Shown: one piece after another, positions 1-50,299 of the stretch
Layout: each line of letters begins with the position of its first letter
How positions within the stretch are numbered: the stretch's first letter is position 1
Origin: Perkinsus olseni
Lineage: Eukaryota
DNA: 50,299 nt
NCBI GenBank assembly: GCA_013115125.1
Contig: JABANN010000230.1
Coordinates: forward strand, 1-50,299
Direction: 5' to 3'
Program-made: the position numbers and the translations under genes
The notes under the pieces: model-generated
The model's database searches: none
What the model was told of the DNA's origin: nothing
The model's input: the letters and a program-made list of their open reading frames with translations, nothing else

Positions 1-422
1 GAGAGTCCGTGAAGATCTCCCAGGCCTCGTCACCCGCTGTCGACACAATCCAGCGGACTGCTTCCAGAACTCCCAGGAGTTCGCAATCCGTAATAGTAGC
101 GTAGGGGGAGAGCTTCCAGAAATTGGAGTAGACCTTTACGCCCTCACGATAAACGACCAAAGCAGCGCCGGTCTTGACGTCCTTGACTACCGAGCCATCC
201 GTGAAGATGGCATTCTTAGTTTGGAGAGCCTGAGCGCTTCTGGTAATCAGATAATCAGAAACTGATTGCGTAGCATTTCCACCATTTCTCTCATCTATCT
301 ACACAGGGGTCGTCGCGTCCCTCAGGGGTACCTTCCTAGCGAAAAAAGGCACGAACGTAGTTTAAGGCCATCACAAAACCTGTGACAATAGCTCAAGAGA
401 CAAGTCTTAATCTGTTGCCAAT
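1..422 (-). mobile_element. Non-LTR (LINE) retrotransposon remnant, RNase H domain; runs off window start
   Basis: Manual minus-strand translation of ~1-240 gives NAIFTDGSVVKDVKTGAALVV...DCELLGVLEAVRW...WEIFTDS, with the RNase H acidic residues in FTDGS, EL and FTDS. In-frame TAG near 300. Interrupted by the LTR element and probably continues at 2774-3060. Confidence 0.8.
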
Positions 423-427
423 CATAT

Positions 428-562
428 TGTTGTACTCCAAACTCAACAGTAACCGAGGAGGGTTGAATGACTATATTAAGACAACGGGAACGAGAGAAGG
501 GACAATTGTGTTAGCTACAGAGAGAGGAAGAATGAAGACACTCATTGTGCAAGCGCATCACA
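428..562 (-). repeat. 3' LTR (135 bp)
   Basis: Identical to 2634-2768; reads TGTGATG...TACAACA on the minus strand. Confidence 0.95.
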
Positions 563-1646
563 TGCCCCCTTCTTTATTTTTGAGAGCACGAAGTCGGGCG
601 GAGCGACGCAGTTCAAAACCATAGAACTCGACTATTTTCTCCAAATTGTCTTCACTGAGACAATATACTAGTATTTCCTCTAAACACTTTGGAGCAATAT
701 TCAAACCGAACGCCATAGAATTCATTTCCCAGTATTCATTTGAGAGATATGGTAGTCTAATACAGAGATATGCTCTCAAGTCTTTTCTTATCTTGACCTG
801 TAAATAGGCTTTTTTAATATCTATCAAGTACGTGTCTATGTCATATCGACATCGCCATCGTCTCAGTGTTGCTCCACACGCTAAAGGATCCGATTTTTCG
901 TTCGGCGTGCTTTTAATGAGTTCATTGAGTGGTTTTAAATTAAGGACTGGTCTAATCGCTGTAGACGTTTTGTGTAACTGTATCTGCGCCATGAGTGGAT
1001 ACGTAGCCTTAACATGGCCAGGGTCGCAAGGTTCTATATATCCTTGGTCGATCCATAATTGTATTTCGTCCTTAAACATGGCCATTTGGTGCTCGTTCAA
1101 TTTCTCCATTTGAGCTTGATAAAATGGAACTCTTATAGTCCTCTCAGGCGGTTTATCATTAAGCCATTTCCACGCTATAGTCCATTGTCCATTATCTCGC
1201 GTCGCGGTGAAATCACTCTCTTCTATCAATATAGTTGGTTCTTGCGTTATTGCGCCCACTTCTGTATCGCCTACTCTCGTGTTTCTACTATAATTTATTC
1301 GACCAATTTTGTCGCAATAAGCAACACCGAATAATATATCTACCGGTTTAGTATTCATTTCCATTATCGCTCCTGGTGTATCCACTACCGGTGTTACTAA
1401 TTCCATTGAATTATTAACTCTTATTGTAACTGAACCCAATAACCGTACTCTACCGGCTAAAGAAATGGCTTCTTCTATATTTTCAGTGGAAATGACACCG
1501 TTCATCTTAAGAGCTGCTCTTCGTGATATTAACGTTCTAGAGCATCCAGTATCGAGCACTGATATCACTCTGCTGTCACCTAACGAAACATATGAAGAAG
1601 GATGACCAACATCACATTCATCAACCCATTCTTGGCTTACTTTCAT
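558..1646 (-). CDS. pol: Truncated pol: aspartic protease plus N-terminal part of reverse transcriptase
   Basis: VLDTGCSRTLIS protease motif. RT motifs RPVLNLKPLN, IDIKKAYLQV and MAFGLNIAP. Breaks at FY before the YxDD motif and joins an LRRSARLR tail. No RNase H or integrase. Confidence 0.9.
   Translation of the reverse strand: MKVSQEWVDECDVGHPSSYVSLGDSRVISVLDTGCSRTLISRRAALKMNGVISTENIEEAISLAGRVRLLGSVTIRVNNSMELVTPVVDTPGAIMEMNTKPVDILFGVAYCDKIGRINYSRNTRVGDTEVGAITQEPTILIEESDFTATRDNGQWTIAWKWLNDKPPERTIRVPFYQAQMEKLNEHQMAMFKDEIQLWIDQGYIEPCDPGHVKATYPLMAQIQLHKTSTAIRPVLNLKPLNELIKSTPNEKSDPLACGATLRRWRCRYDIDTYLIDIKKAYLQVKIRKDLRAYLCIRLPYLSNEYWEMNSMAFGLNIAPKCLEEILVYCLSEDNLEKIVEFYGFELRRSARLRALKNKEGGM
563..580 (-). 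promoter_or_regulatory. Polypurine tract of the LTR element
   Basis: Minus strand AAAATAAAGAAGGGGGCA lies immediately before the 3' LTR. Confidence 0.85.
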
Positions 1647-2614
1647 TCGTTTGGACGATCCTTCATCCTCATCTTCTCTTTCATATCGCTTTCCTTTTCC
1701 TTTACTTCCTTTCCCTTTTCCTTTACCTTTTCCTTTTCGTCCTTTACCGTACCAATACGGAGTCCAAGAACTATAACCAAACCATCCTTTGCCTTTTCCT
1801 TTTCCTTTACCTCCTTTTCCTTTCTGAGACCAATGCGCAACGCCACAACCTTCTCTTCTTCGCCCGAATCACTCGCCTCTTCAGCACTATCCAGACTATC
1901 ACCAACCAGGGTAACAGCTTCCGAAAGTGTTTGCCGTGGAAGCTTAGTGAAAGTGTTATAATACCCTTCCACTATCTTCGACTGCAGTAAACTCTTCCAA
2001 AAGACTTGCACACCAATCTGATCTCGTGCTTCTGAATACAATATCGGGAAAGCCAACTCGGTTAATCTATGAATCTCAGTCGAATGGCTATATACATCAC
2101 GTTTATATCTCAGCTTACACAGAGAACTGAACGCGTGTTTAGTCGTCTCGCTGTATTGTTTCGTCAATTCCTCTATAATGCCAAAATAAATCCGCTCGGG
2201 AGGTTCCTTAGGATCATTGTTGAGTCTCCTACTATACACTTCCCAAGGCTTATCCGTTAAACATAAGCCCATAAATTCCAACAACTCCTGATAAGGTAAC
2301 CTCAACAGCTTAGCGCGGCCTTCAAATTTCGATCTCCATTCCTCAAATGTCAGCTTCTTCGGATCGTATGGAACCATCGCTTTCGTTATCGCAAGGGCTC
2401 TCCCCATCTCGGTCGAGCCAGCATTTCTCATCTTCAGAACTTCATTCTGTAATTCCGCTATCTGAGCCTCCATTCTTGTTGTATTCTCAGCAGCAACTCT
2501 TGCTGCTTCCTCTTCTTGAACTTTCTCAATTCGAGCCTGCTGGCTCTCAGTTTCCATATCCCCATCAGTAACTCCGGTGTGCTCACCAGTTGTACCATTC
2601 TCGTTATCACTCAT
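1643..2614 (-). CDS. gag: Gag-like protein
   Basis: Open frame between PBS and pol, first ATG at 2614. Coiled-coil N-terminus followed by a capsid-like FEEWRSKFE...LT..PW segment. Confidence 0.75.
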   Translation of the reverse strand: MSDNENGTTGEHTGVTDGDMETESQQARIEKVQEEEAARVAAENTTRMEAQIAELQNEVLKMRNAGSTEMGRALAITKAMVPYDPKKLTFEEWRSKFEGRAKLLRLPYQELLEFMGLCLTDKPWEVYSRRLNNDPKEPPERIYFGIIEELTKQYSETTKHAFSSLCKLRYKRDVYSHSTEIHRLTELAFPILYSEARDQIGVQVFWKSLLQSKIVEGYYNTFTKLPRQTLSEAVTLVGDSLDSAEEASDSGEEEKVVALRIGLRKEKEVKEKEKAKDGLVIVLGLRIGTVKDEKEKVKEKGKEVKEKESDMKEKMRMKDRPNE

Positions 2615-2617
2615 AAT

Positions 2618-2631
2618 GTGTCTGGGCACCA
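2618..2631 (-). promoter_or_regulatory. Primer binding site candidate
   Basis: TGGTGCCCAGACAC starts 2 nt after the 5' LTR and is complementary to a tRNA ending ...TCTGGGCACCA. Primer identity not determined. Confidence 0.75.
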
Positions 2632-2633
2632 CT

Positions 2634-2768
2634 TGTTGTACTCCAAACTCAACAGTAACCGAGGAGGGTTGAATGACTATATTAAGACAACGGGAACGAG
2701 AGAAGGGACAATTGTGTTAGCTACAGAGAGAGGAAGAATGAAGACACTCATTGTGCAAGCGCATCACA
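2634..2768 (-). repeat. 5' LTR (135 bp)
   Basis: Identical to 428-562. Confidence 0.95.
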
Positions 2769-3155
2769 CATATCAAGGCCTACTCCTCCTCACGACGACT
2801 ATCGTGAGCGAGCGATTCTCCGTGGAGCAAGAATATGCGATCTCGAAGTTGACATGCTGAAAGTGGCATGTCGTATGATCTTTGTGACGCTTCGGTAGAA
2901 TAGAGTATCACAGCAAAAGGTACAAAGTCCCTGGATAGCAACTCTTCCGGTCCATTCATCGTGTGGTGCCTTCATCAATTTCACAGCGTGTTCTCTTCTA
3001 CCACAAAGGTTCTTATCCGGCGGACGGAGGGGTAGCAATGAAACCAATGCAGGCCTCTACCAAGTGCACGCATGCGTGAAGCAGATCGCTCATTTCGCCA
3101 GGGGCGTACGTGCTGAATTGCCGACCCGATCGGCCCGACCGCCCGTTCTCCGTTC

Positions 3156-3179
3156 GGGTTTCGAATCCCACGGCTGACA
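3156..3179 (+). pseudogene. tRNA 3' fragment (Leu/Ser-like)
   Basis: GGGTTTCGAATCCCACGGCTGACA resembles a T-arm plus acceptor 3' strand; no 5' half. Confidence 0.5.
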
Positions 3180-3229
3180 AGAAAGTCTGTACTTATATTT
3201 CTGTTCTCCTTTTCTGGCGAAACAATGAC

Positions 3230-3302
3230 TAGCAGCGCCTTGTTTCGGTCAAGGTACCTTTGGGTTATGAGTCCAACACGCTATCCACTGCGCCAAGCTG
3301 CT
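3230..3302 (-). tRNA. Initiator tRNA-Met(CAT), degenerate; probably a pseudogene
   Basis: AGCAGCTTGGCGCAGTGGATAGCGTGTTGGACTCATAACCCAAAGGTACCTTGACCGAAACAAGGCGCTGCTA has the A1-U72 pair, a CAT anticodon and an initiator-type T loop (ACCGAAA vs ATCGAAA). One mismatch each in acceptor and anticodon stems. Confidence 0.8.
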
Positions 3303-3379
3303 TTGACAGGATAATATGCTTTTGGCACCCGTAAGGAGGTTGCTTCTAATAGTTCGAGTGCATGTACGGCTGATCCCCA

Positions 3380-3451
3380 TGCATCGTCAGGGAATTGAAC
3401 CCGGACCATCTGCTTGCAAAGCAGATATCCTGACCATTAGACCAAAGCTGG
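3380..3451 (-). pseudogene. Degenerate tRNA with Gly-like body; anticodon now reads TGC
   Basis: TGGTCTAATGGTCAGGATATCTGCTTTGCAAGCAGATGGTCCGGGTTCAATTCCCTGACGATGCA. Anticodon stem intact; the 5' acceptor strand does not pair. Confidence 0.7.
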
Positions 3452-3970
3452 GGGAAAAATCCGCGAAAATGAGGGGGGAAAAGGGTCGCGAAAAAGTTGC
3501 AGAGGGGGGATAAAAATCGGCCTTAAAGTCGCCCAAAAACTAGATTATTAGTTCCTATTGGCATTCAGTGAGTGTCTTATTCCTAAGGGCCTGGTGAAGT
3601 GGAGGGAAGTGCTGTTGTACGACATTACGAGACTGGTGCTCTTCTGAAGACATTATCTGAAACACAAAACAACAAAAACATTTTGCAATAGCGATCTTCT
3701 CCTTCTTTGTCCATGATCCTTAACGTGATTACTACTGACTACCCAGATTGGGAAAATGATTCCGGCTAGTGGAGGTTTTGCGCATTCTAAACTAGTGAGG
3801 AACTACACATGAGACGCATCGGCGACGATGTGGGGAAAGGCCTTCCCGCACAAGATGTCAGCGCTAGTACAGGTGATCGATGTGAACTCGATTCCCAACA
3901 GTTTCCATGCTCGCACTCCGAATCAAGAAACTAAACTCACCAACCTTGATACACGGTTTAACATCGTATT

Positions 3971-4729
3971 TCATGCTGTACCGGCCTTGGTGGCATTTGC
4001 TGCATTTTGCTTCTTTCTCTCATAGTCGTCGCGTTTCCATTGGTTCTTCTTCTCGCATCGGGCTTTCCTCCTCAAATCCTTTTCCCGACGTAATTCCTCA
4101 ACCTCGCTCATGCTGAGGTCTTGTCCGACCGGACAATATCAAACCAGCGACCCATCGGAACGTGTCAATCTTTCATGACTTACTCGCACGCCGTCGTCGT
4201 ACTTGTGAGCCAAAACGACTTCACTGCTCTGGGGGAATCCGCAGATGCTACAGTTCTTCTGTTTGACTTGCTTGCTTTCTCCCGGCTCTTCCGATAACTT
4301 CCCTGACTTCTTCTTGTAAGAAGCTGGTTTTTTATCCGCCACGATCTCGAAGTTACCTTTCTAAGCCTCAGCTCTTTTATTGACCGCAATTTTTGCAGGG
4401 TCACTCAGTTTCGCTTCCGGACATCTGCCGTACGTGGAACCGTCGTCGAAGATGTGATCGTTGAGTCCCCGTGCTCTAGGCTTCTTGCAGTGCGGACAGA
4501 TGGGGTTGTGTAAACGAGCTCTCTTCTTTGGTGGTTCTTCGTCGTTCACATCCTCTCGACTTACTTGGTCTTGCGCGTTCTGCTCCGTTGGATCATGCGC
4601 TTGGATCGTATCGTTGCCACGATGAGCAGACGATGAGGAGACAGGAAGCTGCGGGAGACGGGTTAGAACCACGACCAGAGGCAACCTTGACCCTGGTTCG
4701 AAGCGCGCAGTTCCGCAAAAGAGAAAAAT
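3971..4729 (-). pseudogene. Pseudogene with two CxxC...H...C(P) zinc-finger-like motifs
   Basis: ORFs 4361-4684 and 4139-4342 are in the same frame and continue to TGA at 3971 through premature TAG (4361) and TGA (4139). Motifs CPHC..H..RCP and CSIC..H..YCP. Confidence 0.6.
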
Positions 4730-4897
4730 TTAACCAACGCAAGGCAAGCAGAGGAAGACCGAACAGAGCAGAGCAGAGTAGAAGGGCCCAAAATTTTGGG
4801 TGACAGAGTCCGAAGCAGCAGACCAACAGTGCCAAATCGAGCGAGGGTAGATTAGAAGTCTCGCAACTCACTCACCTTCAGAGAGTCACGAGAAACT

Positions 4898-4971
4898 TAG
4901 TAGAACCGAGAGTTGAACTCGGGACCTACTGCGTGTTAGGCAGTCGCTAAAACCAACTAGACCATTCCAGC
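4898..4971 (-). pseudogene. Degenerate tRNA-Val(AAC)
   Basis: GCTGGAATGGTCTAGTTGGTTTTAGCGACTGCCTAACACGCAGTAGGTCCCGAGTTCAACTCTCGGTTCTACT. Anticodon and T arms fold; D and acceptor stems are damaged. Confidence 0.75.
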
Positions 4972-6449
4972 TCCAGGACGTGAATCATCTCTACCCTGAA
5001 ATCGCGCTGCTAATGTTGTTTCGCACGCAATGTGTTCTAGCTTAGCGCCGGATGTGTCACCCCAAGCGACACGCCTGATTTTTTCCGGTCGCTACGGTCT
5101 ACGCTTCGAAGAGAAAATTTTGTGGGACCTCAATTCGCAAGACGCTCTCTGATTAAGTTGGCAATTGCCTCCGCGAGCAAATGATTCTCTTTCGTTGGAG
5201 GAGCTCGAGATCTTCGAGGTCGGCGACGCGCCCAGGCGTCTCACACTTGCTGAGACGGGAGAGCTACTGAGCCCAGTAGACCCCGAACTGTGGCCCGTGC
5301 TATGTGGCGCCTCAGCAACGAACCGAAATCTCTCAAGGACGTAAACCTCGCGCTCGGCCGCTACAGCGCTGGAGACGCGTCGACCCCGGTGCTATTCCAC
5401 TTCCCAGCGCCTTCCCTCGAGGACGTAGTCAGAACATCCGCTAAGTCTCTGCCATTCATTTCAGGAAAAATGTCAGTGAAATCACTGATTTCAAATCAGG
5501 AAAATTTTTTGCTTGGTATGATATGCTTTCGTCATGCCAGTAGCATGATGCGTAGCTCGCCGGGGAAATTTCCCGCGAAGGAGCCGCGTGCACTTGTCTC
5601 TATCGCTGGGAGTTATTTTCGACCCCTTCTTTGGACCATACACACTAGTGACAGTCAAATCACGGCGTCAACGCAACACAGTTTGACTGCAGCCTGCAGT
5701 CTGCAGGGTCTGTATTCTACAGACTGTATAATGTATACGGGCTGTAGCATAGGCTCCGAGACTTAGTATATTCGTCACAATGTTATGGGAGCCTCAGAAC
5801 AGAGAAGCCATCTGCCCAGTCGTGAAACTTTCATGGTTAAGGAGAAACTTTTCGGAGTTAGCTTGCTAGCGGAAGTTAGATGCGCAGCGAAGAACAAAGC
5901 CCGCGGAGGTGGGCCACGAAGTGGCATACACACAAGGAGACAGACCACAATTGAATGGCTGCCCACGCTAGGACACAAAGATGTCCGAAACTAGGAAGGA
6001 GTGCAAAGCACGATTTAATCGTGCTTTGAAGTCGCGTGCTATTAATTTAATAGTTAACGTCAAACTGAAAAATTTTACCCATCCCGACTCTCCCGGAGGG
6101 GCTGAGACTTTGGTGCAAAATCTTGCGATGTCCCAGCCGTCTTGATCCCAGCGCGGCTAATAAGAGTTTCGTCGAAGACTGCGGCTTCATTTCAGCCACG
6201 CTCGGGTTCAAGGTTTACCATTCCTCTGTGAAGGGTCCCACTCTTTAAACCGTCGTCTGTCTAACTGTTCCTTTCTGTCCTCAACAACAATGGTTGCGTT
6301 GAAAAAATAGTGGGAGACGTTCAACGGCTGGAATCTAACCTTGAGATAGTAGTTGTCTGATAGAAGAATTCTTAGAGGCTACTGGGAAGTGACCGAAGAG
6401 CACAAATCGGCACTTCCTATGTGATGCAAACGCAGCGGAAGCCATGCGA

Positions 6450-8650
6450 GGTCACCTCGCCGAGGTGATCGTCAGCGACTAATGGCTACTCAATGGACAG
6501 GGGTGCCTCACATGAGCGACACACATCACCCTATCTCACCGCGAGATTCTCACAATGGTCGCAAAGTTCGTCACCCACTAGAAACGTGAACCAAGCTAAT
6601 CTAAGAAACCAAAAGAGCACATGGAATCAAACAATAGCAGGCACACAGTCGCCCCAGCAATAATGCTGTTGACGGCCCAAGTGTTTCGCGTCACAGTCGA
6701 CTAATCTGCATGAGACCCCTCCTCCTGGGCTTGATCCACTGCCCATCGTGCATAAGCACCTACCAGAGGCGGAGGTGATACCTCTACAAGAGACGGTGAA
6801 GAGGGCGGAGGACCATTCCGGGAAGGGCATACGTGATCATCGAGATAATCCACATAGCTTGGATTCCGCTTAACATCAGTCCATAGCTGAGGATACCTGA
6901 AAAGACAGGATGTCCCGCGTGATAGACGGAGGCCTCCAGCGCATCAGACTTGTCGAGTTTCAACGAATCCATATTGGTACACATCCACTCGTGAGTCATG
7001 GTTGGCCAGCGCAGAAGATTCACGCCAGTAACTCTATCACAGATGTACCTACAAATTGTTGGCTGGGCTTGTAGGCTACAATGTGTGGATCTATGGGAGA
7101 AGTTGGAGAGCAACCGACCTCGATAAATGAGGCTGCACCACGTAGTCTAGGCCTGCAGAAATGTGTGAGAGAGGAACTCCGTGATCCGCAAGTCTCTGAG
7201 GATCTTCCCAAGAGCATCCGTAGTTCGGAGCGTGCTGCACCTGTATGACAGTTCCTCACTATGAGGAATGCTCTCCATCCGAGCAACATGGCAATGCCAT
7301 GTTGCCAACATTAGCATACGATGAAAGAGACGCGCAGGCGTACAAGATTTGCGTTGCATGCTATTCGGTGCAGTAGTCCCCGCCGGCGGCCTCTGTCGAG
7401 CAGTTTCGCGGTGCGGCCCACTGCGGATACGATAGGTTTGAAGATGGATTCTGCTGGGTTCAGCAGCCGTGGTGGTGCGCCCAAACCGATGCGCCTGAGA
7501 TAGGTTACTGCAAGTGTCAGTGATGCGCGCCTCGTTACTCAGTGAACCCTCGGCCTGCCCAGTGAACTACTGATAACGTACGTGTGTCAGGCAGGGCCGA
7601 GGGAGCCACAAGTACCTACGAAGTATGATGCGGCGGAAATGATGAGCACGAGGTAGTTCTGCCCCCCGACTCACAATACGCTCAATCAGGTGCACGTGGC
7701 GACTTGCGAATCTCAGCCCTATGCCTCCACCAAGGGACATACCAGCAACGACCTGAAGCATGAGGCCTGCTCAGTCACGGCTGCAAAGGCCTTGGTGTCA
7801 TCTCACGATTTTTCGATTTGAATCATCATCTAGCCAGTTAGCCTTCCGAGCGCAGCACTCCACTTGCTGCAGCAGAAGGTCCGGCGTCAAATCACGTACT
7901 TCGGGAGGGTCAGGCGATCTCCCCATACCAAAAAAATCTGCGTAGATAGATGAATAGTATTCTGGAGAGAACACATACCAAGTAGAATAACTTCTCCACC
8001 GTAGTGTTCAAGCAACCGCCGCGGTAGTTGACCCCATGCTGTCTGGTCTTGAAGCCACCCGTGCAGCAGTAGGAATCTTGAAGTCGCTTGACAGCTCTGA
8101 CACATAGTCGAACGCCTCTCTGCGCCGCTGAGTTCTCGAGAATAGTAGCCCCCAGTGGATGCCTTCAAAGCATTGCCTTGCATCTCATTCCCGCGAATAG
8201 ATACATGAGAGCCACTGTAGCCAAGCCGTCGAACGAGGAATTGCTTCTTAGTGGTACTCGATATTTTACCGTGGTTTCGCCTCGAAGATGCAACCAGTAG
8301 AAATCACTAGCGTCGAAAGGAGTCGTTGGCCTGAGGGTTGTACCCGAGCCAATAGACGTGGTGGAGGACATAACTAGGGCTGACCCGAGCTGGCACAGCC
8401 GAGCGTGGGGCGGTAGGAAATCGGGGCTCACGAAGTTCGATAAACTCAGAAAACTCCCGTGCAACGAGTGCAACCCGCATCATGAACATGTTAACCTTGC
8501 AATCAACCACTCTCATTCCTCACTATTAACACAAAAGGCGGTGATCCCATGCGACGGCAACGTGTCCTCCGACGAGGGCACAGGAGCTATACGGCCATAC
8601 TGTGTATACAGGAGATGCCGTGCTCCCGGACCAAACCAAACCATGCGACG
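6450..8650 (-). mobile_element. Highly degenerate LINE (RT, RNase H, C-terminal Cys finger)
   Basis: Colinear motif remnants across frames: FD (~8315), IYAD (~7940), RYL (~7612), LRTTDAL (~7215), QWIK and VDCDAK (~6690-6740), CRSC (~6515). Many stops and frameshifts. Confidence 0.5.
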
Positions 8651-11439
8651 GCTCCTTCGGCGGTGGACATACTGAATTACCGAGTATTAGCAGCACTCTC
8701 GGGCCGCCCTTGAGAATGATCATGTGTCTTTTCGAAGCTGACCTCTCATAACGTCCCTGACTCAGTATACTACACTAAGCCAGCAAGCATGATGTAATCG
8801 GCGTCGTCGATTCGACGATGAACACGTTTACCGTACCAACCAGGGTTCGCGGTGGGCAATGGTCGCCAGTCCAGGCGTAGGAGGTCCCAACAGTCTATGC
8901 TAGTCACTGATTAGTAATCAGATCAGTTAAAGGGAGGCAGTGCTTCCGAGGCACTGTTCCTCCGATTACGGCAGTAGATGGCAGGCAAGTCTCATGGGTT
9001 TGCATCTCTGAATGAAGAGAGATCACGAATCGTGATCTCTCTTCATTCATGGATGATTCATCGTGATTCACGATGGTTGTCCCAAGCACTTTTCCATCAG
9101 CGGAAGCTCGGTCGCCTTGATCGTGAATCACCGTGGGGGATCAGCTGATGCTTCCGCTCTCGGTGGTCGAGCAATAGTGCAACCTCCGTCGGCGCCGGCC
9201 GGAACCTATCATTCACCGGAAGGCAACACGAAACCAACAAACCGAGAAGGTGGATGAAAGGCCGCAGACGTGGACATGGTCCGCGAGCGCGATGGGGGGG
9301 GCCAATATCAGTGCTGGCAGGGCGAGTTAATGAAGGAACGCATTACCAGGCGAGGAAGTGCGCAGAGCACCGGAATTGGTAATGCCTGGCGTGTTGTTGT
9401 ACCTGGAGCCGCGAATCCAGAATTCATACTATATTCATTCAGAGAAGTACCATGACGGCTACATTGCTGACGAGAGGCAACCCTCCAGTGCTTGGATTAG
9501 GGTGTGAAGGTTCCGTGAGAGAGCAAAGTTGACGACTGGTTAATCGTCATGGTGGAGCTAAGATAATCTCGCACCCGGCAATGCTGCCAGTCCAAGAGCT
9601 AGTAAGCCCCACGAATGCAGGGCGGCCGTAGACTCCATCACGGAGTATACTTTACTCAGCGGATATACTCAGTATAGCCATGGAGAAGCATGCACTCGAG
9701 TGTCACACATGGTGAGTGGTAGGCTCACACCACGCTCGGGGGCCCAGAGGCAGGACTAGTGAGAGCGCCCGGGAGTCGATAGCCCTGTACTAGTTTATAA
9801 CAACATTCACAATGTGAATTTCACATAACCAAAACATTATACCGCTGGATTATACCAGGACTCGGAGCCGGTCGTTGGGGGAGATTGATTTTTCGACAAT
9901 GTCGGATTATCCGAGAGTCTGATCCCTATTTCTCAAAGCGCCTCCGTATATTGCTAAGGTTCCTTGAAGCTCGAGCATCACGAAGGCCTTGAGCTGCAAC
10001 TACTCGGAAATATATCGCTCACGTGAGATGCGGGATCATGAACGTCCATTGGACGTCGTCCAATCGATTTCTTAAGCGCGTCGCAACACGTACCGGACTG
10101 TGAGCTGACTTGACACCTGCTGGAAGCCTCCCAGTGGAAGAGCAAAAGAGCGTAGTCCAGTTCCATGATTGCTAGGAATTTTGCCTCGACTTCGGTGCGA
10201 GTCTCACAGTGAGGACTCGCGCAATATCTTGGACGACCGAAAATGTCATCTCGGCGAATGGGATGCACAAATGGGGCTCAGTTTTGTAGATTGGAGACAC
10301 TCCGGTGTCACTTCGAGACCAACACTTCGCGACGATTTTTCAATTTTGGGTCAAATGAGCGGATCTTAGCGATTTTTGACCTCACCCCGAACAATCTTAT
10401 CTGATGTTCTTCTTTGGTCCATCTTGGAATACAGCAATGAAGTTCCACCCGTAATACACGGAGCGCCGTTTAACGCGAATAACGGCGGCCGTTATTCGCG
10501 AAGCAAAACTTGTGACGTGGAATGCGAAATGTGCCTTCACTAGTGTTTTTCATACCGCGCGTGGAACTCCAATGTGTTCACGCAGAAATACTCCCCATAA
10601 ATCATCTGACGACACCACGGAGAAAGCCACAAGCGGCCCTCCAGAAACATCCAACGACCACGGGTACACCTTCTGTGATCGTCCGTCTTCACCCCTGCAG
10701 CACCCACTCAGTGCTACAGAGGCATGCATCGGGGCGGCTCCCAATAGTGCTCAATAGTGCACTGCTCATGGCTTCCTCTGGTTCGCGCAAGGTAGATGAA
10801 AGCCAAGAAATGCGCGAGAAGCCTCAGTCGGTCGAGGACGCTGATGGCGTGGTAAGCCGAGCAACTCCAGCTCTGAGGCGTTTTCTGGTAAACCTTCCGT
10901 ACGGATTTTGATCAACCATCGTGACCAGCGGCATAGCAGACGCCCGACGGTGGTAGACGCAATCCACGGAAATGTAATCGGGAATAAACCCTTGACACAG
11001 TGGCAGGTGCCTCATGCACTGCAACGGTTCCATACAGATAGAGTGGGTGGTGAAGAATCGTCTGGTGTGTTCAACCCAACGCGATGGTAGTAAGAAAATA
11101 TCACACAGATGAAACCAATCAAACAGACAGAGAAGTCACGCCGCCGTCTGCAGAAGACGCTGGTGGCTTCAGCCAGTCCAGTTGAGACGAATTTAGTCGA
11201 AGAAACTTACGAGCGACCGAAATAGGAAATTTACGTGTCTCACCTACTGTCGCCTAGCATAGTAGTCGAAGTCATGACCAGCTGGCCTGTCGTAAGTGAT
11301 ATCTGTCTCGTTGGAGGGTCCACCCTCCAGCGAGTCTCCATTCATCATACTAAACGAACCCGCCGCTTTTCTCCGTTTTCTCGACTGCCTAGTACGCCTG
11401 CCTTGAGATCTGAAAAAATTCAGCGTACCGAAGTGCGAC

Positions 11440-11573
11440 GAACTGTCTGATTGCATTGCATATCAACGCTACCGAGAGTCCCTAGCTGAGCACATCGGCA
11501 AGAGTCTAAGCCGGAACCGGTGTTAGACTATAAACTCACACACACGGAGTCTCACTGACCGGTGGTCTGACGA
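11440..11573. repeat. Dispersed repeat, short copy (homologous to 40997-41233)
   Basis: Shares GAACTGTCTGATT..TGCATATCA.CGCTAC..CTGAGCACATCGGC..GACTAT and AACTCACACACAC..TGGTCT blocks with 40997-41233, but lacks about 105 bp of its middle. Confidence 0.8.
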
Positions 11574-11622
11574 TAGTCATCCCTTTGTATGCGACACCAG
11601 TAAAAGTTGAGATCCTCACAAG

Positions 11623-13056
11623 TCAGAAGATAGCTGTCGCCGCCTTCCTGAGCCTTTGCGGAACCCCTTTCCTGCCCCCCGAGGGCGCCTTGCTACGACG
11701 TCCGAGTCGTCGAGTCGATTCGGGGACCGTTGGCTGGAAAAGATCTCCTCCTGAGGCAAGGAGAGATAAAGTGACTCCCTCGGCGAAGGAATACAGAACA
11801 AACCCCTCGTCAACACTCCACACGGCCGACCGCGCGAAGCCCGACCGAATTTACTGTCACGACAGTAGGCGAGTTCTAGAGCCCTTCAGTATACAGCGAA
11901 CGTCTTCACTCGACACAGGACAGTACCAAGAAGCCGAGCGAGCCCGGAGAGCCCACCTGGGGTATTGTGGTAGAGTAGGCCATCGGCGGCATATCGTGCA
12001 ATGGTCCATTGTCATAATCACCTTCGGGAGCCCTGTAGCGGTACCGGTCTGACTCATCCCACGGCCGCATATCCTCCCTATACGGATACTCTTCTAATGG
12101 TGGTACATCCCAAGGCAGAGGAGGAGGCGCTGACCACTCAGGATACCGCCGCCTCTGACGCTCAAGGGAGCCATCTCGCTCCTCCCAGTCAGGTCGGCCC
12201 GCGTGGGTTGACTGAGAAAAAAATACCGCGATCGTCCCGCAATCTCCATCGTATGTGAGTAGCCGACCCAGCACTGTACGATAAATTCACGCTCTATTGT
12301 CCGAGTCCATCATGCTCAGCTCTGTAGAAAAACTTACAGTTACAAAAAAACGTCTACTTCAGAAACATTCGTCTATTATAACATTTAACATTGTCTACAG
12401 AAATACTTGTTACACCGAGTCATCTATGGTCAACCTATAAGTGCGTTCGTGCGTTCCGCCCTGTACCCAAGCATATCCACCTACCGTTGTGAGCCTAGTG
12501 TCATCACCTGGGTGGCCTTCGGTGAACGGAGGATGAACATCATAAAATGACCGAGGCATCGCATCTTCTCTGGGAGGCTCACCCTGAGAGGGATCCTCCG
12601 ACACACCCATCCATATGCTAACATCCCAAGACCTACGTCTTCCCACTCTCCACCATCATCAGATCCTTCATCATCCTTCACCTCCTGCCAATCTTTATAC
12701 CACTCCTTCTTGAACTCGTCCCACTTCCATTCGTACCACCACTTCTTGCCATCCCCCCACGAGCCCCAGCTGTCTCTACCCCAGTCGTCATCCTCCTTAT
12801 TCGTGTCAGACTTACGAGGTTCTCTCTCTTCCTGTTTCTCAGCCGAGTGCTTCAGCCGCTCACCCCAGCCTTCGTCCTCGCGGCCTTGAGAATCCTTCTT
12901 AGGTGCCGTCCACGAGCTAGAATCAGCTGCGTTGTGTTGCCTAGTGAGATGTTCCCATCCTGTGCGTTTGCTCTCCTCAGGGGCGGCTTTAGCTCCTGAT
13001 GTTGCTGACTCAGCGGCAGGAGCCCTGAGACACAGAAGCGGCTCTTCCCTGTCCAT
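11623..13056 (-). CDS. Multi-exon hypothetical protein (Trp/acidic-rich, then Pro/Arg-rich)
   Basis: ORFs 12481-13056, 12410-12646, 11906-12274 and 11623-11823 are linked by GT-AG introns. No domain recognised. Confidence 0.55.
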
Positions 13057-13398
13057 AAAACACAGATGAGACAGTATGTCATGGCCGTTTTCCAGTCGAA
13101 CTAGTCGGCTCCATCAGATCTTCCGCGTTATGTCATCTCAAGATATGTGCAACTCTCGGGTTTCCACGCTTTTCACAATTGCTATCCGCTCAACACTTGG
13201 CAGAAACTTGATGCTCCTCTAAAAATTCGCTTGGGAGCCCTTTTTTCGCTCTTCACCAGAACCGCAAGAGAACACATCAAAATTCGGGCCGATCGTACGG
13301 ATCAGCACAAGGGCAATAGGGGGCGTCCAGACCCAAGCAGTCTCGCTATTCGTAGATTGAGAAGCACACATATACTTATTGGTTATAATCTTACTCCA

Positions 13399-15685
13399 TC
13401 ATGAACCATCGGTATCACTACGTCGGCAGGAGACCCCGAGGGAAGAGCCGTCCGAGAGCCCCCTTACTTCATCGGCGCGGCCGGGCTCTGCGCGTTGCTG
13501 GAGGTCCACGCCTCTGGTCCCACCAGCTTCACTGCTGATTCGGTCGACACGGGCGTCTGACAATCCGACTGTGGCACCGTGCAGCACAGCCCTTCTCCAT
13601 CCTACCGAGGCGGATCCGGTCTTCAGGCCGGCCAATGCCTGGGCCCTAGCTGCTTCCCGAGCACGCTCCGCCTGACAGGAGCGGGGACCCACATTTGGGA
13701 GGAATTAGTGGGCGCGTCGCGAAGATACGGGATAGATACGGGGGATAAGTAGAGAATTGAGGATACCATCTTATGTCAATGGCGGGCCCATCCATTTTAG
13801 CGGTGGCAAGCCCAGGAGCCGTAGCTCAATTCGGTTGCGAAAAGCCTCATATTATATGACCCGCTATAGCGTAACAGTCTAGTAATGCAAGTAAAGAGCG
13901 AGAACGATGCATCCTTCTAGAGGCTAGTTGCCGTGGTGACAACAATAACATTAATATCTTCTTCACTTCGAACCTTGAGGCTGTCGAGGTTACATGAGCA
14001 CTGATGCGCTCTCCAAAATCAGCCAGACCCGATTCCCTCAGAGGCATTCTCCCGCCAGACACACCTCACGATTCATCTCCTCCTCGTCGAAGCGTTGAGC
14101 AGATAACTTAGAGTCCACAACCTCCTGCTTCGTCTTGAGCCATGATGATGTGAAGGATATCTGGTACGACAACAGGGCATGCCTCTTGGACGAATCAACG
14201 CCCGCCTCTGGTAAACAGAATGACCAAAACTAGTCCACGGCAGGTACAAAATGTATAAGCTAATTAGTTACTGCAAATTTCCGGACGCTTCCGAAATGAG
14301 AGAAGACCCGGGATTTCTCCTATACCTAAGCAGGCGTGAAAGACAGTGCCCTCTCACGTTCACAAGCATCTCCTTCTCTGTATTAACCACCATACTCCTC
14401 AGAAGGAGTTGTCCTCTCTTATCAACCCAACCAGCGTTGATGAGATGGTCTAAGTCCCCTTGGAGATCGAGGAGGCCCGTCCATCCCCTGAGCGATGACG
14501 TATACCACTCCTACAAGGTACGAGCCCTACACTGTTGGCTGCTGTTGGGTGAAGGTGGTCGGGCCGTACCGGATGATGGACGTGCTCGGGCACCTGACTC
14601 GAGCTAATGCGGGCAGATGTAGTCCACGGGTCTGCGAGATTCAGATCGCCAATTCTGTCCCTAATTATCACAACTTCGCGTCTGTTTTCACACTATTGTA
14701 GCTAGATAGATTAAAGCTAGTCTCGATGTTCTTCCCTGAGGGAAGTTCCCTCTCGTAGGAACCCCCCTCTCTTCCCCTCCTTTGGCTAGTTCCCACAACC
14801 ACACTCCACCCTACTCCCTCGTGTTGTGACACCGCACGTCGACCTCAAGATACTACTTTAAATTCGGAATCCACAGCATGACCTGCCGCCGCAATCCCTC
14901 AGGATGCTGCCGCCACAGTTCTGCTGCTGATTCTGAGGAGACCAGCTCAAGCGTTCGTTGCGAAGTCAGCCTCCTACGCTGGTTGTCTGCTTCGACCAAG
15001 ACGTTGACTGATAACCAAGTATCCTGCGCCGTGCTCGCCTGGCCCGTCCCCGCATAGAAGTAGCTGCACAGATGGTGAGAAACTCGCTACCACAACCGAC
15101 GGCTCACCCTCTGGGGTAGATCTGCAGACGATGTTTGCACTTTCTCTCGGAGTCCCAGATCTGCTTGCCGAGCATCATAGCACTCTGTGGGCCGAACCTC
15201 GATCGAGGGTCCCGAGCCAGGCAAATCACCTATTACGAATTGGGAGATTTCGTTCTCCTGCGCAACGTGACGATTGCAAATTTTCAGTTTTTTGAACGGA
15301 AAAATAGCCATTTTTGGCAAGTGTAGGAGATGGTGTCCTCGGGGCTACGGCTTTTCTCAAGGCAGTGGTACCTGCTCCGTTTCGTGAGCTCGTAGAGGCG
15401 GTAGGATCTCCCTCATCTCCTCGGAATACTCGATGTTGGTTGTGGCCACTGAAAGAAGTCATCATTGCACAGAGGATAGTCTACAACGTTATCACACGAG
15501 AGGTAGGTGGTTCGATCCCTCCCCTCACCATTACCCGTAGTGGATCCCCTCCACTGCCCAGTATCGGTCCAGTTACTCGCATCCTCCCCTCCAACAGGCG
15601 GCGGCGGAGGGGGAGGAGGAGGAGGAGGAGGAGGGAGGAGGGACTGCTTCTGCTGTTGGGGTCGACGGGGGTACTTAGACGTCAT
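13399..15685 (-). CDS. Multi-exon MATH/TRAF-domain protein with poly-Pro N-terminus
   Basis: Manual exons give HRLQIYPRG, TWLSVNV, and GWTGLLDL...LINAGWVDKRGQLLLRSMVV, in the order of the MATH consensus. Splice phases not fully resolved. Confidence 0.6.
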
Positions 15686-16274
15686 CTTTCGTTGCCCCAC
15701 AGAGCCTTTGCCGCCGCCAGTGATACCTGTTCAGTAAACCTGCTGTCAGCAAAGACTCGCACTTTTTCGGAGAAACTTCAGGAGTTCAGCAGTCAGCACT
15801 TTTGAGCAAGCTGCTAAACAGTCCCGAGAAAAGACCAAGACCATCCACTTGCCCGCCTTTTGTGGGGCCCAATGTCCGAGCGACTGATCACTCGGGTGAA
15901 AACAAAACCGCAAGCTCGAGTTCACTTCAAAATTTGCCAGGAAACTATTTCCGTCATTCTACCAGTCAATAAGCGCACTTTTTCAACATGTAGCACCCGA
16001 CGGCCGGCGCCTGTCCAACCTCTTTAAGGGTCGTGAGCGGGGTGACACACATGCCCACTCGATGCCGCATATTTCTCGAGCGCATTCATTCTTCACCCGA
16101 TGACTCGGAAGAGTCTCCGGGCTCGGAGTAGTACTACCCGTCTTAGCTTGCTTGGCAGCATCACCAGTCAAATCAACGACATCTCCCTGCTGCTTCCCAT
16201 CTTCCCCTTCTCGCTGCGGGCTCGCTATAGACAACCTACACGCCCAACTGCAGTACCATCGTCGTCGTCCCTTC

Positions 16275-19200
16275 CTACTTCCACTGAGGCACATCAGACC
16301 GCGCTATCGCCTGCTTGTACATGTCCGCCATGGCCGCCCTGTCCAACTGGGGTGTCTCGGACTCCTCTTTTTTCTTAGGGGTACTTGTAGCCTGCGTTAC
16401 CGCCGGTACCCGAAGCTCTCCCAAGGGCTTCCGACTCGTCGGTGATTTCTCCGTCTCTTGCCGTTGCTGTGGTTTCGCTCCGCCGACACTCACAGCCTCC
16501 GGGATCTTCCTCGGGCCAAGAGGGGTCTGGTTGGCATTGTATTTCCCCTTCTTCTTTAGCCCTTTGCCTCCCTTTCCACCGGCCTTGCGCTGGTCGAACC
16601 TGTTCATCGCCGCCGCTTTTGGGGCCTCCACCGCAGGCACAACGCTAGGAGAGTGGGAGGCGTTCCTCCCTCTGTATTCTATTGTGGGGATATCCTCAAG
16701 AATGCTCTGCTGCTGTTGAACGGCCGGACGGCCGCGGTACCGATCGTACGTGTCCATCACGCTGGTCGAAGGCCCCCCTTTGCCTCCCACAGGCTGCTGA
16801 AAAGGGACGCCGGACGGGTACTGCACGGCAACCGGCTGGACGATAGAGTTGACGGGATACGGAGGACCTGTCGGTCTGCCAGTGGGGGGAAGCTGTGCAA
16901 CAGGTGGCTGCGCTGTGGGTAGCGGTTGCTGATACTGCTGGGATGGGCCTGGATTAACCATCCCTTGTGGAGCAAAGGGCGCTTGCTGCTGTGGTTGGGG
17001 TGGTGGTGGGGCCTGCTGCTGCGGTATGGCCATAGCCTGAGGGTTCATAGAACCCTGTGGTTGTGGTTGGGGTAGAGGAAGAGGTGCCGGCTGTTGCTGT
17101 CGTACGGGTACCGTAGGGGTACCGACAAATCCTCGTCCCTGTGATTGGGGTGGAGGGAGAGTCTGGCGCTGTGGAGGCATGGTCATGGCCTGCGGACCGA
17201 TAGCCACTTGCTGTTGTTGTGATTGGGGAGGAGAGGGAAGGACCGGCCGCTGCTGCTGTTGCTGCATCGCAATGGCCTGCGCGGTCGCCACGACCTCCTG
17301 TTGCTGCCGAGCGAAGTGCTGCTGTACCTAAGAAGACTTCATACAGTCGATGTTGTGGCATGTCGCTATCATCTAGAAGACGAGTCGTCCACAGGAGTAC
17401 GACCATGAACCCTTAAAATGCTGCTGCGGCGGGTGTTACCCAAACGCCCTGCAGAAGAGACTAGAGGAGAGATCCTCTCCCCTTGAAGGCCACGAGAGTA
17501 TAGATCCAGCCATGCAACAGTCACAACCCGATGAAGATTTTCATTTGAATCCATCGTTCGAACACCTAGGAGGAGTACTCTCCCCAAAGATCTATCCGTC
17601 TTACCGCAGCAGCATACTGACGTTGGTAGACGACCATCGCCTGCTGGTACTGCATCAACGCCTCCGCTGGGTCTGCCGAGTACTGAATGCCACCGCCTTG
17701 TTGCTGCTGCTGTTGTGACGGCGTCGTACCGCCATAGCTCGCCATGGAGGGAGGGTGAGAGGGGAGGCGACGACGCCTGGGGTGACCATCAACGCATCAA
17801 CCCAGGCAACGCAACAGGCAAAGTTTAACACGATCGAGACAAGGACGAACTCCGATAGGATGGAGTTGCACAATGGTGTCCTCGAATGGTAGGACAGAAC
17901 CAGCAGAAGGAAGACAAGAGGGGTCAGTATGGTCAGTTGAAAGGAGATTCAGGAGAACCGAAGGGTCACACAGGACCGCTTCACCGAGCTGCTGTACAGC
18001 ATCTCGAGTTGAACGTGCTGATGGCAAGCAAGGGAGGTGCCGTTTGTCCCTCTACTCCCTCTCCCCTCCAATTACCGGCCATCCCCCAGGGGCCCTTCTC
18101 TGTCCACTACCAACGCAAGACTGCTGCTGTGGACGTAGTAATCTAGTACACGGGCAACAAAGCTGCTTCGCCGCTGGAATGATATCAAACTTATGACAAC
18201 TGGCTGATGCAGGGGAATGGTATTGAACAACATCTGCTGTTACTTCTGCTACCTCACCCATTGCAATGGCAATGACGAGCAACACCTGCAAGGACACTGA
18301 ATCGAACAACGTCTTCGACGTGTCCTACACAGTCCACATCGGTCGCACTTCCTGTGATGGCAAGGACATGATCGTCCGCTGGCTGCCGTCCAAAGTACAT
18401 TACCACGCCTATCGCGCACTGCCTGAACAACAGCGAAAGGATGAGGACCGCTGCCAAGCCATGGTGATGATAGTAGCAGCAGCAGTCGCGGGAAAACGCC
18501 GCGGCAGTAACGGGAGACATGTTGGCGTCTAGGAGGCGAGCAGGCGACGTAGAGGGTTGAAGCCAATACATGAACAAAAGCCAACTCCTGCGCTGAGCGG
18601 CTATGCGACGTGCCTTCCCGAAAATTTCGTCTTTTCGGTAACGGGTTGGGGTGCCATTTCACACCACTGGCCAACACTCAAGCTTACCGTTCTGTAGTCG
18701 CCGTACTTGTGACCAGTTGCTGATGCAGAACTACTATGCTGCTTCGCGGACGAGGTCTGAACGTGAAGGACCAGAAGTACTCCGCTCACAAGTCGTTGAG
18801 AATCAGTCTCACCGATGCACTTGAGGAAGAGTCGTCCATGACAGAAGTAGCGGCGGCCATCTTCTTCATCTGTTCCATGTCTTTGGACATGCTCCTAGTC
18901 CGCCGCCGCGTGAGCACCATCGGTTCTTGCTTCACCTCCACGACTTCCTTCTCCACCGCTCCGCTCTCGTTCTGGCCAGACACCGCCTACCGCAACGGCT
19001 ACTATCATGACGACTGTGCGAAGACGCCTACCTCCAATGGTCTCGCTGCACTCCGGCGCGTCGTTCGCCGCGCACTCGCCTCCGCAGACTTGGCCGTCAC
19101 GTCGTTCCCACTCGGCACAGCGCTGCTAGCAGCTGCCTTTTTCGACGTCGTCTCCGATAAGTTTTGTGCTGCAGCCACCTTGGCAACCGCAGCAGCAGCG

Positions 19201-20540
19201 GCTAGGGCCACCACGTTGGGAACGGACGGGACTTCCGCGGGCGGAGGGTTTTGGAAGGGAGGAGGAGATGTGGCAGACAGGACAGACGCTACGGCAGGGC
19301 AGACGATTGGCCCTCCAGCCTGATAGGAGAAGTCCAATATTATGAATGAAGGTGATCGTCGCCTCTCACTTGGTCCGAGGGCGTCGCCGGCGTCTTGACG
19401 GTCTTGCGAGTCTTAGCCGTTTGTGGGTAGGGGGTCGGATCCGCGCACTGACAGTGTCGTGTTATACCTGACCTTTTCTGTAAGTGACAAGCATGAGCTA
19501 AAGATTCTCAAGAGGACGATGATGGCTATGATATGATGCTCTCCTACACTGCTGACACTTCATACACCGTCTCTGGTGGCAACCACACTTCACTTCACCC
19601 ATGCTTGTATAACTGATCCCTGGGATGCGGGGTGCCGGGATTGAACCTCCGGTCTCCGTCTGTAACCCGGTTGTTGACGATATCCCGCGGTAGGCAACTG
19701 CAGCACCAGCGGCACTCAGAGCACTCAGTGAGTTGGCCAGTACAACGCTATTATTCTATCAACCCCAGTCCCGACTATTTCCTCAGAATATTTTACAACT
19801 TCCCAGTGATGCCCCCTTGTTCTCACCAGGGCCGCTTTCTTCGGTCTTCATGGCTTTCAGTGGGATGGGAGTCTCGCTGAGGCCCTCTCCTGGACGCTTC
19901 CTCGACGACGCACCACCTACACAGCCTCTCTACAACACAGGCTGATAGCCATGCCCCTACCCTCTCCGGTGCAGATGCAGTGTAGCGCGACACAGTTACC
20001 GCACACGGCGCCTGAACAGCAAAAGTGGTACATCCGAGGCGGCGGAATGTCGAGAAATGGTGAGCGGTCATCAACCGCACTCTACTCGAAGACGAGAATG
20101 ATGAGGCATGCTACGTGGAGGATGATCTGTCCTCGCGGCCCATGGGTGATGGTGATGTCAACTCCTTCAAGACTCGGCGTATGTAGTTCGGTCTTGGCGT
20201 AAGATAGACAGAATTAGTATATTCTGTGGTATTAATATATTAATTATGTACTATTGAATGGCATTATATTATTATTAGTATCAACATTAATTAGTAACCA
20301 GCACGTGTAAATGCGGTGACTGGCTGCACATATGACGAATTGGGTCATTCTACCGTTACCGTTCTAATTGGGTCGTTCGCGAAAACCGCTGTAATAGGTA
20401 TTATAATAATGATATATCTAAACTTAATATATAGTTATCCCCAACATCACATCAGAAATGCGGCGTGTGACGGCGGCAAGACAAGACCCATTCCATTCTC
20501 CACTTCCATGCAGCGGGCCATATACGATATACTTTCACAG
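16275..20540 (-). CDS. Multi-exon protein with repeated Cys-rich segments and Gln/Pro-rich C-terminus
   Basis: Exons encode CCSGAVCGNC..HCIC, CSECRWCCSC, CGCHQRRCMKCQQC and CPCHHRKCDRCGLC..CSIQCPCRCC. The 338-aa Q/P-rich ORF lies at 16275-17291. Both ends uncertain. Confidence 0.6.
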
Positions 20541-20607
20541 GGGGGTATGCATGAGAAGACGGCGATGTGTGGTACTACATAATACAGGTATCGAGAGCAG
20601 ACTGACT

Positions 20608-22700
20608 ACATCGTTTGCTGCTGTTGCTGTTGCTGTTGCTGTTGTTGCAGCGGCATGTGGGGGGGCATGTGGCATTCTCCTTCTTAATTCCTAATTTGGC
20701 TTGGACCTAGTGAGAGCAGAGAATGACTACTCATCCTTTCCGAACCTTCCCCGAGGTACATCCGAGCCGAAGCCTCCTCGGCGACAAGTGCAATGCTTAG
20801 CAAGACATTTGCGACAATCTTTGCATCGCTTCGCTCGGCCGCGGCGATCGACTGAATATCTATGATGCTGTTCGACGGTAGGCGAGAGGTCTTACCACAG
20901 TCGCTGCACTTCGCCACGGGCCATTGGACTCCCTTACCGAATGAGTACTGATGCACCTTGGTACCTGAAAATCGGGGAAGGTGTGGTATTGCATTTTTCA
21001 TGCATGCAGGAGTTGAGCGACGCAGCGATACCACCGCTCTTACTGGCTGGGAAATGCGGCAACCCGCTGGAAGTATTCGAGGAATCACCAATCTTCATCC
21101 TTGGACAAGAGGTGGGGAGCGTCTCCACTCGATGAGCCGTTCCATGGCGATACGTGATAGTCACCAGACCAGTCGCTGAAACCACAGCGCGATTAGACTA
21201 ACACGCCATCGTACACGTTTGGCAGCCCACCATCCCGGGTTCTATTCCCACGAGCTGCGCTCAGCACAGTCATTACCTGTCTGGTTATTGGTTATTCTCG
21301 CCCTACACCAGACCTCATCTTCTCCAGGCGCATTCTCCTGCCCCGCCAACACCGACACTGGGCATCCAGGGTCAGCCGCTATCTGATGACCGCGCGCCAC
21401 GAAATTGCCAAAGACTCCGCATCCTAATCTCCACGCACCCTTTTTGACCCCATGACTGCTCGGGGACTCAGCAGCCTAGCCAGCTTCACCCCGATATCAC
21501 ATCCCATCGTCTTAGCCGAGGCGTAGGTATCGATCCACTGGGCATAGACGAATCTAAGCAAGTGTGATAGGGGAGGATGTACTCTCCTCCGTGAACTCGA
21601 GCGAAGCAGAGAGAAGCGTGCGTTCGACGATAGCCTCCTGCAGGCGGACTGTGTTGTCCAACGCACGCTCGGGACTGAGACTTAACGCATAAGCGGTGAA
21701 CAAGAGGATCAATCTAACACCATGAGTAACCTTGCGAGCCCCAGAGAGTATGTTCGAGCTACTCGAATGCAATTATATCACGCCCATGGCGGCGGAATTT
21801 CAGGTTGAAGCAAGCTGCTCGCAGATTGGTTAAATTAGGTAACCGTCGTTTCTCCTGCGACGATGAGAGGCGCCGCCCATACTACTTCGGCATTCGAACA
21901 GATTCCTCAAATCCGAGAGCCTGGAAGAACCCAATGGCCTTCTGATCCACGCTGCTGATAACCTCGGTGAAACCTACGAAAGGAGTGGTACGGGTAGCGT
22001 GTGCGAGCCTACCCTACTACCTTCATGGACCCACTGTTGCATCAACGTATGCAGCAGACTCCGACCGTACCCCGAACCCCGATAGGCCTCAGCGGTCGCG
22101 ATATATGCCAACTCGATGAAACCAAACTTATAATGACGCGCTGAAGAGAACAGAACTCTCAATGCCAAAGTACCACGACAATCAACGAGCGATTCTCATA
22201 TTATCGTGATGGTTGCAAAGCCATCAATAACAGACAACTGGAGCACCGATTGGAAGCACGAACTCCCAGAAAACTCAGAGAGGTGCAACGTCGGTCGTAG
22301 CAAGAGAGTCGGCGCGAACGTCTATTCGATTTGGACGCACAACGGCGGACAAAACTTGTGAACTCTCGGTGGGGCACTATGCTTCACCGGTAAATTCGAG
22401 GATGTACTCCAATCTCCTAGACTCGAGCCTCGTTCACGGCCGAAGGAACTCATGGCGCTCCATACAACAGCCCCTGCTATAAGCTGGTTCCCACTTCCGC
22501 ACTGCGCAGTATGATCTCGCCACAACGCCCCCAGAAAGTCAGATCGTGCATGCAAGTACAGTTAAACACGCCCTACAGCCGATGCAGCTCTCGAATACGA
22601 TGGGTTCCATTCGTTTTCACAGGTAGCATACTGTACATGACGATAACACTACTTCAGCTTGCATGCTAAATTGGCGATACATCTGTTCGCGTATCGAGAT
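20608..22700 (-). CDS. Multi-exon GNAT (GCN5-related) acetyltransferase with CW-like Cys motif; may extend upstream to ~24.6 kb
   Basis: FIELAYIATAEAYRGSGYGRSLL (acetyl-CoA motif A), AIGFFQALGF (motif B), and WPVAKCSDCGKTSRLP. Confidence 0.75.
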
Positions 22701-23132
22701 ATTACTCCCCTTATGTAAAACTTAGCGCTATATTCTACGAAGCTCAGTGACCAAGGCGCGAGATGATAACTAAGTGTGATCTCAGACTTTTCCAAATGTC
22801 GCTTCCCTCGTTCCCAAGGCCGAGGCCTTGACAATTATCAGGCCGGAATCGGCTCAACTGCAAGCGCTGCGCGAGAGAGTTTCCACTACTTGATCAAGCG
22901 CCGCCGACACATTCTCGAGAATTCGCCATTACGACCGCAAAATGCACGATGCACATACCATAAAAACTTCTTCAGCGATTACTACAACCCTCGTTAAATG
23001 AAGCTGCTCCCTCCCAGATTGGGTGTCCCAATACTACCAAAGACCGCTGCACTGACGAGATCGCCATCACCGCCGTCCAGAACCAGCCCCCAGCACTCGA
23101 ACCGGCTAGTACTCGAAGAAAAACTGAAAGAC

Positions 23133-23205
23133 GAAGCGTACCAAGAATCGAACCGAAGACCTTCCGCTGCTGAAACCAGAAGATTAACGAACTGAATTAT
23201 CACAT
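23133..23205 (-). pseudogene. Degenerate full-length tRNA-like sequence
   Basis: GATGTGATAATTCAGTTCGTTAATCTTCTGGTTTCAGCAGCGGAAGGTCTTCGGTTCGATTCTTGGTACGC has an A-box-like stretch, AGGTC and a B box at tRNA spacing. Confidence 0.55.
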
Positions 23206-25039
23206 CGACTTCTCCACATGTCCCTCGGGCAAGCCTGGTAGTGACTCTTGTAAAATACTGACAGCATCCCATTTCCTCTCCACTGACATCGCCGGGCACA
23301 CTACGTGCTTCCCTTGTCTCACCGAGCCACTGAAATTGGAAAGACGATGTTGAAATAGTCGGCGATCTCCATCCGCCGTGAACGCTTGTCACCAGCGCAG
23401 CAGCAATGAGTGTGACAACATCAGTCCGCTGGTGATGGTACGATGGCATCTCACACGAGAACGATCACTAAACAATTTGAATGCGAGGGAAAATAACATC
23501 CGTTATCCCTAAAATAACAGGCAGGTGGCTCTCGATGAGCTTCCAGCCTCCACCCTTCCCCGAGAATCCCAGGTTAGATCCAAACGGCGTATTACATAGA
23601 CTCCACTTTAACCGATCCATCCTTCCGTTGACTAACCGAAGCACTACTGCTATGCAGTGACTCCTTCTTCAGTCGTACACATGCCCGTTGTGTTGCCAAG
23701 TCAGGGTCGTTCACTAGGATGCCGGACTCACCATTAAACATTCCCGAGAGTGGCGGCCGGTACAGAAGACGCCGGGCCGGCGAGCTCGTTGCGGTGCCTA
23801 AGAGTGAAAACACTTCAAGCAGCTCGTCACACGCAGACAGTGATATTATTATTTGAGGTATTGAATTGAGGGGGTTGATCACAATAATACTGTTTTCTGT
23901 ATAATTTTTATTTTCTTGCCGAGCGACCGAAGCTGTCCGTTTTTTGGTACAGTATCCAATAGTTGGGCGAATTACTAAAGTTTTCGGCACAAATTTGTCG
24001 TAAGTTGAAGCGATGAGAAAGAGTATAGACAAACTAAAACTTCCGCTGGCCGTTCTCTAGTAGCCTTACAAGACTGGCGTGAAAACGAGCGCATTAATTC
24101 GAAGCACCACGTAGTACTGAGCAGGAAAACTACAAAGAATGCGATAGACAGAGTGAAGGTAGAGATCCAGTGACGTTGTAGGATAGAAAGAGTAATCTCG
24201 TTGTATTTGGAGAATGGCGAAGTAGATAGAGCGTACTAGGGGTAGATCGACCCCCTCATCTCCATACTACCCTTGATGGCGTTTTCTACGGTCTTCAAAG
24301 GTGTTGTTGGCCTTCGAGCAGCAACAATGCTATCGATGGTCGCGAACAGAGGGGTGTAATCTAGCTTGCGTGGAGCCAATCGTACCGTTGGTACCACTGC
24401 CGACTGCTGGTGGCCTGTTGGGGTCGATGCTCTGCCCGCTGATATTACTGATAACATCAAAAGGTGAGTACTGAATTTGTCAAAGTGAAAGTGCGCATCT
24501 TGCACTCTTGCTCTCACTTGCAATTACTCTACACGGACGCGTTTGGTAACTGTCGCACACCCGAAAACTGGTGTCAAGTCAACGGATAATTCCCTAAGTG
24601 ATCCCTAAATTCCAAGGAGACATCCTTAGGGATCTGGTAGCCCACTCGGGCTTCGAGAGGGGTCTCGGGTTTTTTTTCTCACGGACACCTCCTGCCGTCC
24701 CCCGCAACTCGAAGTTTCTCTTTGCAGCAAAGACTTTGCTACCTTTTCTGGTTGCTCGCGGTTCCTTGAATTTTGTCCTTTGCCCTACTCATCGAGCAGT
24801 GCTCCAAAGACGCCTTGAAAGCACGGGTGGAGCTTAAGCTGTTGCCAACAGCCTGCTTGTGACTCTTGGCGGCAAAAAATGTGCTTGATCGTCCTCATGC
24901 GCCTCCCTGTTGCGGTTGGATCTAGTCCTAATAATATCAGTTTTGTCGTTTAACGACATTCCCTATGTACACGCCGCCCTTAGCGTTCCTTCCTCTGCTG
25001 TACGTCGTCCGGAGTGCCGCTAGCACATACAACCCAGTC

Positions 25040-26153
25040 GTGAAGGAAGAGCTGCCGTCCGGAACGTACAGGGCAAAAGAACGGGGTGCCGGTCACGATC
25101 TGAATTTGCCCGGCGTTGCCGGAGCTTACCGATTTTGAAGTGACAGTTCGGGAGGGTATGGGCCGACAGGTAGCTTCCCTGAGAGCCAAAGTGGGTGATG
25201 AGTGGTTAACGGCCGTCGAGGTATCGCGTTTGTTTTGGTACAAAGACCGCTTCGTCAAGGGAACTAAGAAACGCAAAGTCTTCGGAACTCATCAAGTGTC
25301 AAAATGCTTCCACCCGGCAGATAACTCTGGCAAACGTGGTGCCTCAGCTAGGTTCATGCGCTCGCTATACCACAGCATGGGTAAGAGTGATGTCGGGCAG
25401 TTTGGTCCGGCGTTCGCCTTCTGCTTCCTCGTCGGTTCGTCGGACATATTGGTCCTTATTGGGCTGGAGACGCGACACACTCGACTAACAGCTTTCGACG
25501 CAGCAATTCTACTCAGTGGACCTGCCGAGAGAACAGCGCATAATGCAGCCCCTCTCCCAGTAGCGAGTTCTTTGATAGATTGGAAGGGTGGCTTCGAACT
25601 GCCGGACACAAGCGGTTTTGGAGAGCCGCCGGGCTCGTATGCTGATATGGATCAAGCCGAGCTCATGGACCGATACTCATGGAACTTTGACGAGAGTGAG
25701 CAGGTGGTCGATGACCGGGATCACCTAACTGGAGGTGGGGATGGGTTCGAATCGCGGGCCACTCTACCGGACGGAGACTATGAAGCGTTCTATGAGACGG
25801 CTCGTATCGGTGTGGGTATAGTGACCAGCCCCTTTACCGATCGTCCTATGATCAGCTTGGAACTGGAGCAGGAGTTTCAACGTAAAGCGGATTTCACAGG
25901 CGAGGCGACGACTACTGACGACAACTGTATGCGACTTGCCTTGCCGGCTACTGACTGGTCGTTGTCGGTGCATGTCATTAGAACATTCTTATACCACAAC
26001 AACTTCCTTCCGAATAAGATTAGTATTTGTTACAAGACTGACTTGGGCTGGTCTTTGGAGTTTCACGAGAAGGGTACGGGCAGCCCGAGAGGTGGCGCCT
26101 CTACCGGCGTGCTGAAACTCAACAAGATAGGCTATGGCATGGAGCGGAAGTAG
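25040..26153 (+). CDS. Intronless hypothetical protein with PxGxY repeats (Perkinsus-type family); 5' frameshift, possibly a pseudogene
   Basis: 345-aa ORF lacking an early ATG. LPSGTY lies upstream in another frame; PPGSY and LPDGDY are in frame. Confidence 0.6.
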
Positions 26154-26813
26154 TTCATGCTGCACCTCCGATGATTTAGATCGGGAATCTCGTCGCGTAG
26201 GGCGTCGTGCCACCTGTAGAAGGGTCGACATTGCGTGCCGTTCGTTTACCACTTTTCTATCCACTCATGGCATATTCCCTTCTCGTTATGATGTTGTCGA
26301 TGTCGAATAGCAGGGAGCTTGTGTTCACGTTTGGGTGTCAGATAGTGGGAATAGAACATCTGGAGGATAATTCGCCAAGACTGTCCTCAAGGAGGGTCTG
26401 GACTCCAGACTCTGGAGGGTTCCTATGAGGGTTCCCTGGGAGGTACTCCCATGCAGTCCCAGGATGATATGTGCGGCTGATTGAATCAGCCTGATATTCG
26501 GAGCATTTTCGCGGCGCAAAGCATGCCGAAAAATCTGCTCGGTCGTAGGGACGAGTGCATGCAAGGAAATGTGTTGTACATATGAATAAGGTTGGAAACG
26601 CGGGCCAAGCCTTTGGTATAGGGCCTATACTATAGGCCCTATGCGAAATGATACTGTTTTGGGCGGCACTGTACCGAGTGAAACTGAACGACACGAACCC
26701 CATTAGTTTCCCCACACGAGTGAGTTCCCCCATTAAGGCTATATAAGAGACTCGGTCTGAGAATTATAGCTATAGTAGAACTGGCCTGGCAGGCGCGCTT
26801 ACACCAAGGGAGT

Positions 26814-27370
26814 TACTACACCATTTCGAGACCTCCTTAGTAAAACCCCAGACCAAATTAGTGAAAACCCAGAGCAATTTAATCGGCACGCGAGACGCAT
26901 CCGGATCGTTCCTCCTCCCGGCCCGGGAACTCCGGCCATGAGTGGCGGGAGATCCGGTAGGACGAAGTCAGAGTACCTCCGGCCGTACTGTGATATGTTG
27001 CTCCGAGAAGACGTTGAAGCAACTTTGTATATGATGCTTCAATCACGCCCAAACATTGTACTCTCCTTGCTCAGCCATGGAAGGCATGCCAGTCGGAGCA
27101 CCAATTCGAGTGCTTAAGGATTAATTTTCAACCTGCGATCTGAAGGATACCGAGGGCTCACTTCATGTAGGCTGACGTCGTGAGCTTTTTCGTACTTGTT
27201 AGGGATTTTTTTGGCTCTCCTGAATTGGTCTCTCGTGAAATCAAATTGCTTTGGGGTTATTCTAATTTGGTCTGGGCTTTATTAAATTGCCTTGGGTTTT
27301 TACTAATTTGGTCTGGGCTTTATCGAATTGCTCTGGGATTTTCTTAAGTAGGTCTGGAAATGGTGTAGTA
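26814..27370. mobile_element. MITE / non-autonomous TIR DNA transposon with subterminal repeats
   Basis: Terminal inverted repeats TACTACACCATTTC(G/C)AGACCT(C/A)CTTA. About 20-bp subterminal units (CCCAGACCAAATTAG / CCCAGAGCAATTTAAT) are inverted at both ends. The terminal TA may be the TSD. Confidence 0.85.
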
Positions 27371-28268
27371 GTAGTTACTAGTAGGGCCTATTACCGGGGC
27401 TTTACACGCCTATTGCCGTGACCCCCATGCTCCGACCAATGCACTCAGGGGCAGTAACCAGTGGCAGCAGCATCTCTCAACCAATGCGCAGTACACACGG
27501 TGAACACGATCAAATACTGAACCAAAAGTAAAAGTGGTGAAGGTAACGAGGAGATACAAAGACTAATCCGCATCCAATCTAGCCAATGCACAACTCGGAC
27601 AGTACCATGGCCATGGTGCACTAATCCGATTACTGTAACCGTAGCGGCGAATCGACAGCGCCGAGACGAGAAGGGGAGGGCAAAGAAAGGAGCCTCCTCT
27701 AAGGAGGGAATTTGTACCGCCTCTCAATCACCACCAGTTGGGTGATCGTCGAATTCGATATAATCGGCCTAGCTCTGCATACTCTGAATGAGTATCACTC
27801 CCGTGTCACTCCATCACGCCACGTTGAGGCGCTAGGCCACATGGGAGGATCGCAGAGGCGATGTGGACTGACCCGACGGCTGCCGACCGAAGAACGACAA
27901 ATCATAGCTTTCTTGCACTCTTGCATCTTCTCGTCTTTCCTCAATGCCACTGATAACTGCGCCACACTGCGCGGTACTACCGCGACGGCTTGAGTCTCGG
28001 CGGACTATCTATTGTACAAGAGAGTTTGTTGGTCTTTCAACAACTCTGAGGGCTTCTTTCATGCCTCCAGTCGGCGAAGAGGCCGGAGCATGAAAGTATA
28101 TCGGCAGGTGAAGGGTCGTACGCGTCCACCCGGTGGACTCCGCCGATCTTTGCTTTTCACCACGAAGAGCCTCGCGAACCGCTATATGCTGATCAACTTA
28201 AGCTCGTTGACAACACATTTTCCCGCTTTGCCTTGTTTGTAGTAGACCGTTAATTCGCCGTACACCAG

Positions 28269-31200
28269 ATGACGACGCAGTACATGGCTGTCTCGAATGA
28301 AACAGAATGGGAAGATCCCAAGCCTGTAGTCCCCGCAGGTCAGTCAACCTATGATGGCTGGGCGACCCTTCAAGGCGCCTATTCTTATCCTATTTCCTCA
28401 GTACTCCGCCACTTCACCTCAAAGTCCTGCTACTCTTGTTATCTTAGTATTTGTTAATGTCCAGCTCTGGCGGTGGTGGCAGCGGCGGCGGTGGTGGTAG
28501 CGGCAACTGGTATAGAGGGCATAATAAGAATCAGCAGAACTATCCTACGGTACTAATGCTGATGGGAATCGTGGAAAGTCTGTTCTCGTTATGTCGTTTC
28601 TCGCTCGTCTCGGTCGAGCCAGCCATCCTCGTGTTTTACTGACCGGCAGCCAAGATTTAAGCGTAGCCACAGCAAGACTACAATAACTGCGGCACTTGTG
28701 GGTATAGGAACTGACTGTTTACGCTCATTTCTCGAAGGAGTGGTAGCTGCTGGGAACTCCCCTGTGAAAATTATTTTCATTCAGTATGGCAAATATGGGG
28801 GTAATCGTCAACAGCATCAAGGAGTCGGTAAGAAGTCTCAACCCGTGGTGATGAACCAGAGAGTGCAGCAACAGCAACAGCAACAGCAGCAAAGTAGTAA
28901 AGCCTTGATGATGTCGGCACGAGACTATTCGCTGACGCTGAGGTTACTCCTCGGGCCTTTTACTTCTATAGTCATTCTCGTGGGTGATGAAGATGGGTGT
29001 TGCTCGTCAGGGACATCTTCGCCTAGCGGACCATCAGCCAGAGCGGCCCTCACACGATCACTCACTTCGAGCAGTTCAGCCACTACGAATGAACCAGTCG
29101 CTGACCGGATGTCGGAGTTGAAAAGGAAACTTGTGGAAAGTCGTGGAGGTAGTTGAAGACCTGTGGCTTTTAGTTCACTCAGTGCCACCGGTCATTATCC
29201 GGTCTCAGCTGAGTTCAATAATACCGTTGCTGGTGCAGCTCTAACGTTGCGGCGTGGAAAACTGCAGCATGAATCGGAGATGTGAAACGCATCGGCCATT
29301 GGGTAGATTTACCAGAAATGAGAATCGCGGATGCTGATAGCGGCGGGGATCTCTGCCGAGCCTCCCCAATTGGGGTGAACGATCGGCGAAAAACACATGC
29401 TTCGAGGCTGACTTGAGGCCGGCTTGTTGTTTGGACGTTGTGTTGTTCGGCATGTCCGAGTCGGCCCCGAGCGGAGACTTTCAAAGCGCCGCTCTATCAC
29501 CGGGGGGAAGATGTTCAACAGGAGAGTAGATGATTGAAATGGAGATTTCGGGGTGTTGACGAAGTTTGTTTATCACCTTGGAAGCTCCCTTGGAATCATC
29601 AGGTTTAACTGCGGATTTATCGGCGATGCAACCCTCGGCCGAATCAGCAGCTAAAATCCCGAAAGTGGCGGCTAGGGGTGGCAGGGGTAGTGTCACCACG
29701 GAGCAGTCTCAACAAGTTCATATACACCCACGGAGAGGAGGGGGTAGAGGGAGCTCGGCTACGCCAAAAGTAGAAGAGATATTGAGGGTCGACGATTCAC
29801 CCAGCTCCCATGTTTTGGTCGCCTTCGTTGTGTCGCGATTTACGCGGTTATCAACCTCCGAACGAGAGTTATCAACTTTCTAGGGTACGCTGTTTTCGTC
29901 TCAGAAGTCATCAGCGTCCAGCCCATCTCATGGCGTCCCCAAGGCGGGAGTGAGAGCCCCTGCGAAGGTCGGTAAACAGATCAGAGTGCAGCATCCCCCT
30001 CCTCCCGCAGCGTCGATCGTTCGGACAGGCTCGGCAGCAGTAGCGCATGGAGTGCATCTGGTAGGCCTTCTCGGTGAGTATGACTGTTCGGGCTGGACAG
30101 TTAGAAGATTTACGTGTATTGTGAGCATCACAGCTGGGGATGAGAAGATATTAACCATGGAAATGTGCCAACCGGGAATTGAACTTGGGACCTCGCCGTG
30201 ATCATTGCAGGCGAAGCATAAACCGCAAACAACGCCATCGCCACCCCCTCCCAAGGCGACTGCCCATCCAATGCGGCGTAGGAGGGGGACGTCGCCAGCC
30301 GTCAGTGAAGGCAGTGGCAGCAGCGACGCCGCAGTGGCCCCGCCGACGATGCCGGTCCCCCTACTGTCAACAAGTGGTGGAAAGAATCTTCACCAGCATC
30401 ATAAGGTGATCCTAGCAATCTGGAGTGTCGACCGACTTTCTGATGAGGGTAGTCAGTCCAAGTCGTTTGGAATGATATTCATGGTCTTTGAGAGCTACCA
30501 CACAAGTCCGGTAGAGGGCAAGGTCTCCGTTCGGTTGTGACCCCTTCGATTCACCACCTTGCCGCTATCGATGATCGGACTGTGAGGACTGATTCTCCTG
30601 TCCGTAGGCCGTCCAACCCAAATCATCGGGGTTAGCTCATCAACATCATCAGCAGACGGCGGCGACACCGAAGAGTAAACCTGATGATGGGAAGGTAGTG
30701 AGAGGGGGGAGGGAGGGTGAGAGTCGCGCTGTGATTCTCGATTCAACCTCTAGGCTCGTGCTTATGTGGTTGGCTCGCCCGTTGATCTATCGTGCGCTAC
30801 TTGAAATTGTTACTGCCCGCGGTAGGGTAGTGAGAATCTAAGCTCGATTCTGGCGCGTTTCAGAGCCAAAGATACTTAGTTGGTGAGCGTATCACAAGAG
30901 GCTCCTGTCGCTCGGTTCAGTTACTGGAGCTCATACCTGCTCAAGTGACATCGAGTCCGCCCACACTGCCGTCTTCAGCGAAAAGTGCCCCGCCGCCGGT
31001 AGCTGCTCATAAACCCACTTCCCCGGTATGGTTATCGCATAATTTTGTGGCACGTGACGGAATTTGGGTGGCTTGTAGGAGGTGCCGAGTAGAGGCACGC
31101 ACTCGGCGGTTAGCCGGCTACGTACAATAGAACATCTCAGAGCGAAGAGAGCGCAGCAGCAGATCTCGAAAGAGGTAGCAAGGCTGGATCGAACCAGATA

Positions 31201-32066
31201 CCTTCGGATGGGGGTGCGCGTGTTCTACCGTTATGCCATAATTTCTCGTAGCATCCAACACCGAAGGCGACCCCAAGCGTTGCAGTGCCCTCAACGCCTA
31301 AGCCTGCTGCAACGCCGTTGCCTCCACCTCCAGTAGCTGCTGAGAAGACAGTAATTGGAGGCTTGGTCGCTGCTACCGCTCAGTGGCCATTCTGAATTGC
31401 CAGCAGGTACCCAAGCCTGCTCCCAAGTCTGAGCCGACTCGGCCGGGCTTTGAAGGAGGCGAACAGTCATTGACGGAGAGGATGTTAGAGGCGGTGTTGT
31501 CGCAGCTTATTGACACTCATAGTCAATGGTAGAAAATGTGCAGCTTCGCTCCGCTCTCATTTTGCTGTATTTTTAGGCTGGTAGAACACTGCGGCGTGGA
31601 GAAGGAGTCCCTGCAGCCGAGACCAGTGGATGTTACCGCCATGGACCTCTCTCGGGTGGAACAGATGGTTCTAGACGAAACGGCCAACTTTGAAACCAAG
31701 CTCAAGGCTTCCTCGCGGTGAGATTTCTGGGAGGGGAGCGTTCGGTTTTTTCGTACGCAAATTTTCTCGAAAGAGAAATGACGCAGTCGGCGTGAAAAAA
31801 GTTTAGCGAAAGATGATGGTGAGGAGATGGGCTCTGAAGCTTTTGTAGTAGGAAGGGTCTTCGGGCGTGGGATTGAGCAGTTATCGCGCGCCACGAAATG
31901 TGTATCCTGATCAGGTATCTTGACGCAGTTCGACCAGTGTTGGATCAGCTACCGAAGCTGACTCCAGCGGAGGAGGAATCTTTCGGTTTGCATCAGAAAA
32001 GTAAACCTCCTGCTTCTGCTGGACCGCCGGCAGCGGCCAAAACTTGACGATATTACAGTTGTCTGA
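28269..32066 (+). CDS. Multi-exon low-complexity (G/Q/S/P-rich) hypothetical protein
   Basis: ATG at 28269 followed by a series of coding-like segments separated by GT-AG introns. No domain recognised. Confidence 0.55.
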
Positions 32067-32223
32067 TAATGATAGTTTCCTAATCGCGTGGTTGGGGACA
32101 CGGTGATTGTGTTCAATTCAACCTGAGGGGACAGCCTCTTGTGTTGATAGATGCTCCCACCTGCTAGTATTAAAGTGCTCTTAGTTTCTGTCGGGCAGGG
32201 GCCCCTTGACTATTTATTCTTGT

Positions 32224-33528
32224 ATGGTGGTTTTGGTTAGCTTGCTGCCGCGTCTCTTTGGCTTCCTCTGGTTGGCGCTATCACAGTGCTCAGAAAGATT
32301 CGACGAATTTCGTGAGACGGCGTTAAGAAAGTTGAATACGTCGCCCGTCGACGGGCAGCAGGATATCGACTTTTATGGGTCAGCCCAGGAGGCGGGGGTT
32401 TTCGAGGGATCCCAGGTTGTCGACGAGTGCCCGGAAGCCCTGCTGGTTGCCTTGGCTGTCTTTATCGCTGACCAGTATCCTGTTACTGAAGCCTTGGAAT
32501 CTTTTGTTGCGCACGCGGAAGATTTTGAGGTTACCAATGACAATTATCTACGGCTGCTGTCTTATTATTTGCTACCTGCTCTCATGAGGGCCCCTGAGAG
32601 GGTCCTGGACGGTTGGTCGAAGTGGCACGTTGCCGAGGGCGTGCGAAGGCTTCAACAGATCGCCGTCACTCTGGACGACTTTATTTTATCGGCGTACAGC
32701 ATCCACGAGGTCACCGTTTACGACGAGATCTTGTCGCGCGCCACTAAATTCGACCAGCAGGGTTGGCAGCAGGTGGTGGATCTGTCCCTGGCTGAGGAGT
32801 CCGTGTATTCTCAGAACGGCGAGGACGGCGTCATCAGAGCGGCAGCTGAGGCCCTGGCTGACCTGCCCCAGTTTGTGGGGAAGGAGCGGTACTTCGTCGA
32901 GATCGGCGTCGGCAATGGCATTCAGTGCAACACCCGGGCCTTGAGGCTTGCTGCCTGGCGTGGTGTTATGTTCGACAAGTTCCGCAGGAATCCTTATGTC
33001 AACCTCTACAGGGAGTTCATCAGCGCCGAGAATGTCAATGATGTGTTGAGAAGGTATTCGGTGAAGCAGGATATCGCTCTGCTCTCAATCGACATCGACG
33101 GCAACGACTTCTACGTCTGGTCTGCTTTGAAGTATCTTAGGTCGATTCTGGTCATGGTTGAAATTAACGGTTCACTCGGCGCAGATGACAAGGTCATCCC
33201 GTACGACTCTGAGTTCGTTTCGGATGGCACCACTCATTACGGAGCGTCATTGCCAGCTATGGTGGCCTTGGCTCGCCTCAAGGGCTACGTCCTTATCTGG
33301 GCTAACAAGATAAACGCCCTCTTCGTTAAGGAGGCCTATGAGCATCGCTTCGCTCATGCAGGTTGGTCTTTTTTTGTGAATTTTGTCGCTCTAATTTTTC
33401 TATTCTCAGGTGATGTAAATTTCTGGATCCAGCTTGACGATGGCCATCCAGCGGACCCGCACGATCGCCCGTTCATTTCTAGTGAGGAGGCTTTGAGAAT
33501 GTGGCATGGTGAAATTGAGCTCTCGTGA
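32224..33528 (+). CDS. FkbM-like SAM-dependent methyltransferase-domain protein with N-terminal hydrophobic segment
   Basis: YSQNGEDG, FVEIGVGNG..CNT, WRGVMFD and LLSIDIDGNDFYVW motifs. Probable in-frame 48-nt intron at ~33362-33409. Confidence 0.85.
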   Translation: MVVLVSLLPRLFGFLWLALSQCSERFDEFRETALRKLNTSPVDGQQDIDFYGSAQEAGVFEGSQVVDECPEALLVALAVFIADQYPVTEALESFVAHAEDFEVTNDNYLRLLSYYLLPALMRAPERVLDGWSKWHVAEGVRRLQQIAVTLDDFILSAYSIHEVTVYDEILSRATKFDQQGWQQVVDLSLAEESVYSQNGEDGVIRAAAEALADLPQFVGKERYFVEIGVGNGIQCNTRALRLAAWRGVMFDKFRRNPYVNLYREFISAENVNDVLRRYSVKQDIALLSIDIDGNDFYVWSALKYLRSILVMVEINGSLGADDKVIPYDSEFVSDGTTHYGASLPAMVALARLKGYVLIWANKINALFVKEAYEHRFAHAGWSFFVNFVALIFLFSGDVNFWIQLDDGHPADPHDRPFISSEEALRMWHGEIELS

Positions 33529-33610
33529 TCTATCGGAGTGGTGTTTTTGGGTCTGGCTTGATGCTTAGCATTTTACATTTTTTCTATCAGTTTTAGTTTT
33601 TTCAATCGCC

Positions 33611-36600
33611 ATGGTAGCGCCTCAAGAATCCGCTAAACAACAACCGACTAAAATTGTCCCTTCGGAAGGCAAATCTGCCGTTGAACACGAAGTTGCCGCC
33701 GCTGAGGTCGTCGATGAGGGTGTCGAGTAAGCTGTACTCTCTTGCAATCTTGCATTTTCTCAGTTTTCTTATTGAGCAGGACGCAGAATTGTAGTCAGAA
33801 GGATGATGAGCAGGTCCAGCCGCAGTTGGACCAACGACAAAGGCTCATTTCAGTGGCCAATCGATTACCTTGTAAGCAGAAATGGCACATGTGGGAATCG
33901 AACCATAGACCTCAGGGTTGTGATACTTGTCTGGCGACCTGTTGAGCTATGGATGACTTTCTTTTCGATAGGTACCATTCATAAGGATAAGGCCACGGGG
34001 AAGTGGGTCGCTAGCAAAAGCTCAGGAGGCCTGGTGTCGGCACTGAGTGGTGTGAGCGGCATCGACATGCTTTGGATAGGGTGGCCAGGATGCGAGGTCC
34101 CTGATGAAGATAAAGCAGAAGTCTCGGAGTTGGTATGAATCACGTCCTGCTGCTGTTGTTGATTTTCTCGTTTATTATCAGGTGAAGGCACAGGGATGCT
34201 ATCCAGTGTTTCTCACTGATGCCGAGATCGAGCTGTACTACAATGGTTTCTGCAACAACACGCTTTGGCCGTTATTTCACTACATCACCCCTTCAACGGA
34301 ACGTAAGTCCAACATTCCTATTTACATTCGACGATTCTCGGTGTACTTCTTGTGATACCATGAAATCACCAATTCCTGATAATCATGCGGTATCACGCTC
34401 CGCGTAGTGAGAGTCATTCATATTTGTATTTGAGTATTCATATTTGGTAGTGAAAACCACGCGGATCACTTTTGGTTGTATCGTGCTTCGTTCGTCAGGT
34501 GTGATTCAGCGCAAGACGTTAGAATGGGAAACTTATCAAAAGGCCAACGCTAAGTTTGTAGATGCCATCATGAAGGTAATGCTCTGCGCATGAGGATACT
34601 ATATCGACTTCGATGTCGTCGTTTTCCAGGTTCTGCACGACAACGATCTGGTATGGGTTCATGATTATCATCTCATGCTGGTAGCATACCTTACCACCTT
34701 AGCCGGGCGCCGCTGTGGACTGTGTTGTTGTAGGTGCCCAAGCTGTTACGAGAGCGAGTTCCTAACGCCAAAATTGGCTGGTTCCTTCATACACCCTTCC
34801 CCTCTGCTGAGATCTACAGGATGCTACCGTAACAATCATAATCAACATCGAGAGTGGCTTATTGTGATTTTTACTCAGGCAACGGGAAGAACTCCTACAA
34901 GGTCTATTGTCGGCCAACTTATTGGCTTTCCATGTAAGACGACAACAGGCATTTCTCGCCGGGAATCTTAGGTCGAAGCGTAGCACTCATGAATTGTGTT
35001 GCGTGTCCCCGCGCTGCCTTCCTGGCTCGTGGTGATGCCATTGGTCCGCATCAGGTACATGACTATGTTCGACATTTCCTGTCCAGCTGTGTGCAACTAA
35101 CCACCTTAGAGATCACTCCGCAAGGAGTTGACGCTACACCCCTCAATGGCAATTTTGTAGGTCCCCGGTTCGAATCTCAGTGGAGGCATTTTTTCTCCTC
35201 TCTCCGTAGGTGAAATGCACTACTATACCTATTGGCATCGACCCTACTTCATTCACCTCAGTAGCTGAGTCTCAGTCCGTGGCAGCACGAGTGGCTAGTT
35301 TGAAGGAGCAATGGGGCGACAGAAAAGTCATCCTTGGTAATATGCCTTACATACACTATGTTGTGGAAATTGAGGATTTTCATATTTTATAAATGATAAG
35401 TCATCGGTTTGCAATTTTCCGTCATGCATCAAAATGAGAGTGCGATGGCTTGAGAGTATGCTCAGGAATCGTCGGAATTCCTCCTCGTTTTTCTCTGCCG
35501 TTGGCACCCTCTTCCAAATTTCTCGGCTGCGCGTTTTGCTCCTGCCTTGCGGTAGGCGGGCCCATCGTGGTTCATTGTGGTTGTGTCACTCATCAGGTAT
35601 CGATCGTCTTGACTACATCAAGGGTATTCCGCACAAGCTGAAGGCGTTCGATATGTTCCTGGATGACCATCCTGAGTGGGCATCCCAGTGCGTCTTAGTA
35701 AGAGGATATCACCTTCAACGGCAAAGGGACTCACCATTTCTTTCCTCAAGGTCCAACTGGCTATTCCCACCAGAAGTGAAGTGCCTGAGTATCAGCGGCT
35801 GAAGCGACAGGTGAGCGGTGGATGTCGAGTCACGGGTGTCAGAATGAGTGGAGTGTATCAGGTTCACGAGATGGTTGGGTCGATCTGCGGAAAGCATAGC
35901 AACCTATATACTGGTCCACCTGTTATCTATCTGGATGGATGTGTTGATCATCAAGAGCTGGTATGTGGCGTTTTGTCCTGGCGGTTATGCTTATGTTCCC
36001 ATTCGCGAATGTCCCTGGTTCGATCCTTGCTGACGGTGTTTTTCAGACTGCCCTCTATAGAGTAGCTGATGTTGCACTCATCTCGTCCATCCGTGATGGT
36101 ATGAATCTGGTAGCCTACGAATACGTGGCCTCTCAGCAACACAAGTAAGCCCGAGCGTTCGTCTGTAGGAGTTGGTGGAAGTGTGGTATGTAAATGAATG
36201 TACTGCTTCTTCAGGAACGGTGTTCTGGTCATCAGTGAGTTTGCCGGAGCATCGCAGTACCTCGGGGCCGGAAGCGTAAGTCAGCTTTATCGTGGTCTTC
36301 GTGACCGTTTTACACCGTGTAAAAATCTCCGTCTTAGATACGAATTAACCCATGGAACCTTGAGGAGGTGTCTTGGGCGATCTATGAGGCTCTGACTATG
36401 GGTGAGGACCGCCGAAAGGAGATGCACGAGTATTGCTTCAACTACAGTAAGCATGCCTGCCTGTGATATCGCGTTGCTCATCTTCGTTGATCAGTTCGTA
36501 ACCACAGTGCCCAGCGCTGGGCTGAGACGTTTATCGAAACTCTGAAGGATGCTTGCGCTCAGCGGGAGGAGGTCTCCGCTTCGGTAAGTTTGTTCACGGT

Positions 36601-39600
36601 GTTCCATTTCGTCTGCAATACCGTCCTCATCGCAGGTGTCCCCTCTGGTGCCCTTCGATAACGTGTGCCGTTCTATCGAGGCTAGCAACAAGCTTCTGCT
36701 GGTAGGTTGCGGTGGGTAGTTAAGCTTACTTTTTTTGCCCGCAATACCACACCAGTCGTAAATCATCGGCGGTCTGTTCAGGTATTGGATCTCATGGACT
36801 GCCTCGTCCCGTCTAAGACAAGGAGAGGAGTGCCGGCCAAGCTGTACCAGTCTCTTATGTCGGTACCGAAGGACCTCATGGCTAGTCTAGGCCGTCTGGC
36901 CAGTGATAAAAGTGAGAAGCGGCTCAGGTTCGATCCTCGCACCTGTCATTCCTCAATCATTTATCAGATACTATAATGGTTGTGACGACCAGTCACTCTA
37001 AGCAAATCTTAGAACGTCTACTCGGTCACCTTCCGATCTACTTGTTACCCGAGAACGGCTGCATTTATCGAACGTAGGCCGCCGCCGCCGCCGTCGCCTT
37101 GCCTCGTCTATAGTCTACTATTATCACTTCCGGCCGTTAGCACTGCGAGGCGCATCGGCTGCGTGTTCTCTGCTCTTACGGAATATCCGTATCATATATA
37201 GATCCTTTCACTATATATGAAATTTTATTAGTACTAACAGAAAATTGTATGTATCGAAGTGGAAAGGAAGCTCATAATAAATAAAATATCAGGAAATAGC
37301 AGGAAAAAATTTATGCTGAATTTCATTCAATTTAATCAATTAATTGTATTCAGTTGAATATCGAGGAGTCATTTATGGTTAGTTTAGTTTGATTTGCTGA
37401 ATCTTCTGATCAAATTTTAGAAACTGTTTTTTATTTAATTTGATCAATCAATTTTGTTTAATTGGATATTACAGAATTATTAATGGTTCGTTCAATTCGA
37501 TCGAGTGATTTTTATTACTCATTGGAAGTGATTATTAATTAACTAATCTTATTCGCTTGAATGCAGTTTATAAGACTGTTATAGATTATAGTGAACTTTA
37601 TTAAATATGAAAATACCAGTAGAATGAGTACCACATTTTCTCCAAGTAATGGTGGTGACCACTCGTTTCCTGCATTTTCAGTCCCGAAGGCGAGTGGAAG
37701 TACGCTGATGCCCTCGGATGCAGCTGCGCGACAGCAGAAGACAATTCGCTTGCTGAGGTAGGGAGCGCGTCCGTGCTAGTTTGATACCACTCCTTCTGCG
37801 AATCATAGTATACCCTCGGTTCTTCAGGTTGAGGAAGGTACAGAGTCCGCTGCAGGCATCAGCTCTCCTCGTTCGCGTGCTGCTTCTTCTAGTGCCGACA
37901 GTGAGTTCTCGAGGTCCCTGGTTCGATCCCATGCTAGATCATTTATTCAGCTTCGGACCACGGTTGGATGAACGGCGTCGAGGAAGTCCTACGGTATTTC
38001 CAAGAGAGAACACCCGGCAGCTACATTGAGCGAACAGAGTGAGAAGCATCACGAGCCTTTCCAAGTTGCCACTGTCTTGTCCTTCTCTTCAGATTCAGTC
38101 TAAAATGGTTCTTCGATAACACACAGACTGACTTTGGTGGTCCTCAAACTAGAGACCTCATGATACAGCTCTGGGCTGGCCCGCTGGTCAACGCTGAAGC
38201 AGAGATTGTCGTTGGCAACAGGTAGGGGTCCGCAGCGCGGTGGAGATGGTTCGAATTTTTGGGGTATCTTTTAGGTATATTGAGATTCGACCTAAAGATT
38301 CTTCGATTGCGTCCAATCTAGAGAAGATACTCCATCATGAGATTCTCGATGCTGACACAACGTCTGATTCCAAGGTACCACGATTTAGCTAATTTGCATA
38401 TGTTCGAAAGACTTGGCGCTCGCCCTCAGGTTGACACTTGCGTCGTTATCGGCGCGTACCCCTTCCGTGATCAAGATGTCTATCAAGCAGTGGAAGACAC
38501 GCTTGTTCAGCAATGGATACCCAAATACACTCGGTAAGTTTTTTCGCGCGCCACGAAATTAGCGACCGTTGGAAGGACGGTGCCAGACACCACGGCTGCC
38601 CACCCAGTGTCTCGTCGTCGTCCATGCGACACTCGAGCGCTGATTGCATCATGGACGTGATGGGCTGTGACGCTTTGCGATTGAAAGGGAATCCTCAACA
38701 GCTTTCCCAGCTAAAGTGGGTTTCTGTCAAAATGTCGTCTGCGGGAATAGAACCTGGGTCCCTCGTGTGTCAAACGTGTGTTCTATCGTTCAGACCTATC
38801 CAAGATGGTGGCAAAGACTCTCTTGAATACGAAGGTGAGTCGACTGTACTGCCCTCTACCGATCCTTATCATCGTCTATTCAGGCGAGACGGCTGTGAGC
38901 GGCCACGACGTTTTGTACGAAGAAATGGTCAAGTCGCATACTCTAACGTAAGTTTTGGGTCATCACCTCGCTATCATTATCACTGTGCTGCTTTCCTCAG
39001 GCACCCTACTCGACAGACGTCTTCTGCTGACAACCAGTTGGACTTGGAGCCGCCTACAGCTGTAAGCCTGTTGAGACCTTCTCATTGTTTTCGCCCTCGC
39101 TCGGCTGCCTGTGTTGAATGATTTGAGCGTTGTTAGGCTGCGAGCGCATCGACTGCATCAACGTCGTTCCTGGACGAGTCATCGCCAACTGAGTCGACTA
39201 AAGAGGATCTACAGCGCTTACACGACTCCTATTATTCAGTGGCCGTGGGGCAGTGTAAAGTATCCAAGGCGAAGTAAGTACATCATTCTAGGAAGCTCAT
39301 TATTAGCCACACCTCTATTTCTGCTGTGCATCGTCATGGGTTTTCTTTCTTGCTGTTCGCTCTTCTTCGGGTTTTGGAGTTCCATTCTCGCGATCATCAA
39401 TATTATTATTATTGATGTGTGTCTCACTTCCCACACTCCCCCTTGTCAGATATTCTATCCCAAACACTTACTATGTGGCCAATCTTGTCCATGATATTGC
39501 GACGCACCTACCGCAGTCGCCAACGGGTAGCAGCGCGGCCAGCACCAGCAGTACTAGTGTCAGCAACAAGAGCGTCGTCGCCGAGCCTGCCCAAGCTGAG

Positions 39601-39633
39601 CACGCTGCTGCTTCTGTAGCCGTCACCCCTTAA
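33611..39633 (+). CDS. TPS: Trehalose-6-phosphate synthase/phosphatase (GT20 + TPP-like), >20 exons
   Basis: Spliced motifs [93 protein letters not shown] and ENG. The exons I checked splice in phase. Confidence 0.95.
33883..33957 (-). pseudogene. Degenerate tRNA, antisense, inside TPS intron 2
   Basis: GTCATCCATAGCTCAACAGG...GAGGTCTATGGTTCGATTCCCACATGTGCCA has an A box and a B box at tRNA spacing. Confidence 0.7.
38733..38793 (-). pseudogene. Degenerate Gly-like tRNA, antisense, inside a TPS intron
   Basis: GATAGAACACACGTTTGACACACGAGGGACCCAGGTTCTATTCCCGCAGACGACA followed by TTTT. Confidence 0.6.
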
Positions 39634-40996
39634 AGCCCCTTATAGGAGCCCATTGCTTGACACTGATGTATGAACTACTATATGATTATGCTTGCTATGC
39701 TCGCTCGTGTTGTCCTCCCTCTTCTCATCATTTCTTCTATCTAATCTCGATCATCATCATCATTATCATCAATTATGTTGGAAACTTTCAACAACTCGGC
39801 TGGGGATTTCGCGTTTTGTGATAGCTTTGGTGTACTCAGCACCATCAGCTCTGGCTGCAGTTATTGCGATGACCACCGAATGCCGGTCTCGTAGGGAAGA
39901 CAAAGTTGACGAACCGGAGCTGGATCGTCGTAAGCGTCCTCTTACCAGCGTCGCCATATCTGATTCTCTGCAAATTTTCCGCTCAAAAATTTGTTTGGGC
40001 GAGATTCGAAGGATGAGGGGATTGCTCAGGTTCTCGCCTGAGTGGGCCGTACTCGAAGGATGAGTTAGAAGGATGCATTCTCAAGTTCCGCAAGCATTTC
40101 TTATCGCCACAAGTAGGTCGCCCATGCCCTGCCCGGTGAGAATAGATTCTCTTCGCTCAGTCGCGATCAAGAAGTGTCTCACCCAAACGGCCACGGAACG
40201 ACTCTAGCAGCAGCCGGTGAGTCTCGTGGCGATTGTCGTTGAAAGAGCGTGCCATCTTGAACAGTTCGCGTTGATCGCGTCGATAGGTTGGCGCCTTCAG
40301 GCACTCCCACGAAGCGAAAGACAGCAGCAGCAGCAGCAGTAGCAGTGGCGTAAACCCGTCGGGTCCACATACCATGGGCATGCGTGCTAGTGGAAAGTTC
40401 ATGCGTGTGGAACAACCACGGAAAGAAGGTAAGTGGACGTGTTGTGTGTGCATGATAAGGTCAGCTGCTTGTAGATCGTTCGCGCGAGTGGTGGTTGACT
40501 AGATCAAAACTCAGTCCGGAAGACTACATTAAATGCTACGGCTTTGCAATGGATGCCCAAAGGGAGTCTGTAAAAGTAAGAAGCGACGCCAATATCGATC
40601 GCTTCGGAATGAAGTTTGAACAGGCGGTAGATTTCGTTATACTGAATGAGTAACTCAAGTGTGATCGTTATATATAGACTCGGGTTTCGTATCGAAAAGA
40701 CTGACTTCCTCAGGAGCACTGCCCCCATTCCCCGTCGACCGATGCCACCGTTGCCGGTGAGGACAGGTTGCTTGAGGTTAATGAAGGCTCAGCGACGGCA
40801 GTAGTGTATTATCCGTTTACATGAGGTTGCTTGTTTGCACGGCGAAAGAATCATCATCGTCACTTTTGCTGACCATAAAAATCCTTTTTAATTGTCTTTG
40901 GACGACTACTGTCGATGTAACCGCCGTATCGAGTTATCCCAGTTAGGGAAGGGAAGTCGAGGGCTCCTCCTTCAAACACAAGGGAAGCTTCTGGAT

Positions 40997-41233
40997 GAAC
41001 TGTCTGATTCCACTGCATATCATCGCTACAGAGCCTCTAACTGAGCACATCGGCGAGAATCTTAGCGGGAAGCGGCTTTGGACTATTGTGTGCGAGTTTC
41101 AAGTGTAACGCTGAAAACGGCTTAGTCAGACTAGCGCCGAAGTATCTTGTTTGAAGAGGGACGAGTTAGGCAAGCCCAGGCTTTCAACTACCCCGAACTC
41201 ACACACACTGCAGCCACCGAGAATGGTCTAACA
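40997..41233. repeat. Dispersed repeat, long copy (possible solo LTR, TGT...ACA)
   Basis: Homologous to 11440-11573. Segment 41001-41233 begins TGTCTGA and ends TCTAACA. No TSD seen. Confidence 0.7.
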
Positions 41234-41490
41234 CTACTGGACTGCTTGACGGCCCAGCATCCGCCGAAGGCAATCAAGTTCCATTAACAGTGTTGGATGC
41301 TCGCATAGCTACCCCTATCAGCTACCCCAATAATAACAAGCTGTTTCTGTTAGGTCCACGGTGATCATCCATACTTGGTAACACAGCGCTGAGTGAATCA
41401 TCCAGAAATGGTTGAGTCCACTGCGGACCACCTCGAGTTGACAGATTATAATTATTCACCAGAATCATCAACAAACATGATAATGCTTCT

Positions 41491-44400
41491 TCATACCATA
41501 ACAGCGTACTCGACCGCGTCGCTGTCGGCAGCTGCTGCGCCGTTGTTAACTCTATGGGGAGGGTCCCATTCCCAACGCCATTGTGGCCATTGGTATTTCG
41601 AGGGACGAACCTCCCGCCATTTACCGTGGTAAGTTACTGATATAGGAAGGCCTTCGTCCACATGTGATGATACTTGTTACTTTCCTCGGGCTGCTTGATC
41701 TTCCCCTTGAATGTCCATGGATACTTCGGCTCCATAACGTACCAACCGAAGTCGTATCTAGAGCTCACCCTTGCACGATACAAACAAGCTCAGGTTTTCC
41801 CGCGATCTGACTTGTCCGGCAAACCTCGGTGAGAGGTCGGTATATGCCCGGCCTTCTTTTCGTACTCTTCCCACTCGAAGGGCTCGAGGTCCGGGCCGTA
41901 CCTGCTGTCGAGGCCCTGCCTATCAGCAGCAACCCTGATCGATGTACATGGTCGGGCCCGCCTGTACGACACTTCGCATGTGCTGATATCCCCAGGTGTA
42001 GTTAGTAGCCTTCGTGTCGTAACAGCCATTGGCCAGCTGAAGCCGTTGGGAGTGATTGAATTTTAGTCGAAGGAAGCTCACCGGTTTGTCATCTGGGAGG
42101 TCTCCTCGAGCGCAGAGGGCTAAGGTGGGGTCGTGGCGTGAGAAGGGATCGATTTCATAACGGTTGCTGCGGATGAGTTCGGCCAAGTCCATTACCTAAC
42201 CACGACTCCTGATGGATAGGGAAGCGAGAATACACGGGAGTAAAGAAATCTGTGATGTTGCAGTGCGAAGAAAAAAGTGATGAAAGAGAAATATCCGCGA
42301 AAAGATGAATGGCCAACATGCTCATCCCAGTCGTCCTTAAGAGACGACCACCCACCGACCACCTCAGTCGTGAGGGACGCCAAGTGGCTGTCTCGTCTGA
42401 ATATCTCTCCTCTGGCCGCGAGGTCATAGGAGAAGGCAGGGTTGTGGGATTTATTATACCTACGGACTCGCTCCGAACAGAGTTCCAATAGAGCGTCCTA
42501 CGCTCCATCGTAACCGGCAAGGCGACGGATTTCAGGAAAATAAGGAGAGTTGTACCTGAGGGCACATCACAGCTGCCTCAGCTCTGACCAGCAACGGAAT
42601 GGCTCAGTTGATGATAAACAACAGCACGTGTAGGAAAATAATGGAAAAAGCGACCGAAAAAACGGAAAAATTTCGCCGGATGGACACTCCGCTCATCTTA
42701 CGATGCCCAGTAACCCCATCGCAGAGCCCCGGTAAGATCCTCGCCGACAGTAAGGCCTGCGAATGATGAGTCGCGAGGCCAGGGCTCGGCTCAGCCAACC
42801 TGGGATGGATTCGATGACCCAGAGAAGGTCCTTGTTTAATGGCTTTCCGGGCGTGAACTTATTCAGATCGATAACCATGTACCTACTCGCCTCCCGTTAC
42901 GGGAGTCCCGTAACACTTAAGGCTGAGTCCATGCCCCTACTGATTGTTGTAGGTTCCGCTGTTGTAAGGCTCGTACAGCTCGAACCAGGAGGCGCCGTCC
43001 GTTGCCAGATGGTTGGCTATCCGTACTCCTGTGAGCGGTCATCATCATCAGCGTTGATAACATACCGTCGGTACTTTGCCAGGCCAGCAGGGCCTCAGGA
43101 TTGATCTTTAGATGGGCATCCTTGTCGAGGACCCACAGCGTTGTTTGAATCATCGCCAGACCGGAGCTCATCAGGTAGAAATCATCCAAGGACATCTGGG
43201 AGCCCGCGTACGAGGAAAAACTCATAACCTGCGGAGATATTTCGCGCGCCACGAAATTGATCTGCTTGAGTACCTCAGCGTTATTCTGTTTGAAATGAAG
43301 ATGGTAGTGTTTGTAAATTCTGTTGGTAGCAGCGTAGCTAAGAGAGGCATGCCGACTGTGTATCAGGCAGCGAACGTTCAGCATACGGGTGACGAGGGAG
43401 TATGCATTTGAAATCCACGAGAGAAAATCTGAGGTGCCTCAAGTGCTGATAATTTTACCAGTTGGTCGAGCTCCTAAGCTGATGAGACGAATTGGTTGTG
43501 GAGGAAGTGAAAGAGCGATAGAAGAACGATAATTTTCTGAAAGTTTCACCGACCGGTGTAGTCAGGAACCCGAACCAACAAACAGCCGAGAGTAAGTGAC
43601 CGAGAATGACACGTCCTCCCATCGCCTTACGTGAACCAAGCTGAGTGGCCGAAACGGAGATCAGTAAAATCTGGCGCGACCTTCACCAGAGCCGTGCACA
43701 TGGAGTGACGGAAGAGGCCTCTGAAGAGAGAAGGTGTGGGGAACAATGAGAGCATGGCCTGCCGCCGAAGGGATATCGTCAAGCCCCGCAAAAGGAAGGA
43801 GTTGCAACAAGCGGTGGATAAACCCGACAGGAGAAGCCCTCGAGGAGGTTCCCTTCCAGGGCTACACGCGTTACTAGCTACAATTCTCAGAGACCTGCGC
43901 ATCTGTGGAGAAGACGGAAGAGAGAGCTTACAGCGGGTCCGGGGAAGAGGAGGAGGTTCGGCTGTTAGTGTCGTTGGCCTCCACCAGGACGTATCTATAA
44001 GGCTGCTAACGATGATGCACACTCTCTGCCGTTCTTACACGATATCTAGGAGATCTCCAATGGCATTGAGGACGGTGGCCATCTGCCAGGGGTCAGCATT
44101 GTACGTGGCAGAGGTGATGTTATTCTCATCGAAATACCTAGGCAAGCAATCAAGTCTCGCTACGGTCCGGACACCACCACGAGGTGGGGTGCTCAGGAGG
44201 CAAGCCCGAGACTGATCAGAAACATGTAGTCCCTGAGTTGCCTTTCGTATCGTAGCAGAGACGAGGCTCCTGTTTCGCCATCCACAGGGTCAACCACTGA
44301 GTATTCCGACGAAGAATCTCCAATCAAACAGAGGTAGAGGGAGATTTCCCGAATTTCCTTGTGTGGTGATGATGAGGGGAAACGAAATCAAATGCCGAGA

Positions 44401-46376
44401 GTGAGGAGTGAAAACCACTCGGATACAGGAGAAACGCCAAAGCTCGGGAAGAATGGCTCCCAGAATTTTCTGATGATCGTCAACGCGAGTAGAAGCAGTC
44501 GGCATTGAGCTAGCGTCAACTGCCCGACCGAGGGATACGCTCCCATACTAGTGCGGAGACTGTGGCTTTGAAGAGCAGTCCAGCCAGGAAATAAGATCCC
44601 ATGAAATCACTACAGAATGATGTGCAGCTACTGCGGCCTGAATATAACCAGCGCCTGATTAGCTCGATGCACAGTCTAACCACTCGATGCTGAACGCGTG
44701 GCGAGCGAGCTCAGTCCACAGGTTCCAGTTATGACGGATTTCTCACCGTTGGATTCCCGCAACTTCTCCTTGATACTGTTTGAGGACGAATCTGGCGGTC
44801 TTCCAGTAGTCCTTATGGACGTCCTCTGCGAGAAAGAAAATACTTCGCGAAGGAGTGGAGGTGGACACCAACCGTCGTTATCGTTAGCCACTTGCCGCAC
44901 GAACCAGTCGTACTGTTTCCTCATGAATTCCAGCACGGCCTGGGATGGAAGGCCGATGATTAACAGGAAAGGCTGCAAGATCGTCTCATATTTCATTGTA
45001 AAATGAATTTTGCAATAAGAAATTATTTTTATTGTTATTATATATTATTTTGGGTATTTTTTTGATTTCACGAAAAAAAAGATACCACGTAAAATTTTCA
45101 CATACTTTCTTTATCATCGTGATCCCCCTTCAGGCACTGAAACGCCAAGTGCAATATTCTCATCAATTTCCCATCGAGAGCAGCACCCCAACGACTGCTG
45201 ATCTAGAAGAGCTAGTTGCGTAGAGTGAGGGACGTCAGTTTGGCCGACAAACTGATAATGACTGTCTGAGAAAAGTAAAATTAGAAAAAATTAGCAAAAA
45301 AAATGCGTGTGCGAAAATTAGCACCCAACTAGCGTGAACGTGTCGCTGTTCCACTTACATCAGGGAATGGTTCGTCCACCTTGCCGACAAAATAATCCCT
45401 CAAGTTGCGGAAGTTGTTGATAATGTGGTGGCCGGTGATGTAACCCTCCAGGAAACTGAGGGGGAGGAGAAGCTAACAAGTGCTGCAGCGTGATGGGGGC
45501 AGCAGTCCACCCGGCGGCGAATGCCTGGTCATCCGGAGAGTGCGTATCATTAGTATCTGTCAATCGACGAGTCAAGCACGGTATGGTCTTGAGGTGTTCG
45601 TTAATGCGTCGGAAGCAGTAAAAACCGAAAAATGTGAAAGATTCATTAATTCAAAACGAATGAGACGATGGAGTGTGTTATGATAGATGATCGACGTCGT
45701 AGAGCGAGGGAAAAGCCTAGGTGTCATCAGCGAACAGGAGTGCACCCTCTACGGCTGTATGATTCGCGGCACGACCTCTCTTTCCTGTTCCTGTAGAACT
45801 GGTAGCACGCTAGTCACTTTTCCCGCAGTCGGCTACAACGTGGCAGTGCTACCGTTACAAGGACTACCGAAGCAGCCAGCGGGCGACAGAGATGACAACC
45901 GCCCTGTCGAGAATCCGGAGACTTACAGATCTCCAGCACGCCCCAGCCACGAGACAAGAGGGAGTCTTCAAAGTACCTTAGCGTGTGGGGAGGAACTCTT
46001 TTCTGCTAGTGATCATCGCCATGCGGGAGACGGAAGACATTGTCAAGCATCATTGCGACCGACAGCGCTCCACTGTCACCAGTTCAACGAGGAACGGCCC
46101 TTCCAATAAGTTCTAGAAGCTTGGCAAGCTCACCCCTTAGCGGCGGCTGAGTCGTCCTGCACACCCTTCTTGTACTGAATGTCTCGCTGCGCGCTATTCC
46201 CATTGGTCATGACACCTGCACAGGGGCGAGTATGTCAGTGGTGGGAGTTAATAATGAGAGGTGTACTGACCAGGAACATAGACAGAAATCGAATGAGTCT
46301 CGAAGGGCTTCACTTCGTCATAACCGGTGGAAAGTTGTATTAGGAGACAGTGCGCGAAGAAGAGTAATGATAGCAT
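41491..46376 (-). CDS. Phospholipase B-like protein (PLBD family, Ntn hydrolase), secreted, multi-exon
   Basis: Signal peptide MLSLLFFAHCLLIQLSTG. Motifs RGWGVLEI, QAFAAGFLEGYIT, CTALVKV...FGHSAW, SFSSYAG..SLDDFY, YNSGTYNNQYMVIDL, ARGDL and GCYDTK. Confidence 0.92.
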
Positions 46377-46415
46377 TATGAAAATGGGGGTAATGAACTG
46401 GAAAAGGTACCCCTT

Positions 46416-49400
46416 TCAATACATGTTTTTACTATCTCCACCAAAGATACCTTGATAGACTACGTTAACCTCATCCGTTGATGGCCACCTTCGAGCTAAG
46501 ATACGCTATGGTTTGAGAGAGGAGCTGAACGCAACACGGCAGGCTGACGTGAATGGCTTCAGCCAGTAAGTGTGTCAATGAGAAATGCTCTCGCGAGTTA
46601 AAATGGAACAAATACGTGTTTCAAATGTAACTTAGAAAAAATCAGATAACAACAGAATCTACTTCAATGCCATGCTCATCGACAGCGACGAGTGAAACGC
46701 TTCCTTCCACACTGAGATCGATCTTGGCTATCCACACGTGATTGACGGTACCTGACACGCGCGAGCAAGTTGCTATTGAAATGCAGAAATTTGCGATTTA
46801 CGATGAAGGGAAATTGTCGAGGAGTATCGTGGTTTACGGTACAGCCGCGCGAGGGTAAGAACCCAAAGGCCGACGTGTGAAATTGACGATGTGATACAGG
46901 AGGGCTCTCGCCTTACCCAGCTTAGCGAAGCGTTGATCATCCCGAGCGAGGGCGTCTTCAGATGGACTGTCGTTGGGAGACACACCCCATTTGCCATCGC
47001 CAACAAATCTGATCAACAAACATCACTAGATCGCAACGAGGACCTCCAAGCTCTTACACTGTACTGAACCCGCTGCTGCTTGCATTCGTCGCCACCTTGC
47101 CGTCCCTTAACGGATGTGTTCGTTTGAAGGCGTGGACGTGGTGTTCGAAGGCCACCGTGATGTTAATTCTGAAGCGCACAAGTTGTTTGCCGATGCGGCA
47201 TCTCAGAATGAGAAATGATCTTCGCGCCGTCTTTACGATGAGGAGAAAAGTGAGAGCTCAAGAAAAATGAGAAAGTAGTACAGTGAGACAAGCATCGATT
47301 ATGATACTAACCGACTTTGCAAAGAGATCCCTCTCCCAAACCTCCCTCAGTCGGGTACTCTGGGCCCATATCCCCGGTGAGGATAGACCAGGATACATCG
47401 GCATCTGAACGAGACGATCATGCTACGAGAGAATCTTAGGTTGAAGCTTGACGGACATGGTAAACCGCCATGTGGCGTCTTGGATGCGGTTCTAGTCCGC
47501 CGACACGGTAGTACGCGACCGGTATCCAGTCTGCAGTGCTCTTGGCTGGCTCACCGTAGTCAGAGTCGAGCGCCCAGAGAAATGTGGTATGACCGAGCAC
47601 GTGTAACTGAGGGAAGGGCGGCAGCGAGTGAGAAAGATTCTTGAAAACGGCAAGGGTACCGCACAGAGAAGATTCCTGAGCAGTTAAATAGAAACCGGTA
47701 ACGCGACAGAACGGGTAGCCTGGCGAGAGGGAACAGGGAATCCCCGAGGAAGGCGAGTTTCAGGAGCAGCAGCAGCGGTGGTGGCATGAGAGTGATGATA
47801 CTCTTCCGTGCAGAGCGAGCATGAGAGAACAGTCGGATGTGCAAAAAGCTAGAACTCACGTGATTGTTCGATCGTCGACATATTTCGGGTACTTCACCAT
47901 CATGGACCTCAAATGCGAAATATCCAAAATACAGAGGTCGAAGCTTGCGCATGACGCTCCTAAAAGATATGCTGCGACCAAAGATATCTTTCGAACCGCT
48001 TACATGTCACAATCGTGAGGATTGTATCGCTGCTTAGAGGGCTGTGCCTGAGCGCACAAGCCATGGAAAAAGCGATTCGAAACATGGCAGGGGAAGTCTG
48101 CCTTACGTTGACACCAAGGTCGTGGTTGCCCGTAGTAAAAATTAGGGGAATCATGTACCCTTGAGAGTCATTCAGGCCGGTCGAAGACGACGTATCTTTC
48201 GGTTTCACGCGTATCTTGTCCCAGTTGCTCAGGAACTTATCCCAGATACAAGCACAGCCAATCAGCGAGTTGTCGTAGCTCACGTCTCCAGCAAAAACCT
48301 GAGAAAAAATCAACGAAAAAAGGCGGAGCGACGCGGATGGTATTCGCTGCAGTACCGCAGCATATGGATCGTATTTGGCCACCTGCTCGCTCACTCGCTG
48401 GCCCAGATCGTTGGCGCCCGCATCGCCGCCAACAGCAATGGTCACTTGACCTGACGTAAATACAATATAGTACGGGAAATCTTGCTCATCTTGCATACAC
48501 TTGCTAATCCCATACACAATGCGACGCATCTTCATACGGCATCCAAGTTTGATTGAGTAAGACTTTCCACGGGGTAAATAATTAACAATACACTCGACCG
48601 ATTTATCAACACCAAGGGCACGCGCTAGTCGAAACGCTGAATGGGGTGGCCTCCTCCCCTCGTAGCACCCTACCACTGAGCGGGACCGTCCGGAATCTTC
48701 TCACATCACTGACGATCTTATCATCAGCCAGAATCCAAAACTCTACGACGGCCCCGGGAGTCAAGCCATTGACGTAGGCTGCATGGACGTCTCGCGAGTA
48801 ATCACCGGGGACCTGAATCACAGAATCTTAAACTTAAAACAGCGCCCAACTGCGCGTAGTAGAAGTGGTAAGGAGAGATACTGTCGACTGATGATGTATC
48901 AGAAGGCCCGATAAAGGTTTCCCCACACCTCTCATCAAACTTTAATGTTGAATTTCTCAGCACAAGACAATTCGCTTGCTGAGGTAGGGTGCACGTCCGT
49001 GCTAGTTTGATACCACTCCTTCCACAACTTCTCATACAGCTCTGATGTTCAATGTCTCGTAAACCACAGAGTTGATGGGGAATTTTTACGAACGCATAAC
49101 GAGGTTTCAGAGATATGCATGCCAAGTATCCCTTCAGCTAGCTCAGCCATCACGACAACAAAGGCTCGGCGGGCAATGGCAAACTCTTCGCAGTGCATTG
49201 GCGAACTCTCACAGGAGAGGTGGGTTCTCCCCAAAACGTGGTTTTGTCAGGAAGTGCAGTAAGAAAGAACAGCAGCCTCTGTGTAGCCAAAAGTACTCGA
49301 ACTTGGTTGGGTCGTCATGGTTACGGACATGTGATAGAGCCATAACCATCACCAGGGATTCCCAACCTGCTGTCGAACCGGTTACACTCAGAAGGTGCGA

Positions 49401-50184
49401 CTAGGTTAACAGCTGGAGGCGGTGTTCGGTGGACGGAAATGAAGATTGCGCCAGACTTATGATGCAGGCAAGAAACAGCACCTCCCCGACTCACACTGAA
49501 CTTCTGCGGCACGACCCCGCGTTCGCTCCGCTGGCCGCCGCTCTCTCGGTACACGAAAACGACTTTTCGAGACTCGTCCGCTGAGAAATGGGCCTGCGAA
49601 GGGAACGGGTAGAACTGATCACTAAGTATGGTACAAGTACAAACTGAGAAGATGTCTCCTCGGAGATCGCTCACAAAGACCAGCGAGTATGCGCGCGCAC
49701 GCGTGACACCAAAGATGATGGTGTCTTTAGAGGAAAGCTCATTGGCATCTTGCACTCTGGCTAGTGACAGAGAGCTTACATTGATGATGATCTCACTGGA
49801 CAGGTTGTTAGCGGCAGTGAGATATATTTGACAAGGGCCATCGATGCTGTCGGGTTCACAGGGACGGTGACTGAACGTCAAGGCTCTGGTGAGGCGAGTA
49901 GACCATTGATAGTTCGACGGCCACGCCACCTGAGAAAACAGGAGCTCATGTCTTAATGAGGATGCTGCTGGTCCGAGGATTCTGTTCGCGCGGCACTCCA
50001 ACAGCGGCTTCCCCCTCGCCGAGCGGATATTCAGGGTATCTCCGTTGGTGAAACACGGTGATTGACTATACGAGAATCGGGGGTACCATCAGCAGGTGAG
50101 CGTCTAGTATCCCTTTAAGGGGCTCACAGCTCCCTAGCATGCATCCGGGCTCAAATAAGAGGCGATATACTGTAGGACCTCCAT
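46416..50184 (-). CDS. Purple acid phosphatase-like metallophosphoesterase with FN3-type N-terminal domain, multi-exon
   Basis: PCQIYLT, VHAAYVNGLTPG, FRTVP, GGDAG, FAGDVSYD, GNHD, AFEHHVHAFKRT and FVGDGKWG. First exon uncertain: the candidate ATG at 50184 meets a TAG. Confidence 0.88.
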
Positions 50185-50222
50185 TATTAAAGGTTTGCGG
50201 AGCCACAGGAATGTTACATTCC

Positions 50223-50299
50223 TAACGGCGTAACCAGGGGGGGGCAAAGGGGGGCACCTGCCCCCCTTTCTGACCGACCGGCCCCACCAGCTGCCCCAG
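50223..50299. mobile_element. Possible terminus of a TIR (hAT-like) DNA transposon
   Basis: GGCGTAACCAGGGGGGGGCAAAGGGGGGCACCTGCCCCCC is a G/C-run architecture typical of hAT-type ends. The partner end would lie outside the window. Confidence 0.35.

What the first reader, a model, noticed from the sequence alone, without database searches (positions are those of the whole stretch)
15481..38793. Spliceosomal introns made largely of decayed tRNA-gene fragments, in both orientations
Seen: at least seven TPS introns contain tRNA-like pieces. These are 33872-33971 (antisense, full length), 34681-34733 (antisense 5' half, GGCGCCCGGCTAAGGTGGTAAGG), 35157-35209, 35961-36046, 36912-36967, 37901-37941 and 38716-38793. 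Similar pieces occur in probable introns of other genes (15481-15528, 19620-19666, 30164-30203; weaker at 13815-13840, 23133-23205, 47483-47508). The pieces resemble different isotypes (Gly-, Leu-, Val-, Thr-, Asn-, Asp-like) and do not share one SINE body. They often fill most of a 50-100 nt intron. Inference: intron sequence here is created or turned over by capture of tRNA-gene DNA, for example during break repair at highly transcribed Pol III loci. I know of no description of this as a systematic intron source.
Basis: partly seen in the sequence, partly recalled or inferred. Interest (0 to 1): 0.85.

Follow-up and report, generated by a model that had tools for sequence, protein, structure and literature searches.

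The report
tRNA-gene relics inside tiny Perkinsus introns
In this stretch of a Perkinsus (oyster and clam parasite) genome, about a dozen very short introns carry the recognisable tail end of a tRNA gene, which suggests that copies of tRNA genes have supplied or even created introns here.

Summary
The window is Perkinsus nuclear DNA. The TPS gene (33611-39633, +) has 31 short GT-AG introns, supported by RNA contigs and by unbroken alignment with relatives' proteins.

The tRNA B-box GGTTCGAWYC occurs 9 times against 0.33 expected. Twelve sites share one tRNA-gene 3' module: variable loop AGGTC, T arm, discriminator A, then a T run.
- Six lie in supported TPS introns and none in TPS exons.
- Two lie in supported introns of other genes (30061-30210, 15449-15528).
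- Two lie in introns that are only predicted, and two are unplaced.

Both orientations occur. In three 50-56 nt introns the module is 61-68% of the intron.

Not confirmed:
- ARAGORN and Rfam call none of them tRNAs.
- tRNA 5' halves (A box) are not enriched.
- The piece at 34681-34733 and the isotype labels are unsupported.
- The other 24 TPS introns score no better than shuffles.
- No shared SINE body was found.

My best reading (0.45) is that inserted tRNA-gene units became these introns. The main rival (0.35) is littering of pre-existing introns. Deciding needs Perkinsus genomes, which were not available here.

The parts
33611..39633 (+). Trehalose-6-phosphate synthase/phosphatase (TPS) gene. 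It has 31 GT-AG introns (2921 nt, median 54 nt) and a 3102 nt coding sequence.
   Evidence: An exon is 92% identical to P. marinus TPS proteins carrying PF00982 and PF02358. tblastn of P0122 covers 33611-39522. RNA shows 15 of the introns. The spliced model has an open frame and aligns without breaks to relatives.
33872..33971 (+). 100 nt TPS intron. The tRNA 3' module is antisense to the host at 33879-33912, with its T-run end 7 nt from the 5' splice site.
   Evidence: RNA joint in 4 of 4 runs. Exact B box. Leave-one-out score 30.0 bits. Geometry. No Rfam tRNA hit in a 126 nt search.
35157..35209 (+). 53 nt TPS intron. The sense module at 35159-35192 makes up 64% of the intron: AGGTC, T arm, discriminator A, then six T.
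   Evidence: RNA joint in 4 of 4 runs; (29.0 bits).
35961..36046 (+). 86 nt TPS intron. The sense module at 36009-36042 ends 4 nt before the 3' splice site.
   Evidence: RNA joint in 4 of 4 runs; (25.3 bits). It shares a 16-mer with the piece at 37920 (read).
36912..36967 (+). 56 nt TPS intron. The sense module at 36919-36952 makes up 61% of the intron.
   Evidence: The junction is continuous in P0122 and P0124. Found by my gene finder. (28.1 bits). The RNA joint was not among the 15 displayed.
37901..37950 (+). 50 nt TPS intron. The sense module at 37912-37945 makes up 68% of the intron.
   Evidence: The junction is continuous in P0122; (21.4 bits). The RNA joint was not displayed.
38716..38793 (+). 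78 nt TPS intron. The antisense module lies at 38729-38762, and its B box has one mismatch.
   Evidence: Relatives' proteins show that 38587-38715 is an exon, and they join QLK to PIQDGG across this intron. (25.6 bits).
38222..38274 (+). 53 nt TPS intron with a weak sense B-box-like piece near 38248.
   Evidence: Score 4.4 bits, p 0.01 against 200 shuffles of the intron. The junction is continuous in relatives. This is weak evidence.
30061..30210 (+). 150 nt intron of another + strand gene. The antisense module at 30160-30193 lies next to the 3' splice site.
   Evidence: One RNA contig joins 29905-30059 to 30210-403 (table 8). (25.5 bits).
15449..15528 (-). 80 nt intron of a minus-strand gene (coding from 17048 down to about 15399). 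The module on the + strand at 15501-15534 is antisense to the host, and the 5' splice site lies inside the acceptor-stem part.
   Evidence: Homologue P0127 (about 90% identical) maps to 15730-15536 and then 15452-15399, skipping this stretch. (14.7 bits). No Rfam tRNA hit in a 121 nt search.
23124..23203 (-). Predicted 80 nt intron with a sense module at 23129-23162, ending about 5 nt before the predicted 3' splice site.
   Evidence: The intron comes only from my gene finder. A stop-free frame also runs through it. Module: (15.5 bits). A homologue search found nothing.
19620..19666 (-).
   Evidence: Module: (14.4 bits). The intron is not supported: my gene finder read this stretch as exon, and no RNA joint was displayed.
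31170..31203 (-). Module in non-coding DNA between two expressed + strand units. A 77 nt GT..AG unit at 31175-31251 (+) would hold it antisense, with the same layout as 15449-15528.
   Evidence: (19.6 bits). Its placement is unresolved.
21230..21263 (+). Module whose B box has one mismatch. Its placement is unresolved.
   Evidence: 12.1 bits. It lies only in an unreliable predicted minus-strand intron.
34681..34733 (+). A real 53 nt TPS intron whose claimed antisense tRNA 5' half is not supported.
   Evidence: RNA joint. The A box is not enriched. Module score -23.9 bits, p 0.995.
3230..4972 (-). The window's only detectable tRNA genes: Met-CAT at 3230-3302, an Ala-like one with a broken acceptor stem at 3380-3451, and Val-AAC at 4898-4972.
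   Evidence: A matrix built only from intron pieces scores the Val gene at 13.6-18.0 bits and the Ala-like one at 6.9-14.1 bits, among the best hits outside the training set.

Best explanation
These pieces are relics of tRNA-gene units that were inserted into genes in either orientation. Each has a variable loop, T arm, acceptor 3' strand, discriminator base and the oligo-T that follows a tRNA gene. Some may have further 5' sequence that is now unrecognisable.

The likely source is the amplified tRNA gene families of Perkinsus, copied either as DNA or as cDNA of primary Pol III transcripts.

I read the insertions as the origin of these introns, because unit and intron cover the same stretch. 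Introns of 78-100 nt have the size and layout of one tRNA gene plus splice sites. Introns of 50-56 nt consist of a 5' splice site, the 3' module, a pyrimidine tract and AG.

**Shown:** the module, its enrichment, its restriction to introns where it can be placed, and its geometry.

**Inferred:** that insertion created these introns rather than refilling old ones, and what the source and route were.
For: 1. **Enrichment.** B box 9 against 0.33. 11-mer 17 against 3.3, and variable loop plus B box 6 against 0.42.
2. **tRNA-gene flanks at fixed spacing in 14 candidates**:
   - AGGT at positions 44-47 in 7 of 14 (p 2e-14).
   - At least 3 T in positions 74-77 in 7 of 14 (p 2e-6), including 3 of 4 pieces antisense to the host, where splicing cannot explain a T run.
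   - Discriminator A in 9 of 14.
3. **Coherent family.** Leave-one-out scores are positive in 12 of 14, and real tRNA genes are among the best hits outside the training set.
4. **Placement.** 6 of 6 TPS modules lie in introns, which are 48.5% of the gene (p 0.013). 8 of 12 lie in supported introns and 0 of 12 in a supported exon.
5. **Geometry**. In 7 of 8 supported introns the T-run end lies within 17 nt of an intron end. In 4 of the 5 longer introns it lies within 13 nt; my hand estimate for chance is about 0.01, made after seeing the data.
6. **Source and route are plausible.**
   - P. marinus has more than 500 copies of five tRNA genes (PMC3706591, sections 10 and 13 read).
   - Relict spliced-leader sequences in P. 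marinus genes point to reverse-transcribed RNA re-entering the genome (PMC3101222, passages read).
   - A retroelement-like ORF lies in the window.
Against: - No tRNA detector accepts any piece.
- Outer T-stem pairing is near random. Free pairs form in 29 of 56 cells against 37.5% by chance, and most of the excess is the 52-62 pair. The sources were either not intact tRNAs, or the core is kept while the rest decays.
- There are no target-site duplications. Junction ambiguity is 1-3 nt for three module introns and 0-5 nt for the 12 others.
- The 5' halves are not detectable.
- I found the pieces by their B box, so 'always the 3' part' is partly a result of how I searched.
- Relatives' proteins cannot show whether those species have these introns.
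- All of this rests on one 50 kb window and a crude gene finder outside TPS.
Confidence: 0.45

Rival explanations
1. Generic tRNA littering. The same relics landed in pre-existing introns, which are the main neutral DNA of a compact, intron-rich genome. They were then trimmed by deletions toward the roughly 50 nt optimum. They say nothing about intron birth.
For: - Pieces also occur outside supported introns, at 31195 and 21238.
- There are no target-site duplications.
- The modules are decayed.
- Median intron length is 54 nt, so any surviving insert must fill most of a short intron.
- Finding pieces by their B box hides other fragments.
- The tRNA gene copy number in the genus is high (PMC3706591, sections read).
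Against: - In 4 of 5 longer introns the T-run end of the unit lies within 13 nt of an intron end, where free placement would scatter it.
- In 15449-15528 the donor GT itself lies inside the acceptor part.
- A 50 nt intron offers only about 20 nt that can accept an insert without hitting splice signals. This last point is inference.
Confidence: 0.35
2. Maintained B-box sites. The intronic B boxes are kept by selection as binding sites for the Pol III factor TFIIIC, like extra-TFIIIC sites. The function would be at the DNA level, so orientation does not matter.
For: - The B-box core and AGGT are far better kept than the T-stem partners.
- The score distribution has two separate groups: 12 sites at 22 bits or more, and background at 9.3 bits or less.
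- The other 24 TPS introns show nothing.
- The A box is absent.
- Both orientations occur.
Against: - Finding the pieces by the B box inflates its apparent conservation.
- TFIIIC sites need neither the variable loop, nor a discriminator A, nor a T run at fixed spacing, yet all are present.
- There are no occupancy data.
- The properties of extra-TFIIIC sites are recalled, not looked up.
Confidence: 0.1
3. One dedicated mobile element. The pieces are copies of a tRNA-derived SINE or introner family with its own consensus, not captures of ordinary tRNA genes.
For: - T stems do not pair, as in many SINE heads.
- The pieces at 36017 and 37920 share a 16-mer and a similar tail.
- Four antisense pieces share ATCAC about 12-19 nt upstream of AGGT.
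- The matrix consensus is coherent.
Against: - Self-BLAST of the window finds no significant similarity between any two pieces (17 repeat pairs, none of them a tRNA-like piece).
- The acceptor-equivalent 7-mers all differ.
- There is no common tail, terminal repeat or target duplication.
- A single 50 kb window cannot exclude a family.
Confidence: 0.07
4. Chance or a splicing signal. The motif is a compositional accident, or it is a branch-point or enhancer motif of Perkinsus introns.
For: - The sense copies lie 27-43 nt before the 3' splice site, where branch points lie.
- No tRNA detector accepts them.
Against: - 0 of 100 shuffles reach the observed count.
- Flanks specific to tRNA genes occur at fixed spacing.
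- Half of the placed copies are antisense.
- Only 6 to 8 of 31 TPS introns have the motif.
- Two of the module introns carry a separate ATCAT-type element nearer the 3' splice site.
Confidence: 0.03

Closest known systems
Introners and introner-like elements (Micromonas, fungi, dinoflagellates and others)
   Same: A short inserted unit covers the same stretch as a short spliceosomal intron, in many genes.
   Different: - There are no near-identical copies, terminal repeats or target duplications in this window.
- The content resembles a tRNA gene.
- The main texts of PMC9860276 and PMC12130899 hold none of the words tRNA, SINE or Perkinsus (term look-ups only, and their supplements were closed).
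tRNA-derived SINEs
   Same: A Pol III B box, a tRNA-like variable loop and T loop, a trailing T run, and decayed stems.
   Different: - The A box is not enriched.
- There is no shared body or tail.
- The demonstrable length is only about 34 nt.
- SINE properties are recalled, not looked up.
Intron gain by filler DNA during double-strand break repair, or by transposon insertion
   Same: Foreign DNA placed in an exon is spliced out. Review PMC3443670 (passages read) lists both routes among seven proposed mechanisms.
   Different: - That review's main text does not contain the words tRNA or SINE.
- The short flanking direct repeats it describes for break repair are not seen here.
Extra-TFIIIC (ETC) sites
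   Same: An isolated B box without an A box, away from tRNA genes.
   Different: Here the B box comes with tRNA-specific flanks and a T run. Occupancy is unknown. The properties of these sites are recalled.
Amplified tRNA genes and tRNA-targeting Dada transposons of Perkinsus marinus
   Same: The same genus has hundreds of tRNA gene copies: 349 Leu, 116 Gly, 46 and 9 Ile, 23 Tyr (PMC3706591, section 10 read).
   Different: That paper describes intact genes and transposons inserted in them. It does not describe intronic relics. No Dada-like ORF was recognised in the window (Pfam).

Membership tests
tRNA gene | A cloverleaf recognised by a tRNA detector | tested here: not met
   - ARAGORN at default settings finds only 3230-3302 and 4898-4972.
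- Rfam RF00005 hits only the three genes at 3.2-5 kb.
- There is no hit at E<=10 in 33500-39600, 15430-15550 or 33860-33985.
- Relaxed ARAGORN is not above shuffles.
tRNA gene | Paired T stem | tested here: not met
   Free pairs form in 29 of 56 cells, against 37.5% by chance and 100% in an intact tRNA.
tRNA-gene-derived sequence (relic) | B box with variable loop upstream and discriminator plus T run downstream at tRNA spacing | tested here: met
   Real tRNA genes score positive with the matrix built from intron pieces.
tRNA-derived SINE | Both A and B boxes of the internal Pol III promoter | tested here: not met
   B box is enriched but the A box is not: 1 against 0.62, and 17 against 19.2 with one mismatch. 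TAGCTCAR: 5 against 3.4.
tRNA-derived SINE | Many copies sharing a body and a tail | tested here: inconclusive
   No pair of pieces is significant in the window's self-BLAST. The genome was not available.
Introner | Near-identical copies in introns of unrelated genes | tested here: inconclusive
   None in 50 kb. The one 65 nt repeat, 37732-37796 and 48958-49022, is not tRNA-like. Needs the genome.
Introner | Terminal repeats or target-site duplications at intron ends | tested here: not met
   Junction ambiguity is 1-3 nt in three module introns, the same range as the 12 others.
Extra-TFIIIC site | B-box consensus without Pol III gene features | tested here: inconclusive
   B box present and A box absent. 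A T run at terminator spacing is also present.
Extra-TFIIIC site | TFIIIC bound, Pol III absent | not testable with these tools
   No occupancy data.

The most novel reading that the evidence does not exclude
In Perkinsus, ordinary tRNA-gene units, or cDNA of their primary transcripts, act as intron-generating elements. A unit dropped into an exon in either orientation is spliced out more or less as it stands. This would be a recurrent, Pol III-derived source of spliceosomal introns, different from all described introners. The kept B box may additionally bind TFIIIC.
Probability: 0.25. Interest if true: 0.8.

Novelty: new variant of a known kind. Interest (0 to 1): 0.55.

Why it matters
How new spliceosomal introns arise is still an open question. 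The known intron-generating elements are mostly DNA transposons.

If tRNA-gene units seed introns in a lineage at the base of the dinoflagellates, that would add a Pol III-derived source. It would also tie intron gain to the unusual amplification of tRNA genes in this genus.

Public Perkinsus genomes and RNA-seq could settle the question quickly. If it turns out to be plain littering, it is still a useful marker of tRNA-gene mobility in a compact, intron-rich genome.

Tried and rejected
**Data sources that failed or gave nothing**
- Whole genome: none is held.
- A metagenome scan with P. marinus TPS returned 80 loci, all 48% identical or less and without Perkinsus-like introns. No orthologous DNA was obtained. 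Those loci gave only 12 bacterial tRNAs, so I dropped the plan for my own tRNA model.
- Pfam on 20 ORFs gave nothing above the cut-offs.
- My first homologue search hit a bacterial-type FkbM methyltransferase and did not help with taxonomy. A homologue search for 23204-23464 (-) found nothing.
- Read laying showed only 15 of 57 joints, so RNA support for the other introns could not be read.

**Methods that did not work**
- My gene finder recovers 15 of 15 RNA-shown TPS introns. Over the whole window it fuses genes and invents micro-exons, so no window-wide intron, exon and intergenic densities are given.
- It first merged 38534-38793 into one intron. I corrected this from the relatives' proteins.
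- Relaxed ARAGORN is not above shuffles.
- Narrow Rfam searches gave only weak unrelated hits.

**Ideas dropped**
- The variable-loop GT as the donor: in 35157, 36912 and 37901 the donor used lies 2-11 nt upstream of it.
- The T loop as branch point: half the copies are antisense.
- Most introns descending from tRNA units: the 24 other TPS introns equal their shuffles.
- The B box at 25744 (inside a 349-codon ORF) and at 3158: both fail leave-one-out scoring, at -12.4 and -1.0 bits.

**Literature.** Searches for tRNA-derived introns found nothing on the point.

Full report
**What the window is**

GC content is 43-58% and exons are short. One exon (33974-34129) is 92% identical to two Perkinsus marinus proteins and 90% identical to one P. 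chesapeaki protein. All three carry trehalose-phosphate synthase and phosphatase domains. The window is therefore nuclear DNA of a Perkinsus species. No whole genome is held for it.

**Are the introns real?**

- RNA contigs from four runs of four studies all join across 15 displayed GT-AG introns of the TPS gene. A further 42 joints were not displayed.
- I wrote a small gene finder trained on those introns. At its stricter setting it recovers 15 of 15.
- The spliced protein aligns without breaks at the junctions to the P. marinus and P. chesapeaki proteins.
- That alignment also showed that 38534-38793 is not one intron.
- The final model has 31 introns (2921 nt, median 54 nt) and a 3102 nt open coding sequence.
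- Outside TPS, 30061-30210 is bridged by an RNA contig (table 8).
- 15449-15528 (minus strand) is skipped by a roughly 90% identical homologue protein, which maps to 15730-15536 and then 15452-15399.
- The introns at 23124-23203 and 19620-19666 are not supported by evidence.

**Are the tRNA-like pieces more than chance?**

Yes, but only for one part of the tRNA.

- GGTTCGAWYC occurs 9 times against 0.33 expected, and 0 of 100 shuffles reach 9.
- With 60 shuffles, the 11-mer with up to one mismatch gives 17 against 3.3 +/- 1.9, and AGGTNNNNGGTTC gives 6 against 0.42.
- The A box of the tRNA 5' half is not enriched. It scores 1 against 0.62, and that one hit is the real tRNA-Met. With one mismatch it scores 17 against 19.2. 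TAGCTCAR gives 5 against 3.4.

**Anatomy of the pieces**

I laid 14 candidates out in tRNA numbering.

- 7 of 14 have AGGT exactly at positions 44-47 (p 2e-14).
- 9 of 14 have A at the discriminator position.
- 7 of 14 have at least three T in positions 74-77 (p 2e-6). These include 3 of the 4 pieces that lie antisense to their host gene, where a T run cannot be a pyrimidine tract.
- The pieces therefore resemble the 3' end of a tRNA gene together with its trailer. They do not resemble a mature tRNA, since none has a CCA end.
- In leave-one-out scoring, 12 of 14 fit the family at 12-30 bits. The two that fail are 25744, which lies in a 349-codon ORF, and 3158.
- A matrix built from the 12 gives 22 bits or more for each of them and 13.6 bits for the real tRNA-Val gene. 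Everything else in the window scores 9.3 bits or less.

**What they are not**

- No detector calls them tRNAs. ARAGORN at default settings and Rfam find only the three genes at 3.2-5 kb.
- Rfam finds no tRNA at E<=10 in the TPS region, or in 121 and 126 nt searches around the two 'full-length' candidates.
- ARAGORN at 85% thresholds does call 15449-15529, 30164-30244 and 38733-38809. However, its total of 10 calls is not above 40 shuffles, which give 6.25 +/- 2.3.
- T stems pair in 29 of 56 free cells against 37.5% by chance.
- The acceptor-equivalent 7-mers all differ.
- Self-BLAST of the window finds no significant pair among the pieces. Only 36017 and 37920 share a 16-mer.
- The other 24 TPS introns score no better than their own shuffles (Fisher p 0.38; 2 of 24 below 0.05, at 38222-38274 and 39274-39449). 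The 31 exons give p 0.15, with 5 of 31 below 0.05, all at low scores.
- So there is a distinct class of module introns. There is not a continuum of decay across all introns.

**Placement**

- Of the 12 modules, 6 lie in supported TPS introns and 0 in TPS exons. Introns make up 48.5% of the gene, so p is 0.013.
- Two lie in supported introns of other genes. Two lie in unsupported candidate introns. Two (31195 and 21238) are unplaced.
- None lies in a supported exon.
- Among the 8 supported cases, 4 are sense and 4 are antisense to the host.
- The module (positions 44-77) makes up 61-68% of the three 50-56 nt introns and 23-44% of the five longer ones.
- In 7 of 8 cases the T-run end lies within 17 nt of an intron end. 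For the short introns this is trivially true.
- For the five longer introns, four have it within 13 nt. My hand estimate for chance is about 0.01, made after seeing the data. The remaining 31-59 nt on the other side are about what tRNA positions 1-43 would need.
- In 15449-15528 the donor GT lies inside the antisense acceptor part. A candidate 77 nt GT..AG unit at 31175-31251 repeats that layout.

**Mechanism**

*Shown:* relics resembling tRNA genes, restricted to introns where they can be placed, and often covering the same stretch as the intron.

*Inferred (0.45):* tRNA-gene units were inserted into coding sequence in either orientation and became introns. They were copied either as DNA or as cDNA of primary Pol III transcripts.

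*Context from papers:*
- P. marinus carries 349 Leu, 116 Gly, 46 and 9 Ile, and 23 Tyr tRNA gene copies, together with tRNA-targeting Dada transposons (PMC3706591, sections 10 and 13 read).
- P. marinus introns are 39-1622 bp and mostly under 100 bp. Relict spliced-leader sequences in its genes suggest that reverse-transcribed RNA re-enters the genome (PMC3101222, passages read).

*Main rival (0.35):* the same relics fell into old introns and were trimmed to the preferred size.

*Against birth:*
- There are no target duplications.
- The stems are decayed.
- I found the pieces by their B box, which biases what is seen.

*A point neither reading fully explains:* the core (positions 44-62) is much better kept than its T-stem partner strand. 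This leaves room for maintained TFIIIC sites (0.10) or a dedicated SINE-like family (0.07).

**Comparison with what is known**

- Review PMC3443670 (passages read) lists seven intron-gain mechanisms, including transposon insertion and break repair. The words tRNA and SINE do not occur in its main text.
- The main texts of the two large introner surveys (PMC9860276, PMC12130899) hold none of the words tRNA, SINE or Perkinsus. Their supplements were closed and might list Perkinsus.
- Five searches for tRNA-derived introns, Perkinsus SINEs or Perkinsus repeats found nothing on the point.
- I therefore rate this as a new variant of a known kind, namely repeat-derived introns. It is not yet shown to be a mechanism.

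**Limits**

- The evidence is one 50 kb window.
- Gene models outside TPS are crude.
- The scoring matrix was built from the hits themselves.
- No orthologous DNA was available.
- The RNA look-up was capped at one call, with most joints not shown.

Noticed in passing
window 427-2768: Perfect 136 nt direct repeats (427-562 and 2633-2768) flank intronless minus-strand ORFs. One ORF (558-1868) has a weak retroviral-type aspartyl protease match (E 0.005, below the cut-off). It looks like an LTR-retroelement remnant, and it sits next to the tRNA gene cluster at 3.2-5 kb.
   Followed up: partly
window 3230-3302 (-): The tRNA-Met has an A1-U72 end and a T loop without TTC. From recalled knowledge this fits a eukaryotic initiator tRNA. 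The neighbour at 3380-3451 has a broken acceptor stem and looks like a pseudogene.
   Followed up: no
window 37732-37796 and 48958-49022: A 65 nt repeat, 95% identical, covers the last 26 nt of a TPS exon and the first 39 nt of intron 37758-37827. The second copy lies 11 kb away in the same orientation and is not clearly at an exon-intron junction.
   Followed up: partly
window 32185-33528 (+): Directly upstream of TPS lies a gene for a bacterial-type FkbM-family methyltransferase. It is up to 47% identical to metagenome proteins, and the named hits are bacterial or archaeal. It has a predicted 48 nt intron, so it may be a horizontal acquisition.
   Followed up: no
window 37190-37610: An AT-rich block of about 420 nt lies inside the 608 nt TPS intron, with weak terminal inverted repeats (24 nt, 71% complementary). 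It may be a MITE-like insert.
   Followed up: partly
window 40997-41086 and 11440-11531; 28866-28893 and 20614-20641: Two further short repeats: 92 nt at 83% identity (direct), and 28 nt at 100% identity (inverted). Read laying flagged the second as a skipped repeat.
   Followed up: no
window 35460-35523 (-): A weak C/D-box snoRNA-like match (sR17, 19 bits, E 0.51 in a 6 kb search) lies inside the 260 nt TPS intron, antisense to the gene. It is probably chance.
   Followed up: no
P0122 against the window, TPS residues about 538-560: The P. marinus protein model departs from the window and from P. chesapeaki around introns 36584-36635 and 36702-36781. This looks like an annotation error in that record.
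   Followed up: no

What the first reader, a model, noticed from the sequence alone, without database searches (positions are those of the whole stretch)
35157..35209. An intron whose splice signals appear to be supplied by a tRNA gene 3' half and its Pol III terminator
Seen: the intron reads GTAGGTCCCCGGTTCGAATCTCAGTGGAGGCA-TTTTTT-CTCCTCTCTCCGTAG. The donor GTAGGT coincides with the tRNA variable region; compare GTAGGTCCCGAGTTC in the Val copy at 4898-4971. The T6 run directly after the discriminator base is both a Pol III terminator and the start of the pyrimidine tract. No CCA is present, so the source was a gene or pre-tRNA rather than mature tRNA. Inference: tRNA genes are pre-adapted to become introns.
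Basis: partly seen in the sequence, partly recalled or inferred. Interest (0 to 1): 0.75.

Follow-up and report, generated by a model that had tools for sequence, protein, structure and literature searches.

The report
Spliced intron built from tRNA relic
A genuine 53-base intron in a Perkinsus trehalose-synthase gene consists mostly of a broken tRNA-like repeat with its oligo-T tail, and several neighbouring introns are built the same way, hinting that such repeats can seed introns.

Summary
35157-35209 is a real GT-AG, phase-0 intron: RNA-type contigs of three runs join 35156 to 35210, and the DNA run does not. It lies in a fused trehalose-6-phosphate synthase/phosphatase gene of a Perkinsus, most likely P. 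olseni. Bases 35159-35194 read as tRNA positions 44-73 plus T6. They match the variable-loop/T-arm pattern 18 of 18. They align to the Val-like tRNA at 4898-4971 with z = 5.0.

It is a sequence relic, not a tRNA. There is no A box, the T stem is broken, no covariance-model hit appears, and the RNA has no special fold.

It is not unique. Seven of the 30 introns of this gene, and two introns of the neighbouring gene, carry the same kind of core in either orientation. In three of them the intron ends lie within 17 bases of the element ends. The oligo-T follows position 73 in 7 of 12 elements, antisense ones included, so it came with the element.

My reading is that a dispersed Pol III-type tRNA-like element became, or seeded, these introns. 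Whether it created this intron or invaded an older one could not be tested, because no relatives' genomes were available.

The parts
35055..35156 (+). Upstream exon of the TPS/TPP gene (...[34 protein letters not shown])
   Evidence: RNA contig pieces end at 35156. It is colinear with P0004-P0006.
35157..35209 (+). The 53-nt phase-0 GT-AG spliceosomal intron (intron 8 of 30)
   Evidence: The joint 35156->35210 is present in X7, X11 and X10 and absent from DNA run X1. Reading through it gives a frameshift and a TGA stop (ORF 34938-35213).
35157..35162 (+). 5' splice site GTAGGT. Bases +3 to +6 are the tRNA variable loop AGGT; the origin of the GT is unresolved.
   Evidence: Sequence. Alignment to Val-like tRNA positions 43-67. 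X1 loose ends start at 35159.
35159..35188 (+). tRNA-like 3' part. It comprises the variable loop AGGTC (positions 44-48), the T arm CCCGG-TTCGAAT-CTCAG (3 of 5 stem pairs left), the acceptor 3' strand TGGAGGC and the discriminator A.
   Evidence: 18/18 match to the pattern. Alignment A1. No Rfam tRNA hit. No A box upstream, score 4/8.
35167..35176 (+). B-box / T-loop motif GGTTCGAATC
35189..35194 (+). T6 run directly after position 73. It is a Pol III terminator-like tail of the element and the start of the pyrimidine tract.
   Evidence: Sequence. The family-level test is (7 of 12 elements).
35189..35205 (+). Uninterrupted 17-nt pyrimidine tract TTTTTTCTCCTCTCTCC
   Evidence: Sequence.
35207..35209 (+). 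3' splice site TAG
   Evidence: Joint.
35210..35335 (+). Downstream exon ([15 protein letters not shown]...)
33872..33971 (+). Intron 1 (100 nt). It holds a full-length antisense tRNA-like element at about 33883-33956 on the - strand.
   Evidence: Joint. Pattern match 18/18 on the - strand. A box 8/8 at the right spacing, null P = 0.0024.
35961..36046 (+). Intron 12 (86 nt). A sense tRNA-like core sits at 36009-36038, followed by TTTTTCAG. The tRNA likeness of its 5' half is not significant.
   Evidence: Joint. Pattern with 1 mismatch. A box 6/8, not significant.
36912..36967 (+). Intron 18 (56 nt) with a sense B box GGTTCGATCC and a ...TCA + T-rich tail
37901..37950 (+). Intron 21 (50 nt) with a sense tRNA-like 3' part at 37912-37941 followed by TTTATTCAG
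   Evidence: 18/18 pattern match. Gene model.
38222..38274 (+). Intron 23 (53 nt) with a sense B box GGTTCGAAT and a TTTTAG end
38716..38793 (+). Intron 26 (78 nt; in frame and free of stops, yet spliced). It holds an antisense tRNA-like core at 38733-38762 on the - strand. This is the weakest member.
   Evidence: Pattern with 3 mismatches.
31175..31251 (+). A 77-nt intron of the neighbouring + strand gene. It coincides with an antisense full-length tRNA-like element at 31174-31245.
   Evidence: P. olseni proteins P0009 and P0010 align to 31079-31174 and then to 31252-31353. Pattern with 1 mismatch. A box 8/8.
30164..30193 (-). Antisense tRNA-like 3' part at the 3' end of an intron of about 150 nt (about 30061-30210) in the neighbouring gene
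   Evidence: RNA pieces start again at 30210.
4898..4971 (-). Val(AAC)-like tRNA. It is the best in-window match to the intron, covering the T arm only.
   Evidence: Rfam tRNA at 41.2 bits. ARAGORN. Alignment.

Best explanation
**What it is**
35157-35209 is an ordinary, efficiently removed U2-type intron of a Perkinsus (probably P. olseni) trehalose-6-phosphate synthase/phosphatase gene. Its body is a 5'-truncated, decayed copy of a dispersed tRNA-like Pol III-type element.

**What the element contributes to splicing**
- Bases 35159-35194 correspond to tRNA positions 44-73 plus the element's own oligo-T tail.
- The element supplies donor positions +3 to +6 (AGGT, the variable loop).
- It also supplies the first six bases of a 17-base pyrimidine tract.

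**What remains unaccounted for**
The GT, the CT-rich 11-mer and the TAG are of unknown origin.

**The family**
The element belongs to a family scattered through this genome's non-coding DNA, with about a dozen copies in 50 kb. The family forms the core of 7 of the 30 introns of this gene and of two introns next door, in both orientations.

**Inferred steps**
- I infer that such elements landed in coding sequence and were tolerated because they are spliceable. Their extent is consistent with a short A-rich leader, a tRNA-like body and an oligo-U tail, that is, a Pol III primary transcript, sometimes 5'-truncated.
- In sense orientation the oligo-T seeds the pyrimidine tract.
- In antisense orientation the complement of the A-rich leader does the same.
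- On this reading the intron was born from the insertion.

**Shown versus inferred**
- Shown: the splicing, the tRNA-derived core, membership of a family, and the T-run belonging to the element.
- Inferred: insertion as the origin of the intron, and retroposition as the route.
For: **Splicing**
- The joint is present in three RNA-type runs and absent from the DNA run.
- The 30-intron model is open to the stop codon, colinear with Perkinsus proteins, and matches RNA-contig lengths exactly: 1922 = 1922 and 278 = 278.

**tRNA origin**
- 18/18 match to the pattern.
- z = 5.0 against the Val-like tRNA.
- AGGTC lies at exact tRNA spacing from the B box in most copies.

**Family**
- GGTTCGAWYC with at most 1 mismatch occurs in sense in 5 of the 24 introns examined and in 0 of 25 exons. 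The shuffle mean is 0.22 and 0 of 2000 shuffles reach 5.
- There are also antisense copies in introns 1 and 26.
- Six other contigs of DNA run X1 match from 35159 onward with unlike upstream sequence.

**The T-run is part of the element**
- TTT lies right after position 73 in 7 of 12 elements, including 3 antisense ones. P = 7e-9, or 3e-6 against an intron-only background.
- CA occupies positions 72-73 in 8 of 12.

**Introns roughly equal elements**
- 31175-31251 against element 31174-31245.
- Intron 1 is 100 nt against a 74-nt element with A and B boxes.
- Intron 12 is 86 nt, with the core ending 8 nt before the AG.
- In the 50-56-nt introns the relic fills roughly 60-70% of the length, leaving too little for a separate older intron.

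**Literature context (passages read)**
- P. marinus holds more than 500 copies of five tRNA gene types (PMC3706591).
- SINE insertion creating a coding-region intron in rice catalase A, and Alu 'intronization', are on record (PMC2394776).
Against: - No orthologous locus could be examined, so the intron may be older than the element.
- No target-site duplications or terminal repeats were found around any copy. Repeats of 7 nt or more occur at 12.5% of random places with the same geometry.
- Copies share only the parts common to all tRNAs. Acceptor strands and flanks differ, so they could be independent decayed tRNA pseudogenes rather than one mobile family.
- The GT is not shared by the closest genomic relatives, since the loose ends start at 35159.
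- The closeness of the element's 3' end to the AG is forced by intron shortness in four of the five sense cases, so it carries little weight.
- Full-length tRNA likeness is significant only for intron 1 and the 31175-31251 intron. Intron 12 is not significant.
- 23 of the 30 introns of the gene show no such core.
- One copy (30164-30193) sits in an intron of about 150 nt with about 100 nt of unrelated sequence, as expected for insertion into an existing intron.
Confidence: 0.55

Rival explanations
1. The intron is old. A tRNA-like element later inserted into it, and deletions under pressure for minimal intron size (median 54.5 nt here) trimmed it back. What survived was the part that happened to serve as pyrimidine tract and branch region.
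For: - Intron lengths cluster tightly at 48-56 nt: 17 of 30 introns.
- The element at 30164-30193 lies in an intron of about 150 nt with about 100 nt of unrelated sequence.
- No target-site duplications were found.
- The GT and the last 15 nt of the intron are not element-like.
Against: - It would need near-complete loss of the original intron sequence on both sides of an intact element in several independent cases. These are 31175-31251, intron 1 and intron 12, where only 0-17 nt lie outside the element.
- In this intron only 17 of 53 nt are not element-derived.
Confidence: 0.28
2. Intron transposition within the gene: one tRNA-containing intron spread to other sites of the same transcript by reverse splicing and recombination. 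That would explain five sense copies in one gene.
For: Five sense-oriented cores lie in one 5.9-kb gene. Introns 18 and 21 share ATCATTTAT(T)CAG at their 3' ends.
Against: - Outside the motif shared by all tRNAs, the five introns differ in T stem, acceptor strand, length and 5' part.
- Antisense copies in the same gene and in the neighbouring gene cannot arise by reverse splicing.
- Other genomic loci match this core.
Confidence: 0.06
3. The core is functional in its own right. It could be a nested Pol III unit, a TFIIIC-binding B box (an extra-TFIIIC site), or a tRNA-like RNA processed from the excised intron.
For: The 10-nt B box is intact while the stems beside it are broken. A T6 terminator follows.
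Against: - There is no A box, score 4/8.
- Only 3 of 5 T-stem pairs remain.
- There is no Rfam tRNA hit at E up to 10 in the gene, and no ARAGORN call.
- The intron RNA folds no better than shuffles, z = +1.45.
- B-box conservation is expected anyway, because every tRNA species shares it and the copies were found by searching for it.
Confidence: 0.04
4. Chance resemblance of a short intron to a tRNA T arm.
For: The intron is short and only about 30 nt are involved.
Against: The exact 18-position pattern is expected about 4e-4 times in the window (my arithmetic) and occurs 4 times. With up to 3 mismatches there are 16 matches against 3.98 expected, and 0 of 100 shuffles reach 16. The alignment to the Val-like tRNA gives z = 5.0.
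Confidence: 0.01

Closest known systems
Introners / introner-like elements (Micromonas, Aureococcus, fungi, Symbiodiniaceae, Polarella, Amoebophrya)
   Same: Repeated sequence families make up the bodies of many introns. Intron ends lie at or near element ends. They occur in the alveolate neighbourhood of Perkinsus (passages read in PMC11282704, and PMC7789003).
   Different: - Described introners are mostly DNA transposons or MITEs with terminal inverted repeats and target-site duplications, and their copies are near-identical. Here the core is tRNA-like, no TIR or TSD was found, and copies share only the tRNA-universal part.
- The main text of Gozashti et al. 2022 mentions neither tRNA nor Perkinsus. 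Its supplements could not be read.
SINE-born introns: rice catalase A intron from a SINE insertion; Alu 'intronization' in primates
   Same: A Pol III-derived short element inserted in an exon becomes an intron, and a T-run next to an AG is the favoured 3' splice site in SINEs (passages read in PMC2394776).
   Different: - Those are isolated cases, mostly in UTRs and alternatively spliced.
- The T-run there is the antisense poly(A) tail.
- Here the T-run is the sense-strand terminator-like tail, the introns are in coding sequence and removed in every contig seen, and the pattern recurs in one gene.
tRNA-derived SINEs
   Same: A tRNA-related sequence with A and B boxes (in the full-length members), dispersed in many copies and sometimes 5'-truncated.
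   Different: There is no tRNA-unrelated body, no LINE-like or poly(A) tail and no target-site duplications. The elements end in oligo-T directly after position 73.
Dada DNA transposons of P. marinus that insert into tRNA genes (Kojima and Jurka 2013)
   Same: Same genus. They explain why tRNA genes and fragments are unusually numerous: more than 500 copies of five tRNA types (passages read in PMC3706591).
   Different: Dada splits tRNA genes at the A box (TAGCTC) and is 4.7-11 kb long. The copy here starts at the variable loop and has no transposon beside it.

Membership tests
U2-type spliceosomal intron | Absent from mature RNA and present in DNA | tested here: met
   The joint 35156->35210 is in X7, X11 and X10 (one contig each, three studies) and in 0 contigs of DNA run X1.
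U2-type spliceosomal intron | GT...AG ends, and removal restores the reading frame | tested here: met
   The ends are GTAGGT...GTAG. The intron is phase 0. The model is open to the stop codon and colinear with P0004-P0006.
U2-type spliceosomal intron | Pyrimidine tract and branch point upstream of the AG | tested here: inconclusive
   A 17-nt pyrimidine tract lies at 35189-35205. The branch point cannot be assigned from sequence. The candidates are the A of CTCAG at 35179 and the discriminator A at 35188.
Functional tRNA gene | Cloverleaf scoring above the Rfam or ARAGORN threshold | tested here: not met
   No RF00005 hit at E up to 10 in 33600-39600 or in the whole window at this site. No ARAGORN call. 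ARAGORN at the 80% threshold is uninformative: 27 hits against 30.25 in shuffles.
Functional tRNA gene | A box and B box at tRNA spacing | tested here: not met
   The B box is present. The A-box score is 4/8 and falls in conserved coding exon (null P for a score of 4 or more is 0.92).
Functional tRNA gene | Oligo-T terminator shortly after the 3' end | tested here: met
   T6 at 35189-35194, directly after position 73.
Introner / introner-like element | Many related copies forming introns at unrelated sites | tested here: inconclusive
   - Seven of 30 introns of this gene have such a core: four strong, two with a B box only, one weak.
- Two introns of the neighbouring gene also do.
- Six other contigs in X1 match this core.
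- No whole genome is held, so there is no genome-wide count.
Introner / introner-like element | Element ends coincide with splice sites | tested here: inconclusive
   Met within 0-17 nt for 31175-31251, intron 1 and intron 12. For this intron the 5' end fits to within 2 nt, but 15 nt at the 3' end are unexplained.
Introner / introner-like element | Terminal inverted repeats and/or target-site duplications | tested here: not met
   No flanking direct repeat above the chance level around 12 elements.
Introner / introner-like element | Presence/absence differences between relatives (recent gain) | not testable with these tools
   Only protein sequences of P. marinus and P. chesapeaki were reachable. 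The metagenome scan gave only relatives of 48% identity or less, without introns.
tRNA-derived SINE | tRNA-related head, unrelated body, LINE-like or A-rich tail, and target-site duplications | tested here: not met
   The elements end in oligo-T directly after position 73. No target-site duplications.

The most novel reading that the evidence does not exclude
Perkinsus carries a genome-wide family of retroposed pre-tRNA-like units: a short A-rich leader, a tRNA-like body and an oligo-U tail, often 5'-truncated. These act as introners of a new, Pol III-derived kind. Wherever one lands in a gene, in either orientation, one of its homopolymer-like ends becomes the pyrimidine tract and a nearby GT/AG pair completes a minimal intron. 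On this reading a sizeable share of this lineage's very dense short introns was born this way.
Probability: 0.3. Interest if true: 0.85.

Novelty: new variant of a known kind. Interest (0 to 1): 0.68.

Why it matters
How new spliceosomal introns arise is a long-standing question. The documented large-scale source is DNA-transposon 'introners', together with a few isolated SINE cases. Here one gene shows roughly a quarter of its 30 introns built around tRNA-like relics, in both orientations. In some of them the intron ends sit on the element ends. If this holds genome-wide and the introns are lineage-specific, there are three consequences:
- It would add a Pol III / tRNA-derived route to intron gain.
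- It would show concretely how an insertion can arrive already spliceable, because the terminator oligo-T becomes the pyrimidine tract and the variable-loop AGGT fits the donor consensus.
- It would make the question testable in a culturable, transfectable parasite lineage that is sister to dinoflagellates.

There is also a practical point. Public gene models already translate such relics by mistake: the N-terminus of P0009 reads through the element at 30140-30205.

Tried and rejected
- **Whole-genome search.** No genome is held for this window.
- **Rfam tRNA model.** It finds only three low-scoring tRNAs at 3230-4971 in the whole window, and nothing in the TPS gene at E up to 10. The relics are too degenerate or too truncated for it.
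- **ARAGORN at lowered thresholds.** 27 hits against a mean of 30.25 in 20 shuffles. I dropped it as uninformative.
- **Pairwise alignment of all 25 introns then known to the three in-window tRNAs.** Only this intron is significant. The other relics derive from other tRNA types, so this test neither supports nor refutes them.
- **Brute-force search for GT..AG pairs with open flanks around each element.** It was too noisy with such short exons. ORF tests for candidate introns at 15458-15540 and 23203-23124 were inconclusive, so the elements at 15501, 19638, 23145 and 47028 remain unplaced as intron or intergenic.
- **Target-site duplications.** None above chance.
- **RNA folding of seven intron strands.** None folds better than shuffles, and no tRNA-like or end-pairing structure appears.
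- **Position of the sense cores near the 3' splice site.** I considered this as evidence and rejected it, because in introns of 50-56 nt the position is forced.
- **Direct repeat GTAGGT at 35157-62 and 35206-11.** It cannot be a target-site duplication, because splicing would then not restore the original sequence. I treat it as chance plus splice-site consensus.
- **Metagenome scan with the P. marinus protein.** It returned 80 loci, all at 48% identity or less and uninterrupted, so they are useless for intron positions. I did not analyse them further.
- **Literature.** I found no paper describing tRNA-derived introns in Perkinsus or tRNA-derived introners. One hit for 'SINE' was only the species name 'sinerae'. 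Supplements were closed, including the introner family tables of Gozashti et al. 2022.
Full report
**1. What the window is**

The region 33.6-39.8 kb on the + strand encodes a fused trehalose-6-phosphate synthase/phosphatase.
- One exon (33974-34129) is 92% identical to two P. marinus proteins and 90% identical to a P. chesapeaki protein, all carrying PF00982 + PF02358.
- An exon of the neighbouring gene is 100% identical (64 of 64 residues) to two proteins that NCBI names Perkinsus olseni.
- The organism is therefore a Perkinsus, most likely P. olseni.
- No whole genome is held for the window.

**2. The observation**

The sequence at 35157-35209 is as quoted, and it is a real intron.
- Contigs of three RNA or RNA-like runs from three studies join 35156 to 35210 (skips 53, GT..AG). 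The DNA run has no such joint.
- The intron is phase 0, between ...LNGNF and [12 protein letters not shown]....
- The junction is colinear, without an indel, with the P. marinus and P. chesapeaki proteins.
- Reading through the intron runs into a TGA stop (ORF 34938-35213).

**3. The gene model**

I built the full gene model from coordinates. It has 30 GT-AG introns from 33872 to 39449 and an open frame to a stop at residue 989.
- Fifteen introns are listed as RNA joints.
- The other fifteen rest on three things: frame continuity, colinearity with the Perkinsus proteins, and an exact arithmetic check.
- In that check, the exon bases my model places between 35336 and 39449 number 1922, and both RNA contigs hold 1922 bases between the corresponding pieces. 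Likewise 278 = 278 for 34303-35054 (using table 8).
- Intron lengths have a median of 54.5 nt, and 17 of the 30 are 48-56 nt.

**4. Is the core tRNA-like beyond chance?**

Yes.
- GGTTCGAWY occurs 10 times in the window against 1.69 expected; 0 of 100 shuffles reach 10.
- The 18-position pattern AGGTCNNNGGTTCGAWYC (variable loop plus T arm at exact tRNA spacing) has 16 matches with up to 3 mismatches against 3.98 expected; 0 of 100 shuffles reach 16.
- Four of those matches are perfect, including 35159-35176.
- I aligned each of the 25 introns then known to the three tRNAs that Rfam finds in the window. Only this intron is significant. Intron bases 1-25 align to positions 43-67 of the Val(AAC)-like tRNA at 4898-4971, with score 30 and z = 5.0; 0 of 150 shuffles reach that score.
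- Laid on the tRNA numbering, 35159-35163 is the variable loop AGGTC and 35164-35180 is the T arm. Then 35181-35187 is the acceptor 3' strand, 35188 is the discriminator A, and 35189-35194 is T6. There is no CCA.

**5. It is a relic, not a tRNA**
- Only 3 of 5 T-stem pairs remain.
- There is no A box. The expected place lies in conserved coding exon and scores 4/8.
- The Rfam tRNA model gives no hit at E up to 10 in the gene, and ARAGORN gives none.
- The intron RNA folds no better than shuffles, z = +1.45.
- The acceptor strand (TGGAGGC) differs from that of the Val-like tRNA, so that copy is not the source.
- In DNA run X1, six contigs match the window from 35159 rightwards and carry unlike sequence before it, with agreement 0.47.
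- So near-identical copies of this core exist elsewhere in the genome, and their similarity begins two bases inside the intron, after the GT.

**6. It is one of a family**

I scored GGTTCGAWYC in the 24 introns known at that stage.
- Five have it in sense with at most 1 mismatch. These are introns 8, 12, 18, 21 and 23, at 35157, 35961, 36912, 37901 and 38222.
- Intron 1 (33872-33971) has it exactly in antisense.
- None of the 25 exons comes closer than 2 mismatches.
- The shuffle mean is 0.22, and 0 of 2000 shuffles reach 5.

A seventh and weaker antisense copy lies in intron 26 (38716-38793; 3 mismatches). Introns 25-30 were not part.

By strength the seven divide as follows:
- Four of the 30 introns match the 18-position pattern with at most 1 mismatch (introns 1, 8, 12, 21).
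- Two have the B box only (introns 18, 23).
- One is weak (intron 26).

Outside this gene there are further copies.
- The same pattern lies at 31186-31203 and 30176-30193, both on the - strand, in the neighbouring + strand gene.
- It also lies at 15501, 19638, 23145 and 47028, whose gene context I could not settle.

An A box at the right distance from the B box is perfect (8/8; null P = 0.0024) in the intron 1 copy and in the 31186 copy, so these two are full-length tRNA-like elements.

**7. Intron ends and element ends**
- The P. olseni proteins P0009 and P0010 align to 31079-31174 and then to 31252-31353. This defines a 77-nt intron at 31175-31251.
- The antisense element there spans 31174-31245 by tRNA numbering. 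The donor GT is therefore the complement of the element's acceptor 3' strand, and the AG lies 6 nt beyond its 5' end.
- Intron 1 (100 nt, RNA-supported) holds an antisense element of about 74 nt, with 11 and 15 nt to spare. The spare 3' part, TTTCTTTTCGATAG, is the complement of an A-rich leader that the sense copy at 15501 shares.
- Intron 12 (86 nt, RNA-supported) ends 8 nt after the core, in TTTTTCAG.
- In the 50-56-nt introns 8, 18, 21 and 23 the core plus tail fills most of the intron.

**8. The T-run belongs to the element**
- TTT starts within one base after position 73 in 7 of 12 elements. The null frequency is 0.027 in the window (P = 7e-9) and 0.066 in this gene's introns (P = 3e-6).
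- Three of the seven are antisense to their host gene, where the run cannot serve as the host's pyrimidine tract.
- CA occupies positions 72-73 in 8 of the 12.

**9. What is not shown**
- The GT of the donor is preceded-by-homology only in the Val-like tRNA. The other family members have AG, GA, TG or CG there, and the six genomic relatives diverge before 35159.
- The last 15 nt (CTCCTCTCTCCGTAG) match nothing else.
- No target-site duplications flank any copy.
- The nearness of the sense cores to the 3' splice site is forced by intron shortness and is not evidence.
- Twenty-three of the 30 introns show no core.
- No orthologous genomic locus could be reached. The metagenome scan returned only uninterrupted relatives at 48% identity or less.

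**10. Explanation**

Most likely, a dispersed tRNA-like Pol III-type element became the body of this intron.
- Full-length copies extend from a short A-rich leader to an oligo-T directly after position 73. That is the extent of a Pol III primary transcript, and 5'-truncated copies such as this one fit incomplete reverse transcription. This route is my inference.
- I favour birth of the intron by insertion (about 0.55) over invasion of an older intron followed by shrinkage (about 0.28). In several independent introns almost nothing but the element lies between the splice sites.
- The copy at 30164-30193, in an intron of about 150 nt, shows that plain insertion into existing introns also happens.
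- Spread within the gene by reverse splicing is unlikely, given the antisense copies and the unlike flanks.
- An independent function for the core is unlikely, given the missing A box and the lack of structure.

**11. Comparison with what is known**
- It works like an introner, or like the SINE-born introns on record. Passages read in PMC2394776 describe the rice catalase A SINE intron, Alu intronization, and the statement that the AG after a SINE's T-run is the favoured 3' splice site.
- It fails the structural marks of DNA-transposon introners (TIR and TSD) and of classical tRNA-SINEs (unrelated body, A-rich tail).
- Kojima and Jurka (PMC3706591, passages) report more than 500 copies of five tRNA gene types and tRNA-targeting Dada transposons in P. 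marinus. This gives a rich source of tRNA-like DNA, but not this architecture.
- Eight searches of the held library found no description of tRNA-derived introns in Perkinsus or of tRNA-derived introners.
- The main text of Gozashti et al. 2022 mentions neither. Its supplements were closed and could hold relevant families.

**12. Verdict**
- The case is a new variant of transposable-element-derived introns.
- It is worth a genome-wide census and an orthologue comparison, both of which are straightforward with the public Perkinsus assemblies.

Noticed in passing
window 38716-38793: Intron 26 of the TPS gene is 78 nt, in frame and free of stop codons (it would read [26 protein letters not shown]). 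Even so, the RNA-contig length arithmetic fits only if it is spliced out. The P. marinus proteins lack these residues.
   Followed up: partly
window 30140-30205: The public P. olseni protein P0009 begins with MRRYLPWECSNRELNLGPRRDH. That is a translation of intronic sequence containing the antisense tRNA-like relic, so it is probably a mis-annotated start. It also shows the relic is present, with two residue differences, in another isolate.
   Followed up: partly
window 3230-3302, 3380-3451, 4898-4971 (- strand): Three clustered tRNA-like genes score only 40-45 bits with Rfam, have mismatched acceptor stems and lack a T-run right after the 3' end. They may be pseudogenes too.
   Followed up: partly
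window ~26670-27460: A high-copy repeat. The summed contig depth in DNA run X1 is 6322 against about 80 elsewhere. There are many variant letters, rearranged joints and an (AACGC)n-like loose end.
   Followed up: no
window 37190-37640 (inside the 608-nt intron 19): An AT-rich block of about 450 nt, unlike its surroundings, with only weak inverted repeats. One RNA-like contig diverges at 37517. It may be an insertion of another element.
   Followed up: partly
window 38544-38561 and 21386-21406: Between 9 and 13 contigs of the DNA run break away at these points with unlike continuations. These are the boundaries of other dispersed repeats, one of them inside intron 25 of the TPS gene.
   Followed up: no
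protein P0004 residues ~494-540 versus window 36584-36830: The P. marinus TPS model P0004 replaces a conserved stretch (present in P0005, P0006 and the window) with unrelated residues. This is probably a mis-spliced annotation.
   Followed up: no
window 35460-35523 (- strand, inside intron 9): A weak match to a C/D-box snoRNA family (sR17; 19 bits against a gathering score of 36; E = 0.5 in the 6-kb search). It is antisense to the host gene and is probably chance.
   Followed up: no
window 36883-36896: An A-box-like word (7/8) lies at tRNA spacing upstream of the intron 18 core, but inside the conserved coding exon. I take it as chance (null P = 0.03 per test, 12 tests).
   Followed up: partly
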